64,000 nt of DNA, taken from an uncultured Acidobacteriota bacterium (GTDB lineage Bacteria; Acidobacteriota; Thermoanaerobaculia; Gp7-AA8). The stretch covers positions 1,056,001 to 1,120,000 of the forward strand of contig CAVUKB010000007.1 in NCBI GenBank assembly GCA_963741955.1, read 5' to 3'. The notes beneath the pieces were generated by a model. The model had not been told where the DNA came from and made no database searches. It was given only the letters and a program-made list of their open reading frames with translations. Below are positions 1 through 64,000 of the stretch, piece by piece. Both the position numbers and the translations under genes were made by a program. The stretch's first letter is position 1; every line of letters begins with the position of its first letter.

Positions 1-1
1 G

Positions 2-3000
2 TTCGCGAAGACCGATGCAGCCGGAACCGTGATCGCGATGGTCGACTATCACCGGAATCTCCGGATCTCGTCCGGGAGCGGAGTCGTCTCGGGCAACCCG
101 GAGACGCTGATCCAGTCGAGCTACACCGGTTCGGGAGGCGGCTACGTCGACGTGACCTCGGACGGCACGAACTTCTACGCGATCGAGGTGACCGCCTCGA
201 TGAACGGCCAGGCGATCGTGCACGAATTCTCCCCCGTCTCGCCAGGGGTGGCGAACGGGTACCACGAAACCGTCTCCCAGGTCGTCTCCCGCAACATGAA
301 GGTCGGCGGAATCCGCTACGGCGCGGGATACATCTCGGCGTGGGGGATCGAGGGGGGAGTCTTCTCGATCCGTCTATTCAAGGTCAACCCCACGAGCTTC
401 GAAGAGATTCAGCTCGGCGCGTTCATCCCGAACTACTACTTCGCCGCTCCGGCGGGTTACGCCCAGCCGGATGGCTATGCGCAGAACGTCACTGTGGTGC
501 AGCCCTGGAGGGACGGAGGGAAAGACTATCTCTTCGTGGGTGACTACGGGCTGGGAGACGTCTACGAGCTCCAGGCCGGAGACAGCATCGACATCGCGAC
601 GGTCACCAGCGCTTCGCGCGGGACGACCAATCCCAATACCCCGACGGGAAGCGCGAAGCCGTTCCCGGGCGATCTGGTGACGTTCAGCTCCAGCACGACC
701 GCCAAGACTCAGCTTCAGCTCAGCTGGGATTTCGGGAATCCTGAATCGACCGACAATTCCGGGACCTCGTACACCGGTACGAACGTCTCCCACCGTTTCT
801 TCGGAATGACCACCGCGAACACGATCACCACTCCGAAGACGGTCAAAGCGCAGAACATCGCGGATGCGTCGATGAACGACAGCGAATCGGTGGTGCTCGC
901 GGTTCCCACGCCGCGATTCAAGATCGCCGGAATGCCGGTTCTCTTCACCCAGCCCGCAGTTTCGTCGACCGCGCCGGTGGTCTTCGGCGATCAGTGGGTC
1001 GATGCATCGGACGGGGTGATCGAAGGACACTACGACGTCTGGACTCTGGACGGCGCGGTCACCAATACCACGCCCGACATGGCCGTACCGGTGGGTCTCT
1101 GCGGTGCTCACACCCTCAGCTATGCGGCGCGTTACGGCGCCCACAGTGGAACCGGAACGGGTGTGACTTCCACCGGCAGCGCCTACACTGCCGCGATCAA
1201 TTCCTTCAACTATTCGGTGCGTCCCTTCGCGCCCCAGGTCACCGTCGCCGTTTCCGGCTCCACGATGACGTTCACCGACGCGACGCGGTTCTCATCCGCG
1301 ATCTTCCCGGCCGGCGCGAATGCCACCTATTCGTGGGCCCTGAAGAACGCCGCGGGGAGCACTGTATCCACTGGAACCGGGACGCAGTTCGTCGTCTCGC
1401 CGATCCCGGCCTCGGGGAGCAGCGTGGTGCTGACGGTTTCGGTCAGCGACGCGATCGCCGAGACCTCGTGCGCGTCGATGACGAGCGCTTCGATCACCTA
1501 TCCGATCACAGTCCCTGATCCCGCGATCAACACCAGTGGCGGTTGTTCGAACGCGCTGGGCCCGTGCACGATCTCCGTGGCGTCGGCCAGCGGGGCAGAC
1601 CAGAGCGCGTGGACGTATCAGTGGAAGGTCAACAACGTCACCCGGCCTCAGACCACACAGAGCGTCGACGCGCAGGCGGCCGGATGGTTCCCCAGCCAGG
1701 GGACCTACACGGTGGCCGTCACCGCGACGCACAGCGCGACGTCGCTCTCGGCGACCGCCCAGTCGACTCTTTCGATGGCGGCGCCGATCTGCAGTGGAAA
1801 ACCGACCGGCATCAGCGTCGGCTACAGCGGGAGCCTCGGCTGCAACACGAGCTCGGCATGTCAGGCCGGCGAGACGATCAGCTTCAGTCCTTATGCGTTC
1901 GGCTACACGTTCCAGGACTGCGACTCCTTCACCTGGAACTTCGGCGATGGCTCGACCGGGAGCGGACGGAACGTCAGCCATACCTACAACACGAACGGTC
2001 CCCGGACGGTGACCCTCACCGTCGCAAACAGCAGCGGATCCGGCTCCGCGACGACGACCGTGACGGTCGGAACGACCACGCCACCGCCTCCGCCACCACC
2101 TCCGACCGGTTGTCCGACCGCCGCGCCGGGCGGGACGCTCGACCTTTCCTACGCCGGACCGACGAGTGGCTGTAGCGCAACCGCCGGCAGCTGCGCCACC
2201 GGAGAATCGATCCGGTTCCAGGCCGCTCCCTGGGGATACACCATCCAATCGTGTGATCAGATCACGTGGAGCTTCGGCGATGGAGCCGCGGGTAGCGGCC
2301 AGGTGGTGAACCATCTGTACGCCTCCGCTGGAACTTACACCGTGAGCCTGACCATCCGGAATTCGCTCGGCAGTAAGAACGCGACGCGCAGCGTCACTGT
2401 CACCGGCTCCGGTGGTGGTGGGGGCGGCGGAGGCGGAAGTTGTCCGACCGCGGCACCGGGAGGAGTTCTCGACCTCTCGTTTACCGGAGCCACATCGCAG
2501 TGCTCCGCGACGGGATCCACGCCCTGCTCACCGGGGGAGGCGATCAACTTCGCCGCCGCGCCGTGGGGTTACAACATCCAGACCTGCGATACGGTCTCCT
2601 GGAACTTCGGCGACAGCGCGACGGCCCAGGGGAAGAACGTCAGCCACACCTACACCCTCCCGGGCGCCTACAACGTTCAGGTGACGATCGCGAACTCGCT
2701 CGGAACCAAGAGTGCGACCCGGCCGGTGAACGTCGGGGGCACGGGCGTCAAGCCCGCCACGAACATCACCTTCACCGTGAGCCCCACGAATCCCGTAGTC
2801 GGCCAGTCGGTCACGTTCACGGGAAGCGCCGACTCGGAGACTCCGATCCAGAGCTGGAGCTGGAACTTCGGCGATGGGAATGCCGGGAGCGGTCAGACCG
2901 TCACCCACACCTTCACACAGGCGAAGAACTACACAGTGTCGCTCACCGTCAATAACGGCTACAACAACCCTCCGGTCGGAAAGACGATTACCGTCGCCGA

Positions 3001-4429
3001 TGCAACGCAGTTTGCGTTCCTCCTTCCGGTGGTGGTCGCTCATCTCGACGGGCAGAACAGCAGTCAGTGGAGCACAGACCTCTTCGTCTACAACACCGAC
3101 AGTACTCCGGTGACGCTGAGGTTCGAATACCAGGGGAATGAACTTGCCACGAGCACGGTCGGCTCGACGTCCATATTCGGCGACCTTCTCTATGAGACGC
3201 TTCACACCCAGGGCGCCGGACCGGTGATCGTCCGCGGCACCGCGAAGTCCGCCCCGCAGATGTGGACGCGAACCTATACGGTCGGAGAGACCGGCGTGGG
3301 GACGTACGGGCAGCTGATCCCGGCGATTCCGCTGATCGGTTCTTCGAACGTCACCACCGACGCCGATTCGTACGCGATGGCGGGTCTCGAGATCTCTCCC
3401 CGGTTCCGGACCAATCTCGGTCTGGTGAATCCCACCGGGTCGGCCGCGACGATCACCGTGACCGCATACGACGACCAGTACGGCCTGCAGCTCGGCAGCT
3501 TCACGGTTCCCCTCGGCTCATTCCAATTCACTCAGATCGGCGACCTCAATACCCGGATTCCCTCTCTTCAGGATGGACGGACCTTCAGTCTGAACGTCAA
3601 GAGCTCGGGCTCCGCGCTCACCGCGTATGCATCGATGATCGACCAGGTCACCAACGATCCGGTCTACGAAGGCGCCGTGCCGCTGAGCAGCACCACCGCC
3701 GCCGACATGCAGCTCCAGCGGGTGCCGGTGTCCCACTTCCAGAGCTGGCGAAGTGACGTGACGATCTTCAATCCCGATTCGAAGGGGATGGCGGTCGACC
3801 TCACGTACTACGACGGAGCGGGTACGAAGCAGGCCGAGGCGAAGAACCTCATGCTCGGAGGAAACGCATTCCTCCGGATTCCGGACATCGTCTGGAGTGG
3901 GGACCTGACCCCGTCGATCACGGCCGACTCGATCGGTACGCTCGATGTACAGGTTTCGAGTGATGGAGCACAGCGCTATCCGATCGTCTTCTCGCGGACG
4001 TACAACGACCAGGGTGCAGCGGGCACATACGGCCAGGGGATCCCCGCGTTCCCCGTCTCGCAGCCGAATGTCGAAACGAACAAGCCCGCGGTGATTCCGG
4101 GTGTCCGGAGCGATCTGAGCTACTACACCAACGTCGGTCTGGTCAATGTCGGCACGACAGCGGCCCAGGTGAAGATCACGCTCCTCAGTCCGACCGACGG
4201 AGCGCCGCTCGCCACGTGGGAGCGAACCGACTCGAGCGGTCAGCCGCTCCCGCTGCAGCCGAACGAGTCGATCGTCGCGACCGACATCTTCAAGGCGATG
4301 CAGACGCAGACCGATCGAGGAACCCTCAAGATCGAGCTCGTCTCGGGCGACGGCGTCTGGGCCTACGCTTCGGTCATCGACAAGACCACCCGTGACCCGG
4401 AGTACGTCCCCGCGATTCCGCTTCAGTAA
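2..4429 (+). CDS. Large PKD-domain surface protein (5' end lies upstream of the window)
   Basis: The frame is open from base 2 (FAKTDAAGTV, matching paralog VTKTDAAGTV). It has multiple PKD motifs (WNFGDG..G..VSHTY...YTVTLTV), Cys-rich modules, poly-Pro/poly-Gly linkers and repeated C-terminal modules (GTYGQxIPA, YASxIDxxTxDP). Confidence 0.85.
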   Translation, partial: FAKTDAAGTVIAMVDYHRNLRISSGSGVVSGNPETLIQSSYTGSGGGYVDVTSDGTNFYAIEVTASMNGQAIVHEFSPVSPGVANGYHETVSQVVSRNMKVGGIRYGAGYISAWGIEGGVFSIRLFKVNPTSFEEIQLGAFIPNYYFAAPAGYAQPDGYAQNVTVVQPWRDGGKDYLFVGDYGLGDVYELQAGDSIDIATVTSASRGTTNPNTPTGSAKPFPGDLVTFSSSTTAKTQLQLSWDFGNPESTDNSGTSYTGTNVSHRFFGMTTANTITTPKTVKAQNIADASMNDSESVVLAVPTPRFKIAGMPVLFTQPAVSSTAPVVFGDQWVDASDGVIEGHYDVWTLDGAVTNTTPDMAVPVGLCGAHTLSYAARYGAHSGTGTGVTSTGSAYTAAINSFNYSVRPFAPQVTVAVSGSTMTFTDATRFSSAIFPAGANATYSWALKNAAGSTVSTGTGTQFVVSPIPASGSSVVLTVSVSDAIAETSCASMTSASITYPITVPDPAINTSGGCSNALGPCTISVASASGADQSAWTYQWKVNNVTRPQTTQSVDAQAAGWFPSQGTYTVAVTATHSATSLSATAQSTLSMAAPICSGKPTGISVGYSGSLGCNTSSACQAGETISFSPYAFGYTFQDCDSFTWNFGDGSTGSGRNVSHTYNTNGPRTVTLTVANSSGSGSATTTVTVGTTTPPPPPPPPTGCPTAAPGGTLDLSYAGPTSGCSATAGSCATGESIRFQAAPWGYTIQSCDQITWSFGDGAAGSGQVVNHLYASAGTYTVSLTIRNSLGSKNATRSVTVTGSGGGGGGGGGSCPTAAPGGVLDLSFTGATSQCSATGSTPCSPGEAINFAAAPWGYNIQTCDTVSWNFGDSATAQGKNVSHTYTLPGAYNVQVTIANSLGTKSATRPVNVGGTGVKPATNITFTVSPTNPVVGQSVTFTGSADSETPIQSWSWNFGDGNAGSGQTVTHTFTQAKNYTVSLTVNNGYNNPPVGKTITVADATQFAFLLPVVVAHLDGQNSSQWSTDLFVYNTDSTPVTLRFEYQGNELATSTVGSTSIFGDLLYETLHTQGAGPVIVRGTAKSAPQMWTRTYTVGETGVGTYGQLIPAIPLIGSSNVTTDADSYAMAGLEISPRFRTNLGLVNPTGSAATITVTAYDDQYGLQLGSFTVPLGSFQFTQIGDLNTRIPSLQDGRTFSLNVKSSGSALTAYASMIDQVTNDPVYEGAVPLSSTTAADMQLQRVPVSHFQSWRSDVTIFNPDSKGMAVDLTYYDGAGTKQAEAKNLMLGGNAFLRIPDIVWSGDLTPSITADSIGTLDVQVSSDGAQRYPIVFSRTYNDQGAAGTYGQGIPAFPVSQPNVETNKPAVIPGVRSDLSYYTNVGLVNVGTTAAQVKITLLSPTDGAPLATWERTDSSGQPLPLQPNESIVATDIFKAMQTQTDRGTLKIELVSGDGVWAYASVIDKTTRDPEYVPAIPLQ

Positions 4430-4452
4430 TCTCCACCTCGACACACGAACAC

Positions 4453-4485
4453 AAAGGGTGGTGGGCGCAAGCCCGCCACCCTTTT
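4453..4485 (+). terminator. Intrinsic terminator
   Basis: AAAGGGTGGTGGGC-GCAA-GCCCGCCACCC-TTTT hairpin just after the PKD gene stop. Confidence 0.7.
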
Positions 4486-4876
4486 CATGTGGCCCGACCG
4501 TCTCGGTCGGCCCGGCGAGCGCAGCGAGCCCCTGGGGTGCGGATCCTCCGATCCGCCGCGCCAATCGTGGAAAGAACCCGGGCCCCAGCATCACCCGCAA
4601 CTCCGCAGAAGCGAAGTTGTTCTTCTGACCTACGCCCGGCGACCTACGCCCCGGTTCTCATCGCGTGCGACACAATCCGCGCCCTCGTCGCAGACACACC
4701 GCTCTGCGAGCGCTGCCCGCAACCCCACCGCCCTTTTCATGTGACCCGACCGTCTCGGTCGCCCACGGAGAGCGCGGCGAGCCAATGGGGTGCGGATCCT
4801 CCGATCCGCCGCGCCAATCGTGGAAAGAACTCGGGTCTCCAGCGTTCCCCGCAACTCCGCAGAAGCGAAGTCGTTC
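4476..4876. repeat. Two ~145-bp direct repeats (period 252 bp) carrying REP-like palindromes
   Basis: CTTTTCATGT at 4481 and 4733. Each copy has a (G)CCCGACCG-TCT-CGGTCG palindrome and GCGGATC-CTCC-GATCCGC. Confidence 0.85.
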
Positions 4877-4962
4877 TGCGTCCCTCGCACATACCGAGCC
4901 TCTGAAACACGCGCAACTCCGCGTCCCTGTAACCTCATCTCTCATCTCTCGTCTCTGCCTTT

Positions 4963-5011
4963 TCGAGCCTCGAGCCTCGAGCCTCGAGCCTCGAGCCTCG
5001 AGCCTCGAGCC
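4963..5011. repeat. Heptamer tandem repeat (TCGAGCC)x7
   Basis: Counted directly from the sequence. Confidence 0.95.
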
Positions 5012-5046
5012 TCGCCTCTCCCCTCCCATCCGCTACAATCCTCCCG

Positions 5047-6258
5047 ATGACTTTCGCCGTCCGGGCCAATGAGCTCACGAAGGAGTACCGCCTCTACGAC
5101 CGTCCGATCGACCGGCTCGTGGAGCGCATTACGCGCTTCCCCCGCCACACCGTTTTCCCCGCTCTTCAGGAGGTCTCATTCGAAGTCCCTCCCGGCGGAA
5201 GCCTCGGTCTCATCGGGCAGAATGGTGCGGGAAAGAGCACCCTCCTCCGTCTTCTCACCCGCGTGAGCCAGCCGACGTCGGGGACGATCGAAACCCGAGG
5301 GAGCATCGCGTCCATCCTGGAGCTCGGTACGGGTTTTCACCCCGAGTTCACCGGCCGCGCGAACGCCGAGCTCAATGCCGCGATTCTCGGACTCGGACCG
5401 GCGGAGATTCGCGAGACGCTTCCCGAGATCCTCGAGTTCTCCGAGCTCGGACCGTTTCTCGACCAGCCGGTGAAGACCTACTCTTCGGGGATGACCATGC
5501 GGCTCGGATTTTCCGTGGCAGTGAACGTCCGGCCCGACATCCTGGTCATCGACGAGGCGCTCGCGGTCGGCGACGGCTACTTCCAGAAGAAGTGCATCGA
5601 CCGGATCCGCGAGCTCCAGCGGCAAGGAACGACACTCGTCTTCTGTTCGCACGCTCTTTATTACGTGAGCATGCTTTGCACGGAGACGCTGTGGCTCGAG
5701 TCGGGAACCACACGCCGCCAGGGACCTTCACTCGACGTCGTTCACGAATACGAGAACTTTCTCCTGCAGCGCGATCGCACCGTGCGCGAGGCCGAACCTC
5801 CCGTCCCGCACCAGCCCGCCGAGCACTCTCCGGTCAAAGTGGCGCACGTTCTGATGAACGAATCGACCGTGAGCGCGGCGACGGAGCTCAGGATGCGACC
5901 CGGCGACCCTCTGGAGGTCCGGGTCGGAGTTCGAAGCAAGGCTCCGGAGATCCGTTATCACGTGAACGTGGCGATCGTGCGCGCCGCAGACGAAGCGATC
6001 GCGTTCTCCATGAGCTCTTCCCGTGAAGGATTGGATTCGTTCCAGGGCGACGCAGACGTGACGCTCCGCTGCAGTCACATCCCACTGGTGCGTGGGGAGT
6101 ACGCAGTGCGCGTACTGGTGAGCGAGCCGGACGGACGGGTGCTCGATCGGAGCGAGAGCGGCCCTCACCTTCAGATCGAAGGGGATCGCTTCGAAGTGGG
6201 GCTCGTGAGCGTGGACCACCAATGGACTCTCGAGAGCGAGCGAGAGCTTGAACCCTGA
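5047..6258 (+). CDS. wzt: Polysaccharide ABC transporter ATP-binding protein with Wzt C-terminal domain
   Basis: Walker A GQNGAGKST, ELGTGFHPEFTGR, YSSGMTMRLGF, DEALAVGDGYFQKKC and a ~160-aa C-terminal extension typical of Wzt/TagH. Confidence 0.9.
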   Translation: MTFAVRANELTKEYRLYDRPIDRLVERITRFPRHTVFPALQEVSFEVPPGGSLGLIGQNGAGKSTLLRLLTRVSQPTSGTIETRGSIASILELGTGFHPEFTGRANAELNAAILGLGPAEIRETLPEILEFSELGPFLDQPVKTYSSGMTMRLGFSVAVNVRPDILVIDEALAVGDGYFQKKCIDRIRELQRQGTTLVFCSHALYYVSMLCTETLWLESGTTRRQGPSLDVVHEYENFLLQRDRTVREAEPPVPHQPAEHSPVKVAHVLMNESTVSAATELRMRPGDPLEVRVGVRSKAPEIRYHVNVAIVRAADEAIAFSMSSSREGLDSFQGDADVTLRCSHIPLVRGEYAVRVLVSEPDGRVLDRSESGPHLQIEGDRFEVGLVSVDHQWTLESERELEP

Positions 6259-7080
6259 GCGCAACATGATCCGAACTCCTGGCAATCGCGAAGCCGCCCT
6301 CGCGCGATGGGGAATGGCTCACACCCACACGCGGTTTGGCGACGAGAGCCCTTATGTTCCCACGGCTTGCTGGAGGTCGATATTGAAGCAGACGTCATTG
6401 CAGTTTCTCCTCCTGGTAGCGCTCGCTGCCGGCACCGTGGCGTCCGCCGCGGCGCAGGACTATCCCTGGCCGCGACCGGAGGGAAGTGCCAATGACTCCT
6501 GCAGTGTGTGCAAGTCTCCCTGGACCGATCTTCCGACCTTCCCGTACTCCCGGCCGCTGAAGAGGCACGCCGGGCGTTTCGTCGACTCGACGCGCACTCG
6601 CGACTACCAGCAACCGCTGCGTACCCTCCGTGCCCGACAGGTGAAGGTCTCACCCGCAAACGGCCGCGTCTACATGATCCTCGGCTCTGCCCTCGTCGGT
6701 TACGATCTTTCGCCCTTCTTCTCCACGAAACTGGGCCAGCCTCTCAGCAGCGCCGGGATCCACACCGAAGGAACCACCAGCGTCCCTGGCGAGCAGTACC
6801 TCCCCTGGGACGAGTTCTTCTACGCGGAGAGCAGCAACTGGTCGTGCCAGCTCCAGGACGGACAGGACCGCCTCTTCGATTTCGACTGGGACGACCGCGG
6901 CGATCTCTATCTGGCCTATTCGGTGTTCCATTGGGGAATCCTGAAACAGAACATCACCTCGTTTACCAGCCTGAAACAGGTGATCGACGACCGCGATCCG
7001 TCTCCTACTCTCATCGCGTCGTTCAGGATCGGTTCGAAGTATTACGCCTGGGTCGGGAACGGTCTGTCGGCGAAAGAAGC

Positions 7081-8664
7081 GGTTCTCCTAACAGGTGTGT
7101 AGGTGCGGAATGATTGTCGGAGGCATGCAGGAACGGCGACGCGGCTGTTTTCGAGGAGCAAGTCGGTGTTCGCCGAAGCGTTCGGAAAGCGAAGTTGTGG
7201 AAACCGCGGAAAACGCCGCCACCCGGCCGCCGCGTTTTCCGCCGTTCCCACAACTTGCCCCGCCGTCGCGGAAGGATCTGAAGGAGCCCCGAAAGTCGCT
7301 GCTCGTGGAGAGGTGAAGATCGAAGCAGCGATAGCAGGTTGGAATCGGCGAACCGTGCTGCCCATTTCCCGTAGTCTGTAGTCGATGAAACCAAGACACG
7401 GGGAGGACAGGCACGGTGCGCCTGACGACATTGTTCCGGAAGTTGCTCAACATGGCAAACGTAACGGTTCGCGGGGTTCGGTTCGAAGCTCGGAGTCTCT
7501 ATCTCGACGTGAGTCCAACGTGGAGACGTCCGCGGTGCGGAGGGTGCGGACGGGTTGCTCCCGAGCTTCACGGAACGGTGATGAAGCATCGCGAATGGCG
7601 TCATCTCGGCCTCTGGGGATGCCGGGTGATGCTGCGGGCGGATCTGCCGCGGGTGCGTTGCCGCCGCTGCGGGGTGCGAACGGCCGCGGTTCCGTGGGCA
7701 CGGCCTGGTTCGATGTTCACCCGCGCGTTCGAAGACGAGCTTGCCTGGTTTCTGCAGCGATCCAATCAAACCGCGGTCTCGGCGTACTTCAAGGTCAGCT
7801 GGCTCACGGCCGGACGGATCGCCGCTCGAGTGGTTGCCGAAAAACGCGACCCGAACGCGCTCGAGAATCTGACCCGGATCGGCATCGACGAGATCTGCTG
7901 GGGGCGGCCGAAGAAGTTCATGACCGTGGTCACGAACCACGAGACCGGGCAGATGATCTGGGCGGCGAAGGGTAAAAGTGCAGAGGTTCTCGACGGGCTG
8001 TTCGATCTGCTCGGCCCCGAGCGCTGCGCGCGAATCCGTCTGGTGAGCATCGACATGAGCGCGGCCTTCGAGAAAGCTGTTCGCGACCGACTGCCGAACG
8101 CCGAGGTCGTTTTCGATCGGTTCCACGTGGTCCAACTCCTCGGGAATGCGATCGATCAGGTGAGGCGGGACGAGATGCGAAAGGCCACCGGCGAGGAGCG
8201 CTCCGCTCTCAAATCCACTCGGTTCGTCCTCCTGAAGAACCCCTGGAACCTGCGTGATGCCGAGGAGGCGAAACTCTCGGAGCTCGCGCGGATGAATCAC
8301 ACCCTCTTTCGCAGTTACCTGGTCAAGGAATCCTTTCAGGACATCTATGACTCCTCGTCCGTCCGCCAAGCTGATCGACGGTTCAAGCGCTGGTATCAGT
8401 CCGCGGTTCATAGCCGCATTCAACCCCTCGTTCGCTTCGCGCGAACCGTCGCGGCGAAATGGCCTGGCATCCGCCGTTACTTCGAGTATCGACTCACGAA
8501 TGCAGTTGCTGAAGGCTGCAACAACAAGATCCGAATGCTCAGTCACCGCGCTTTCGGCTTTCACACCGCGGAAGCTCTGATCGCAATGGCGTTCCTCTGT
8601 ACGTCAGCAATCGCATTCCATCCTCTCGGCCTATGAACTCTGCTACACACCTGTTAGGAGATCC
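7081..8664 (+). mobile_element. ISL3-family insertion sequence, copy 1 (1584 bp)
   Basis: 22-bp terminal IRs GGTTCTCCTAACAGGTGTGTAG / GGATCTCCTAACAGGTGTGTAG. 8-bp TSD AAAGAAGC (7073-7080, 8665-8672). Confidence 0.97.
7416..8636 (+). CDS. ISL3-family transposase
   Basis: N-terminal CxxC...CxxC zinc finger, IGIDE, SIDMS, FDRFHVV and TNAVAEGCNNKIR motifs. GGGAGG SD upstream of GTG. Confidence 0.95.
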   Translation: MRLTTLFRKLLNMANVTVRGVRFEARSLYLDVSPTWRRPRCGGCGRVAPELHGTVMKHREWRHLGLWGCRVMLRADLPRVRCRRCGVRTAAVPWARPGSMFTRAFEDELAWFLQRSNQTAVSAYFKVSWLTAGRIAARVVAEKRDPNALENLTRIGIDEICWGRPKKFMTVVTNHETGQMIWAAKGKSAEVLDGLFDLLGPERCARIRLVSIDMSAAFEKAVRDRLPNAEVVFDRFHVVQLLGNAIDQVRRDEMRKATGEERSALKSTRFVLLKNPWNLRDAEEAKLSELARMNHTLFRSYLVKESFQDIYDSSSVRQADRRFKRWYQSAVHSRIQPLVRFARTVAAKWPGIRRYFEYRLTNAVAEGCNNKIRMLSHRAFGFHTAEALIAMAFLCTSAIAFHPLGL

Positions 8665-11270
8665 AAAGAAGCGACGGTATGGGACGTGACGGATCCAGGC
8701 GCGCCGCGGTTCGTGAAGAAATTCTCCACGGTGACCGGCAACGGTGAAGGCGCGCGCGCAGTTACAAAGACCGATGCTGCCGGGACGGTCGTGGCGATGG
8801 CCGACTATGACCGCAATCTCCGCATCGAGTCCGGCAACGGAATTCTCACCGGCGTACCTGAAACTCTGATCACGTCGAGCCACGCCGCGTCCGGCGGCGG
8901 GTACATGGCGGTCACTTCCGACGGCACGAAATTCTACGCGGCCGAGACGTCGAGCGCCATGGGCGGGCAAACCGTAATTCACAGGTTTGCGCCGGCGACA
9001 GCAGGTGTCGCCCAGGGGTACTACGAAAGCGGATCGACAATCGTTTCGAACGACATGAGAGTGGGCGGGATCCGCTGGGGCGCCGGGTATCTCGCGGTGT
9101 GGGGAGTGGACAACGGCCAATGGGCGGTGCACCTGTGGAACGTCGCGTCCGGAGCATTCGACGAGATTCCGCTCGGCGCGTTCATCCCGAACTACTATTT
9201 CGCGGCTCCGGCGGGATATGCGCAGCCCGATGGCTACACGCAGAACGTGACTGCGGTGCAGCCGTGGAGTGCCGGCGGCGTCGACTACCTGATGCTCGCC
9301 GACTACGGACTCGGAGACGTCTTCCAGATCCAGGGCGGGAGCAGTATCGAGATCGCCGTCGATCCGGGTGCGTCGCGCGGAACCGTCAATCCCAACGCGC
9401 CCGACGGCGGGACGCAGATCTTTCCCGGCGATCTGGTGACCTTCCGCTCCAGCACCACGGCGAGCACACCTCTGCAACTCGGCTGGAACTTCGGTAACCC
9501 CGAATCGGGCGACGACACCGCGACGGCGATGAGCGGCACGCCCGTGTCGCACCGCTTCGTCGGAATGACCACCGCCGCACAGATCGCGGCGCCGAAAACC
9601 GTCGAGGCGGAGTACGTCGCGGACTTCTCGGTGAACGACAGCACCACCGTCCTTCTCGCCGTTCCCTCTCCACGCATCAGGCTCGCCGGGACCGCGCAAT
9701 TCTTCACCGGAAGCGCCACCGCAGACGCGTTGTTCGGCGACCGATGGACCGATGCGTCCGACGGCGTGATCGAAGGACACTACGACCTCTGGACGGTCGA
9801 CGGGATTGCGACCATGGCGTCGCCGGACGTCACCATCCCGGTCGGCGCGTGCGGAGATCACACGCTCGCATTTGCCGCGAAATACGGCGCGTACACCGGT
9901 TCCGGCACGTCCGTTACGCCTTCCGGAAACTCCTACGCTGCGCCGATCAAAGGAGTCACGTGCCGGGTTCGCCCCTTCACGCCCGCGATGTCCGTCTCGG
10001 TCTCCGGCTCCACGGTCACGTTCAGCGATGCGACGCGGTATTCGTCGACGCTCTTTCCGAATGGGGCGAATGCAACGCTCACATGGGAACTGAAGAACGC
10101 GTCCGGTACGGTGACGCAGAACGGTGCCGGGAGCACATTCATCGTCTCGCCTCTCCCCGCGGGGGGAAGCAGCGTCGTTCTCACCGTCTCGGTCAGCGAC
10201 GCCGTCGACGATGCGTCCTGCGCCTCCATGAGCACGGCGTCGGTCACGTACCCGATCGTCGTCCCGGATCCTTCGATCGGCACCAGCGGTTGCTCGACAG
10301 CCCAGGGACCCTGCACCATCGCTGCAGTCTCGAAGAGTGGTGCCGACCAAAGCGCGTGGACGTACGAGTGGACGGTGAGTGGAATCACTCAGCCACAGAC
10401 CACGCAGACCGTCGACGCTCAGAAGGGTGGGTGGTTTCCCGCGGGAGGATCGTATCCGGTCACAGTGAGTGTCAGAGACGGCGCGACATCGCTCAGCGGA
10501 ACGACTCAGGTCGTGCTGACCGTCGGCAGTGTCTGTGCCGGAAAGCCCTCCGGCGTGAGTATCGCGTTCAGTGGAAGCGCGGGCTGCAGCCAGGGTGCAC
10601 CTTGCGCGATCGGTGAAGTGGTCGCCTTCACCGCGAAAGCGAACGGGTATGCGTTTCAGAATTGCGACTCGTTTACCTGGAACTTCGGCGATGGCCAGAC
10701 CGGAACCGGAGCTTCCGTGACGCATCAGTTCACGAGCAGCAACACCCGGACCGTGACACTCACGGTGTCGAATTCCAACGGAAGCGCGACGGCCACCACC
10801 GTCGTCTACATTTCCGGGACCGCCATTCAGCCGGCCACGAATCTCGGCATCTCGACTGACGTCGAAAATCCTCTCGTCGGTCAGACGATCACGTTCACCG
10901 GGCGGGCCGATTCAGCGACCGCCATCCAACAGTGGCACTGGGACTTCGGCGACGGCACGGTGGGCACCGGTCGGACGGCCACTCACAGCTTCGCCGTGGC
11001 GAAGAGCTACACCGTTACGCTGACCGTCGACAACGGAACCGTGAGTGCACCGGTCGGAAAGAGCATCACCGTCACCGCCGAAAAGCCGTTCGCCTTCCTC
11101 CTGCCGGTCGTCGCGCATCTCGACGGGCAGAACGCGAGTCACTGGAGAACCGATCTCTTCGTCTACAACCCCGAGAACAGCGCGATCGATCTGCAGTTCG
11201 TATACGAGGGACACACCGTAACGCGAGCAGTGACCTCCACGGCGATCTTCGACGACCTGCTCGGAAATGT

Positions 11271-12854
11271 GGATCTCCTAACAGGTGTGTAGCAGAGTTC
11301 ATAGGCCGAGAGGATGGAATGCGATTGCTGACGTACAGAGGAACGCCATTGCGATCAGAGCTTCCGCGGTGTGAAAGCCGAAAGCGCGGTGACTGAGCAT
11401 TCGGATCTTGTTGTTGCAGCCTTCAGCAACTGCATTCGTGAGTCGATACTCGAAGTAACGGCGGATGCCAGGCCATTTCGCCGCGACGGTTCGCGCGAAG
11501 CGAACGAGGGGTTGAATGCGGCTATGAACCGCGGACTGATACCAGCGCTTGAACCGTCGATCAGCTTGGCGGACGGACGAGGAGTCATAGATGTCCTGAA
11601 AGGATTCCTTGACCAGGTAACTGCGAAAGAGGGTGTGATTCATCCGCGCGAGCTCCGAGAGTTTCGCCTCCTCGGCATCACGCAGGTTCCAGGGGTTCTT
11701 CAGGAGGACGAACCGAGTGGATTTGAGAGCGGAGCGCTCCTCGCCGGTGGCCTTTCGCATCTCGTCCCGCCTCACCTGATCGATCGCATTCCCGAGGAGT
11801 TGGACCACGTGGAACCGATCGAAAACGACTTCGGCGTTCGGCAGTCGGTCGCGAACAGCTTTCTCGAAGGCCGCGCTCATGTCGATGCTCACCAGACGGA
11901 TTCGCGCGCAGCGCTCGGGGCCGAGCAGATCGAACAGCCCGTCGAGAACCTCTGCACTTTTACCCTTCGCCGCCCAGATCATCTGCCCGGTCTCGTGGTT
12001 CGTGACCACGGTCATGAACTTCTTCGGCCGCCCCCAGCAGATCTCGTCGATGCCGATCCGGGTCAGATTCTCGAGCGCGTTCGGGTCGCGTTTTTCGGCA
12101 ACCACTCGAGCGGCGATCCGTCCGGCCGTGAGCCAGCTGACCTTGAAGTACGCCGAGACCGCGGTTTGATTGGATCGCTGCAGAAACCAGGCAAGCTCGT
12201 CTTCGAACGCGCGGGTGAACATCGAACCAGGCCGTGCCCACGGAACCGCGGCCGTTCGCACCCCGCAGCGGCGGCAACGCACCCGCGGCAGATCCGCCCG
12301 CAGCATCACCCGGCATCCCCAGAGGCCGAGATGACGCCATTCGCGATGCTTCATCACCGTTCCGTGAAGCTCGGGAGCAACCCGTCCGCACCCTCCGCAC
12401 CGCGGACGTCTCCACGTTGGACTCACGTCGAGATAGAGACTCCGAGCTTCGAACCGAACCCCGCGAACCGTTACGTTTGCCATGTTGAGCAACTTCCGGA
12501 ACAATGTCGTCAGGCGCACCGTGCCTGTCCTCCCCGTGTCTTGGTTTCATCGACTACAGACTACGGGAAATGGGCAGCACGGTTCGCCGATTCCAACCTG
12601 CTATCGCTGCTTCGATCTTCACCTCTCCACGAGCAGCGACTTTCGGGGCTCCTTCAGATCCTTCCGCGACGGCGGGGCAAGTTGTGGGAACGGCGGAAAA
12701 CGCGGCGGCCGGGTGGCGGCGTTTTCCGCGGTTTCCACAACTTCGCTTTCCGAACGCTTCGGCGAACACCGACTTGCTCCTCGAAAACAGCCGCGTCGCC
12801 GTTCCTGCATGCCTCCGACAATCATTCCGCACCTACACACCTGTTAGGAGAACC
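11271..12854 (-). mobile_element. ISL3-family insertion sequence, copy 2 (inverted)
   Basis: Same IRs. TSD GGAAATGT (11263-11270, 12855-12862). One synonymous difference seen at 11830. Confidence 0.97.
11299..12519 (-). CDS. ISL3-family transposase
   Basis: Protein identical to 7416-8636. Confidence 0.95.
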   Translation of the reverse strand: MRLTTLFRKLLNMANVTVRGVRFEARSLYLDVSPTWRRPRCGGCGRVAPELHGTVMKHREWRHLGLWGCRVMLRADLPRVRCRRCGVRTAAVPWARPGSMFTRAFEDELAWFLQRSNQTAVSAYFKVSWLTAGRIAARVVAEKRDPNALENLTRIGIDEICWGRPKKFMTVVTNHETGQMIWAAKGKSAEVLDGLFDLLGPERCARIRLVSIDMSAAFEKAVRDRLPNAEVVFDRFHVVQLLGNAIDQVRRDEMRKATGEERSALKSTRFVLLKNPWNLRDAEEAKLSELARMNHTLFRSYLVKESFQDIYDSSSVRQADRRFKRWYQSAVHSRIQPLVRFARTVAAKWPGIRRYFEYRLTNAVAEGCNNKIRMLSHRAFGFHTAEALIAMAFLCTSAIAFHPLGL

Positions 12855-14199
12855 GGAAATGTTCTGCAGGCCGGAAACGAAGCCGGGCCGGTGATCGTCC
12901 GTGGTGCCGCCGTCTCGCCGCCACGGATATGGAGCCGAACGTACACCGTGAGCGGGAGCGGCGCCGGGACGTACGGCCAGCTGATCCCGGCGATTCCGCT
13001 CGAGGCAGCTGCGAGCACTTCTGCCGATGTGGCGACGTATGCGATCCCGGGGCTGGAGATATCTCCGTCGTCTCGAACGAACCTCGGCCTGGTCAACCCG
13101 GCCGGGTCCGATGCGACCATCACCGTCACGGCTCTGGGCGCCGCGCAGGGATCCGTTCTCGGCAGCTTCGACGTCGCGCTCTCCTCCATGCAATTCACAC
13201 AGATCGGAGATCTCTCCCAGCGGATCCCGGCGCTCGCCGGCGGCGCTCACTTCACTCTCGTCCTTACCAGCTCTGCCGGCCGGCTCGTCGCGTACGCGTC
13301 GAGCGTCGATCAGATCAGCAACGATCCGGTCTATCAGGCCGCCGTCCCCCTGCAGGACACCACCGCGCCGGTGCTGAAGGTCCAGCGCGTTCCGGTGGCG
13401 CATTTCCAGAGCTGGCGCAGTGACGTCGTCGTCTTCAACCCGTCCTCCATGGAAATGGCGGTGGATCTAACGTACTTCGACGGGAGTGGTACGAAACGGG
13501 CGGAAGCGAAAAATCTGGTGGTGGGGGCGAGCTCGTTCGTTCGAATGGCGGACGTGCTCCGAAATGCTGCTCTGACCCCTTCCATGAACGTAGACTCGAT
13601 CGGTACGCTCGAGATCCGGGCCACGACCGACGGTGTGGATCGGTATCCGGTGGTCTTCTCTCGCACCTACAACGAACAGGGAGTCGCCGGAACGTATGGG
13701 CAGGGGATTCCCGGAATTGCGGTGGCGGCGCCGAACGTCCGGAGCGGCGAGCCGGCGGTGATTCCGGCAGTCCGCGCGGATGCCGGCTATTACACGAACG
13801 TAGGGTTGGTGAACACGAGCGCAACGCCTGCACGGGTGAGGGTCACCCTCCTCAGCGCCGACGACGGCACTCCGGTCGCGACCTGGGAGCGGACGGATCC
13901 GGCCGGCATGCCACTTCCGCTTCAGCCGAACGAGTCGACCATCGTGACGGACGTATTCAAGGCGATGCAGACGTCGGCCGTCACCGGTTCATTGAAGATC
14001 GAGCTTCTCTCCGGCGACGGCGTCTGGGCCTACGCCTCGGTGATCGACAGGATCACTCACGACCCCGGCTACGTGCCTGCGATCCCGCTCCACTGAAGAC
14101 GTTCGGCTGTGTCGAAGGGAGAGCCGGCGAGGTCGGATCACCCGTCGGGATGTCCGGGGCGTCACCGGCTGTCACCCGCGCCCACCCTCCACCCGCACG

Positions 14200-15560
14200 C
14201 ATCGCTCCCCGGCAGGATGCCGGGGAGCCTCGCGCGGGACGCGCGACCCACCTTGTGGGTTGGACGTCTCGTCCGATGCAGGGCGGCGTCCCGCGCCGGC
14301 CTGCCCGGTGCGAGGAGCGTTCTGTTGAATGTCGTCTCCGCGGCCCCTTCCGGGCTCGTCGTGGTATCGGAATGACGTTCGAGAGAGCCATCCCGGTGCG
14401 GGAGGGTGGAAACGGCGTTGCTGCAAGTGGCGCAGGACGGGCTCGGGGCCGGCATCGCTCCCCGGCAGGATGCCGGGGAGCCTCGCGCGGGACGCGCGAC
14501 CCACTGTGTGGGTTGGACGTCTCGTCCGATGCGGGGCGGCGTCCCGCGCCGGCCTGCGCGGTGCGAGATGCGTTCTGTTGAATGTCGTTTCCGCGAGCCC
14601 TTCCGGGCTCGTCGTGGTGTCGGAATGACGTTCGAGAGAGCCATCCCGGTGCGGGAGGGTGGAAACGGCGTTGCTGCAAGTGGCGCAGGACGGGCTCGGG
14701 GCCGGCATCGCTCCCCGGCAGGATGCCGGGGAGCCTCGCGCGGGACGCGCGACCCACTTTGTGGGTTGGACGTCTCGTCCGATGCAGGGCGGCGTCCCGC
14801 GCCGGCCTGCGCGGTGCGAGATGCGTTCTGTTGAATGTCGTTTCCGCGAGCCCTTCCGGGCTCGTCGTGGTGTCGGAATGACGTTCGAGAGAGCCATCCC
14901 GGTGCGGGAGGGTGGAAACGGCGTTGCTGCAAGTGGCGCAGGACGGGCTCGGGGCCGGCATCGCTCCCCGGCAGGATGCCGGGGAGCCTCGCGCGGGACG
15001 CGCGACCCACTTTGTGGGTTGGACGTCTCGTCCGATGCAGGGCGGCGTCCCGCGCCGGCCTGCGCGGTGCGAGATGCGTTCTGTTGAATGTCGTTTCCGC
15101 GAGCCCTTCGGGCTCGTCGTGGTGTCGGAATGACGTTCGAGAGAGCCATCCCGGCGCGGGAGGGTGGAAACGGCGTTGCTGCAAGTGGCGAAGGACGGGC
15201 TCGGGGCCGGCATCGCTCCCCGGCAGGATGCCGGGGAGCCTCGCGCGGGACGCGCGACCCACTTTGTGGGTTGGACGTCTCGTCCGAGGCAGGGCGGCGT
15301 CCCGCGCCGGCCTGCGCGGTGCGAGGCGCGTTCTGTTTAATGTCGTCTCCGCGGCCCCTTCGGGCTCGTCGTGGTGTCGGAATGACGTTCGAGAGAGCCA
15401 TCCCGGTGCGGGAGGGTGGAAACGGCGTTGCTGCAAGTGGCGCAGGACGGGCTCGGGGCCGGCATCGCTCCCCGGCAGGATGCCGGGGAGCCTCGCGCGG
15501 GACGCGCGACCCACTTTGTGGGTTGGACGTCTCGTCCGATGCAGGGCGGCGTCCCGCGCC
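14200..15560. repeat. Tandem array of ~5.4 units of 252-253 bp (REP/BIME-like) between convergent genes
   Basis: GTGGGTTGGACGTCTCGTCCGA at 14255, 14508, 14761, 15014, 15266, 15518, back-to-back with an inverted GTGGGTCGCGCGTCCCGCGCGA. Hairpin GCTCCCCGGCA-GGA-TGCCGGGGAGC in each unit. Confidence 0.95.
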
Positions 15561-15578
15561 CGTTTTTTCAAGTCCGCG

Positions 15579-17216
15579 CTACGAACCGAAGCGTTTGACC
15601 AGCAGGAAGCCCGTCCCCGCGAGCAGGAGCAGGAGTACTCCAAGTCCCAGCGAATCCAGCGTCGGAATGCCCTTGGTGATGGTCATCGTATAGGTACGTG
15701 CACCTTCGCACCCGACCGAATCGGTTGCGGTGATAGTGAACGTGAAAGCTCCCGAATTCGTCGGCGTGCCGGATAAGGTGCCGCTGGACGACAGGCCGAG
15801 TCCTGCCGGAAGAGCTCCGGACGTCACACCGAATGTATAGGCCGGTGTTCCCCCGCTTGCCGTGATCGTCTGGCTGTAGGTGACGCCCGACGTGGGTGGA
15901 GCAAGCGTCGTGGGCCCGACGGTGATGAGCGGGCAGGTGCCGAGAGCCGTATATATCCGGCTTCCGATGCACCCATTACTATCAGTGGCCGTGAGAGTGA
16001 AGGTGAAGCTGCCGGACTGCGATGGAGTTCCGGAGATATCGACCGTGGTGGCTGTCGGCGACGACAGGCTGAGACCCGTCAGGAGAGCCCCGGATGTGAT
16101 GGTGAACGTGTAGGGCGCCGTTCCCCCGCTTGCCGTGATCGTCTGGGGTCCGTACGGGACGCCCGCGGTCGCTGCAGGAAGGGCCAATGGCGAGAGCGCG
16201 ATGGCTGGACAACCACCGATGATGTCCGGATTGATGATGATCGTGTTGACCTGGCTACCGAAACAGCCGTTCGAGTCGGTCGCCCGCACGGTGAACGTGA
16301 ACGTGCCCGTGGCGGTTGGCGTCCCCGCGATGCTGCCGCTGGTCGCGAGAGTGAGCCCCGCCGGGAGTGAACCTGAAACGATGGTGTAAGTGTAAGGCCC
16401 CGATCCTCCGGTTGCAGTGATCGTCGCACCGGCATAGGGACTATTGACGATCCCATTCGGGAGCGGATCCGGCGTGGAAGAGAGCGTGATCACAGGGCAG
16501 GAAGCACAGACGGCGACACCACTCGTGTCGAGAGTCACCGCTCCGTTGCGCGCCAGAAGCCGGCCGGATGCATTCGCTCCGGTGTTCAGCGTGATGCTCG
16601 TGAGCGCAAGGATGTTGCCGGCGAACTGCGTGGTGGTGCCGAGTGTAGCGGAACTGCCCACCTGCCAATAGACGTTGCAGGCGTTGCCACCGTTGATGAC
16701 GCTGACGGTCGAGTTGCTCGCCGTCGTCAATGTGCTGCCGATCTGGAAAACCCAGACTGCAGCGGAGTCGCCCTGCGCATCGAGGGTAAGGGTGCCGGTC
16801 AATCCCATCGACGTCGCAGAACAGTAGACCCCGGGTGTGAGCGTAGTTCCACCGAGATCCGCCGAGATCGTCGCGTCGCACGCCTGGCCTGCGAGGTCGT
16901 TGTACGCGGCCGTGACGTCGCTCTGGGCGCCGAGTGCCACTGCGTCGGCGAAGTGCGTCGTTCCTCCCACGACCAGTCCGGGTCCCGGAGGAGAAGAGAA
17001 GCTGAATCCGGTGACCGAGCTCGCACCATTCGGTGAGATGCCGAGATCCCCCGTGACGACGGTCGGGCCTGTATTGGTCACCGCCGAGGCTCCCAGCACA
17101 CTGAAGCTCGCCGCGGTACCCAGGGGGGGCGCCGTCGCCGCCGGCGCGTGCGAGGGAAGGAATAGAAGCGTGGCGAACGCTCCGCTGATCACCATGTTCC
17201 GAACGCTCTGCTTCAT
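15579..17216 (-). CDS. Ice-binding (DUF3494) protein with Ig-like (He_PIG-type) repeats and IPTL-CTERM sorting signal
   Basis: GGAGG SD and MKQSVRN signal peptide. LGTAASFSVLG, TLTPGVY, LTLDAQGD..WVFQIG and NVYWQVGSSATLG are typical DUF3494 motifs. Three ITAxGGxxPYTF/Y..GxLPAGL-type repeats. C-terminus IPTLDSLGLGVLLLLLAGTGFLLVKR. Confidence 0.9.
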   Translation of the reverse strand: MKQSVRNMVISGAFATLLFLPSHAPAATAPPLGTAASFSVLGASAVTNTGPTVVTGDLGISPNGASSVTGFSFSSPPGPGLVVGGTTHFADAVALGAQSDVTAAYNDLAGQACDATISADLGGTTLTPGVYCSATSMGLTGTLTLDAQGDSAAVWVFQIGSTLTTASNSTVSVINGGNACNVYWQVGSSATLGTTTQFAGNILALTSITLNTGANASGRLLARNGAVTLDTSGVAVCASCPVITLSSTPDPLPNGIVNSPYAGATITATGGSGPYTYTIVSGSLPAGLTLATSGSIAGTPTATGTFTFTVRATDSNGCFGSQVNTIIINPDIIGGCPAIALSPLALPAATAGVPYGPQTITASGGTAPYTFTITSGALLTGLSLSSPTATTVDISGTPSQSGSFTFTLTATDSNGCIGSRIYTALGTCPLITVGPTTLAPPTSGVTYSQTITASGGTPAYTFGVTSGALPAGLGLSSSGTLSGTPTNSGAFTFTITATDSVGCEGARTYTMTITKGIPTLDSLGLGVLLLLLAGTGFLLVKRFGS

Positions 17217-17346
17217 CGCGAATGCTCCTCCGGGAGAGGGCCCTGTGAGTCCGCTCCTCGTGTCGATAACACAATGACGGAATTCAGAGGACGATCCCGT
17301 GAACGGCACCGTGACCTCTCCTCTGTTACCGAAACGGCAATGGCGA

Positions 17347-17411
17347 AGGTTAATCGGTGTGCCTTCCAATGAGAAAGCGTATTTTCCACTCATCGTGGAT
17401 TGAGTAGTTTC
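17347..17411 (-). promoter_or_regulatory. Variant regulon promoter P1 (ice-binding gene), distal box disrupted by ISL3
   Basis: Minus strand GTGGAAAATACGC-T-TTCTCA-N17-TAACCT. The distal GTAGTTTC|TAC box is split at the IS junction. Confidence 0.6.
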
Positions 17412-18995
17412 GGTTCTCCTAACAGGTGTGTAGGTGCGGAATGATTGTCGGAGGCATGCAGGAACGGCGACGCGGCTGTTTTCGAGGAGCAAGTCGGTGT
17501 TCGCCGAAGCGTTCGGAAAGCGAAGTTGTGGAAACCGCGGAAAACGCCGCCACCCGGCCGCCGCGTTTTCCGCCGTTCCCACAACTTGCCCCGCCGTCGC
17601 GGAAGGATCTGAAGGAGCCCCGAAAGTCGCTGCTCGTGGAGAGGTGAAGATCGAAGCAGCGATAGCAGGTTGGAATCGGCGAACCGTGCTGCCCATTTCC
17701 CGTAGTCTGTAGTCGATGAAACCAAGACACGGGGAGGACAGGCACGGTGCGCCTGACGACATTGTTCCGGAAGTTGCTCAACATGGCAAACGTAACGGTT
17801 CGCGGGGTTCGGTTCGAAGCTCGGAGTCTCTATCTCGACGTGAGTCCAACGTGGAGACGTCCGCGGTGCGGAGGGTGCGGACGGGTTGCTCCCGAGCTTC
17901 ACGGAACGGTGATGAAGCATCGCGAATGGCGTCATCTCGGCCTCTGGGGATGCCGGGTGATGCTGCGGGCGGATCTGCCGCGGGTGCGTTGCCGCCGCTG
18001 CGGGGTGCGAACGGCCGCGGTTCCGTGGGCACGGCCTGGTTCGATGTTCACCCGCGCGTTCGAAGACGAGCTTGCCTGGTTTCTGCAGCGATCCAATCAA
18101 ACCGCGGTCTCGGCGTACTTCAAGGTCAGCTGGCTCACGGCCGGACGGATCGCCGCTCGAGTGGTTGCCGAAAAACGCGACCCGAACGCGCTCGAGAATC
18201 TGACCCGGATCGGCATCGACGAGATCTGCTGGGGGCGGCCGAAGAAGTTCATGACCGTGGTCACGAACCACGAGACCGGGCAGATGATCTGGGCGGCGAA
18301 GGGTAAAAGTGCAGAGGTTCTCGACGGGCTGTTCGATCTGCTCGGCCCCGAGCGCTGCGCGCGAATCCGTCTGGTGAGCATCGACATGAGCGCGGCCTTC
18401 GAGAAAGCTGTTCGCGACCGACTGCCGAACGCCGAGGTCGTTTTCGATCGGTTCCACGTGGTCCAACTCCTCGGGAATGCGATCGATCAGGTGAGGCGGG
18501 ACGAGATGCGAAAGGCCACCGGCGAGGAGCGCTCCGCTCTCAAATCCACTCGGTTCGTCCTCCTGAAGAACCCCTGGAACCTGCGTGATGCCGAGGAGGC
18601 GAAACTCTCGGAGCTCGCGCGGATGAATCACACCCTCTTTCGCAGTTACCTGGTCAAGGAATCCTTTCAGGACATCTATGACTCCTCGTCCGTCCGCCAA
18701 GCTGATCGACGGTTCAAGCGCTGGTATCAGTCCGCGGTTCATAGCCGCATTCAACCCCTCGTTCGCTTCGCGCGAACCGTCGCGGCGAAATGGCCTGGCA
18801 TCCGCCGTTACTTCGAGTATCGACTCACGAATGCAGTTGCTGAAGGCTGCAACAACAAGATCCGAATGCTCAGTCACCGCGCTTTCGGCTTTCACACCGC
18901 GGAAGCTCTGATCGCAATGGCGTTCCTCTGTACGTCAGCAATCGCATTCCATCCTCTCGGCCTATGAACTCTGCTACACACCTGTTAGGAGATCC
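17412..18995 (+). mobile_element. ISL3-family insertion sequence, copy 3
   Basis: Same IRs. TSD GTAGTTTC (17404-17411, 18996-19003). Confidence 0.97.
17747..18967 (+). CDS. ISL3-family transposase
   Basis: Protein identical to the other copies. Confidence 0.95.
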   Translation: MRLTTLFRKLLNMANVTVRGVRFEARSLYLDVSPTWRRPRCGGCGRVAPELHGTVMKHREWRHLGLWGCRVMLRADLPRVRCRRCGVRTAAVPWARPGSMFTRAFEDELAWFLQRSNQTAVSAYFKVSWLTAGRIAARVVAEKRDPNALENLTRIGIDEICWGRPKKFMTVVTNHETGQMIWAAKGKSAEVLDGLFDLLGPERCARIRLVSIDMSAAFEKAVRDRLPNAEVVFDRFHVVQLLGNAIDQVRRDEMRKATGEERSALKSTRFVLLKNPWNLRDAEEAKLSELARMNHTLFRSYLVKESFQDIYDSSSVRQADRRFKRWYQSAVHSRIQPLVRFARTVAAKWPGIRRYFEYRLTNAVAEGCNNKIRMLSHRAFGFHTAEALIAMAFLCTSAIAFHPLGL

Positions 18996-19308
18996 GTAGT
19001 TTCTACGCTGGGTAGCTGAACTCTTCGTCGGAGAGTCGGGAGTGATGCTCTGACGGGTGGCGGCAGCGACTGTCCCTGGTGGGAATCACGATGCGCACGG
19101 AAGCCGGGTCATCTGTCGAGGCGTCGCGAGCGAACGCCCGAGTCTGCTTGTTCGAATCCGATCGATGTCCGGCGTCGAGAGAGTCCTATATTGGAGGAGT
19201 CCTATATTCGAAAGGGAACAGCCGCCTTCGCAACACGCACATGCGTTCGCGCGCGCGGAGGGTGGTCTCGACGGATGGGCGCCCGGTGGTGTAGCGTGAG
19301 TTCCTCCG

Positions 19309-21411
19309 ATGACGAAGTCACCGACGGCATTATCAGAAGATGACAGCCGAAGTGCTGACGTTGCCGCCGTTCTGGCGGCGGCACGCGCAGTGCTGGAGAA
19401 CCGCGCGTTCGCTGACGCGGCGAAAGCGGTGTTCGGCGCGTGCAAGACGATCCTCGGCGCCGATGCGGGCCTGATCGCGGTGTGTGCGCCCCGGAAGCCG
19501 GCCTTCGACATCACATTCCTCGATCCCGGGAATCTCGATCTCGTCGCCGCAGCCGGCATGCCGGCGCAGCTTCAACGCCTGAGCGTTCGCGCCCGCAAAG
19601 GAAAAACCGTCTTCGCCAACCACCTGTCGAAGGAAAGCGGGACCACTCCCTCCGGTCGCCGTGCGCTCGAGAGCGCGATCTTTGCCCCGATCATCGTTGC
19701 CGGCGAGGTGGTGGGACTCCTCGGGCTGATCAACAAGGCGGGCGGCTTTTCCTCGGACGACTCCCGATTCGCCGAAGCCTTTGCGAGGTTGATCGCGCTG
19801 GCGATGCTCAACAGCCGCACGATCAACGGTCTCGAGAAGAACCGGGAGCGCGTCGAAGGGGAGTTCAGGACGCTCGTGGAGAGCCTGCCCGACATCGTCG
19901 CCCGGTTCGACCACGATCTGCGATACCTCTATGTCAGTTCCGCCGTCGAGCCCGTGACCGGCCGGCCGCCGCAGGAATTCGTGGGGAGAACGAACCGTGA
20001 GCTGGGAATGGCGGAGGAGCTGGTCGAGCCATGGGACGACGCTCTTCGAAGGGTCTTCGCGACGGGAGAAGCGGAGAAGTTCGAGTTCGCGTTCCCGGGC
20101 CTGAACGGAACGCGGTACTTCGATTGCCAGCTCGTTCCGGAGCGAGGCCCTGGCGGGACCATCCCGTCCGCGTTGAGCATCGCGCGCGACGTGACCGAGC
20201 GATGGCTCGCGCACGAGGCCGAACGGAAGGCACGGGACGTCGCCGACGCCCTGCGCGAAGCGACGATTGCGCTCACTCGCAGCTTCGACCGCGAGACCGT
20301 TCTGACCACACTGCTCGACCGCATGCGGGCAATGGTTCCGTTCGACCGCGGCAGTGTGATGCTCGTCGAGAATGCGTCGCGGATCTCCGTACGCGCGATT
20401 TTCGATGGCGACAGGGTCGTCCCTCTGACCGCCGACACGCGGTCGGAGTTCGATCCGATCGATCATCCGATCGTTCGCGACATTCTGACGACGGGCGCGC
20501 CGATTCTGATTCCGGATATTCGCGCGTATCCCGACTGGAGCCTCCCGGCAGATCTCTCCTCCGAGGCGAGCTGGATGGGGATTCCGCTGTTTGCGCGTGG
20601 GGACGTGGCGGGTTTGTTCTCGTTGTCCAAGTCCGAGGCGGCGTACTTCAACGAGCAGCACGTGAGACTCGCGGAGGCGATGTCGTCGCAGGCGTCGGTC
20701 GCCGTCGAGAACGCGGTTCTCTTCGAGCAGATGCAGTCGGCGACGGTGCGGATGAAGGCGCTGTCGCGTCGTCTCATCGACGTGCAGGAAACGGAACGGC
20801 GCCACATCGCGCGGGAGCTCCACGACGAGGCCGGACAGGCGCTCGTTTCGCTTCGCTATGGCCTCCGTCTGCTGGAAAAGGAGATCGGAGAGGGGAAAGT
20901 CGTCAGCGATCTCGTGGAAGAACTGGTGAGGCGCACCGATGAAGTCAACGCCAACCTGCACCGTCTGGCGGCAAACCTGCGGCCGCCGAGCCTCGATCAC
21001 CTGGGACTCGAGGCGGCCCTTCGCCAGTACTCGCGATCCGTTGGAGCCGAGTTCGGCCTCACTGTCCGTTTCAAGGCGAGCGGGTTCACCGGTGTGCGGC
21101 TGCCGACGACGGTCGAGACGGCTCTGTACCGCGTGGTCCAGGAGGCGATGGCCAACGTCGTGCGTCACGCCCGGGCGACGCGGGTCGACGTGCTGGTGGA
21201 GAATCACGATGGACATGTCATCGTGATCGTCGAGGACGACGGCGTCGGTTTCGATCCCGGCCAGGTCCGCCTCGGCGACCATTTCGGTCTTCTCGGTTTG
21301 AAGGAGCGGGCGGAGGCGCTCGGCGGAATTCTTCGCATCGAAAGCGCTGACGGGGCGGGAACGACGATTGTAGTGGAGGTGGCAGATGCCTATTCGAATC
21401 CTGATCGCTGA
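19309..21411 (+). CDS. Soluble GAF-PAS-GAF sensor histidine kinase (HisKA_3)
   Basis: ERRHIARELHDEAGQAL H-box, LYRVVQEAMANVVRHA, VEDDGVGF, FGLLGLKERA. No transmembrane segment evident. Confidence 0.92.
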   Translation: MTKSPTALSEDDSRSADVAAVLAAARAVLENRAFADAAKAVFGACKTILGADAGLIAVCAPRKPAFDITFLDPGNLDLVAAAGMPAQLQRLSVRARKGKTVFANHLSKESGTTPSGRRALESAIFAPIIVAGEVVGLLGLINKAGGFSSDDSRFAEAFARLIALAMLNSRTINGLEKNRERVEGEFRTLVESLPDIVARFDHDLRYLYVSSAVEPVTGRPPQEFVGRTNRELGMAEELVEPWDDALRRVFATGEAEKFEFAFPGLNGTRYFDCQLVPERGPGGTIPSALSIARDVTERWLAHEAERKARDVADALREATIALTRSFDRETVLTTLLDRMRAMVPFDRGSVMLVENASRISVRAIFDGDRVVPLTADTRSEFDPIDHPIVRDILTTGAPILIPDIRAYPDWSLPADLSSEASWMGIPLFARGDVAGLFSLSKSEAAYFNEQHVRLAEAMSSQASVAVENAVLFEQMQSATVRMKALSRRLIDVQETERRHIARELHDEAGQALVSLRYGLRLLEKEIGEGKVVSDLVEELVRRTDEVNANLHRLAANLRPPSLDHLGLEAALRQYSRSVGAEFGLTVRFKASGFTGVRLPTTVETALYRVVQEAMANVVRHARATRVDVLVENHDGHVIVIVEDDGVGFDPGQVRLGDHFGLLGLKERAEALGGILRIESADGAGTTIVVEVADAYSNPDR

Positions 21412-22024
21412 CGACCATCCCGTCGTCCGTTCCGGCCTTCGGGCGTTACTCAGCGACGATGTCGATCTCGAAGTGATCGCGGAGTCGGGAGACGGAGTCG
21501 AGACGTTACGCCTCGCCGAGACCCTGCGCCCCGACGTCGTCCTGCTCGACCTGACGATGCCTCCTGAGAACGGCATCGCGACCGCGAAGCGGCTGAAGGA
21601 GGCGAATCCGAAGATCATGGTCCTGATCCTCACCGTGCACGAGGACGAAACGCTGCTGCACGAATCGTTGCGCGCGGGCGCCTCCGGCTACGTGATCAAG
21701 CGTGCCGAGGCGAGCGAGATCATCCAGGCGATCCACGCGACGATGCGAGGCGACATCTACGTGCATCCTTCGATGACTCGGGCGTTGCTCGATCAACCGG
21801 TCACGACGGAGCACCGGCGCGGATCGTCCGTGGAAGAGCTGACCCCGCGCGAGCTCGACGTTCTGCGCCTTCTCGCCCGTGGAAATACGAACCGGCAGAT
21901 CGCCGACCTCCTCGACCTCTCGGTCCGCACGGTGGAGAACCACCGGGCCAACCTGATGGGAAAGCTCGGGATCTCGAGCCGGGTCGATCTCGTGAACTAC
22001 GCCGAGGGGCACAAGCTGCTCTAG
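21386..22024 (+). CDS. NarL/FixJ-family response regulator
   Basis: REC domain (IADDH, LLDLTMP, GYVIK) plus LuxR HTH (LTPRELDVLRLLARGNTNRQIA...TVENHRANLMGKL). Overlaps the kinase stop. Confidence 0.95.
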   Translation: MPIRILIADDHPVVRSGLRALLSDDVDLEVIAESGDGVETLRLAETLRPDVVLLDLTMPPENGIATAKRLKEANPKIMVLILTVHEDETLLHESLRAGASGYVIKRAEASEIIQAIHATMRGDIYVHPSMTRALLDQPVTTEHRRGSSVEELTPRELDVLRLLARGNTNRQIADLLDLSVRTVENHRANLMGKLGISSRVDLVNYAEGHKLL

Positions 22025-22185
22025 GCCAGCCCACTCACGGGATTTCGTCGCGAGGAGCGCGATTAGGGCCTGGAGGCGTCAGGGTGTGACTCCGCTTCCT
22101 CAACGTAATGTCGACCACGAAATCGCAGCCTTCCTCGCATCCGGGCCCGCGTACCGTCCTCCGACGAAATCTCGTGAATCCCTGG
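22025..22185. repeat. Degenerate MITE-like element with terminal inverted repeats
   Basis: TCACGGGATTTCGTCG (22035) vs CGACGAAATCTCGTGA (22162). Internal CCTCAACGTA..GCCTTC resembles the 36057 element reversed. Confidence 0.55.
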
Positions 22186-22192
22186 CTCGGGG

Positions 22193-22654
22193 TCAGGGCG
22201 CCATGTCGGAAAAGTCGAGGTAGAGCTGTTTGAGCCGCTGCGCGGCCGCGGGCTGTGCCTTTGCGAGCCCCGCGGTGACTTCGTCTCTCGCCGCGAGCAC
22301 ATGCTGAAGAGCGGCTTTCGCCTTCTCGTCACCCTGGATCTTCTGTGCCGTCCGAGCAACATCGTCGAAAAAGGTAGTGGCTTGTTCTCCGGCCGTTCCA
22401 TAGTCCTGGCGGTCGGCCTCCATCGCGAGACGTCCAAGGCGAAGCTGGATCCCCGTCAGATCGATGCGCTCCTGGAGTCGACTCATTCTCGCCTCGAGCT
22501 GTCCGGCGCGAGCCGATTCCGCCTCGACCGCGGCGGCCATCCGCTCGTCGCCCTGCCGGCGTTCGAGCCACGCACCCGCGAAAGCCCCCGCGACGACACC
22601 GAGGATCAGGCAGACCGCGCCGATGATGACATTGGTTCGTATTGCCTTCTGCAT
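22193..22654 (-). CDS. Hypothetical membrane-anchored helical protein
   Basis: N-terminal TM helix and coiled-coil-like remainder. GAGG SD. Co-oriented with neighbours. Confidence 0.7.
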   Translation of the reverse strand: MQKAIRTNVIIGAVCLILGVVAGAFAGAWLERRQGDERMAAAVEAESARAGQLEARMSRLQERIDLTGIQLRLGRLAMEADRQDYGTAGEQATTFFDDVARTAQKIQGDEKAKAALQHVLAARDEVTAGLAKAQPAAAQRLKQLYLDFSDMAP

Positions 22655-22712
22655 TCCGTCACCTCATTTCAGCGGTTCATGACAAAAACACGGCGCGACG
22701 GAGCGTCGATGA

Positions 22713-22991
22713 TCATCGTCTCCGGGAAAAGAGGTGGATGATTGCCACGAAAACGGCGGCACCGATGATCGACCACAGCACCGGGAACGCATGTCCGCCA
22801 ATGTTGACCATGAACGGTTCGGGGAGCTTGAGCCACCGGGCAAACCAGGGCCCGAGAAGGGCCCCGATGAATCCGATGGCCGTCGTGACGATCAATCCGC
22901 CGCGAGCGCTGCCCGCGATGGCCTTCCCGATGGCGCCGCAAACCGCCGCGATCAGGATGAGAAGAATGATTGCCGTGAGCGACATCGTCAT
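22713..22991 (-). CDS. GlsB/YeaQ/YmgE (transglycosylase-associated) stress membrane protein
   Basis: Three hydrophobic helices, IGFIGALLG and WSIIGAAVFV pattern. Confidence 0.8.
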   Translation of the reverse strand: MTMSLTAIILLILIAAVCGAIGKAIAGSARGGLIVTTAIGFIGALLGPWFARWLKLPEPFMVNIGGHAFPVLWSIIGAAVFVAIIHLFSRRR

Positions 22992-23041
22992 GATTTCCTT
23001 TCCAGGATGAAGAAATCCGAGTGCATCGAGATCTCAGCGGA

Positions 23042-23899
23042 TCAGTCGTCGATGCTCGGCGTTCCGAACGGGAGACGCGGGAGGTACGTGCGTAGCGCCT
23101 CCATGACCTTCTCGACTGCGGTGTTGGAACCCGAGTCTTTGTGAATGTCCCGGAACCGATATCTGTCGCCCTTCACGACCTGAAAGTTGATCTGGTAACA
23201 GAAGTTCCCGGAGGACCGCGCCTCGCACGTGAACCAAACCTTCTGAAGGCCGGAGGTCTGGAACGTGAAGTTCTCGTTCGCGTTGCCCTTGTCCTCCCAG
23301 GTCAGCGTGTCACCCCGCAGGGCGAGGCTGCCCTCGCGGTTCTTTCTGAAGAATCTCCACAGACCCGTCTTCTTGACGAGCACGAGGTCGTTGAAGACCA
23401 TCTCGGATGGAGCAACAGCCAGCGCTGGAGGGGCTCCGGCATGGGTCGACATCAAGGCTGCGATCGTCGACTCCTGAGCACCATTCTGTTTGAGGTAGAG
23501 AAGGTCGTTGACCGAGAGGTTGTACCTCTGGCCCGACTGCCGGACCTGCTCCGCGATGTTGGAATCGGAGACTCCGGAGTTGATCAGGCGAACCAGCTCG
23601 ACGAGGCGGACATCATCAGGTCGCTGGGGCGTGGACTCCGTCGAGAGCGCGGGCATCCGGACCCAGATTGCGCTGATGACCGTCTCAGGCACGCCTGCGT
23701 CGCGCAACGTGACGATGTCTCTCGCCGTCATGGCGATGGTATTTGCCGGGCTATTGACTATGGCGATGATCCCGTTGACCGGTGCGCCGGCATGCTGAGC
23801 TGCCAGAATGGAGTTGACGGTCAACTCCTCCGCGCCAGCAATTGAGGCGAATGCCAGCAGAGCCGTGCCGACGAGAGCTCCAACTATCTTGTGTTTCAT
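23042..23899 (-). CDS. Hypothetical exported protein
   Basis: Signal peptide MKHKIVGALVGTALLAFASIAGA and repeated L..L..AGV.E.VI.A helical motifs. AAGGCGG SD. Confidence 0.7.
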   Translation of the reverse strand: MKHKIVGALVGTALLAFASIAGAEELTVNSILAAQHAGAPVNGIIAIVNSPANTIAMTARDIVTLRDAGVPETVISAIWVRMPALSTESTPQRPDDVRLVELVRLINSGVSDSNIAEQVRQSGQRYNLSVNDLLYLKQNGAQESTIAALMSTHAGAPPALAVAPSEMVFNDLVLVKKTGLWRFFRKNREGSLALRGDTLTWEDKGNANENFTFQTSGLQKVWFTCEARSSGNFCYQINFQVVKGDRYRFRDIHKDSGSNTAVEKVMEALRTYLPRLPFGTPSIDD

Positions 23900-23925
23900 C
23901 GAATACCGCCTTTCCTTATGACGAC

Positions 23926-24001
23926 ATTCTGAGTCTTTGGCCACGCTGCGAGAAGCGCACTTTCTACCCGGGCGTGCTTCGTCGGGGCGGGTAGAAACTA
24001 C
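23926..24001 (-). promoter_or_regulatory. Regulon promoter P2
   Basis: GTAGTTTCTAC, +34 GTAGAAAGTGCGC-TTCTCG-N17-CAGAAT. Confidence 0.75.
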
Positions 24002-24137
24002 CGCCGCCTCGTCCAGGCTACTCGCCGTTTTCGACACGACCGGAAACACTCATGGGGCCGTCCGCTTGGTCGTGGGAGACTCGTGGATGTTCGAACCTCG
24101 CCGAGCATCGGCGCGAGACCTGGATGCCGGCGACCGC

Positions 24138-24212
24138 GTAGTTGCTACCTAGTGCGGGCTCCGCTCTACGGTAGAAAGTGCGCTTCCGTCGGGAGGGCCA
24201 TGAGATTAGGCT
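24138..24212 (+). promoter_or_regulatory. Regulon promoter P3 (glucan synthase)
   Basis: GTAGTTGCTAC, +33 GTAGAAAGTGCGC-TTCCGT-N17-TAGGCT. Confidence 0.75.
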
Positions 24213-24562
24213 CGACTCGTGGCTCTGAAGGCGCAGTTCTCGCCAGCACGGGCAGCCGTCGCGGATGAAGGATTCCCCATCGTGGCTGCATCGCGTCGAG
24301 CACCGCGAATGTGAGGGCCTTATGAGACACCACACTGGAACTGTCGCTCTCCATTCGCCGGGTTGATACGGGACACACGATGCTCGTGGTTGATCTCGCC
24401 CTCCTGGTGATCGCGACGGCCGGATCAGTGATCGGGATCGATGCCTTCGAGTCCCGTTCTGGAGCCGGCGAGGCGAGGCACGATTTCTTTGGCCACGAGA
24501 GGACTTTGCCGTTGAGACGGTGAGCCCGAATAGTCCGGGTCAGGCCACGCGGGAGGTGATCT

Positions 24563-27500
24563 CTGTTTGGACGGCGAAGCCGCGAAAGAACCTTGCCTCT
24601 CGGGGGCGAGCTCCTGAGCCCCGAGGGTCTCGAGGAACGGGCGAAGACGCTCGCGGCAACTTTCATTCTGGCGCCCGCATCACGCCGGGTCCGGCACGAC
24701 GTTCTGCCACGGCTGGAAGAAAATATCCGCGCCCTGAGGGCGGCGTACCGCTCGCTTGCCGACGACGTCCACCTGGGCGTCGCGATACCTCCTGCTGCGG
24801 AGTGGCTTCTCGACAACTTTCACCTCATCGAAGCGGAGACGGTCGCGGTCCGGCACGATCTCCCCATCCGGTACTATCGGATGCTACCGAAGCTCGCGGC
24901 GCGCGAGCTCGCGGGCCTCGCGCGCATTCACGCGATGGCACTCGAGCTGATCCGGCACGGCGACGGACGGCTGGACCTCGAACGGCTCACGCGGTTCGTC
25001 ACCGCCTTTCAGACCGTGGCGCCGCTGACCATGGGCGAGCTGTGGGCCTGGCCGAGCATGCTCAAGCTGGCGCTGATCGAGAACCTGAGACTTCTGACGG
25101 ACGGATTCGTCGAAGGCCGTGCGGCACGCCTGGCGGCCGACGATGCTCTCTCCCGGATGGAAAAGGATGATCTTCCCGTTTCCCTTCCCGATCCGCTCCC
25201 GGATGCATTCGTCGCGCGCCTGCGGCAGCGGATGCGTGAATACGATCCCCGAGTATCTCCTCTCGTCGCGGCAGTGGACGTGGCACTTGCCGCGCGAGGA
25301 ACGACGCCCGAAGACGCGGTTCGCCGCGAGAACCAGCGCCACGCCACGGACCAGGTCTCCACCAGCAATGTGGTGACGAGCCTGAGATCGTGTGCGACGC
25401 TCGACTGGAGCCGCTTCGTGGAGCTGGTCAGCCCGGTCGAGGAGATCCTGAGGCGGGACCCGGCCGGCGTCTATCCGCGAATGGACTTTCAGAGCCGCGA
25501 TCGTTACCGGCACGCCGTGGAAGAACTCGCCGGCCGGACTGGCGAGGCGCAGGTGCGCGTCGCAGTACGGGCCGTCGAAGTCGCCCGGCTGGCGGCGGAG
25601 CAGAAGGGAATCGACGAGAAGGCGTCACACGTCGGCTACTATCTGACCGGCCCGGGCCGGCGCGGCTTCGAGGCCGACGTCGCATACCGCCCGACCGTCG
25701 GCGCACGACTCCGCCGCTTTGCTTTCGCTCATACGACTGCGGGTTACTTCGGCGCCATCGCTCTGGTGACCGGCCTTTGCGTGCTCGCCGCGTACGCGTA
25801 CGGGCGCGCATCGGGATTGGCGACGGCTGCGGCACTCCTCGCACTGATTCCAGCGAGCGAGCTCGCCGTACTCATCGTCCAGCGCATCGTGGCCGCACTC
25901 GTGCCGCCCCGCCGGCTTCCGCGTCTCGATTTCAGCGAAGGCATACCCGATTCCGCGCGGACCATAGTTGTGGTGCCTGTGCTTCTCGGCAGCGTCGAAG
26001 AGGTCGAACAGATCCTCTCGCACCTCGAGGTGCAGGCGCTCGGAAACATCGATCCACGGATTCACTTCGGGATACTCAGTGATCTAAAGGACGCGGCGAC
26101 GCTTTCGGTTTCCGGCGACGACGAAATCCTGGCTGCGGCGGTCAGCGGTATCGAGGCGCTCAATCGACGGCACGTCCCCAACGGAAACGACCGCTTCTAT
26201 CTGTTCCACCGCGATCGCGAATGGAACGCGAAACAGAACGTCTTCATGGGACGAGAGCGCAAGCGGGGAAAGCTCGAGTTGCTCAACCGGCTGTTGCGCT
26301 CCTCTTCCGACACCGGATTTTCCGTGAGGGTCGGCGACCTTTCGATTCTTCCGTCGGTGCGCTACGTCATCACGCTGGACGCCGATACGCGACTCCCGAG
26401 GGAGGCCGCAAGAGTCCTGATCGGAATCGCCGCGCACCCTCTCAACCGGCCCGTAGTCGACCCGGTCCTCCGAAGGGTCACGGAAGGCTATGGGATCCTC
26501 CAGCCGCGCGTGAGCGTCAACCTTGCGAGCGCCGGCAGATCGCTTTTCGCGCGTGTCTACTCGGGCCACACCGGCGTCGATCCATATACGACCGCCGTTT
26601 CCGACACCTACCAGGATCTGTTCGGAGAAGGGAGCTTCACCGGCAAGGGACTGTATGACGTCGACGCTTTTCATGAGACGGTCGACTGGCGCGTTCCCGA
26701 CGACGCGCTGCTGTCGCACGATCTGTTCGAGGGGCTCCATGCGCGTACGGCGCTCGTTTCCGACGTCGAGGTCGTGGACGATTACCCGGCCAACGTCCTC
26801 GCGCATGCGCGAAGACAACACCGGTGGGTGCGAGGCGACTGGCAGATTCTCGCCTGGCTGTTCCGGCTGGTCCCGACGGCAGGCGGTCTCGCGAAGAATC
26901 GCCTTCCGTTCATCAGCCAGTGGAAAATCATCGACAATCTTCGCCGCAGTCTCGTGGCGCCTTCGCTCCTCGCGTTCTTCGCGGCCGCATGGACGTTTCT
27001 ACCGGGGCGTCCGATCGTATGGACCCTCGGAGGGCTCACAGTCGTCGCGTTTCCGTTCATTGCCTCTGTTTTCCAGCTCCTCGAGCGGCGTCCCGCGCAC
27101 GAACCGGTTCGCGTCCATCTCCGTGGCGTCGTCGAGGATCTCACTACCGCGTTCGCACAGGCGCTTCTGTCGGTGGTCTTCCTCGCATTCCGTGCATGGA
27201 ACGAAGTGAATGCGATCGTCCTGACGCTCGTCCGGCTCGCCGTCACGCATCGCCATCTCCTCGAGTGGGAGACGGCCGCCTCGCAGGGCGCACGGACGGC
27301 GGGTCTTCTTCGAGAGGGAATCCGATCGTTTTTCATGGAGATGGTCACGAGCCCGATCACAGCCGTCGCGCTGCTCGCCGTCGCGAGCGTCGTTCGTCCC
27401 GGCGCGCTTTCGGTGGCGTTGCCATTTATCGTCTTGTGGGCGGTGGCGCCCGCGTGCGCGTATTACCTGAGCCGGTCGGTCGTGCCACGCGGCCGGGAGT

Positions 27501-30500
27501 TGTCGCTCGAGGACAGCGAGCTCCTCACCGAGGTGGCGAAGAAGACGTGGCAATACTTCGAGATCTTTGCCGGCCCCGATGATCACTGGCTCCCTCCCGA
27601 CAATTTTCAGGAGGAGCGAGAGCCCGCGGTCGCCCACCGGACCTCACCGACCAACATCGGTCTCGGTCTCCTTTCGATCCTCGCGGCCCACGACCTCGGC
27701 CTGATCCCGGCGGATGCAATGGTGGAGAGACTCGACCGGACGCTGACCACGGTCGAATCGCTCGAGCGCCACGAGGGACATCTTCTGAACTGGTACGACA
27801 CCCTGAACCTCTCGCCGCTTCTGCCGCGCTACGTGTCGACGGTCGACAGCGGGAACCTCGCGGGGGCGCTCGTCGCACTGGCGGAAGGGTGCCGGCAACT
27901 GGCTGCGCTGGAACCGGATCTCGCACCACGGCTTTTCGACCTGGCCAATCGCGCGTCGGCTCTTGCGGACGGAATGGACTTCACGCTCCTCTACGACCGG
28001 AGGCGTCAGCTCTTCTCGATCGGGTATCGAATGGCGGATGCCGGCGGACCGGGACGAGCGGACGGTTCCTACTACGACCTCCTCGCTTCGGAGGCGCGCC
28101 TCGCGAGTTTCTTCGCCATTGCCAAGGGCGACGTCCCGCAAGGTCACTGGTTTCATCTGGGCCGGCTCGTCGTCAGTGTCGACGGGGTCCCCACCCTCGT
28201 CTCATGGAGTGCATCGATGTTCGAGTACCTGATGCCGCTCCTCCTGATGAAGACTTATCCCGCGACGCTCCTCGATCAGAGCTGCCGAATGGTCGTAAGA
28301 AAACAGATCCGGTACGGTCGGCATCGGCACGTTCCGTGGGGAGTCTCCGAGTCCGCATACGATGTGGTCGACGTGGCGGGCAATTACCAATACAAGGCCT
28401 TCGGCGTGCCGGGCCTCGGGTTGAAGCGAGAGCTCGCCGCGGAGCTGGTCGTCGCTCCTTACGCAACGGCACTGGCGGCTCTCCTCGACCCGGCCGAAGC
28501 CGCACGCAACCTTCGACATCTGACGCACGAAAAGGCCGCGGGACCGTTCGGATTTTATGACGCCATCGACTACACGACGCGGAAGCCGGACGAGCACGGC
28601 AACTCGGCATCCACTCACGCCGGTCCCGGCGTCGTAGTGAAAACGTTGATGGCCCACCACCAGGGGATGACTCTGATCGCGATCGCCAACGTTCTCCGGA
28701 GTGACGTGATGGTGGAGCGGTTCCATGCGGACCCGCGGATTCAGGCCACCGAGCTCCTGCTGCAGGAACGAGTTCCACGCGAAGCGCCCGTCGTCTCCGC
28801 CGTGCATCCGGCCGAGGAGACCCGAACCGAACAGACGTCGCCGGTTCGCGCTCCACGCCGCGTCCGTTCTCCTCACACTCCGTACCCGCGTGCGCAGCTC
28901 CTCTCGAACGGCAGCTACGTCGCCATCGTCACGAACGGGGGCGGCGGATCGAGCTTCTGCCGCGACCGCGCCGTGACGCGTTGGCGAGAAGACCGCACTC
29001 GCGATCCCGGAAGCCAGTTCATTTATCTGCGAGATGTGCACACTGGTGCTGTCTGGTCCGCGACTTATCAGCCTACGCGCAGAGAGCCCGACAGCTACCT
29101 GGTGGAGTTCTTCTCCGAGAAGGCAACGTTCGAGCGGCGCGACTACGAGATCGCGACGCGTCTCGAGGTCGCCGTCTCGCCGGGGGACGACGCCGAGGTG
29201 CGACGAATCTCGGTGACGAATCAGAGCGGCCGGCCCCGTGAGCTCGAGTTGACCAGCTACGTCGAGATCGGACTCGACTCTCTCGCCGCGGATGTCGCAA
29301 ATCCCGCGTTCGGGAAACTCTTCATCGAAACGGAGTGGATCGCGGACAACACGGCACTCCTGGCGCGGCGCCGGCCTCGTGGCCAGCACGACACGGGGGC
29401 GGTCGGGTTTCACGTTCTCTCCATTCACGGACCAACGCAGGCCCAGGTCGAGTGGGAGACGGACCGAATGCGCTTTCTCGGGCGCGGACGCGGTCCGGAC
29501 GATCCTCTGGCGATGGACGGTCGCGCTCTCTCGGGGACGACCGGTGCGGTCCTCGATCCGATCCTGAGCCTGCGGACCCGGCTTCGTCTCGCGCCTGGCG
29601 GATTCGCGCGCGTCTCGTTCACGACGGGTCTCGCCGTCGACGAGCCGGCCGCACGTGCCTGTGTACGGAAGTATCACGATCACGGTGTCACCAATCGCGC
29701 GTTCGCCCTTGCGTTCACTCAGGCGCAGATGTCGATGCGCCATCTCGGTGTCTCCATCGAGCAGGTCCAGATCTTCGAAGAGCTCGGATCCCGGATCTTC
29801 TTCTCGGACGCTTCGCTCCGAGCCGACGGGGAGACTCTTCGAAAGAACTCGCTCGGGCAGGACGGCCTCTGGAGACATGGGATCTCGGGCGATCTCCCGA
29901 TCGTCCTGGTCCGGGTGCAGAAACCGCGAGACCTGGAGCTCGTTCGACAGGTTCTCACTGCCCACGAGCACTGGCGGCTGAAGGGGCTGAGCGCGGAGGT
30001 CGTGATCCTGAACGAGCACGCGGCGAGCTATCGCGAAGAGACGAACGAGGCGCTCACTCAGCTCATCGACGGCGGTCCGTGGAATGCGTGGAAAGGAAAG
30101 CCCGGCGGCGTGTTTCTCCTGCAGTCCGAGACGATGACCGACGCCGAGACGATCCTGCTGAGCGTCGTGGCCAGGGCGGTTCTCTCCGGCGAGCTCGGTA
30201 CCCTGGGACAGCAACTCGATCACCCGGAGCCGGATCCTCCGCTCCCGTTGAACCGTGTGCCGGTCGACGAGATCCCGGCTGCCGCGCTTCCGGAGGCCGC
30301 TCCGTCACCGCCACCCCTTTTCCTCGAGAACGGTCTCGGCGGATTCGCTCGCGATGGCCGCGAGTACGTCGTCGTCCTCGAGGGCGAACGGGAGACGCCA
30401 CTTCCGTGGATCAACATACTCGCGAATCCGCGCTTCGGGAGCATCGTCACGACTTCCGGGGCGTCCCACACGTGGTCCGAGAACAGTCGCGAGAACCGTC

Positions 30501-32767
30501 TCACGCCGTTCGCGAACGATTCGGTCACCGATCCGACCGCCGAGGCGATCTTCGTCCGAGACGAAGAGAGCGGCAGCGTCTGGGGCGGCACGCCCGCGCC
30601 GATCAAGCGCACGCGACGTTCTCCGCGATGGGTGGTGCGTCACGGGGCAGGCGTGACGCGGTTCTCCCGAGCTGCGCACGGCATCGCACAGGAGCTCGCG
30701 ATCTTCGTGGCGCAGAACGAATCGGCGAAGTTGTCCATGTTGACTTTGACGAATCGTTCCGACCGGCCGCGGCGGCTCACCCTCTTCGCATACAACGAAT
30801 GGCTGCTCGGTCCACCGATCGCGGGTGGCTCCAGATTCGTGGCGACTGAACTCGACGGCGAGACAGGCGCGGTCCTGGCGCGCAACCTGTACAGTCGGGA
30901 GCGGGAACGCGTCGCGTTCGCCGCCACGAGTGAACCGCTCGTTTCCGCCACTGGAGACCGTCTCGAGTTTCTCGGCCGAAATGGATCGCTTTCGCGCGCG
31001 GCCGCATTCGACCGCCCGCTGCTCGCGAAGCGGTTTGGCGCCGGACTCGATCCGTGTGCGGCCCTGCAGACAGTCGTGAACCTCGCGCCAGGCGCAACGC
31101 GACGGGTCGTGTTCCTCCTCGGAGAGGGAAAAGACGTCGCGGAGGCGCGCCAGCTCGTGCGGCGGTTTGCCGATCCGGACGCAGCCGCCGCCGAGCTCGC
31201 CCGTGTCGAAACATTCTGGGAGGAGACACTGGGCGCCGTGCGCGTCACAACCCCGGACGACTCCTTCGATTTCCTGATGAACAGATGGCTGCTCTACCAG
31301 GACCTCGTGTGCCGCGTCTGGGCGCGCTCCGGCTACTACCAGGCGAGCGGCGCCTACGGCTTCCGCGACCAGATCCAGGATGTACTCGCGCTTATGTTCA
31401 CGCGGCCGGATCTGACGCGTGAGCACCTCTCGAGAGCGGCGGCGCGCCAGTTCGTCGAGGGAGACGTCCAGCACTGGTGGAACGTGCCGGGAGGGGAGGG
31501 CATCCGCACGCGTTGCTCGGACGACCTTCTGTGGCTTCCCTACGCGGTCGCAGAGTACGTCGAGTCGACCGGTGATCGCACGCTGCTCGATGAGAGGGTG
31601 GCATTTCTGGAGGCGCCTCCTGTCCCGCCAGGGGAGCCCGAGGCATATGGAATCCCGGACATCTCCGACCAGACGGGGACGATACTGGAGCACTGCACCA
31701 GGGCAGTGGATCGGGCGATCACGGTGGGTGCGCACGGCCTACCGCTCATCGGGAGCTGCGACTGGAACGATGGCCTCAACAACGTCGGCCCCGAAGGTCG
31801 GGGGGAGAGCATCTTCAACGGCTGGTTCCTCTGCACCGTCATGGCAGCGTTGGCACCCCTCTGTGAGGAACGGGGTGATGCGCCGAGAGCAGCGCGCTAC
31901 CGTGCGGAGCGCGAGCGTCTGGCAATCATGCTCGAGCAAAGCTGGGATGGCGAATGGTACAGGCGCGCGTACTTCGACGACGGCACACCACTCGGGTCGA
32001 CGCAGAACGACGAGGGAAGGATCGATTCACTCGCCCAGAGCTGGGCCGTGCTCTCGGGCGTTGCGCCGAGAAATCACGCCGAGCGCGCCATGAGCGCCGT
32101 CCGAGCGCAACTCGTGCGGCGCGGATCGGGCGTGATCCTCCTCCTCGCACCTCCCTTCGATCACACCTCTCTCGAACCGGGATACATCAAGGGCTACATC
32201 CCCGGGATCCGCGAGAACGGAGGGCAGTACACGCATGCAGCGGCGTGGGTCGTCCTCGCGCTCACGCGACTCGGCAGTGGCGACGAGGCGGTGGAACTGT
32301 TCCACATGCTCAATCCCATCAACCATACGCGAACTGCAAGCCAGCTCGAGCAGTATATGACCGAGCCGTATGCGGTCGCCGGAGACGTCTACAATCATCC
32401 GGCGCACGCCGGCCGCGGCGGTTGGACCTGGTACACCGGATCGGCCGGGTGGATGTATCGGGTCGGACTGGAAGGCATCCTCGGACTTCGGCGCCGTGGC
32501 GCATTCTTCGTTCTGAATCCGTGCATCCCCTCTTCGTGGCCCGCCTATTCCGTCGACTGGCGTTTCGGCAGGACGCACTACATCATCGAGGTCGAGAACC
32601 CGGAGCGGCTCTGTGGCGGCATTGCGAGTGTGAATCTCGATGGAGCGCCCGTCGACCCGGCGGCGATCCCTCTCGAAGACGATGGGGGCGCTCATCGTGT
32701 GAGTGTCGTGCTTGGCGCGGTCCCGCCACGTTCGCTCCGTCCTGCGCGGTCAAACAGGACACGATGA
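24563..32767 (+). CDS. ndvB: Cyclic beta-1,2-glucan synthase (NdvB/ChvB/Cgs type: GT84 + glucoamylase-like + GH94 phosphorylase)
   Basis: ~2730 aa. [96 protein letters not shown]. Start is CTG 24563 (SD-supported) or TTG 24593. Confidence 0.92.
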
Positions 32768-32826
32768 GCGAACGCGGGAGACATTCCTACTGTGCAGAGC
32801 GGGATCACGGCGAGGTCGTCGGCACT

Positions 32827-34239
32827 TCACCTGGTGGCCGCTTCGAGCACCGGGTTGTACCAGCCGCCGTCCGCCGCGATCAGCGCGTCTGCCTCCTTTG
32901 GCCCCCAACTGCCTGGTTTGTAGGGGCGCACGGCCGAATGGGTCTTCAGGACTCGATCGACCGCTGCCCACGCGGCCTCGACGGCGTCCTCGCGGGTGAA
33001 GAGCGCTCCATCACCGGCCATGGCGTCGGTGAGGAGCCGTTCGTACGGCGCTTCCTCTCCCGCCTGATGATCGACGAGGTAGAGCTCCCGCTGGTCGCCG
33101 ACGAATTCTTTGCCGACCCTCTTGACGCGTGCGGCGAGAGCGACGGCGGAGTTCGGAGAGATCCGGAATCGCAGATAGTTGGCCCGGCCGTCGGTCGGCG
33201 CGGAATCGTTGAAGAGGCGTTGCGGCGGAGGCTTCAGCTGGACGACGACCTCGGCGGCCGTCTCGGGCAACAGCTTCCCGGAGCGCAGATACCACGGCAC
33301 GCCCTCCCACCGCCACGAGTCGATGAAGAGCCGCACGGCGCAGAAGGTCTCCACGTCGGAGTCTTTTGCCACGTCCGGCTCCTTGCGGTACCCCGTGTAC
33401 TGGCCTCGGACCATGTCGGCGCTCCTGAGCGGCCGCATGGCCTGGAACACCGCGGCCTTCTCGCTCTGGACGGCACCGAAGCCCTGATACGCCGGCGGCT
33501 CCATGGCCATGAGGGCGACGATCTGGAAGAGGTGATTCTGAATCACGTCGCGCAGGCAGCCGGCCGTCTCGTAGAACGCCCCGCGGCCGTTCACTCCGAA
33601 CTTCTCGGCGAGGGTGATCTGGATGCTGGCGACGAAGTTGCGGTTCCATATGGGCTCGAGGAAGGAATTCGCGAATCGGAAGTAGAGGATGTTCATGATC
33701 GCTTCCTTCCCGAGGAAGTGATCGATGCGAAAGATCGAGTTCTCAGGAAATGCTTTGTGCGCGGTCTCGTTGAGCTTGCGCGCGGAAGCAAGGTCGCGGC
33801 CGAACGGCTTCTCGACGATGACGCGTGCGTGGTCCGCCAGACCCGCGGCGCCGAGCCCTTCGATCACCGTCCCGAAGAGCGACGGCGGAATCGCGAGATA
33901 GTGGGCCGGGCGACGGGCGCGACCCAGCGCCTCTTTGATCGCCGCGAACGTCGCCTGGTCGTTGTAATCCCCGCTCACGTACCGGAGCAGCGACAGAAGA
34001 TGGTGGAGCGCAGCCGGGTCATCGATCCCACCCGCTTTCTTCACGCTGTCCGTGACGCGCTTGTGCAGTCGCTCCTGACTCCACTTCGGGAAGGCGACAC
34101 CGATCACCGGAACCTCGAGGACGCCCCGCTTGACCATCGCATAGAGTGCAGGGAAGATCATCTTGTGGGCGAGATCGCCCGTCACGCCGAAGAGCACCAG
34201 CGCGTCGGACGGTTTCGTGCTGCCAGCAGTGCTTGCCAT
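32827..34239 (-). CDS. zwf: Glucose-6-phosphate 1-dehydrogenase
   Basis: [43 protein letters not shown]. Confidence 0.95.
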
Positions 34240-34271
34240 CTCAGCGGCCTCCTGCGGTCTCTGGCAACGAC

Positions 34272-34970
34272 TCACGTTGCCGATTCTTCCGGGTGAGCGG
34301 CGACATCTGCCGCACCGGTCGTTTCGAAGATGCTTTTTACTCCTGCTGCATTCTCCGCCATCCCGCAGGCGATGAGGAGGAGCTTGTCCAACCTGAGCGC
34401 CGTCTCGTAGCGCACGATGCTGTCCTTCGGGATCCCGATGGCGTACATTCCGGCCCCTAATGCGCTCAGGCCACCTCCCACCGCGGTGCTCTCCAGCGCC
34501 CCGACGATCCAGCCGACGAGTGGGCCGATTACGATGAGTGGACCGATGCCTTCGATGAGGAACATGGCCGACCCGAACATCAACTCCGCGTGCCCGCCGC
34601 GGAAAGTCCCGAGGCTGCCCCAGACCTGCATCCGGTCACCGTTGTTGTCGTAACCGACCACCTGCTCCTCAGTATGATAGTCCTTTCCCACGATCGAAAG
34701 CGTCCTCATGTCGACCCCGGATCGCCGGAGCTCCTCGATGCCCGCTTCTGCTTCGGTGTGGGAGTTGTAGATACCCGCTACTACCGCGTCGCTCTCAGCC
34801 ACGGCTCTGCTTCCCGCCGGACGGGTTGCAGCGACTTCGGTCGTCGTGATCGCACCCGCGACATACGCTGCAAGGCGTTTACCGTGATGCAGCTCGAGCA
34901 GAAAAGGAGAGCAATGGGTCTCCGACGCGGACCGGCCATATTGCAGTTCGGGCAGGACATAGTTCTTCAT
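34272..34970 (-). CDS. General-stress (YflT/DUF1269-like) membrane protein with an N-terminal SOD-like remnant; possibly decaying
   Basis: [20 protein letters not shown] and [29 protein letters not shown] motifs. First ~42 aa resemble the Fe/Mn SOD N-terminus. Confidence 0.65.
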
Positions 34971-35026
34971 GATGAACTCACCCCGAGTCGAGTTGTGTTC
35001 ACCTCCCGGATCGAGTGGTCGACCGG

Positions 35027-35587
35027 TCAGACGGCTTCACGCAGGGTGGAATCCTGCTCGCTGACGAGCTCCTCGAAAAGCGACCGGTAATGAATCATCG
35101 CCTGACGAAGGTCTTCCGTCCCTGCCTGCCCATTCGTCTGGCGAACGGCGATCTCGTGGGCGGCTCGATAGTTCGTCATGACGTTCGGGTGGTCCACGGA
35201 AATGTCGGCAGCGCGTTGTTCGAAGTCACTCATCGGATATCCGCGCACGGACATCACGTCGCGAAGCAGCTGGTCGGCTTCCGCCACCGCTCCGCCGGGA
35301 GTGTCCACGAACCGCGCCTGAACAGAGTGCCACGAAGTTTCGAAGCGCGTCCGATCCGCTGGTGTGAGCGGCTGGACCTTGAAGCCCTCGACTCGCTCCG
35401 CTCGCTTGTCGAGCTCGGTCTCACCCTTCCGCTGGTTGCCGCCTTCTTTCACGGCGCGGTCGTATTCGGTGCCGCCGAACTGGCTGCGCAGCCTTCCGGT
35501 CCGGCGCGTTCGGAGAAGAACCGCCGCTGCCAGGCCCACGGCCAGAATCACAATGGCGACGACCAATATCAATGTTGTTATACTCAT
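35027..35587 (-). CDS. Hypothetical membrane-anchored protein
   Basis: N-terminal TM, LRSQFG.EYDRAV, RFVDTP..AV.EAD.L, TEDLRQAMIHYRSLFEEL. GGAGG SD. Confidence 0.8.
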   Translation of the reverse strand: MSITTLILVVAIVILAVGLAAAVLLRTRRTGRLRSQFGGTEYDRAVKEGGNQRKGETELDKRAERVEGFKVQPLTPADRTRFETSWHSVQARFVDTPGGAVAEADQLLRDVMSVRGYPMSDFEQRAADISVDHPNVMTNYRAAHEIAVRQTNGQAGTEDLRQAMIHYRSLFEELVSEQDSTLREAV

Positions 35588-35673
35588 CTGCGGCCTCCGG
35601 TTCCAGGACGATTTCGTCGGGATGTATTCTCCCGATCGCCGCTTTGTTTTTTGTCCACGGTTCGTCTCTCGTC

Positions 35674-35749
35674 ATTCGACTCCAGTGTCACTCGATCCGG
35701 AAGCGCACTTTCTACCCGCCTGCGACGCCGAGAGATGGGTAGGAACTAC
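35674..35749 (-). promoter_or_regulatory. Regulon promoter P4
   Basis: GTAGTTCCTAC, +34 GTAGAAAGTGCGC-TTCCGG-N17-TCGAAT. Confidence 0.72.
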
Positions 35750-36056
35750 CCGTCGATTCATTCAGGCTCGGACCGACGGTTCGCGCGTCCGACGGATCCT
35801 CTCTCCGTAACGCCCATCGGACGGTCGGAGAGCCCTGATTCCCGGGAACCCGGCGCTCTCGAATTTGAAGTACGACACTGCGGGTCCATCGGGAATGGAA
35901 CGGGACTCGTTCGCACGGACGGTGGATCTCGAGCGAAGAGTCGCCCTTCCGGGTTGGTGGTCGCGGAGGATCTGGACCTCTCGAATTCATGAATAGCATA
36001 TTGTTCACGGACCAGCGTCGGAGGCGAGATCGGGGATGGTTTCTACCGCGCAGACT

Positions 36057-36243
36057 CCCGGCCCGCATTTCTCGCACCGTCTCGACGCGAGGAGGCGGAG
36101 AGCGGCTTGGATGCAAGGCGCGCGCAGCTTCGGCGACGAAGGCATAGTGGTGACTACGTTGAGGAGCCGAAGATGTGCGCCACGTAGGAGACAGGTCGCT
36201 ATCCGTCTCCGCAGCAGAGACGATGTGAGGAATGCGGGCTGGC
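36057..36243. repeat. MITE-like element (family 2); partial inverted copy at ~49950-50057
   Basis: Ends CCGGCCCGCATTTCTCGCAC / GTGAGGAATGCGGGCTGG. Core GGCTTGGATGCAAGGCGCGCG..GAAGGCATAGTGGTGAC is shared with 49950-50057. Confidence 0.7.
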
Positions 36244-36244
36244 A

Positions 36245-36319
36245 GTAGTTTCTACCTGCTTCGCGCTCTCCTTCCGGGTAGTAAGTGCGCTTCCCGGTCC
36301 ACGGGTCGAGCGATAGGTT
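36245..36319 (+). promoter_or_regulatory. Regulon promoter P5 (ackA-xfp-ATPase operon)
   Basis: GTAGTTTCTAC, +33 GTAGTAAGTGCGC-TTCCCG-N17-TAGGTT. Confidence 0.75.
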
Positions 36320-36328
36320 GAGGTCACT

Positions 36329-37540
36329 TTGAGCGAAGGACGTGACTGCAATCGGGCGCGCATCCTGACGATCAACGGCGGTTCGTCGAGCATCAGGTTT
36401 GCGCTGTTCGAGACCGGCGACTCGCTTCGAAGAATCCTCTGGGGCGCCGTCGAGCGGATCGGACTTCCGGACGCGACTCTACGGGTGAAAGGCGTCGACG
36501 AGTCGGATGACGTCGTGCGCCCGGTGAAGGCGCCGGACCACTCGCTTGCCGTCGACGCGGTGATGGATTGGATCGGTGAGCGCACCGGGAGTCATCCGCT
36601 GACCGCCGTGGGGCATCGCGTGGTGCATGGCGGACCGAAGTACAGCGAACCGCAACGGATCACCGCGGAAATGGTCGAGGATCTCCGCGGGCTCAGTCCA
36701 TTCGACCCGGAGCATCTTCCGGAGGAGATCCTCCTCACCGAAGCATTCCATCGCCGATTCCCCGACCTCGCCCAGGTGGCGTGCTTCGACACGGCGTTTC
36801 ATCACGACCTGCCGCGCGTGGCCCGCTTGTTGCCGATCCCGCGCCGCTACGAGGCGCAGGGAGTACGGCGGTACGGGTTTCACGGTCTGTCGTACACGTT
36901 CCTGATGGAGGAGCTGGCCCGCCTCGCCGGAACGGGTCTCGCAGGCGCAGGAGGCCGGGTCATTCTCGCTCACCTGGGGAATGGCTCGAGTCTGGCCGCG
37001 GTGCGCGACGGAAAACCCGTCGACACGAGCATGGGACTCACCCCGGCATCCGGCGTGCCGATGAGTACCCGTTCCGGCGACATCGATCCGGGACTGGTCT
37101 GGTATCTGGGACGCACCGAAGAGAAGACCGCGAAAGAGTTCAACCAGATGGTGAACTTCGAGTCGGGGCTCCTCGGCGTCTCCGAGACCAGCTCGGACAT
37201 GCGCGACCTCCTCGATCGGGAGCCGCACGACGTGCGAGCGGCCGAAGCGATTTCGCTGTTCTGCTACCAGGTGAAGAAATGGATCGGCTCTTTCGCCGCG
37301 GCCCTCGGTGGAGTGGACACGCTCGTCTTCGCGGGAGGCATGGGTGAGAACGCGGCAACCGTCCGTGCACGGATCTGCGAAGGGCTCGCGTTCCTGGGTA
37401 TCGCCATCGATGAGCAGCGCAACGCGGAACATGCACCGCTCATCTCGCCGGACGAGGCCAGCGTCGCGGTCCGCGTCATTCACACCGACGAAGAGCTCGT
37501 GATCGCCCGCTCGGTCGTCCACGTTCTCGATCTCGGTTGA
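36329..37540 (+). CDS. ackA: Acetate kinase
   Basis: ILTINGGSSSIRF, VGHRVVHGG, FDTAFH, RRYGFHGLSY, AHLGNGSS, TRSGDIDP, TDEELVIA. Confidence 0.95.
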   Translation: MSEGRDCNRARILTINGGSSSIRFALFETGDSLRRILWGAVERIGLPDATLRVKGVDESDDVVRPVKAPDHSLAVDAVMDWIGERTGSHPLTAVGHRVVHGGPKYSEPQRITAEMVEDLRGLSPFDPEHLPEEILLTEAFHRRFPDLAQVACFDTAFHHDLPRVARLLPIPRRYEAQGVRRYGFHGLSYTFLMEELARLAGTGLAGAGGRVILAHLGNGSSLAAVRDGKPVDTSMGLTPASGVPMSTRSGDIDPGLVWYLGRTEEKTAKEFNQMVNFESGLLGVSETSSDMRDLLDREPHDVRAAEAISLFCYQVKKWIGSFAAALGGVDTLVFAGGMGENAATVRARICEGLAFLGIAIDEQRNAEHAPLISPDEASVAVRVIHTDEELVIARSVVHVLDLG

Positions 37541-37558
37541 ACAAGGAAGACATAGCCT

Positions 37559-39919
37559 ATGAATACCACAACGCTCACGCCCGATCTGCTCCACAAGATG
37601 GATGCGTACTGGCGCGCCGCCAACTATCTGTCAGTGGGCCAGATCTTTCTCTACGACAATCCTTTGCTGAAACGCCCGCTCACCATCGCTGACGTCAAGC
37701 ACATGCTGCTGGGGCACTGGGGCACGACGCCCGGGCAGAACTTCATCTACGTGCACCTGAACCGGGTCATCAGGAAATACGACCTCGACATGATCTACGT
37801 CTCCGGCCCCGGGCACGGCGGACCTGCCGTCGTCGGCAACACGTATCTCGAGGGAACGTACAGCGAGATCTATCCCGACATCAGCCGGGACGAAGGGGGC
37901 CTCAGGAAGCTCTTCAAACAATTCTCGTTTCCCGGCGGGATTCCGAGTCACGCGTCGCCGGAGTGCCCGGGCTCGATCCACGAGGGGGGTGAGCTCGGTT
38001 ATTCGCTCAGCCATTCGTTCGGGGCGGTCTTCGACAATCCCGATCTCGTCGTCGCGTGCGTCGTCGGCGATGGCGAGGCGGAAACGGGGCCGCTTGCCAC
38101 GGCATGGCATTCGACCAAGTTTCTCGATCCAGCCACCGACGGTGCGGTGCTGCCGATCCTGCATCTCAACGGCTACAAGATCTCCAATCCGACGATCCCC
38201 GCTCGAATCACCCGCGAAGAACTGGAGGAGTTGCTTCGCGGCTACGGGTGGGTACCGCACTTCGTCGAGGGTCACGACCCATTGCTGATGCACGAGGCGA
38301 TGGCTACGACGCTCGACGCGGTGGTGGAAGAGATTCAAGACATCCAGCAGCACGCCCGCGTCCACGGCGACCTCACCCGTCCGCGCTGGCCGATGATCGT
38401 ACTGAATTCACCGAAGGGGTGGACGGGGCCGAAGATCGTCGATGGCCTGCAGGTCGAAGGAACTTTCCGTGCACATCAGGTTCCGCTCCATCCGCACGCG
38501 AATCCGGAGCACCTCCGGCTGCTCGAAGAGTGGCTCCGGAGTTACCGCCCGGAGGAGCTCTTCGACGAGCGGGGGCGACTCCAGCCGGAGCTGGCCGAGC
38601 TCGCACCCACCGGCGAGAGACGTATGGGAGCGAATCCCCACGCGAACGGTGGCATTCTGCTCCGCGACCTCCGGATGCCCGACTTCCGTGACTATGGGGT
38701 CGACGTGCCCGAGCCCGGGATCCTCGGGATCGGTGACACTCACGTTCTCGGACGATTCCTGCGTGATGTCGCGAAGTTGAACGGCGAACAACGCAACTTC
38801 CGCATATTCGGTCCGGACGAGACGCTCTCCAACGGTCTGGAGGCTCTCTTCGACGTGACCGAACGTCAATGGGACGCGGCGACCGTACCGAACGACGAGT
38901 TTCTCGCCCCCACCGGACGCGTGATGGAGATGCTCAGCGAGCATCAGTGCGAAGGGTGGCTGGAGGGATATCTCCTCACTGGCCGGCACGGGCTCTTCAA
39001 CTGCTACGAGGCGTTCATCCACATCGTCGACTCGATGTTCAACCAGCACGCCAAGTGGTTGAAGGTCACAGCAGACCTGCCATGGCGGAGAAAGATCGCA
39101 TCGCTGAACTACCTGCTGGCATCGCACGTCTGGCGCCAGGATCACAACGGCTTCACACATCAGGATCCCGGTTTCATCGACCACGTCGTGAACAAGAAAG
39201 CCGAGATCGTCCGCGTCTACCTTCCGCCGGATGCGAACTGTCTTCTGTCGGTGATGGACCACTGCCTGCGCAGTCGTCATTACGTCAACGTCGTCGTCGC
39301 GGGCAAGCACCCCGCGCCGCAGTGGCTGACGATGAACGCCGCCGTCAAGCATTGCGCCGAAGGCATCGGAATCTGGCAGTGGGCGAGCAACGACGATGGC
39401 GTGTCGCCCGATGTGGTCATGGCCTGCTGCGGTGACGTGCCGACGCTGGAGACGCTCGCCGCCGTCTCGATCATGCGCGAGAAACTGCCCGAGCTGCACA
39501 TCCGAGTCGTCAATGTCGTCGACCTCATGAAGCTGCAGCCGCGGACCGAGCATCCGCACGGACTGAGCGATACGGATTTCGATGAGCTCTTCACGAAAGA
39601 CAAGCCGGTGATCTTCGCCTTTCACGGCTACCCGTGGCTGATCCACCGGTTGACATATCGCCGCACGAACCACGACAACATTCACGTCCGGGGTTACAAA
39701 GAGGAAGGCACGATCACCACGCCGTTCGACATGACGGTGTTGAACGATCTGGATCGCTTCCACCTCGTGATGGATACGATCGATCGTCTTCCTCGAACTG
39801 GTGCAAAGGGCATTTATCTCAAGCAGCAGCTTCAGGACAAGCTGATCGAGCACAAGCAGTACATCGACGAGAACGGTCGCGACATGCCGGAGATCCGGAA
39901 CTGGAAATGGAGCGGATGA
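37559..39919 (+). CDS. xfp: Xylulose-5-P/fructose-6-P phosphoketolase
   Basis: [67 protein letters not shown]. Confidence 0.96.
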
Positions 39920-39982
39920 CACTCTGAAGCTGAGTCCGTGCGCCAGATCGTCACGACCCGAAACGAATCAAAGGAGCGAGCG

Positions 39983-40345
39983 ATGCCGATTCGAATCAAC
40001 GAAGAAGAAGGCGGGAAGGTAGTCGTCGTCCACGTCAGCGGCAAGTTGGAAAAGGCGGATTACGAACGCTTCATGCCCGAGTTCGCGCGACTGGTCCGCG
40101 AGCATGGAAAATTGCGCGTGCTGTTCGACATGAGCGGCTTCCATGGCTGGGAGGTCAGCGCCGCATGGGAGGATTTCAAGTTCGGTGTCGAGCACTTCGC
40201 CGACATCGAGCGGCTCGCGATGGTCGGTGAAACGAAGTGGCAGAAGGGGATGGCGACATTCTGCAAGCCCTTCACGAAAGCTGCCGTCCGATACTTCGAT
40301 CACGCCGATTACGCGAACGCGAGGACGTGGCTGGACGAAGGGTAA
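39983..40345 (+). CDS. SpoIIAA-like (STAS/SEC14) protein
   Basis: VSGKL..ADY, KLRVLFDMSGFHGWE..AWED, IERLAMVG, VRYF..A..WL. AAGGAG SD. Confidence 0.85.
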   Translation: MPIRINEEEGGKVVVVHVSGKLEKADYERFMPEFARLVREHGKLRVLFDMSGFHGWEVSAAWEDFKFGVEHFADIERLAMVGETKWQKGMATFCKPFTKAAVRYFDHADYANARTWLDEG

Positions 40346-40450
40346 CGGCTTCGATCACTCGCGACACGAAGGTAACGCCGCGGCGCCACCGACGTGATCG
40401 TCGCGCATCTCACCGACCGCGATATCGCGAAGACGGCACGGAGGTCCATC

Positions 40451-43075
40451 ATGGTCACCGACGCCAATCAGCACCCGACCATCGAATCGAAGCCGGAATC
40501 GATGACCGGCGCGAAACCCCATTCGAAGGATGATCTGAAGTCTCTGCCCTTGCCGGTATTGGAGAAGAAGCTGGGCTCGTCGCCGGACGGCCTCACTCGG
40601 GCCGAGGCGGAACAGCGGTTGGACCGGTACGGGCCCAACGAGATCGAGGAAAAGAGGACCAACTCTTTCCTGAAGTTCCTCACCTATTTCTGGGGACCGA
40701 TCCCGTGGATGATCGAAGCGGCCGTGATCCTCTCGGCCGTCGCGCGGCATTGGCCGGATTTCGGCATCATTCTCCTTCTGCTTCTCGCCAACGGCGTGGT
40801 CGGATTCTGGGAAGAGCGAGAGGCCGGCAACGCCATCGCCGCGCTGAAGGCGAGGCTCGCGATCAAGGCTCGCGTGAAGCGCGACGGAGCGTGGATCACC
40901 TGCGAATCGCGTGAGCTGGTGCCGGGCGACGTGATTCGATTGTGCCTGGGGGACATCGTGCCGGCGGATGCGCGCCTCCTGGACGGCGACTCGGTGGAAG
41001 TGGATCAGTCGGCGCTGACGGGAGAGTCGCTGCCTGCCACGCGCAAACCCGGCGAGGCGGTGTTCTCGGGATCGATCATCCGTCGGGGCGAGATCGGCGC
41101 GCTTGTGTATGCCACCGGATCCGGGACCTACTTCGGCAAGACCGCGCAACTGGTCGAGGACGCGCACACCGTCAGCCATTTCCAGAAGGCGGTCCTGAAG
41201 ATCGGCAACTACCTGATCATCCTCGCGGTGGCTCTGGTGGCGGTGATCATCACTGTCGCGCTGCTCCGCGGCGACCCGATCCTCACCACCTTGCAGTTCG
41301 CCCTGGTGCTCACCGTGGCCGCGATTCCCGTGGCGATGCCGACGGTGTTGTCGGTTACGATGGCGGTCGGCGCACGCCTGCTGGCCAGGAAAGAGGCCGT
41401 CGTGAGCAAGCTGGTGGCCATCGAGGAACTGGCGGGCGTGGACGTGCTGTGCGCGGACAAGACCGGCACTCTGACACAGAATATGCTCACCCTCGGCGAT
41501 CCGTTCTGCGCGAACGACGTTCCCGCTGACGACGTGATCCTCGACGCCGCTCTGGCGTCGCGTGCGGAAAACAATGACACCATCGATCTGGCCGTCCTCG
41601 GCGGCCTGAAGAACGAGAAGGCGCTGGCGGGCTATGAGGTCGTCCATTTCCAGCCATTCGATCCGGTGCACAAGCGCACCGAAGCGACCGTCAAGGCCGC
41701 GGACGGAACGACGTTCAAGGTCTCGAAGGGCGCGCCGCAGGTGATCCTGGAATTATCGGCCGATGCCGCGGAGGTGAAAGAAGCAATCGACAAGGCGGTG
41801 AACGAATTTGCCGTGCGTGGCTTCCGTTCGCTGGGCGTGGCGCGAGCCGAGGGCGAAGGTCCGTGGCGGTTCGCCGGTGTGCTGCCGCTGTTCGACCCGC
41901 CGCGGGAGGATGCCAGCGCCACCATCGCGACCGCGCTCGCGATGGGCGTCAAGGTCAAGATGGTCACGGGCGATGCGCTTGCGATCGGCCAGGAAACGGC
42001 CAGAAAACTGGGGATGGGCGCCAACATCCTCGATGCCACCGGCCTCGGTGACTCGAAGCGCGTTGAGACCGCGGCGGTCGCGGAGTCGATCGAGAATGCC
42101 GACGGTTTCGCGCAGGTGTTCCCGGAGCACAAGTTCCACATCGTGGACGTGCTGCAGAAGCTCGGTCACATCGTCGGCATGACCGGCGACGGAGTCAATG
42201 ACGCACCCGCGCTCAAGAAAGCCGACTGCGGCATCGCCGTGTCGGCCGCGACGGATGCGGCGCGGGCCGCGGCAGCGATCGTGCTCCTGACGCCCGGCCT
42301 CTCGGTGATCATTGACGCGATCAAGGAGAGCCGCCGCATCTTCCAAAGGATGAACAGCTACGCGATCTACCGCATCGCCGAGACGCTGCGTGTGCTGTTC
42401 TTCATGACGCTGGCGATCCTGATCTTCAACTTCTATCCATTGACCGCGGTGATGATCGTGATGCTCGCGCTGCTCAACGATGGCGCAATCCTGTCCATTG
42501 CCTATGACAACGTCCATTACAAGGATCAGCCCGAGGCGTGGAACATGCGCGTGGTGCTGGGGATCGCCACGGTGCTGGGCCTCATCGGTGTCGTTTCGGC
42601 CTTCGGCCTGTTCTATCTCGGCGAGCGCGTCTTTCATCTCGATCGTGCGCACATCCAGACGCTGATGTACCTGAAGCTCTCCGTGGCAGGACATCTGACG
42701 ATTTTCCTGACGCGCACGCGCGGCCCGTTCTGGTCCATCCGTCCCGCGCGAATTCTCTGGGTGGCGGTCGTCGGTACACAGATCGTCGCGACGTTGATCG
42801 CGGTCTACGGACTTTTCATGACACCGCTCGGTTGGGGTTGGGCACTGTTCGTCTGGGTCTATGCGCTGGCGTGGTTCTTACTGAACGACCGCGTCAAGCT
42901 GCTCGCGTATCGGATTCTCGATCCCGTCGAGGCCAGGACACCGTCTGACCTGACGCCGCGGATCGCACGGCGAGCCTATGAACTGTACGAAAAGCGGGGC
43001 CGACGGGATGGGCGCTCCGTAGAGGACTGGGAAGAGGCGGAGAGGGAAATCAGGAAGCATGACTCCTCGAATTGA
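40451..43075 (+). CDS. P3A plasma-membrane-type H+-ATPase with C-terminal DUF2934-like tail
   Basis: FWGPIPWMIE, TGES, IPVAMPTVLSVTMA, DKTGTLT, PFDPVHKRT, KGAPQVI, GDGVNDAPALKKA, LLNDGAI. Confidence 0.93.
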   Translation: MVTDANQHPTIESKPESMTGAKPHSKDDLKSLPLPVLEKKLGSSPDGLTRAEAEQRLDRYGPNEIEEKRTNSFLKFLTYFWGPIPWMIEAAVILSAVARHWPDFGIILLLLLANGVVGFWEEREAGNAIAALKARLAIKARVKRDGAWITCESRELVPGDVIRLCLGDIVPADARLLDGDSVEVDQSALTGESLPATRKPGEAVFSGSIIRRGEIGALVYATGSGTYFGKTAQLVEDAHTVSHFQKAVLKIGNYLIILAVALVAVIITVALLRGDPILTTLQFALVLTVAAIPVAMPTVLSVTMAVGARLLARKEAVVSKLVAIEELAGVDVLCADKTGTLTQNMLTLGDPFCANDVPADDVILDAALASRAENNDTIDLAVLGGLKNEKALAGYEVVHFQPFDPVHKRTEATVKAADGTTFKVSKGAPQVILELSADAAEVKEAIDKAVNEFAVRGFRSLGVARAEGEGPWRFAGVLPLFDPPREDASATIATALAMGVKVKMVTGDALAIGQETARKLGMGANILDATGLGDSKRVETAAVAESIENADGFAQVFPEHKFHIVDVLQKLGHIVGMTGDGVNDAPALKKADCGIAVSAATDAARAAAAIVLLTPGLSVIIDAIKESRRIFQRMNSYAIYRIAETLRVLFFMTLAILIFNFYPLTAVMIVMLALLNDGAILSIAYDNVHYKDQPEAWNMRVVLGIATVLGLIGVVSAFGLFYLGERVFHLDRAHIQTLMYLKLSVAGHLTIFLTRTRGPFWSIRPARILWVAVVGTQIVATLIAVYGLFMTPLGWGWALFVWVYALAWFLLNDRVKLLAYRILDPVEARTPSDLTPRIARRAYELYEKRGRRDGRSVEDWEEAEREIRKHDSSN

Positions 43076-43297
43076 ACCGGGGCCTCGGCCGTCTCGCGGA
43101 CCGTCTACCGCGCGGCGCGAGAGAGATCGCCGAAACCCAGGAGTGAGGATCCGAGGGGTCAGGTGCTGCGTGAAGACAATGCGAAATGCTCTTTCCTATC
43201 CCGCGCCCGGACGACAATCGGGTGAGCGCCCTCGTGCCTCGCGGCACTCGAATTGTCGGGCACATCCCATTCCCCGAGCCTATGATTGGAGAACGCC

Positions 43298-43457
43298 AGG
43301 AGTCTGCACGGTAGGAACGTCCGTAGCGAGAAAGCGGAGCAGCGAGGCCAAATTCGTTCGGATTCGAGGTGCGTAGCGGTGGCTACTCGCCGAAAATCCG
43401 GGCGGATTTGGCCTCGCTGATTCCGCTTTCGCAGCAGGACAGGTTTCTACCGCGCAG
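43298..43457. repeat. MITE-like element (family 1), inverted copy of 50057-50217
   Basis: GGAGTCTGCACGGTAGGAAC...GTTTCTACCGCGCAG. Aligns with the reverse complement of 50057-50217. Confidence 0.8.
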
Positions 43458-43550
43458 GCACACTCCCAGCCGCGATATGCTACATTCGGTCCGACCGGGC
43501 CGACGGTCGTGGATCGGCGCACGCAGCGTCGGATGAATAGGGAGATAGAT

Positions 43551-44126
43551 ATGAGTGACATTCTGCAGGCGGTGATGAAGCAGCTCGGCAGCGACGGAAT
43601 CGAACAGATCGCGGGTTCGGTCGGCGCAGATTCAACAACGACGAAGTCGGCGATCGGAACGGCTGTGCCGCTCCTCGTGGCGGCGCTCGCGAAAAACGCG
43701 TCGAGTCCCGCGGGAGCGCAGGCGCTCCACGGCGCCCTGGCGCGGGACCACGACGGCGGGATCCTCGAAAACCTGGCGGGGTTCCTCGGCAATCCGCAGT
43801 CGATGAACGGCGCGGGCATTCTCGAGCACGTCCTGGGAGGAAAGGTCGGTGCGGTTCAGCAGGGGATCTCTCAGGGCTCGGGGCTCGACTCCGGGTCGGT
43901 CGGCAAACTCCTGATGATCCTGGCCCCGATCGTAATGGGGCTGCTCGGCCGTCAGCAGCGGGTGGGCGGACTCGACGCCGGGGCGCTCGCCGGGATGCTT
44001 GGAGGCCAGAGTCGGCAGGCATCCGGCGCGCTTGGCGCGCTCAACTCGCTCCTCGACGCCGACGGCGACGGGAGCGCCCTGGATGACATCGCCGGGATGG
44101 CGAAAGGGTTTTTCGGAAACAAGTAG
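43551..44126 (+). CDS. DUF937 family protein
   Basis: AVPLLVAALAKNAS..GAQAL, GILEHVLG, LAPIVMGLLG, LLDADGDGSALDD. Confidence 0.85.
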   Translation: MSDILQAVMKQLGSDGIEQIAGSVGADSTTTKSAIGTAVPLLVAALAKNASSPAGAQALHGALARDHDGGILENLAGFLGNPQSMNGAGILEHVLGGKVGAVQQGISQGSGLDSGSVGKLLMILAPIVMGLLGRQQRVGGLDAGALAGMLGGQSRQASGALGALNSLLDADGDGSALDDIAGMAKGFFGNK

Positions 44127-44161
44127 TGCACAACGCGAAGTCTGGAGTCAGGAGAACTCAA

Positions 44162-44596
44162 ATGTCGATGTTCGGAAAATCATTCGACGAAAAGGTCCGC
44201 GATGCCACGAGTCAGCTTTCGTCGAACTTCCCTGGTTCGAAGATCGTTGCCGACGTCACCGGGGACGAAGTCGTCACGCTCAGCGGAGTGGTCCCGAATC
44301 TCGAGACGAAGGGACGTGTGATGGCCGCGTTCAACGATCTCGTCAAGACGAAAAACACGATCAACACGATCCGGATCTCCGAGGCGACGAAATCGACGCC
44401 CGCGGGGATGGATCCCGTTGCGGCGGCGCACGAGCCGCGCATTCACGAGGTCGTGAAGGGCGACACGCTCAGCGCAATCGCAAAGAAGTACTACGGCAAC
44501 GCGGGCAAGTACACGAAGATCTTCGAGGCGAATCGCGACATCCTCGACGACCCTGACCGCATCAAGGTCGGTCAGAAGCTGAAGATCCCGGATTAG
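44162..44596 (+). CDS. BON-LysM protein (YgaU/Kbp-like)
   Basis: VTLSGVV BON domain. HEVVKGDTLSAIAKKYYGN...IFEANR...PDRIKVGQKLKIP LysM domain. Confidence 0.9.
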   Translation: MSMFGKSFDEKVRDATSQLSSNFPGSKIVADVTGDEVVTLSGVVPNLETKGRVMAAFNDLVKTKNTINTIRISEATKSTPAGMDPVAAAHEPRIHEVVKGDTLSAIAKKYYGNAGKYTKIFEANRDILDDPDRIKVGQKLKIPD

Positions 44597-45121
44597 CGCC
44601 AATGGCCCGACCTCAAGCAAAATCCGCGTGTCAGCCGGGAGTCTGCGCGAGCTTGCTGAGCAGCGAAGGATCCTCTCTCCGAGGGGCGCCAAGGCTCTCG
44701 CCGTGGCCGCGCAGATCGCCTTCAGAACGGAACGAGACGACACCTGCGGAAGATGCGCAGTAACTCCGCACATCGGCTCTGTGAACACCCATCGTGCCAC
44801 TCGAGTTCGGGCCATTGGGATTAGCGCGGCGTTGCCGCCCTGGACGATCGCGGACGGTCCCGGCCAGCGCCGTCGCAGCGGCGGCGCTGGCGATTGTTCT
44901 GTTGTCGGCATCGGACGAAGCAGGCCATCAATAAGAGCGAGATTGCACCTGCTTCGCGCGCAACAGCAATGGCGAGCTCGAGAGGATCCAGTGGAGCAGT
45001 GAAGCCGGATTCGTCCGAATGCGAGGCGCCCGGCGGTGATTACTCGCCGAGCATCCGTAGATCATCTCGAAGAACGGCATAGCGATCCGCACGCCGGTTG
45101 CTGCCATCAGCGTCATCTGCA

Positions 45122-45325
45122 CTAGTCGTCGATGACGAATGTCACCATCATGTGAATCCGATACTCCGTGATGGCGCCTTTCGTCACTTCCACCTTCTGT
45201 TCCTTGATCCAGGCGCTGCGCACGTTTCTCAGCGTCTTGTTCGCCCTGTCGAGTCCGTGTTCGATGGCGTCCTGGAAGCTTTTCTTCGAACTTGCGCTGA
45301 TCTCGGTGACTTTTGCGATCGACAT
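45122..45325 (-). CDS. Dodecin family protein
   Basis: SIAKVTEISASS.KSFQDAI, KTLRNVRSAWIKEQ, YRIHMMVTF. Confidence 0.9.
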   Translation of the reverse strand: MSIAKVTEISASSKKSFQDAIEHGLDRANKTLRNVRSAWIKEQKVEVTKGAITEYRIHMMVTFVIDD

Positions 45326-45671
45326 CATATTCTCCTTGCGTCTTCGCGTTTCAGGTTGCGGTATCCGAACGGTGGCGACGGCAGTGTCCTCGGGGCAACG
45401 AGAGAGGCTTGCCGGAGCTCAGCCGAATCGGGGACGGCATACTGGCAGATGCCGTCTACGGTTCGTGAAAGCTGATATGGGTTGAGTGGTGGGATGCGAC
45501 GGCAGATTGGGGAGATGCCAGTGGGGGCTCGTTCGACGATGTCATGATTACCTCGCCGGATCGGTTCGTCGAGTGATGACCGTAGGAATGCGGTCGCGCG
45601 GGATGGCGCGGACCGTGGAGCTTCGTGTGACTGAGGGTGTGATGATTCATCGCATTCCATCGGCACGGTTC

Positions 45672-45747
45672 AATCTATTCTTCTGTCGTCGCTGCGTGAA
45701 GCGCACTATCTACCCGGCAGACGCGGAACAGAACGGGTAGAAACTAC
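45672..45747 (-). promoter_or_regulatory. Regulon promoter P6 (dodecin)
   Basis: GTAGTTTCTAC, +34 GTAGATAGTGCGC-TTCACG-N17-TAGATT. Confidence 0.75.
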
Positions 45748-45781
45748 GCTTCCGAAGCCCGACCTCGTGCTCGGATCGACC

Positions 45782-48532
45782 TCAAGTGAGCTCGGCGTCT
45801 GTGTGTGGTGCACGTGGTACCGGTGGAACCTCGTCCAGCAGCTCCCGCACTCTGCGGATCAATGTCTCGAGGCTGAGCGGTTTACCGAGAAACGCGCGGC
45901 CGGCGCCCTCCATGTCGGTCATGGCCGTGGATGCTTCACTGTAACCGGAGACGAAGAGTACCTTCGTGCCCGGTCGTGTCCGCTCGACGACTGTCGCTAC
46001 TGTCGGACCCGACATTCCCGGCATTACGACGTCAGTGACCATGATCTCGATCGCGCCTGAATGCGCGTCGGCCAGTCTCACAGCCTCGGTCCCATCCCGC
46101 GCAACGATTACGGAGTATCCGCTTGCCGCGAGCGCTTCACGCATCGACTCACGAAGCGAGGCTTCGTCTTCGACGAGCAGCACCGTCTCGGTGCCACGTG
46201 GCAGCGGCCCCACCTTCCCTTCTGTCGTCTGCGTGGGGCTATGGTCGACCCGAGGAAGGTAAATCCTGAACGTCGTTCCGAGACCGAGCTCACTGTAGAC
46301 CCAGATGGCCCCGCCACTCTGCTTGACGATGCCGTAGACGGTGGAGAGACCCAGACCCGTTCCCTTACCCTTCTCTTTTGTGGTGTAGAAGGGCTCGAAG
46401 ATCCGGGCCTGGGTCTCCTCGTCCATTCCCGCGCCATCGTCCGACACCGTGAGGACGATCTGCGGGCCCGGCTGGGTGTGCGGGCGATTCGCGACGTATT
46501 CCGATTCCGGATCGGCGTTGCGAGTCTCGATCGTGATGCAGCCGCCGACCGGCATGGCGTCACGGGCATTGAACACGAGATTCATGAGGATCTGCTCGAT
46601 CTGGGCCGGATCGGCTCTCACGCTGCCGAGATCGGGCGCGAGGTGGGTGGTGAACGCGATGTCCTCGCGAATGGTCCTTCGGAGCATCGTCTCCATCTCG
46701 GTGACGATCATGTTGAGATCGAGGACTTTAGGCTCGAGAGGGAGCTTGCGGCCGATGGCCATGAACTGACGCGTCAGAGTCGAAGCACGCCAGGCTGCTT
46801 TGAGGATCTGGTCCAATCCGGCCTTGCCGGGCGCGCCATCGGGCAGCTGCTTCCGAACCAGCTCGCCGTAGTTCACGATGACCCCGAGAATGTTGTTGAA
46901 GTCGTGTGCCACACCGCCCGCGAGCAGACCAATCGCTTCCATCTTCTGGGCGTGGAACAACTGCTGAGCGAGGGCGGTCTCCTCGGTGATGTCGCGCTTG
47001 ACTGCCACGTAGTTGACGATCCGCCCCGCGGCGTCGCGCACTGGCGATATGGTCCCTTCCTCCTCGAAGAGTGTGCCGTCCTTTCGTTTGTTGATCATGC
47101 GGCCGGTCCAGATCTGGCCTCCGAGTAATGTGCTCCACATCGTGTGATAGAACTCGTCATCCTGTTTGCCACTCTTCAGGAATCGCGGATTCCGGCCGAT
47201 CGTTTCCTCCCGGGTGTATCCGGTCGCGGTCTCGAACGCGGGATTGACGTAGAGAATCTCGCCGGTGGAGTCGGTGATCACGATCGCTTCGCCCGCCTGC
47301 TCGACCGCGGTCGCGAGCAGCGCGTGGGCCTTCTCCGACCGTGTGCGCTCGGTGATGTCACGGACGTTGCACTGAATCACCGGGTCTCCGTTCACCAGGT
47401 ACACGTTGCTGATGAACTCCACATCGTTCCGGCGCCCGTCGAACGACTCCAGAGCCAGGTCCTCGTACCGGACATATCCCTTCCTCTTCAACTCCGCGAA
47501 GTTCGCCTCGTTCGCGAGCACGTCCTTGAGAAACCCGAGATCCCAGAGCTTCTTCTGGAGGAAGTCGTCACGCGTGAAACCCATCAACTGGACCAGGTAC
47601 GGATTCACGTCCACGATCATCCCGGACTCGTAGTCGACGATCAGAACGCCGTCCCTTGCCGCTTCGAAGAGGCGGCGATAGCGGGTCTCCGAGGTGACGA
47701 GCGCATCCTCGGCTTCCCGGCGTTCGGAGATGTCGCGGACCGCCGCCACGGCGTAGTCCCGATCGAGATGGACCAGCTTGAGGCTGACCTCGACGGGGAA
47801 TGTCGATCCGTCCTTCCGGCGACGGCTCGTCTCGAACTGCGCGACACCGGTTTGCGCGAGTTCCGCCATCACCGTATCGGAGTCGCCGTCGCCGACGTCG
47901 ACGTCGCCGCGGTTCAACGACATGAGCTCCTCGCGGCTGTAGCCGAGGGCCTTGCATGCCTGCTCATTGAAATCGAGGAATCGGCCGGACTCCGGATCGA
48001 GCACTTCGATCGCGTCACTCGAGTGCTCGACCAGATTGCGAAACAGGTTCAGCGAATCTTCGGTGCGCTTGCGCTCGGTGATGTCCATGTAGGTACCGAG
48101 AAGACCGATGATCTCTCCGTCGGAACTGCGTAGCGGCGTCTTGCTCGTAAGAAGAGTGATGGTCTCCCCGGTGGGAGTCGTCTGCGGCTCTTCAATGAGA
48201 TTCCTGGCCCGGCCGCTCTCGATGACCTCGCGGTCGTCGGCGCGATACGCGTCGGCTTGATCGCGAAATGCCAACTGGTAGTCGGTCTTGCCGATGACGT
48301 CGACCGGATCGGCGAATCCTGCATCTTTCGCGAACGCTGCGTTGCAGCCAAGGTAAACGAGATCCTTGTCTTTCCAGAAGACCCGCGCGGGGATCGCGTC
48401 GAGGATCCCGGCGATGACCTGTTGCGAAGCCCGCAGCGCCTCCTCCGATCCCCGCAGCTCGAGTTGGCTGGGGCGGGCCTCGGTTGCGAGGACGTTCGCC
48501 GTCTGCTGATTGGTGTGCGGATTGTCAGTCAT
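45782..48532 (-). CDS. Multi-PAS hybrid sensor histidine kinase/response regulator
   Basis: Four PAS/PAC repeats (DITERK), AGGVAHDFNNIL, NLVFNARDAM, GTGLGLSTVYGIV and C-terminal REC (LLVEDE, TDVVMP). Confidence 0.93.
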   Translation of the reverse strand: MTDNPHTNQQTANVLATEARPSQLELRGSEEALRASQQVIAGILDAIPARVFWKDKDLVYLGCNAAFAKDAGFADPVDVIGKTDYQLAFRDQADAYRADDREVIESGRARNLIEEPQTTPTGETITLLTSKTPLRSSDGEIIGLLGTYMDITERKRTEDSLNLFRNLVEHSSDAIEVLDPESGRFLDFNEQACKALGYSREELMSLNRGDVDVGDGDSDTVMAELAQTGVAQFETSRRRKDGSTFPVEVSLKLVHLDRDYAVAAVRDISERREAEDALVTSETRYRRLFEAARDGVLIVDYESGMIVDVNPYLVQLMGFTRDDFLQKKLWDLGFLKDVLANEANFAELKRKGYVRYEDLALESFDGRRNDVEFISNVYLVNGDPVIQCNVRDITERTRSEKAHALLATAVEQAGEAIVITDSTGEILYVNPAFETATGYTREETIGRNPRFLKSGKQDDEFYHTMWSTLLGGQIWTGRMINKRKDGTLFEEEGTISPVRDAAGRIVNYVAVKRDITEETALAQQLFHAQKMEAIGLLAGGVAHDFNNILGVIVNYGELVRKQLPDGAPGKAGLDQILKAAWRASTLTRQFMAIGRKLPLEPKVLDLNMIVTEMETMLRRTIREDIAFTTHLAPDLGSVRADPAQIEQILMNLVFNARDAMPVGGCITIETRNADPESEYVANRPHTQPGPQIVLTVSDDGAGMDEETQARIFEPFYTTKEKGKGTGLGLSTVYGIVKQSGGAIWVYSELGLGTTFRIYLPRVDHSPTQTTEGKVGPLPRGTETVLLVEDEASLRESMREALAASGYSVIVARDGTEAVRLADAHSGAIEIMVTDVVMPGMSGPTVATVVERTRPGTKVLFVSGYSEASTAMTDMEGAGRAFLGKPLSLETLIRRVRELLDEVPPVPRAPHTDAELT

Positions 48533-48560
48533 CGTCTCTCCGATCGTTGGTGCTTCGGGG

Positions 48561-49583
48561 CTAGAAGTCCCCGAGCTGCACGAGCTGCTTCCCCTGATTC
48601 GTTCCGTGCAGCATTCCGATGAAGGCCTGCGGCGCCGCTTCGATGCCCTGGGCCACCGCCTCCCGGTATCTGAGCTTTCCTTGTTTCAGCCAGGTGTCGA
48701 GCTGCTTACGCCCTTCGGAGAATCGATCGGCGAAGTCCGACACGAGGAAGCCCTCTACCTTCGCCGTCCTGGCGAGGAGATGCCCGAGCCAGCGCGGCCC
48801 CGTCTCGGGAGCCTCCAGGTTGTACTCCGAGATCTGCCCGCAGACGGAGATTCGGGCTTTCACATTGATCCGTCGCATGACCGCGTCACTCAGCGCCCCT
48901 CCGACATTGTCGAAGTAGACGTCGATGCCTTCGGGGCAGAGCTCGGCGAGTCTGGCGTCGAAATCCGGATCGGACCCGTAGTTGGATACCGCGTCGAAGC
49001 CGAGCTCGTCGCGTAACCACGTGAGCTCGGCGTCGGCGTTCGCCAGCCCCACCACACGGCATCCATTGATCCTCGCAATCTGGCCGGCGAGCATTCCGAC
49101 CGCACCGGCGGCTCCGGAGACCACCACGGTCTCGCCACGTTGCGGGCGACAGATCTCGAGCAGGCCGAAGTACGCCGTGAGCCCCGGCAAACCCAGCGCA
49201 CCGAGCGCCAACGAGATCGGGGAGAGGCCCGGTTCGAGCTTTCTCAGCGCATGTGCGGGGACGATGGCGTACTCCTGCCACCCCAGCATTCCTTCGACCG
49301 CGTCACCAGCCCGGAACGCCGGATCGCCGGACTCCACGACGAAGGCGGCGGCTCCGCCCGGCATGACTTCACCAAGGCGCACCGACCCGCCGTCGGATCC
49401 ATTCTGGTTCATCTGCACGCGGATGTAGGGATCGAGCGACAGGTAGATCGACCGAACCAGAACCTCGCCGGCGGCCGGCGATGACAACGGCGCGTAGACC
49501 AGCCGGAAATCGGACAACGACGGGTATCCCACCGGCCGTGACGCGAGCGTGATCTGTCTGTTTATCGGAGCCAGTGAATTCAT
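48561..49583 (-). CDS. NADP-dependent oxidoreductase (CurA/prostaglandin reductase-like MDR)
   Basis: LASRPVG, YLSLDPY, GLPGLTAYFGL, VSGAAGAVG, GIDVYFDNVGG, CGQISEYN, NQGKQLV. Confidence 0.92.
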   Translation of the reverse strand: MNSLAPINRQITLASRPVGYPSLSDFRLVYAPLSSPAAGEVLVRSIYLSLDPYIRVQMNQNGSDGGSVRLGEVMPGGAAAFVVESGDPAFRAGDAVEGMLGWQEYAIVPAHALRKLEPGLSPISLALGALGLPGLTAYFGLLEICRPQRGETVVVSGAAGAVGMLAGQIARINGCRVVGLANADAELTWLRDELGFDAVSNYGSDPDFDARLAELCPEGIDVYFDNVGGALSDAVMRRINVKARISVCGQISEYNLEAPETGPRWLGHLLARTAKVEGFLVSDFADRFSEGRKQLDTWLKQGKLRYREAVAQGIEAAPQAFIGMLHGTNQGKQLVQLGDF

Positions 49584-49631
49584 GTGATTTTCCCGGGCGA
49601 TGAGAGAAGCATCGCCATTGTGACTCCGGAG

Positions 49632-49850
49632 CTACTTCTTCCCGCGGGCAAAGAGGAGAGCGGCGCCGACCACGATGGCTCCTGCGCCGGCCCAGACCGG
49701 AATGTCGACCGTATCTTTGTTCTGGACCGACATCTCGATCGGCCCGATCCTCGCCTCGTGGGTCGTCCTCGTGTACGTGATCCCGCCATACACGAGCCCG
49801 ACGATACCGGCAGCGATCAGAAATATCGCGACGATCTTGAATGCGTTCAC
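49632..49850 (-). CDS. Small two-TM membrane protein
   Basis: LIAAGIVGLVYGGITYT...IPVWAGAGAIVVGAALL. AAGGAG SD. Confidence 0.75.
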   Translation of the reverse strand: MNAFKIVAIFLIAAGIVGLVYGGITYTRTTHEARIGPIEMSVQNKDTVDIPVWAGAGAIVVGAALLFARGKK

Positions 49851-50056
49851 ATTGTCTCCTTTGCCGAAGCTTCATCTCCGTGATACCCGACATCGTGGCC
49901 GGCCAATCGCGCCAGGAGTCTGCGCGGTGGGACCGCTGGTCCGCGCTCGTCCTCAACATCGTCACCACTATGCCTTCGTCGCCGAAGTCGCGCGCGCCTT
50001 GCATCCAAGCCGCTCCCTGCCTCCTCGCGGCGAGACGGTGTGAGAAATGCGGGCCG

Positions 50057-50217
50057 GGAGTCTGCGCGGTAGAAACTGTCCTACTGCGAAAGCGGATCAG
50101 CGGTCAAAATCCGTCCGGATTTTCGGCGAGTAGCCACCGCTACGCACCTCAAATCCGAACGAATTTGGCCTCGCTGCTTTGCTTTCTTGCTACGGACGTT
50201 TCTACCGCGCAGACTCC
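50057..50217. repeat. MITE-like element (family 1) with perfect 20-bp terminal inverted repeats
   Basis: GGAGTCTGCGCGGTAGAAAC ... GTTTCTACCGCGCAGACTCC. Confidence 0.85.
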
Positions 50218-50366
50218 TAGCGGACGCGCCGTCCGGAGACGAGTTGAAAGATCAGAATGATGACCGCCACCACGAGCAGGAGGTGGATGAACCCACCCAT
50301 GGTGTAGGAGGTGACGAGGCCGAGCAGCCATAACACCACCAGAATGACGAGAATCGTCCACAGCAT
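50217..50366 (-). CDS. lmo0937-family small membrane protein (49 aa, not in the ORF track)
   Basis: MLWTILVILVVLWLLGLVTSYTMGGFIHLLLVVAVIILIFQLVSGRRVR. GGAGGT SD. Confidence 0.85.
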   Translation of the reverse strand: MLWTILVILVVLWLLGLVTSYTMGGFIHLLLVVAVIILIFQLVSGRRVR

Positions 50367-50584
50367 GACCTACCTCCGGTTTCGTTGTTTGCACGTCGTG
50401 GGCAACGACGATGCCGCGCACGACGTACTCGCCGTCGCATCTGACCGAGCGGAGAGAGACGGGTGGGATCACTGTCACGACGATCTGCGATGAGCTCGGG
50501 CGGATGCCGTGAGATCTGGTCTCGGAGTCGGGGACAATGAACGTTCGTTCTCTCATTCGATCCCGTCTCTACTCCCACGTCACA

Positions 50585-50659
50585 AGGTTAGTCCCCGCGT
50601 ACCGCGGCCAGAAGCGCACTTACTACCCGAGAGAGAAGGGATGCGTGAGTAGAAACTAC
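50585..50659 (-). promoter_or_regulatory. Regulon promoter P7
   Basis: GTAGTTTCTAC, +33 GTAGTAAGTGCGC-TTCTGG-N17-TAACCT. Confidence 0.75.
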
Positions 50660-50952
50660 ACGGCGGGAAATGAACCCGGCGCGGCCGATCCTCACCCTTC
50701 CGGAGTTCGGTGCGCATCAGCGCATCGCCACGCGACGTCCTGGGCCGGTGAGATGGGAAACGCGACCCGCCGGTTTCTCACCCGCGGCGTCCGGGCAGTC
50801 ACTTTCATCACATCACGGATGATTCAGGAGCCGGAGGGAGATGGAAGGTACCCGGCGTCCCGGTTGTCACCCGCGATCCGGTTTCGACTCCATTCCTTCA
50901 GGAGGAACACGAACATGGATGCACGATCGGCTGCGGTATGGCGGGTGGCCCG

Positions 50953-51543
50953 ATGAGTCCCGAGTCCGCGCAGGTTCTTTCGTACCCGGCGACCGATCCG
51001 GAGCGCGCCGTGGCGACGCTGCTCACTCTGATCGGTGAGGATCCGGGGCGCGAAGGTCTGATCGACACTCCGCGACGGGTGATCAAAGCATGGCGGGAGA
51101 TGACCTCCGGCTACGGCGAAGACCCGGGCGAGATTCTCGCTCGAACATTCGAGGAGACCAGCGACGAGCTGGTGCTGCTGCGGGGAATCTCGTTCCACTC
51201 GATCTGCGAGCACCACCTTCTTCCCTTCCATGGAACCGCGACGGTCGGCTATCTGCCGGGAAGGGTCGTCGGAATCAGCAAGCTCGCCCGGCTCGTCGAT
51301 TGTTTCGCCCGGCGGCTGCAGATCCAGGAACGGATGACCCGCCAGATCGCCACCGCGATCGAGGAGCATCTTGCACCCCGCGGAGTCGGAGTGAGGATCG
51401 AGGCGCGACACTCGTGCATGGGATGTCGCGGCGTCAAGCTCCCGGACACCGAGCTGGTGACCACGGCGATGCTCGGAACGTTGCGCGAGGACGCAGCGGC
51501 GCGCGCCGAGTTCTTCCGTCTCGCCGCCGGAGCGTCGCGATGA
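50953..51543 (+). CDS. folE: GTP cyclohydrolase I
   Basis: [50 protein letters not shown]. Start could be 50938. Confidence 0.93.
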
Positions 51544-53117
51544 GCGAGGAAGCCACCGCTCACGGACCCGATCTGAGCCTCGGAGTCGCGATGAGCGATC
51601 TCGCGGAGGGCGGAATGTTGTCCGGACATGTCGATGGAACTGCGGTACTCATCGCGCGCAGTGGAGAGGAGCTCTTCGCGATCGGCGCTTCGTGCACGCA
51701 TTACGGAGGGCCATTGGGCGAGGGCTTGCGCGTCGGCGACACGGTGCGTTGCCCGTGGCACCATGCGTGTTTCAGCTTCCGCACCGGACGCGCACTCCGC
51801 GCTCCCGCCCTCAATCCCGTCGATCGGTATCGCGTCGAGCGGCAGGGTGATCGCGTCTTCGTTCGCGAGAAGATCGAGCCCGAAGCCGTCGCGACGCCAT
51901 CGACCGAAGGCGCGGAGAGGACGGTCGTCATCGTCGGAGGAGGCGCCGCGGGAGAAGCGGCCGCGGAGACGCTCCGGCGCGAGGGCTTCGCCGGCCGCGT
52001 GGTCATGGTTACTGCCGAGGATTCCCTCCCCGGCGATCGACCGAATCTGTCGAAGGACTATCTCGCCGGGACGGCGCCCGAAGAGTGGATTCCGCTGCAT
52101 CCCACGGAGTTCTATGCCGGGATGAACATCGAGGTGAGATGCGCGAATCGCGTCACGGCGATCGATCCTCAGAAGAAAGAGGTCACGATTCGCATGACAA
52201 GTGGGGCGGAGGAGTCGCTCTCGTACGATGCGCTCGTGCTGGCCACCGGCGCAGATCCGATCCGGCTGCCGATTCCGGGCGCGGAGATGCCGCACGTCCA
52301 CTACCTTCGCTCCCTGTCCGACAGCCGCGCGATCATTCAGCGAGCGTTGCAGAGCCGCAAAGCGGTGGTCATCGGCGCGAGCTTCATCGGCCTCGAGGTG
52401 GCAGCATCGCTTCGCGCTCGTGGCGTCGAGGTGACGGTGGTCGCGCCGGACGCGCTTCCGCTCGAGCGAATCATGGGCCGTGAGCTGGGCGAATTCATCA
52501 AGCAGCTGCACGAGCAGCACGGCGTCGTCTTCCGGCTCGGCCGCAAACCGGTCGAGATCGACGAAGGGCGGGTGACACTCGACAGCGGCGAGATCATCGA
52601 CGCGGACATGGTCGTGATCGGCGTCGGAGTCCGTCCGGACACCACGCTGCCGGAGGCCGCGGGGCTGCGCGTCGACAACGGCGTGCTGGTCGACGAGTAT
52701 CTCGAGACGAGCGCTCCCGGGATCTTCGCCGCCGGCGACATTGCGCGATGGCCGGACCCGCGCTCGGGGAAGTCCGTTCGGGTCGAGCACTGGGTGGTCG
52801 CACAGCGCCTTGGCCAGACCGCCGCATGCAACATCCTCGGGCGCCGGGAACGGGTCGACGTGGTTCCGTTCTTCTGGAGCAGCCACTACGACGTCACGAT
52901 CGCCTATGTGGGGCACGGTGCCGGGTGGGATGAGGCGACGGTCGACGGTGACCTCGCCGGCCACGACGCGCGCGTCACGTTCCGGTCGGCGGGAAAAGTC
53001 GTCGCCGTCGCGACGATCTTCCGCGATCTGGAGAGCCTGAAGGCGGAGCTGGCAATGGAGCGCGGCGATGCGCATGAGCTGGAAGAGATCGTCCGGGGCA
53101 TCGGCCCGGACGTCTGA
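51540..53117 (+). CDS. Rieske 2Fe-2S / FAD pyridine nucleotide-disulfide reductase fusion
   Basis: [16 protein letters not shown] Rieske motif, [35 protein letters not shown] overlap with folE. Confidence 0.92.
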
Positions 53118-53149
53118 CGTCATCTCTGCTGCGGCGGCCTCTCGGGAGG

Positions 53150-54845
53150 TGCAGGGTCCTGTGGGTTGGACGTCTCGTCCGATGCAGGGTCCTGTGGGTT
53201 GGACGTCCTCGTCCGATGCAGGGTCCTGTGGGTTGGACGTCTCGTCCGATGCAGGGCGGCGTCCCGCGCCGGCCTGCCCGGTGCCCCCGTGCCCGGTGCG
53301 AGGAGTGTTCTGTTGAATGGTCTGCGCGAGCGCTTCGGGTCGTGGTGGTGTCGGAATGACGTTCGAGAGAGGCATGTCGGGCCGGGAGGTGAGAACGAGG
53401 GTACGGCAAGTGCCGCAGGAAGCGCTCGTGGCAGGCATCGCTCGCGGCGGGACGCCGCTCGCCATCGCGCGGGGACGCGCGACCCACAGGCGCGCGGGCC
53501 ACTTTGTGGGTTGGACGTCTCGTCCGATGCAGGTCCTGTGGGTTGGACGTCTCGTCCGATGCAGGGCGGCGTCCCGCGCCGGCCTGCCCGGTGCCCCCGT
53601 GCCCGGTGCGAGGAGTGTTCAGTTGAATGTCGTCTCCGCGAGCGCTTCGGGTCGTGGTGGTGTCGGAATGACGTTCGAGAGAGTCGTGTCGGCCCGGGAG
53701 GTGAGAACGAGGGTGCGGCAAGTGCCGCACGACGCGTTCGTGGCACGCATCGCTCGCGGCGGGACGCCGCTCGCCATCGCGCGCGGACGCGCGACCCACA
53801 GACGCGCGACCCACAGGACGCGCGGGCCACAGACGCGCGACCTACTTTGTGGGTTGGACGTCTCGTCCGATGCAGGGCGGCGTCCCGCGCCGGCCTGCCC
53901 GGTGCCCCGTGCCCGGTGCGAGGAGTGTTCAGTTGAATGTCGTCTCCGCGAGCCCTCGGGGCTCGGGGCGATCTTGAAGAGACCCTCGCGAAGGTCCGGC
54001 CCGGTGCGGGAGGTAAAAGCGACGTTGCGGCAAGTGCCGCAGGACGCGTTCGTGGCATCCATCGCTCGCGGCGGGACGCCGCTCGCCATCGCGCGGGGAC
54101 GCGCGACCCACAGAGGCGACCCACAGACGCGCGACCCACTTTGTGGGTTGGACGTCTCGTCCGATGCAGGGCGGCGTCCCGCGCCGGCCTGCCCGGTGCC
54201 CCGTGCCCGGTGCGAGGAGTGTTCAGTTGAATGTCGTCTCCGCGAGCGCTTCGGGGCTCGGGGCGATCTTGAAGAGACCCTCGCGAAGGTCCGGCTCGGT
54301 GCGGGAGGCAAGAGCGACGTTGCGGCAAGTGCCGCAGGACGCGTTCGTGGCATCCATCGCTCGCGGCGGGACGCCGCTCGCCATCGCGCGGGGACGCGCG
54401 ACCCACAGAGGCGGGCCACAGACGCGCGACCCACTTTGTGGGTTGGACGTCTCGTCCGATGCAGGGCGGCGTCCCGCGCCGGCCTGCCCCGTGCCCGGTG
54501 CGAGGAGTGTTCAGTTGAATGTCGTCTCCGCGAGCGCTTCGGGTCGTGGTGGTGTCGGAATGACGTTCGAGAGAGTCGTGTCGGCCCGGGAGGTGAGAAC
54601 GAGGGTGCGGCAAGTGCCGCAGGACGCGTTCGTGGCAGGCATCGCTCGCGGCGGGACGCCGCTCGCCATCGCGCGCGGACGCGCGACCCACAGAGGCGGG
54701 CCACAGACGCGCGACCCACAGACGCGCGACCCACTTTGTGGGTTGGACGTCTCGTCCGATGCAGGGCGGCGTCCCGCGCCGGCCTGCCCGGTGCCCCATG
54801 CCCGGTGCGAGGAGTGTTCTGTTGAATATCGTCTCCGCGAGCACT
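53150..54845. repeat. Mosaic REP/BIME-like array (~295-311 bp units) related to 14200-15560
   Basis: Unit starts at 53228, 53538, 53849, 54143, 54438, 54738. Extra REP copies at 53161, 53194, 53506. Lies between convergent genes. Confidence 0.92.
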
Positions 54846-54849
54846 TCGG

Positions 54850-55918
54850 GCCGGGGTCGCGCACGTGCCGTGATCCGCGCGGCGGATCAGAGGATTCGCG
54901 CCCCACGGCGAGAATCGTGGATTGTGCCGAGGAGTGCGATCGTGTCGTAGGGTGCGGGCTTCGCAGCGGCTCAGATCACGCGGGTGGTGCGGAGGGGCTG
55001 CTGGTACGCGCCGCACGGGCGAGAGGCTCGACCTCGGATTCGTTGCTGATCGAGATGCCGAGGTCGCGGAGAAGGCCGTCGCGAATGTCGTAGATCCAGC
55101 CATGGACGGTGAGAGGCTGGGCGCGGCGCCACGCCTCACGCACGACGGTCGTCCGGCAAACGTTCACCGCCTGCTCGATGACGTTGAGCTCACAGAGGCG
55201 TTCGTGCCGCTCGCGCTCGGTGGCGAGCGCATCGATCTGTGCGTGGTGCAGAGAGCGCACGTCCTGGATGTGGCGGAGCCAGTTGTCGATCAGCCCCAGG
55301 TGCTCGTCGCGGAGCGCCGCGAGGACGCCGCCGCAGCCGTAATGCCCGCAGACGATCACGTGTCCGACGCGGAGCGATTCGACCGCGAACTGGAGTGCGG
55401 AGAGAAAATTGAGATCCGCGTGCACGACGACGTTCGCCACGTTGCGGTGGACGAACATCTCGCCGGGGGGGAGGCCGACGATCTGGTTGGCGGGGACGCG
55501 ACTGTCTGAGCAGCCGATCCAGAAGTAGTCGGGCTTCTGCTGGCGCGCGAGACGGGTGAAGAATTCGGGATCTTCGCGGGTGATCTCCGCGGCCCAGACG
55601 CGATTCTTTTCGAAGAGGTCACTGAGAAAGCGCATACGACGTCGATCCTCGGCGCAGCCGCAGGTTGGTGGTGCACGCAGCTGCGGGTAGATCATAACCC
55701 GGACGGACGACGCTCCGCTTCTGCCGGGGACGCGGGTGATGCCGGGGTCGCGCACGTGCCGCGATCCGCGCGGCGGATCAGAGGATCCGCGCCCCTCGGC
55801 GAGAATTGTGGATTGTGCCGAGGACGGCGGTTGCCGGCGACGAGGGTGAGGTTGGAGTCGCGCACGTGCCGCGATCCGCGCCCCACGGCGAGAATCGTGG
55901 ATTGTGCCGAGGAGTGCG
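54850..55918. repeat. 84-bp direct repeats flanking can (54850-54933, 55741-55824) plus an internally deleted copy (55857-55918)
   Basis: GCCGGGGTCGCGCACGTGCCG..GGATTGTGCCGAGGA. Contains the reverse complement of the GCGGATC palindrome seen at 4.5 kb. Confidence 0.85.
54976..55635 (-). CDS. can: Beta-class carbonic anhydrase
   Basis: WIGCSDSRVPA, FVHRNVAN, CGHYGCGGV, ELNVIEQ, HGWIYD. Confidence 0.95.
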   Translation of the reverse strand: MRFLSDLFEKNRVWAAEITREDPEFFTRLARQQKPDYFWIGCSDSRVPANQIVGLPPGEMFVHRNVANVVVHADLNFLSALQFAVESLRVGHVIVCGHYGCGGVLAALRDEHLGLIDNWLRHIQDVRSLHHAQIDALATERERHERLCELNVIEQAVNVCRTTVVREAWRRAQPLTVHGWIYDIRDGLLRDLGISISNESEVEPLARAARTSSPSAPPA

Positions 55919-55979
55919 GACTCGCACAGAACCGGCGGCGCTCGCGCGATACTGCATTGCCGATTAGAATCGGCGGCGG

Positions 55980-56756
55980 ATGAGCGGGCTCGACGATCGA
56001 CGGATCATTTCCGGGATGCCCTGGATGGTCCACTTCGCCCTCGGCCTCCGCGATGCGGTTGCGGCGCGGGGCGGAGGACTCGAGATCGTCGACGATGACG
56101 AGGCGCCGGGAGAGTCGCTCGCGGTGACACTGCGGATCGATGGCGCCACGCGTCACCTCAACCTGCGGTTCGACGCGCGAAGCGGCGAGGTCGCGCTCAT
56201 CGAAGCCGACGCAACGATCGCGAACGTACCGTTCGCCGTCTCCCCGCGCAGCTTTCCGCGCGAGCGCCGTGATCCGCGGCGGCGCATGCGCATGCTCGTC
56301 GCCGGTGGTATGGCGGTCACGCGGCGGCTCAGGATGACGGCGAAGGTTCTCGACGAGCTGCGGCGCCGGAAGTTCGCTTTCGACCTCGTCGTGTTCGGCG
56401 ACCTCCCCGAAGCACTGCGCGGGAGCGCCGGACGACGGGAGATCCTTCCCGAGCTCGATGCGAGCGAGCTCGCGAACGCGATCACGAGCAGTTCCCTGAT
56501 TCTGGAGACGGTGGACGCCGACGAGGCGCCGTCGCCGCTCGCGTTCGTCGCGCGCGACGTCGGAGTCGCGCTCGCGATCCATCAGTCGCACCCGCTCGCC
56601 ACGGTCGCTTCGGCGATCGGCGTGACGGAGTGGAGCGCGGACGGATTCGTGGACGCGATCATCGCGCCCCTTCCCGATCTCACGCGCGTTCCGCCTGCGC
56701 TCGATCCTTTCGTCGCAATCTCGGAGCTTCTCATCGGGAGCGGACCTTCGCGATGA
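55980..56756 (+). CDS. Hypothetical protein (possibly a degenerate glycosyltransferase-like fold)
   Basis: First ORF of a run of overlapping genes (ATGA overlap with the next gene). No firm motif. Confidence 0.55.
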   Translation: MSGLDDRRIISGMPWMVHFALGLRDAVAARGGGLEIVDDDEAPGESLAVTLRIDGATRHLNLRFDARSGEVALIEADATIANVPFAVSPRSFPRERRDPRRRMRMLVAGGMAVTRRLRMTAKVLDELRRRKFAFDLVVFGDLPEALRGSAGRREILPELDASELANAITSSSLILETVDADEAPSPLAFVARDVGVALAIHQSHPLATVASAIGVTEWSADGFVDAIIAPLPDLTRVPPALDPFVAISELLIGSGPSR

Positions 56757-57859
56757 GCGAGACGCTCCTGGTGATCGTCAACTACCGTTCGGCTGCGCTG
56801 ACCGCGGCTTCGATCGCATCGGCCCGAGCGAGCACCGCAACTCCGCTGCGGGTGGTGGTGGTCGACAACTCGTGCGACCCGGCCGAGGCGAGGGCGCTCG
56901 AAGAGAGCGGAGCGGACCGGCTGATCGTCGCGGAAGAGAATCTCGGATACGGACGCGCGATCAACGAGGCGGTGCTCGGTTCGGACGCACCGATCTTCGT
57001 TGCCGCGAATCCCGACGTGGAGTGGGAGAGTGGTGCGATCGACCGTCTCCTCGAGCGAGTGCGTTCCGGAGCGGCGCTCGCCGGTCCGCGGATCAGCTGG
57101 GATCGGGAAGGGGAGTGGATCCTCCCTCCTGCGGAGACACTCACGCGCCAGCTCAGGATGGGCGAGCTCCTCGCTTCGCGCTCGCATCGGAGGGCGCGGT
57201 CACGAGACGAGGCGCGAGTCCGGGAGCGGATCCGCTTCTGGAGTCTGAAGAGAACGATGGAAACCGGCGAAGTATCGGGTGCGGTGATGGCGATCGACCG
57301 TGCGGCGTTCGAGCGGACGGGAGGGTTCGATCCGCGATTCCGCCTCTACTTCGAAGAGATCGACCTGATGCGGCGACTGCGGAACGGCGGGAAGAGAATC
57401 GTGTACGTTGCCGAGGCGCGCTGCAGGCATCTGTACAACCAGAGCGCGCCGGAGCGGGGTGATGCGGCGGAGCTGTTCGCCGAGTCGGAGCGGCGGTTCC
57501 TGCTGAAGTGGACGGGAGGATGGTTCACGAAGCTGTCGAGTCGTTACGGGCGGGAGATCCCGCCGCCGTTCGAGCGTCCGTTCGAGGATCACGCGGCTGA
57601 CTCGCCGTTCGAGGTTGGAGAGGAGCCGGCGGCGCGTGTGATCGAGATCTCCCCGCTGCGCAACTTCAATTCGGCGGCAGGGCACTTTCCGGCCAGTGGC
57701 TCGGTCCGTGTTCCGGGAGAAATCCTCCAGAGCTGGCGAGGCGGCGACCTCCATGTGAGGGTGGTCGACCGCCGGAGCGGGAAAACGTTGCGGGCGTGGA
57801 AATGCCCGCCACTGAGCTCAGCCGGCGGAACACCGACAAGGGCCGGGTGGTCGCGGTAG
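56753..57859 (+). CDS. Glycosyltransferase family 2
   Basis: VIVNYRS, VVVDNS, ENLGYGRAIN, ANPD, GGFDPRFRLYFEEIDL. Confidence 0.9.
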   Translation: MSETLLVIVNYRSAALTAASIASARASTATPLRVVVVDNSCDPAEARALEESGADRLIVAEENLGYGRAINEAVLGSDAPIFVAANPDVEWESGAIDRLLERVRSGAALAGPRISWDREGEWILPPAETLTRQLRMGELLASRSHRRARSRDEARVRERIRFWSLKRTMETGEVSGAVMAIDRAAFERTGGFDPRFRLYFEEIDLMRRLRNGGKRIVYVAEARCRHLYNQSAPERGDAAELFAESERRFLLKWTGGWFTKLSSRYGREIPPPFERPFEDHAADSPFEVGEEPAARVIEISPLRNFNSAAGHFPASGSVRVPGEILQSWRGGDLHVRVVDRRSGKTLRAWKCPPLSSAGGTPTRAGWSR

Positions 57860-57869
57860 AATGGGCCGA

Positions 57870-59504
57870 ATGGGTGGACCGAGTCTCTCACTCGTGATTC
57901 CTGCGTGGAACGAGGGTCACGAGATTCAGGTGACGCTCGCCGAGCTGACGCGCTACCTGCGCGGGACGGGACTCTCGTACGAAGTGCTGGTGGTGGACGA
58001 CGGCTCGACGGACGATACCGCCGCGCGGGTGGAGGAGCTTTCCGCCACGGATGCGTCTCTCCGTCTGCTGCGCCTGAAGCGGAACTCCGGGAAAGGGGCC
58101 GCAGTGCGGCGGGGGGTGCAGGAAGCCCGCGGCGAGACGATCGGCTTCATCGACGCCGATCTCCCGTACCAGCTCCAGAACCTCGGCGATGCCGTCACGA
58201 TGGTGCAGTCGGGGACCACGGACATCGCGATCGGGGGCCGCGATCTCGACGAATCGCAGGCGGATCCGTCGTATCCCTGGCTCCGAAAAGCGATGGGGCG
58301 CAGCTTCTCCCTGGTGGTGCGGACGTTTCTCACGCCGGGGATTCCCGACACCCAGTGCGGTCTGAAGATCTTCACCGCAGCGGCGGCGAAGGTCCTCTTC
58401 GCCGAGTCGCGCATCAACGGGTTCGGGTTCGATTTCGAGGTTCTTTTTCTGGCGCGGAAGTTCGGCTTCCGGATCGAGCGGATCCCGGTCTCCATGTCCC
58501 ACCGGCACGAATCGAAGGTGCGCCTGGTCCGCGATTCACTGCGGATGCTGATCGACGTGATCCGGGTGCGGCGCTTCAACCGGCAGCAGGCTTACCGCCT
58601 TCCGCGTCGCTGTCCGATCTGTTTTTCGGTGGAAGTGTGGACGCTGACGCAGATCAACGGCTGGGTGGTGCGGGAGTGCCGGAGGTGCAAGTGCCGCTTT
58701 CTGGCCGAATTTCCGAGTGAAGAGGAGTTGCGGCGGTACTACGACGCGAGTTACTACGAGAGTGACCGGGAGCTGGAGCGTGGGTACGGGCCGGGCCAGA
58801 GCGCCCGCTCGCTGGAGAAGACCAATTCCAGGCGATTCTCGATCCTGCGGAAGCACGTCCAGCGCGGAGCGCGGGTCCTGGAGGTCGGCGCGGGCATCGG
58901 ACATTTCGGCCGCATCGCGTCGCGGGAGATGGAGTACGTCGGGATCGATCTGTCGGAGGAAGCGGCGCGGGCGGCGCGGAGCGAAGGACTGGACGTGTAT
59001 TGCGCGAATCTCCGCACATTCGTGAATCCGTCCGGAGCGTTCGACGCCGTCACACTCTTTCACGTCTTCGAGCACCTGGCGGATCCGCACGACGCTCTCG
59101 CTCGGCTTCACGAGCTCCTCAAGCCGGGCGGAGCTCTCTTCCTGGTCACTCCCGACACGGAGAGCCTTCTCTGCGCGGTCTCCGGTGACCGGTGGGTGAG
59201 CTACAAGTTTCCCGAACATCTGATCCTCTATTCGCATTCGGCGCTGATCGAGCTGCTCGAAAATTCGGGATTCGAGATCGTGAGCATCGGAGCGGATTTC
59301 GAATACTGCGATCATCCGTTCCTTCTCTCCAGAGTGAAGAAGCTGAATCCGGCGCTCTCCCGGATCGCATCGGCCGCACTCCGGGTTCTTCCCGATCCGC
59401 TGCCGGTGACATCGGGATCGGTGCGGATCGTTGCGAGGCGGAGGGGTGGAGCGCCGTACGTGGTGCGTCCGATCCGCGCAGTCGAGCCGACGCATGCCCG
59501 ATAA
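57870..59504 (+). CDS. DPM-synthase-like GT2 fused to a Zn-ribbon/class I SAM methyltransferase
   Basis: SLVIPAWNE, VDDGSTD, FIDAD, DTQCGLK, FDFEVL; then CPIC..CRRC, VLEVGAGIG, FHVFEHL, LKPGG. Confidence 0.88.
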   Translation: MGGPSLSLVIPAWNEGHEIQVTLAELTRYLRGTGLSYEVLVVDDGSTDDTAARVEELSATDASLRLLRLKRNSGKGAAVRRGVQEARGETIGFIDADLPYQLQNLGDAVTMVQSGTTDIAIGGRDLDESQADPSYPWLRKAMGRSFSLVVRTFLTPGIPDTQCGLKIFTAAAAKVLFAESRINGFGFDFEVLFLARKFGFRIERIPVSMSHRHESKVRLVRDSLRMLIDVIRVRRFNRQQAYRLPRRCPICFSVEVWTLTQINGWVVRECRRCKCRFLAEFPSEEELRRYYDASYYESDRELERGYGPGQSARSLEKTNSRRFSILRKHVQRGARVLEVGAGIGHFGRIASREMEYVGIDLSEEAARAARSEGLDVYCANLRTFVNPSGAFDAVTLFHVFEHLADPHDALARLHELLKPGGALFLVTPDTESLLCAVSGDRWVSYKFPEHLILYSHSALIELLENSGFEIVSIGADFEYCDHPFLLSRVKKLNPALSRIASAALRVLPDPLPVTSGSVRIVARRRGGAPYVVRPIRAVEPTHAR

Positions 59505-60411
59505 GCCGCAGGAGATCATCCGCCCTGCGGTGGAGTCGGACATCCCGAAGCTCGGCGATCTCTTCGAAGAAGTGTTCGGGGCGCGCCGCGACGAGAACGT
59601 ATGGCGCTGGAAGTATTTCGACAATCCCCGAGGAAGTGCGAGCTTCGTCTGCGAGGCCGGGGGGCGGATCGTCGCCCACTGCGCGGGAACCCCGGTGCGT
59701 TTCCGGGACCACCGGAGCGAGTATCCGGCGCTGCAGTCGGTCGACTTCATGAGCAGCGCGAAATACGCGGGAGGGATCGGCCGCGGGGGCGTTTTCGTGC
59801 GCACGGTGAAAGCATTCTTCGACTACCACTGCGGTGCGGGGAAGGTGCCGCTGGTGTACGGCTTCCCCGGCGAGCGTCATCGGGTGCTCGGTGAGCGGGT
59901 GCTCGGGTACCGGCCGGTCTCCCGGGTGGGGGAGCTGGTGCTGGAGCCGGAGGGGGGCGTCTCGCCGGATCTCGCGGAGCTTTCGGCGAGAGAGTTGCAT
60001 CGATTTCCGCCAATCGACTTCGAGCTCGGAGCGATACGCGACGAGGTGTATCTCCGGTGGAGATACCTGGACCACCCGGTGCATCGTTACCGGACAGCGG
60101 TGGTCGAGCGGTGGTGGAAGGTCGAAACGATCGCCATCATCGGGGAGGATGAAGAGAACCTGAACATCATGGAGATCGGCGGATCACTCGATCCGGGGCC
60201 GCTCTCCAGGCTCGTGAAGCAGTTGAGGGGTTCGGGAAAGCGTTGCAGATTCTGGTGTGCGGCAGAGCATCCCGTCGGACGCCGGTTGATGGAAGCAGGA
60301 TTCAGGTATGAACCGAGAGATCATTTCGTCGAGTGCCGCTTTTTCGTCGAGCGGGAAAACCCGCGAGCTGACGAGCTCTACTACACGATCGGCGATTACG
60401 ACGTTTACTGA
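59494..60411 (+). CDS. GNAT family N-acetyltransferase
   Basis: IIRPA..DI, WRWKYFDNP, VYGFPG, YLRWRY.DHP..RY. Confidence 0.8.
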   Translation: MPDKPQEIIRPAVESDIPKLGDLFEEVFGARRDENVWRWKYFDNPRGSASFVCEAGGRIVAHCAGTPVRFRDHRSEYPALQSVDFMSSAKYAGGIGRGGVFVRTVKAFFDYHCGAGKVPLVYGFPGERHRVLGERVLGYRPVSRVGELVLEPEGGVSPDLAELSARELHRFPPIDFELGAIRDEVYLRWRYLDHPVHRYRTAVVERWWKVETIAIIGEDEENLNIMEIGGSLDPGPLSRLVKQLRGSGKRCRFWCAAEHPVGRRLMEAGFRYEPRDHFVECRFFVERENPRADELYYTIGDYDVY

Positions 60412-60481
60412 GAAGAGGCGTACCGAGGGCGTCGACGTTCTGCGCGGGACGAATGCGGGCTCGATTCCGCGCGAATCACGC

Positions 60482-60850
60482 GTGGCGCCGAAGCGGATTC
60501 TGGTGGTCGACGACGACATTCCGTTGCGCGGAATGCTCTCCGCGGCTCTGCGTCAGCGCGGCTTCCAGGTGCTCCTCGCAGGCGACGGCGGAGAAGCGGA
60601 GCGGGCGCTGATGGTTCAGGAGCCGGATCTGGTGCTGCTCGACCTGATGATGCCGGAGGTGAACGGGTGGGATTTTCTGCAGCGGCTGAGAGACACCGGA
60701 CGCGCCGGCAGACTCCCGGTGATCGTCCTCTCCGCACATCTTCGGATCGAGCCGGAGGCGCTGTTGCAGATGGGGGCCTCCGCACTCTTCGCGAAGCCGT
60801 TCGATCTCGAAGAGCTGATGAACCTCGTGGAGCACCTGATTCAGAAATGA
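60482..60850 (+). CDS. Single-domain response regulator
   Basis: RILVVDDD, LLDLMMPEVNG, VIVLSA, KPFDL. Start is uncertain. Confidence 0.88.
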   Translation: MAPKRILVVDDDIPLRGMLSAALRQRGFQVLLAGDGGEAERALMVQEPDLVLLDLMMPEVNGWDFLQRLRDTGRAGRLPVIVLSAHLRIEPEALLQMGASALFAKPFDLEELMNLVEHLIQK

Positions 60851-60907
60851 CGCCCTGCCGCACGATCCCTTCCGCGGGGTCGCCGATGAGGCTCCCATGA
60901 GGCGTCG

Positions 60908-61597
60908 ATGAGTCTCGGCGGGTCGGCCGGTCGCGTCGCTTCCCGCTTCGAAGGACAGTGGATCAGGCACTACGTCCATCAAAAGCTCCGGTTCGATCCG
61001 GTCTATCCCGCGGCGCTCGAGGCACTGCGGTCCGTCCCCTTTCCTCTCCGGGACATTGGATGCGGCCTCGGGATCCTCGGGTTGTACCTCCGCGAGAACG
61101 GGTTCGCGGAACCGGTGAGCGGGATCGATTTCGACGAACGGAAGATCGCCATCGCGAAGGCGGTGACGCACCCGGACGAAGGCTTGCGGTTCGAGATTCG
61201 CGACGCACGCGAGAGGGACGGGTTTCGCGGCAGTCATGCACTGCTCGACGTGTTGCATTACTTCCCCACGGCCGAGCAGCAGCGGATCCTGCACTCGGTG
61301 GCGGAGTCGACGCCTCCGGGTGCGGTGGTGGTGATCCGCGACTGCATCCGCGACGGGAGTCTGCGGTATCGTCTCACCTGGCTTCAGGAGAGCTTCTCGC
61401 GCGCGATCCGTTGGCTGCGGAGCGAGGGGCTGAATTTTCCGTCGCGGGAGCTGCTTCTTTCCGCGTTCCCTGCGGCGGAGTTCGAGCATCGCGTCGAGCC
61501 GATGTGGGGACGTACGCCGTTCAACAACTACCTGTTCGTGTTCCGGCGGCGCGAGATGGCGGATTCCGATTCGCTGCAGGCGAGCACGGATTCGTGA
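60908..61597 (+). CDS. Class I SAM-dependent methyltransferase
   Basis: DIGCGLG, GIDFD, LLDVLHY, WGRTPFNNYL. Confidence 0.85.
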   Translation: MSLGGSAGRVASRFEGQWIRHYVHQKLRFDPVYPAALEALRSVPFPLRDIGCGLGILGLYLRENGFAEPVSGIDFDERKIAIAKAVTHPDEGLRFEIRDARERDGFRGSHALLDVLHYFPTAEQQRILHSVAESTPPGAVVVIRDCIRDGSLRYRLTWLQESFSRAIRWLRSEGLNFPSRELLLSAFPAAEFEHRVEPMWGRTPFNNYLFVFRRREMADSDSLQASTDS

Positions 61598-61758
61598 GCG
61601 TGGCGGAGATCGGGTCGCCGATCGAAGCGCGGTGTCGATGTGTGACGGACGCGGTGCGTGCGGCGGAGACCGGGTTGGAATCCGGACGGACGATCGAGGG
61701 TCGGTGATTTCGTTCTGAACGAGCGGGCTATGGCGATATATTATTCGCGTCTACGTAC

Positions 61759-61779
61759 GATAATGAGAATAATATTCTC
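61759..61779. promoter_or_regulatory. Fur-box-like AT-rich palindrome
   Basis: GATAATGAGAATAATATTC matches GATAATGATAATCATTATC at 15/19. It overlaps the palindrome GAGAATA-A-TATTCTC. Confidence 0.5.
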
Positions 61780-61809
61780 CGTTTCCCTATGTGTGCAGAA
61801 CAAATGCGA

Positions 61810-62601
61810 TCACGACGGAAGGAACGTCTCACGCTCGGGAATGATGAAACGGTAGCCGCGGGCGAGCGCGCGGATCACGACCTCCTCCACACATTCGACG
61901 CTGAGAAGCCGTCCGTCGCGCGCATGACGGCCCTGGTGGAGCAGGATGATGGCCCCGGGACGAAGCTCGCGCTCGATGCGGGTCGCGACGGTTGCGGGAT
62001 CGGGACGCGAGATTCCGTCGTATCCGCGCGCGCTCCAGCCGACGAGGTCCATGCCGAGGCGATGGAGGAGGGGATGGACGAAGGGATTCTTCATTCCGAC
62101 CGGAGCACGGAACAGAGACGGAGGGACGCCGGTGATCCCGGCCAGGGTGCGATTCGCCTCCTCGATCTCCCGCCGCATTGCGCCGGAGCCGAGACACCAG
62201 AACGATCCGGCGGGGTGAGTGAGTGAGTGGTTTCCGATGGTGTGGCCATTCTCCAGAATTCGCCCTACGAGCTCCGGATGACGCGCCGCCTTCGTCCCGA
62301 TCACGAAAAATGTTGCCTTGACCCCTCGTTCATTCAGCAGGTGGAGCATCGCATCCGTGTCGCCGGGGTCGGGGCCGTCGTCGATGGTGAGCCACAACTC
62401 GCGATCCGTGGTGCGGAAGGAAGTCACCACCCGGCCCAGCCATTGGGAGCGCGCACGGAGCGTGGGGTAGAGAACCAGTGCATGAGACGCAGCGAGCACG
62501 CCGATGGCCATCGGAACGGACGACGACCAGAGCGCGATCATCGCGAGAGGCGCGAGCGCCGCGAATCCGAGAATCAGAGGGCGGACGTATCGAACTCGCA
62601 T
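61810..62601 (-). CDS. Polysaccharide deacetylase (NodB/CE4)
   Basis: LTIDDGP, ATFFVIG, GNHSLTH, FRAPVG, IILLH. Confidence 0.9.
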   Translation of the reverse strand: MRVRYVRPLILGFAALAPLAMIALWSSSVPMAIGVLAASHALVLYPTLRARSQWLGRVVTSFRTTDRELWLTIDDGPDPGDTDAMLHLLNERGVKATFFVIGTKAARHPELVGRILENGHTIGNHSLTHPAGSFWCLGSGAMRREIEEANRTLAGITGVPPSLFRAPVGMKNPFVHPLLHRLGMDLVGWSARGYDGISRPDPATVATRIERELRPGAIILLHQGRHARDGRLLSVECVEEVVIRALARGYRFIIPERETFLPS

Positions 62602-63152
62602 CGTTTCTCCAGTGCGTCGACCGATCGGCGGATGAGCCACATCACCATCGCCGCGGAAATGTCGAGGATCCAGAGGCCGATCCAGACGTATCCAGCCCAG
62701 CGCGTTCGAAGCCGGAGTGTGACGGCGGCGATCGCGGCAGCAAGCGCGACGAGATGGAAGATCCTTTCCTGAATCTCGAATCCGTGCCTGCGCGGCTTCC
62801 ATCCGGCGCGGCGCAGCAGCCAGGCGCCTCCTCCGATGACGAGGAGGAGAACGTTGAAGCAAACCAGTGCGAGAACCAGAGCGGCGAGGAGGAAGAGCGC
62901 CTGCGTGATCAACGGTTGCCCGGCCGAAGTGAGCCATCCCCATGAGAGGATCGCGAACAGCAGGTACATCGCACTCCCGGTGGTCCAGGCTTCGACCGGA
63001 TTCTGATTCCGGTCGGAGGCGAGCCACGAGGGCCGCGGCGGTGGGCCCGGGGTTCCGAATCGAAGGAGAAGAAATCCCGCCAGCCGGAAGATCGCGAGAC
63101 GCGAGCGCGACGGGGCGAACAGCAGCGGGTGAAAGGAGCCTGACCCGGTCAT
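62574..63152 (-). CDS. Hypothetical multi-TM membrane protein
   Basis: Four hydrophobic segments. Overlaps both neighbours in the operon. Confidence 0.6.
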   Translation of the reverse strand: MTGSGSFHPLLFAPSRSRLAIFRLAGFLLLRFGTPGPPPRPSWLASDRNQNPVEAWTTGSAMYLLFAILSWGWLTSAGQPLITQALFLLAALVLALVCFNVLLLVIGGGAWLLRRAGWKPRRHGFEIQERIFHLVALAAAIAAVTLRLRTRWAGYVWIGLWILDISAAMVMWLIRRSVDALEKRCEFDTSAL

Positions 63153-64000
63153 CGCTCTTCGTCCACTCCGAAATGTTCGAACGTGAACCACTGGCTCCAG
63201 TGTCGTCGAATGGTGCGCTCGAGAGCCGTAGTCCAGATGGATGTGGCTTCCCGAAGATCACGGTCGCGGTCGCGGCCCGCGCGCCGGCACTCGATCGGTT
63301 CGAGTGCGACGAGGCGGTAGCGGCGGCGTCCCGCACGGGTGATGAAGAGCGGGTAGATCCGCGTGCGCGTCGCCATGGCGAGTGCGAATGGTCCGCTGGG
63401 GAGCTTCACCCGGAGGCCGAACATTTCCGTCTCGAACGACGACACTCCGGGGATGGCGCGATCGCCCTGTATCGCGACGATCTCGCCTCCGCGGATCGCC
63501 TCGAGCAGATCGAGTGCGACCATCCGGGAATCGGTGCTGTAGTGGATGCGGAAACCTTCGCTCACCGCTTTCGCCCTCTTGCGCGACGAGAAGGCTTCGC
63601 TCTCGGGATCCGTTTCGGGCGCCCGCACGATGCTTATGGTCCGTTCGGTCCGTTCGGCGAAGAGGTAGGAGCCGAGATCGTAGTTGCCCATGTGCGCGGT
63701 GAGCAGAACGCTCCCGGAGGGATTGGACACCAGATCGCGGAAATGTTCGAGTCCTTCGAACTCCCAGTCCATGGAAAGGCGTTGGAGGTTGAAACGCGCC
63801 GTGTCGGTGAACGTCCAGGCGAAATTCCAGAAGACGCGCCAGGCGCGGCCGAGGTTCACCACCGCGGATGACTCCGGAAAGATCGCGCCGAGATTTCGAG
63901 CCACGGCGCGGCGCCCCGGTCCCCAGAACAGAAAGAAGAAGGTCGTATAGGCGGCCATGACGATCGGTTCGACGAAGGTCGGGACGTTCTCCACCGCCCA
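63149..64000 (-). CDS. Lysophospholipid/LpxL-like acyltransferase (5' end outside the window)
   Basis: LLTAHMGNYD (HxxxxD/E-type), IQGDR, GPFALA, QWFTF. Confidence 0.85.
   Translation of the reverse strand, partial: WAVENVPTFVEPIVMAAYTTFFFLFWGPGRRAVARNLGAIFPESSAVVNLGRAWRVFWNFAWTFTDTARFNLQRLSMDWEFEGLEHFRDLVSNPSGSVLLTAHMGNYDLGSYLFAERTERTISIVRAPETDPESEAFSSRKRAKAVSEGFRIHYSTDSRMVALDLLEAIRGGEIVAIQGDRAIPGVSSFETEMFGLRVKLPSGPFALAMATRTRIYPLFITRAGRRRYRLVALEPIECRRAGRDRDRDLREATSIWTTALERTIRRHWSQWFTFEHFGVDEER

Follow-up and report, generated by a model that had tools for sequence, protein, structure and literature searches.

A rigid two-box promoter module in an uncultured Acidobacteriota bacterium is probably read by the neighbouring NarL/FixJ-type response regulator and may serve a stress programme

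The window analyzed here, a stretch of 64,000 nucleotides of DNA from an uncultured Acidobacteriota bacterium, harbors six intergenic regions with one common layout: a distal palindrome GTAG-N3-CTAC, a proximal box, a TTCnnn hexamer and, after 17 nt, a -10-like hexamer. This raises the questions of whether they are real promoters, which protein reads the two boxes and what kind of programme is controlled by them. A preliminary description of the locus had listed six such promoters, and all of their boxes, hexamers and distances were found in place (Table 1). The box spacings were 34, 33, 34, 33, 34 and 33 nt, in agreement with the 33-34 nt given there, and each promoter lies between genes and is oriented into the adjacent one, as had been claimed. 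The -10-like hexamers also read as listed, but two of them, CAGAAT and TCGAAT, are poor as -10 regions (3.0 and 1.3 bits, respectively). The distal box had seven matches in the window versus 0.41 expected from shuffles, while the proximal box gave six exact matches and, with up to two mismatches, eight versus 2.24 expected. Three promoters have long leaders (374, 337 and 212 nt), and that of promoter 5 contains a 64-codon open reading frame. Within the window, no Rfam family reached its gathering score and no tRNA was present. A generic sigma70 scan revealed no match in 43-51 kb because the -35 regions are weak.

Table 1. Promoters, genes and remnants belonging to the two-box system. Positions are those of the window, unless stated otherwise.
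Feature	Position	Strand	Remarks
Ice-binding-like (PF11999) protein	15579-17216	-	with Ig repeats; probable start ATG 17216
Promoter remnant	17347-17411	-	proximal box 17377-17389; -10-like hexamer 17347-17352
Palindrome remnant	17404-17411		8 bp (target duplication)
ISL3-family element	17412-18995	+	1584 bp; transposase 17747-18967
Intact distal palindrome, displaced by the element	18996-19006		313 bp upstream of the kinase start
GAF-PAS-GAF-HisKA_3-HATPase kinase	19309-21411	+
NarL/FixJ (LuxR-type HTH) response regulator	21386-22024	+	helix RTVENHRAN
Promoter 1	23926-24001	-	distal palindrome 23991-24001; proximal box 23955-23967
Promoter 1 core	23949-23954 (-35); 23926-23931 (-10)	-
Promoter 1 target: 285-aa protein	23042-23899		N-terminal signal-like stretch
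Promoter 1 target: GlsB/YeaQ/YmgE protein	22713-22991
Promoter 1 target: 153-aa protein	22193-22654
Promoter 2	24138-24212	+	divergent from promoter 1
Promoter 2 target: NdvB/ChvB-like cyclic beta-1,2-glucan synthase	24593-32767		2724 aa; leader ~374 nt
Promoter 3	35674-35749	-
Promoter 3 target: 186-aa membrane-anchored protein	35027-35587
Promoter 3 target: YflT-domain protein	34272-34970
Promoter 3 target: glucose-6-phosphate dehydrogenase (G6PD)	32827-34275
Promoter 4	36245-36319	+
Promoter 4 target: ackA	36329-37540
Promoter 4 target: xfp	37559-39919
Promoter 4 target: SpoIIAA-like	39938-40345
Promoter 4 target: plasma-membrane H+-ATPase	40394-43075		TIGR01647 above cut-off
Promoter 5	45672-45747	-	leader ~337 nt
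Promoter 5 target: dodecin	45122-45328
Promoter 6	50585-50659	-
Promoter 6 target: lmo0937-family membrane protein	50217-50366
Promoter 6 target: 72-aa membrane protein	49632-49850
Promoter 6 target: NADPH oxidoreductase	48561-49583
Perhaps also driven by promoter 6: PAS hybrid kinase	45782-48532
Seventh intact two-box site	G000:C7:538493-538536	-	outside the window, 517 kb distant

In the 5.44-Mb genome (63% GC) the strict two-box pattern is rare: seven sites were found versus approximately 3e-5 expected, every one oriented into genes. Six of them are those of the window. None had been noticed outside 17-51 kb before, but the regulon is not confined to this region: the seventh, intact site precedes a sortase operon, in which the sortase gene is accompanied by that of a 259-aa protein whose C terminus resembles a sorting signal. 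A matrix scan of the genome disclosed no full site beyond these seven; the composite score of the seventh site was 50, and that of the next candidate, which is promoter 5 read backwards, was 25. Viral contigs gave 0 matches to the two-box pattern.

Attempts were also made to follow the layout across genomes. The scan of species genomes yielded at least 122 stretches, of which 120 loci were used; 112 of the latter were labelled Acidobacteriota or a subgroup thereof, mostly Thermoanaerobaculia (among the matches listed), the class to which the organism of the window presumably belongs as well. They contained at least 137 distinct strict sites, and 134 after four loci with archaeal, Bacteroides or other labels (L052, L053, L103 and L137) had been dropped as chance before matrix building; the three displayed among these four lacked the TT of the -35 region. 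Among the matches listed, the -35 region, which was outside the search pattern, read T97 T97 C81 C58 C76 G75 (percent of 137 sites), and TAnnnT at a 16-18-nt spacer was present in 125 of the 134 strict sites versus 0.45% in the background. The consensus core is thus TTCNCG, a weakened -35 region, followed by 17 nt and TAGRTT. The tRNA promoters of the genome read TTGAC(A/G/C)...TA(G/C)AAT; a TTnnnn-TAnnnT pair was found upstream of 15 of the 53 tRNAs, 13 times with TTGAC(A/G/C). From the conserved -10 region and this comparison, we concluded that the regulon possesses a housekeeping -10 and a weakened -35 region, a combination expected at activator-dependent sigma70 promoters.

The positions of the boxes proved to be equally rigid. 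The distal palindrome is centred near -76/-77 and the proximal box, in which the left half is canonical (GTAG) and the right one altered, mostly to GTGC, near -43. A conserved start codon lies 70-74 nt away from the latter box at many of the sites. The spacing census allowed 12-61 nt and required a distal box above 8 bits; it is biased, since the loci had been fetched with a 32-35-nt pattern. Among the matches listed, 239 of 246 proximal boxes had their distal box 32-35 nt away (192 at exactly 34 nt), four at 24-25 nt and three elsewhere, while 18 sites were devoid of a distal box. A third site between the boxes was considered and rejected, as the spacer consensus is not GTAG-like. NarL/FixJ-family regulons are recognized by a dyad whose distance to a sigma70 promoter is constant, a feature shared by the present sites. 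The comparative evidence argues for the sigma70 promoter with class II-like arrangement that had been suggested before, and the two-box sites are almost certainly real promoters.

One further promoter has probably been damaged recently. In front of the ice-binding-like gene, a seventh variant with 25-nt box spacing had been reported. The proximal box and a remnant of the palindrome are indeed there, but the promoter is now split by an ISL3-family element with terminal inverted repeats at its ends (transposase DDE_Tnp_ISL3, PF01610, 243 bits). It is one of 18 full-length genomic copies with at least 99.8% identity, 13 of which are flanked by target duplications of at least 8 bp. The insertion took place inside the distal palindrome and generated the 8-bp duplication GTAGTTTC. 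As the DNA stands, the distal box scores 2.1 bits, whereas removal of the element in silico restores 19.6 bits; for the weak proximal box, the score of 9.2 bits is to be read against 171 genome positions that exceed 8 bits. Five of 261 matrix-defined sites from the comparative set (among the matches listed) have the 24-25-nt form, all with the palindrome reversed as it is here. Since this form is real elsewhere, the site was probably a minor-class promoter, and probably crippled by a recent insertion. Ice-binding-like genes follow 11 of the 261 sites elsewhere (among the matches listed), but the promoter is interrupted in this very genome.

The only DNA-binding protein found in 17-51 kb is the response regulator, which comprises a receiver and a GerE/LuxR-type HTH domain (PF00072 and PF00196) and whose gene overlaps that of the HisKA_3 kinase. 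Among 61 relatives, the strict motif occurred in G000, G037 and G060, the sole three genomes with a regulator of at least 70% identity; homologues in the remaining genomes reached 45% or less, and genome G042 entered the tallies as one motif-negative row. The same picture emerged from 301 genomes of the class, in which kin genomes are not independent: the strict motif was detected in 22, a full-length regulator of at least 66% identity in 28, and all 22 lie among these 28. The cut-off of 66% was chosen post hoc, the nearest excluded homologue having 64%, and 10 candidates per genome were scored. The six other carriers (G281, G106, G080, G073, G114 and G295) showed relaxed sites at 33-34 nt, while G201 contains a partial regulator (81%) adjoining a kinase of 66% and three relaxed sites. 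In a quick tree the orthologues fell into a single clade (33 rows, SH-aLRT 99). Nine genomes with 53-64% homologues only gave no full site when proximal-box matches with up to one mismatch were considered. In a phylum sample, two of 300 other genomes, belonging to one family outside the class, had the strict motif, each together with a 56-57% homologue; G385, G450 and G328 outside the class carry full sites and such a homologue. In G460 of the same family, a genome 97% complete, there is a single full relaxed site, yet no regulator above 37% and no match to the kinase. As the sites are carried along in the gene cluster of the regulator, part of the co-occurrence reflects co-inheritance.

Two lines of evidence are free of this linkage. 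At the loci of ten homologues with 55-64% identity and a similar helix, a palindrome scoring 12 bits or more was found in seven cases and a proximal box in none. Such palindromes occurred in 4.3% of 300 random windows, which were taken from another genome, and, in the present genome, at one of 12 loci with other GerE proteins; one of the ten homologue genomes also possesses the orthologue. The second line is the recognition helix, which is identical to that of FixJ from Sinorhizobium meliloti (RTVEVHRAN, PDB 1x3u) at eight of nine positions. The FixJ SELEX consensus reported in PMC4999443 is GTAGTTTCCC, and its first eight bases, GTAGTTTC, are shared with the distal box; FixJ is described there to cover two regions at fixK. 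The comparative evidence supports the earlier attribution to the 19309-22024 pair, in that the motif follows the regulator orthologue through the 301 class genomes, and we consider it very likely that the boxes are read by the local response regulator. Autoregulation through a kinase-facing two-box promoter was discarded, as the kinases examined had no such proximal box upstream, many of them instead a divergent two-box promoter.

To describe the output, we counted the same-strand homologues encoded no farther than 3.5 kb behind the 261 matrix-defined sites, 198 of which have at least 1.5 kb of downstream DNA. Among the matches listed, BON proteins followed 43 sites, a 72-aa membrane protein 33, the 285-aa protein and GlsB 24 each, CsbD and an oxidoreductase 23 each, NdvB-like proteins 21, the sortase 16, its likely substrate and dodecin 15 each, an ECF sigma factor seven, AckA four, G6PD three and Xfp two. 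In this genome, queries with BON and CsbD, the top stress markers elsewhere, remained without a match. BON/OsmY, CsbD, YflT, YtxH, YciF, GlsB/YmgE, lmo0937 and LysM proteins are typical of SigB, RpoS and EcfG regulons; the target families are similar, but the promoters studied here resemble activator-dependent sigma70 promoters and not those of an alternative sigma factor. In the open-access literature we found no apt paper listing these stress families together. Judged from the targets, the output would be a general stress and envelope-protection programme. Of the dormancy programme assumed previously, the cyclic glucan, dodecin and ice-binding-like genes are common components, but the phosphoketolase-acetate-proton-pump arm is a rare add-on; it is shared with loci L063 and L064 at 78-88% nucleotide identity.

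We lean towards a general-stress rather than a hypoxia-specific output. In the other reading, which appears rather unlikely, the same regulator would govern a hypoxia or dormancy regulon like DosR or lxa, with a kinase sensing O2, NO or redox via a cofactor in GAF-B and with acetate-derived ATP and proton pumping serving anoxic survival. The presence of Xfp, AckA, G6PD and H+-ATPase genes among the targets in this genome fits such a role, whereas the rarity of this arm elsewhere does not. Moreover, no homologue of USP, two of which from this genome were used as queries, was found behind the 261 sites (among the matches listed), and the USP genes of the genome lie outside the cluster. Of the DosR-type targets, USP was the one queried.

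The phospho-acceptor His505 of the kinase is invariant in 19 of 19 aligned homologues, and no transmembrane segment was seen in the translation; the signal is probably cytoplasmic. Many homologues are automatically labelled NreB-NreC. The PAS domain of NreB carries a four-Cys Fe-S motif; the kinase studied here has just three Cys, and the two conserved ones, Cys45 and Cys273, are situated in different domains. GAF-B weakly matches GAF-A of DosT/DosS (E 1e-4 to 5e-3). The haem ligand of DosS is His149 (His147 in DosT), as described in PMC4082495, but the aligned position, with the chain numbering deduced from a 5-residue tag, is Leu416, and His is found there in merely two of 18 homologues. GAF-B retains His451 (18 of 18) and His386 (16 of 18), which are conserved candidate ligands, while the sole His of the PAS domain (202) is kept in two of 16 homologues. 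No input domain is universal, because orthologous kinases variously lack GAF-A, PAS, or PAS plus GAF-B, which also speaks against a cofactor in GAF-B as the common sensor. An AlphaFold model (pLDDT 73, pTM 0.40) retrieved generic PAS, GAF and kinase matches alone with Foldseek and gave no ligand clue.

Compared with known systems, the likeness to DosS/DosT-DosR comprises the NarL-family regulator, the GAF-bearing HisKA_3 kinase and the two phased boxes with the proximal one near -43, for which PMC3177182 gives -42.5 and -63.5 in the case of DevR at tgs1. However, the DosR helix (KTVKNYVSR) is different, DosR binds an 18-bp Dev box with GGGACT half-sites rather than GTAG-N3-CTAC, and its promoters fall into four classes instead of one rigid architecture. 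Its regulon includes USP targets. The designation as DosR-like was therefore abandoned: the His149-type haem ligand and the Dev box are lacking, no USP homologue was found behind the 261 sites (among the matches listed), and helix and site are FixJ-like. The hypoxia-induced lxa locus of Burkholderia cenocepacia resembles the cluster in that stress and metabolism genes, among them those of a cation ATPase and two 'phospholipid-binding' proteins, are grouped and marked by a motif. In PMC3721108, however, this motif is described as Fnr/Anr-type (TGA-N6-TCA), and the locus as having six USPs. In 17.3-51 kb a single FNR-like box (1 mismatch) was found, inside the ATPase gene. The two lxa proteins are taken to be BON-type, so that the most frequent target found here would occur in a hypoxia-induced locus too, a point against the general-stress reading. 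FixJ itself differs in other respects. The regulator scored 87.3 bits against the NCBIfam FixJ cut-off of 255, FixL is a haem-PAS kinase of the HisKA type and not a GAF-PAS-GAF protein with HisKA_3, and FixJ acts on fixK/nifA, whereas the targets here are direct stress genes. By its sequence features, the system seems to work like a tandem-site activator regulon of the DevR or FixJ kind, while lacking what defines DosR, FixL-FixJ and NreBC.

It might also be that the regulator reads only the distal palindrome and that the proximal box is recognized either by another factor or by an alternative sigma factor of the ECF type, which we judge improbable. Instead of having decayed at random, the right half-site of the proximal box is fixed as GTGC at 201 of the 261 sites (among the matches listed), related regulators have palindromes accompanied by other proximal sequences, and ECF sigma genes are among the targets. 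On the other hand, GTAG is retained as the left half at 247 of the 261 sites (among the matches listed), the -35 and -10 regions fit the housekeeping pattern of the tRNA promoters, and divergent promoters can share a single palindrome between their two proximal boxes (G308 sites). Since homologues of the ECF sigma factor are present in 60 of the 61 relatives versus three with the motif, it cannot explain the distribution of the motif and was ruled out as box reader.

A REP-like dispersed repeat or copied cassette devoid of regulatory meaning, suggested since the boxes start with GTAG, by intergenic repeat families of 74, 133 and 20 copies in the genome, one of which abuts promoter 4, and by spacer similarity within loci, is highly improbable in view of merely seven gene-oriented copies per genome, the conserved -35, -10 and start-codon positions and a distribution that tracks one regulator clade. 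Inter-box spacers of unrelated promoters of one locus were 41.5% identical versus 28.9% after shuffling (240 pairs), 12 of the pairs reaching 70% or more; the six spacers of the window (31% versus 28%) were no likelier alike than by chance, which does not favor a repeat either. The promoters may have spread by copying.

In summary, this is probably a sigma70 regulon that depends on activation, with the local response regulator as the reader of its boxes. According to this model, the kinase would phosphorylate the regulator, one dimer of which would bind to the distal palindrome near -77 and help a second dimer onto the weaker proximal box near -43. Both would lie on the same face of the helix, 34 nt corresponding to 3.2 turns and the 24-25-nt form being one turn shorter. 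The proximal dimer would then contact RNA polymerase at the weak -35 region, recruit the sigma70 enzyme and activate transcription. To this general programme, the present genome would have added the phosphoketolase-acetate kinase-H+-ATPase arm. Geometry and conservation are apparent from the aligned sites; binding, cooperativity and start sites are modelled on DevR, whose promoters require phased primary and secondary boxes as described in PMC3177182.

A more far-reaching idea, which we offer tentatively and regard as doubtful, is that in these Acidobacteriota a portable two-component system runs the general stress response in place of an alternative sigma factor. Its regulon would grow as copies of the whole promoter module of ~100 bp (both boxes, -35, -10 and ribosome site) are placed upstream of further genes. 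The fixed, asymmetric GTGC half of the proximal box would be a clade-specific code between activator and polymerase that insulates the system from related regulators of the same palindrome.

The open-access literature disclosed no description of this regulon, and the exact motif turned up there solely in unrelated primer or miRNA papers. The mechanism as such is textbook. Its rigid design, with 192 of the 246 pairs at 34 nt among the matches listed, provides a natural test set for two FixJ-like dimers activating sigma70 promoters. For a largely uncultured group of Acidobacteriota in which we found no described regulon, the data give a testable map of regulator, sites and targets, which places sortase operons, cyclic-glucan synthase, ice-binding-like proteins and many proteins without known function under a single switch.

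The only possible start codon of ackA is the TTG at 36329 (region 36314-36331), which lies approximately 3 nt past the transcription start predicted for the two-box promoter at 36245-36319 (promoter 4). Since the sole possible ackA start codon of a locus from another genome (L063) is likewise a TTG situated approximately 3 nt beyond the predicted start site, these data suggest that the ackA mRNA is nearly leaderless. Downstream of the H+-ATPase gene and separated from it by a repeat, DUF937 and LysM genes were detected (43509-44596), which may be co-transcribed from promoter 4. One of the dispersed hairpin repeats compiled in the table terminates at the distal box of this promoter.

Repeats and sortase-associated promoters
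Feature	Location	Remarks
ISL3 element	7081-8664, 11271-12854, 17412-18995	same element, three copies
Dispersed hairpin repeat	36050-36246	74 copies
Dispersed hairpin repeat	43294-43457	133 copies; one family with 50057-50221
Dispersed hairpin repeat	44599-44820	20 copies
Dispersed hairpin repeat	50057-50221	135 copies; one family with 43294-43457
Tandem arrays	14199-15560 and 53193-54857	units roughly 253 bp and 300 bp
Two-box promoter with sortase and probable substrate	G000:C7:538493-538536 (genome of the window); L001 6986-8400

The whole genome contains 18 full-length copies of the ISL3 element with identities of at least 99.8%; its spread is a recent burst. The first two copies in the window reside amid genes for PKD-domain surface proteins. 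Relatives of the tandem arrays occur throughout the genome, and the G6PD gene (32807-34254) shares 88% identity with another copy located at G000:C7:8565-10008. In the dodecin leader, a 64-codon ORF rich in His, Ser and Pro was noticed (45456-45650), a region 88% conserved in locus L064; the ORF gave no match in NCBIfam.

Downstream of 15-16 of the 261 two-box sites, a class D/GN-like sortase is encoded together with a protein that is probably its substrate. The phylum concerned, Acidobacteriota, is classed as Gram-negative.

In L061, L078, L148 and L034, the short-spaced promoters (24-25 nt) lie upstream of a conserved gene whose product is approximately 420-495 aa long. Locus L077, a contig of 2.4 kb that bears the label Phycisphaerales, harbors a regulator with 77% identity and two sites, which may be due to mis-binning or transfer. 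In L181, L182, L178 and L185, related regulators (55-61% identity) were found near the same palindrome, the proximal sequences being different. These regulators and their palindrome provide a lead to sister regulons.
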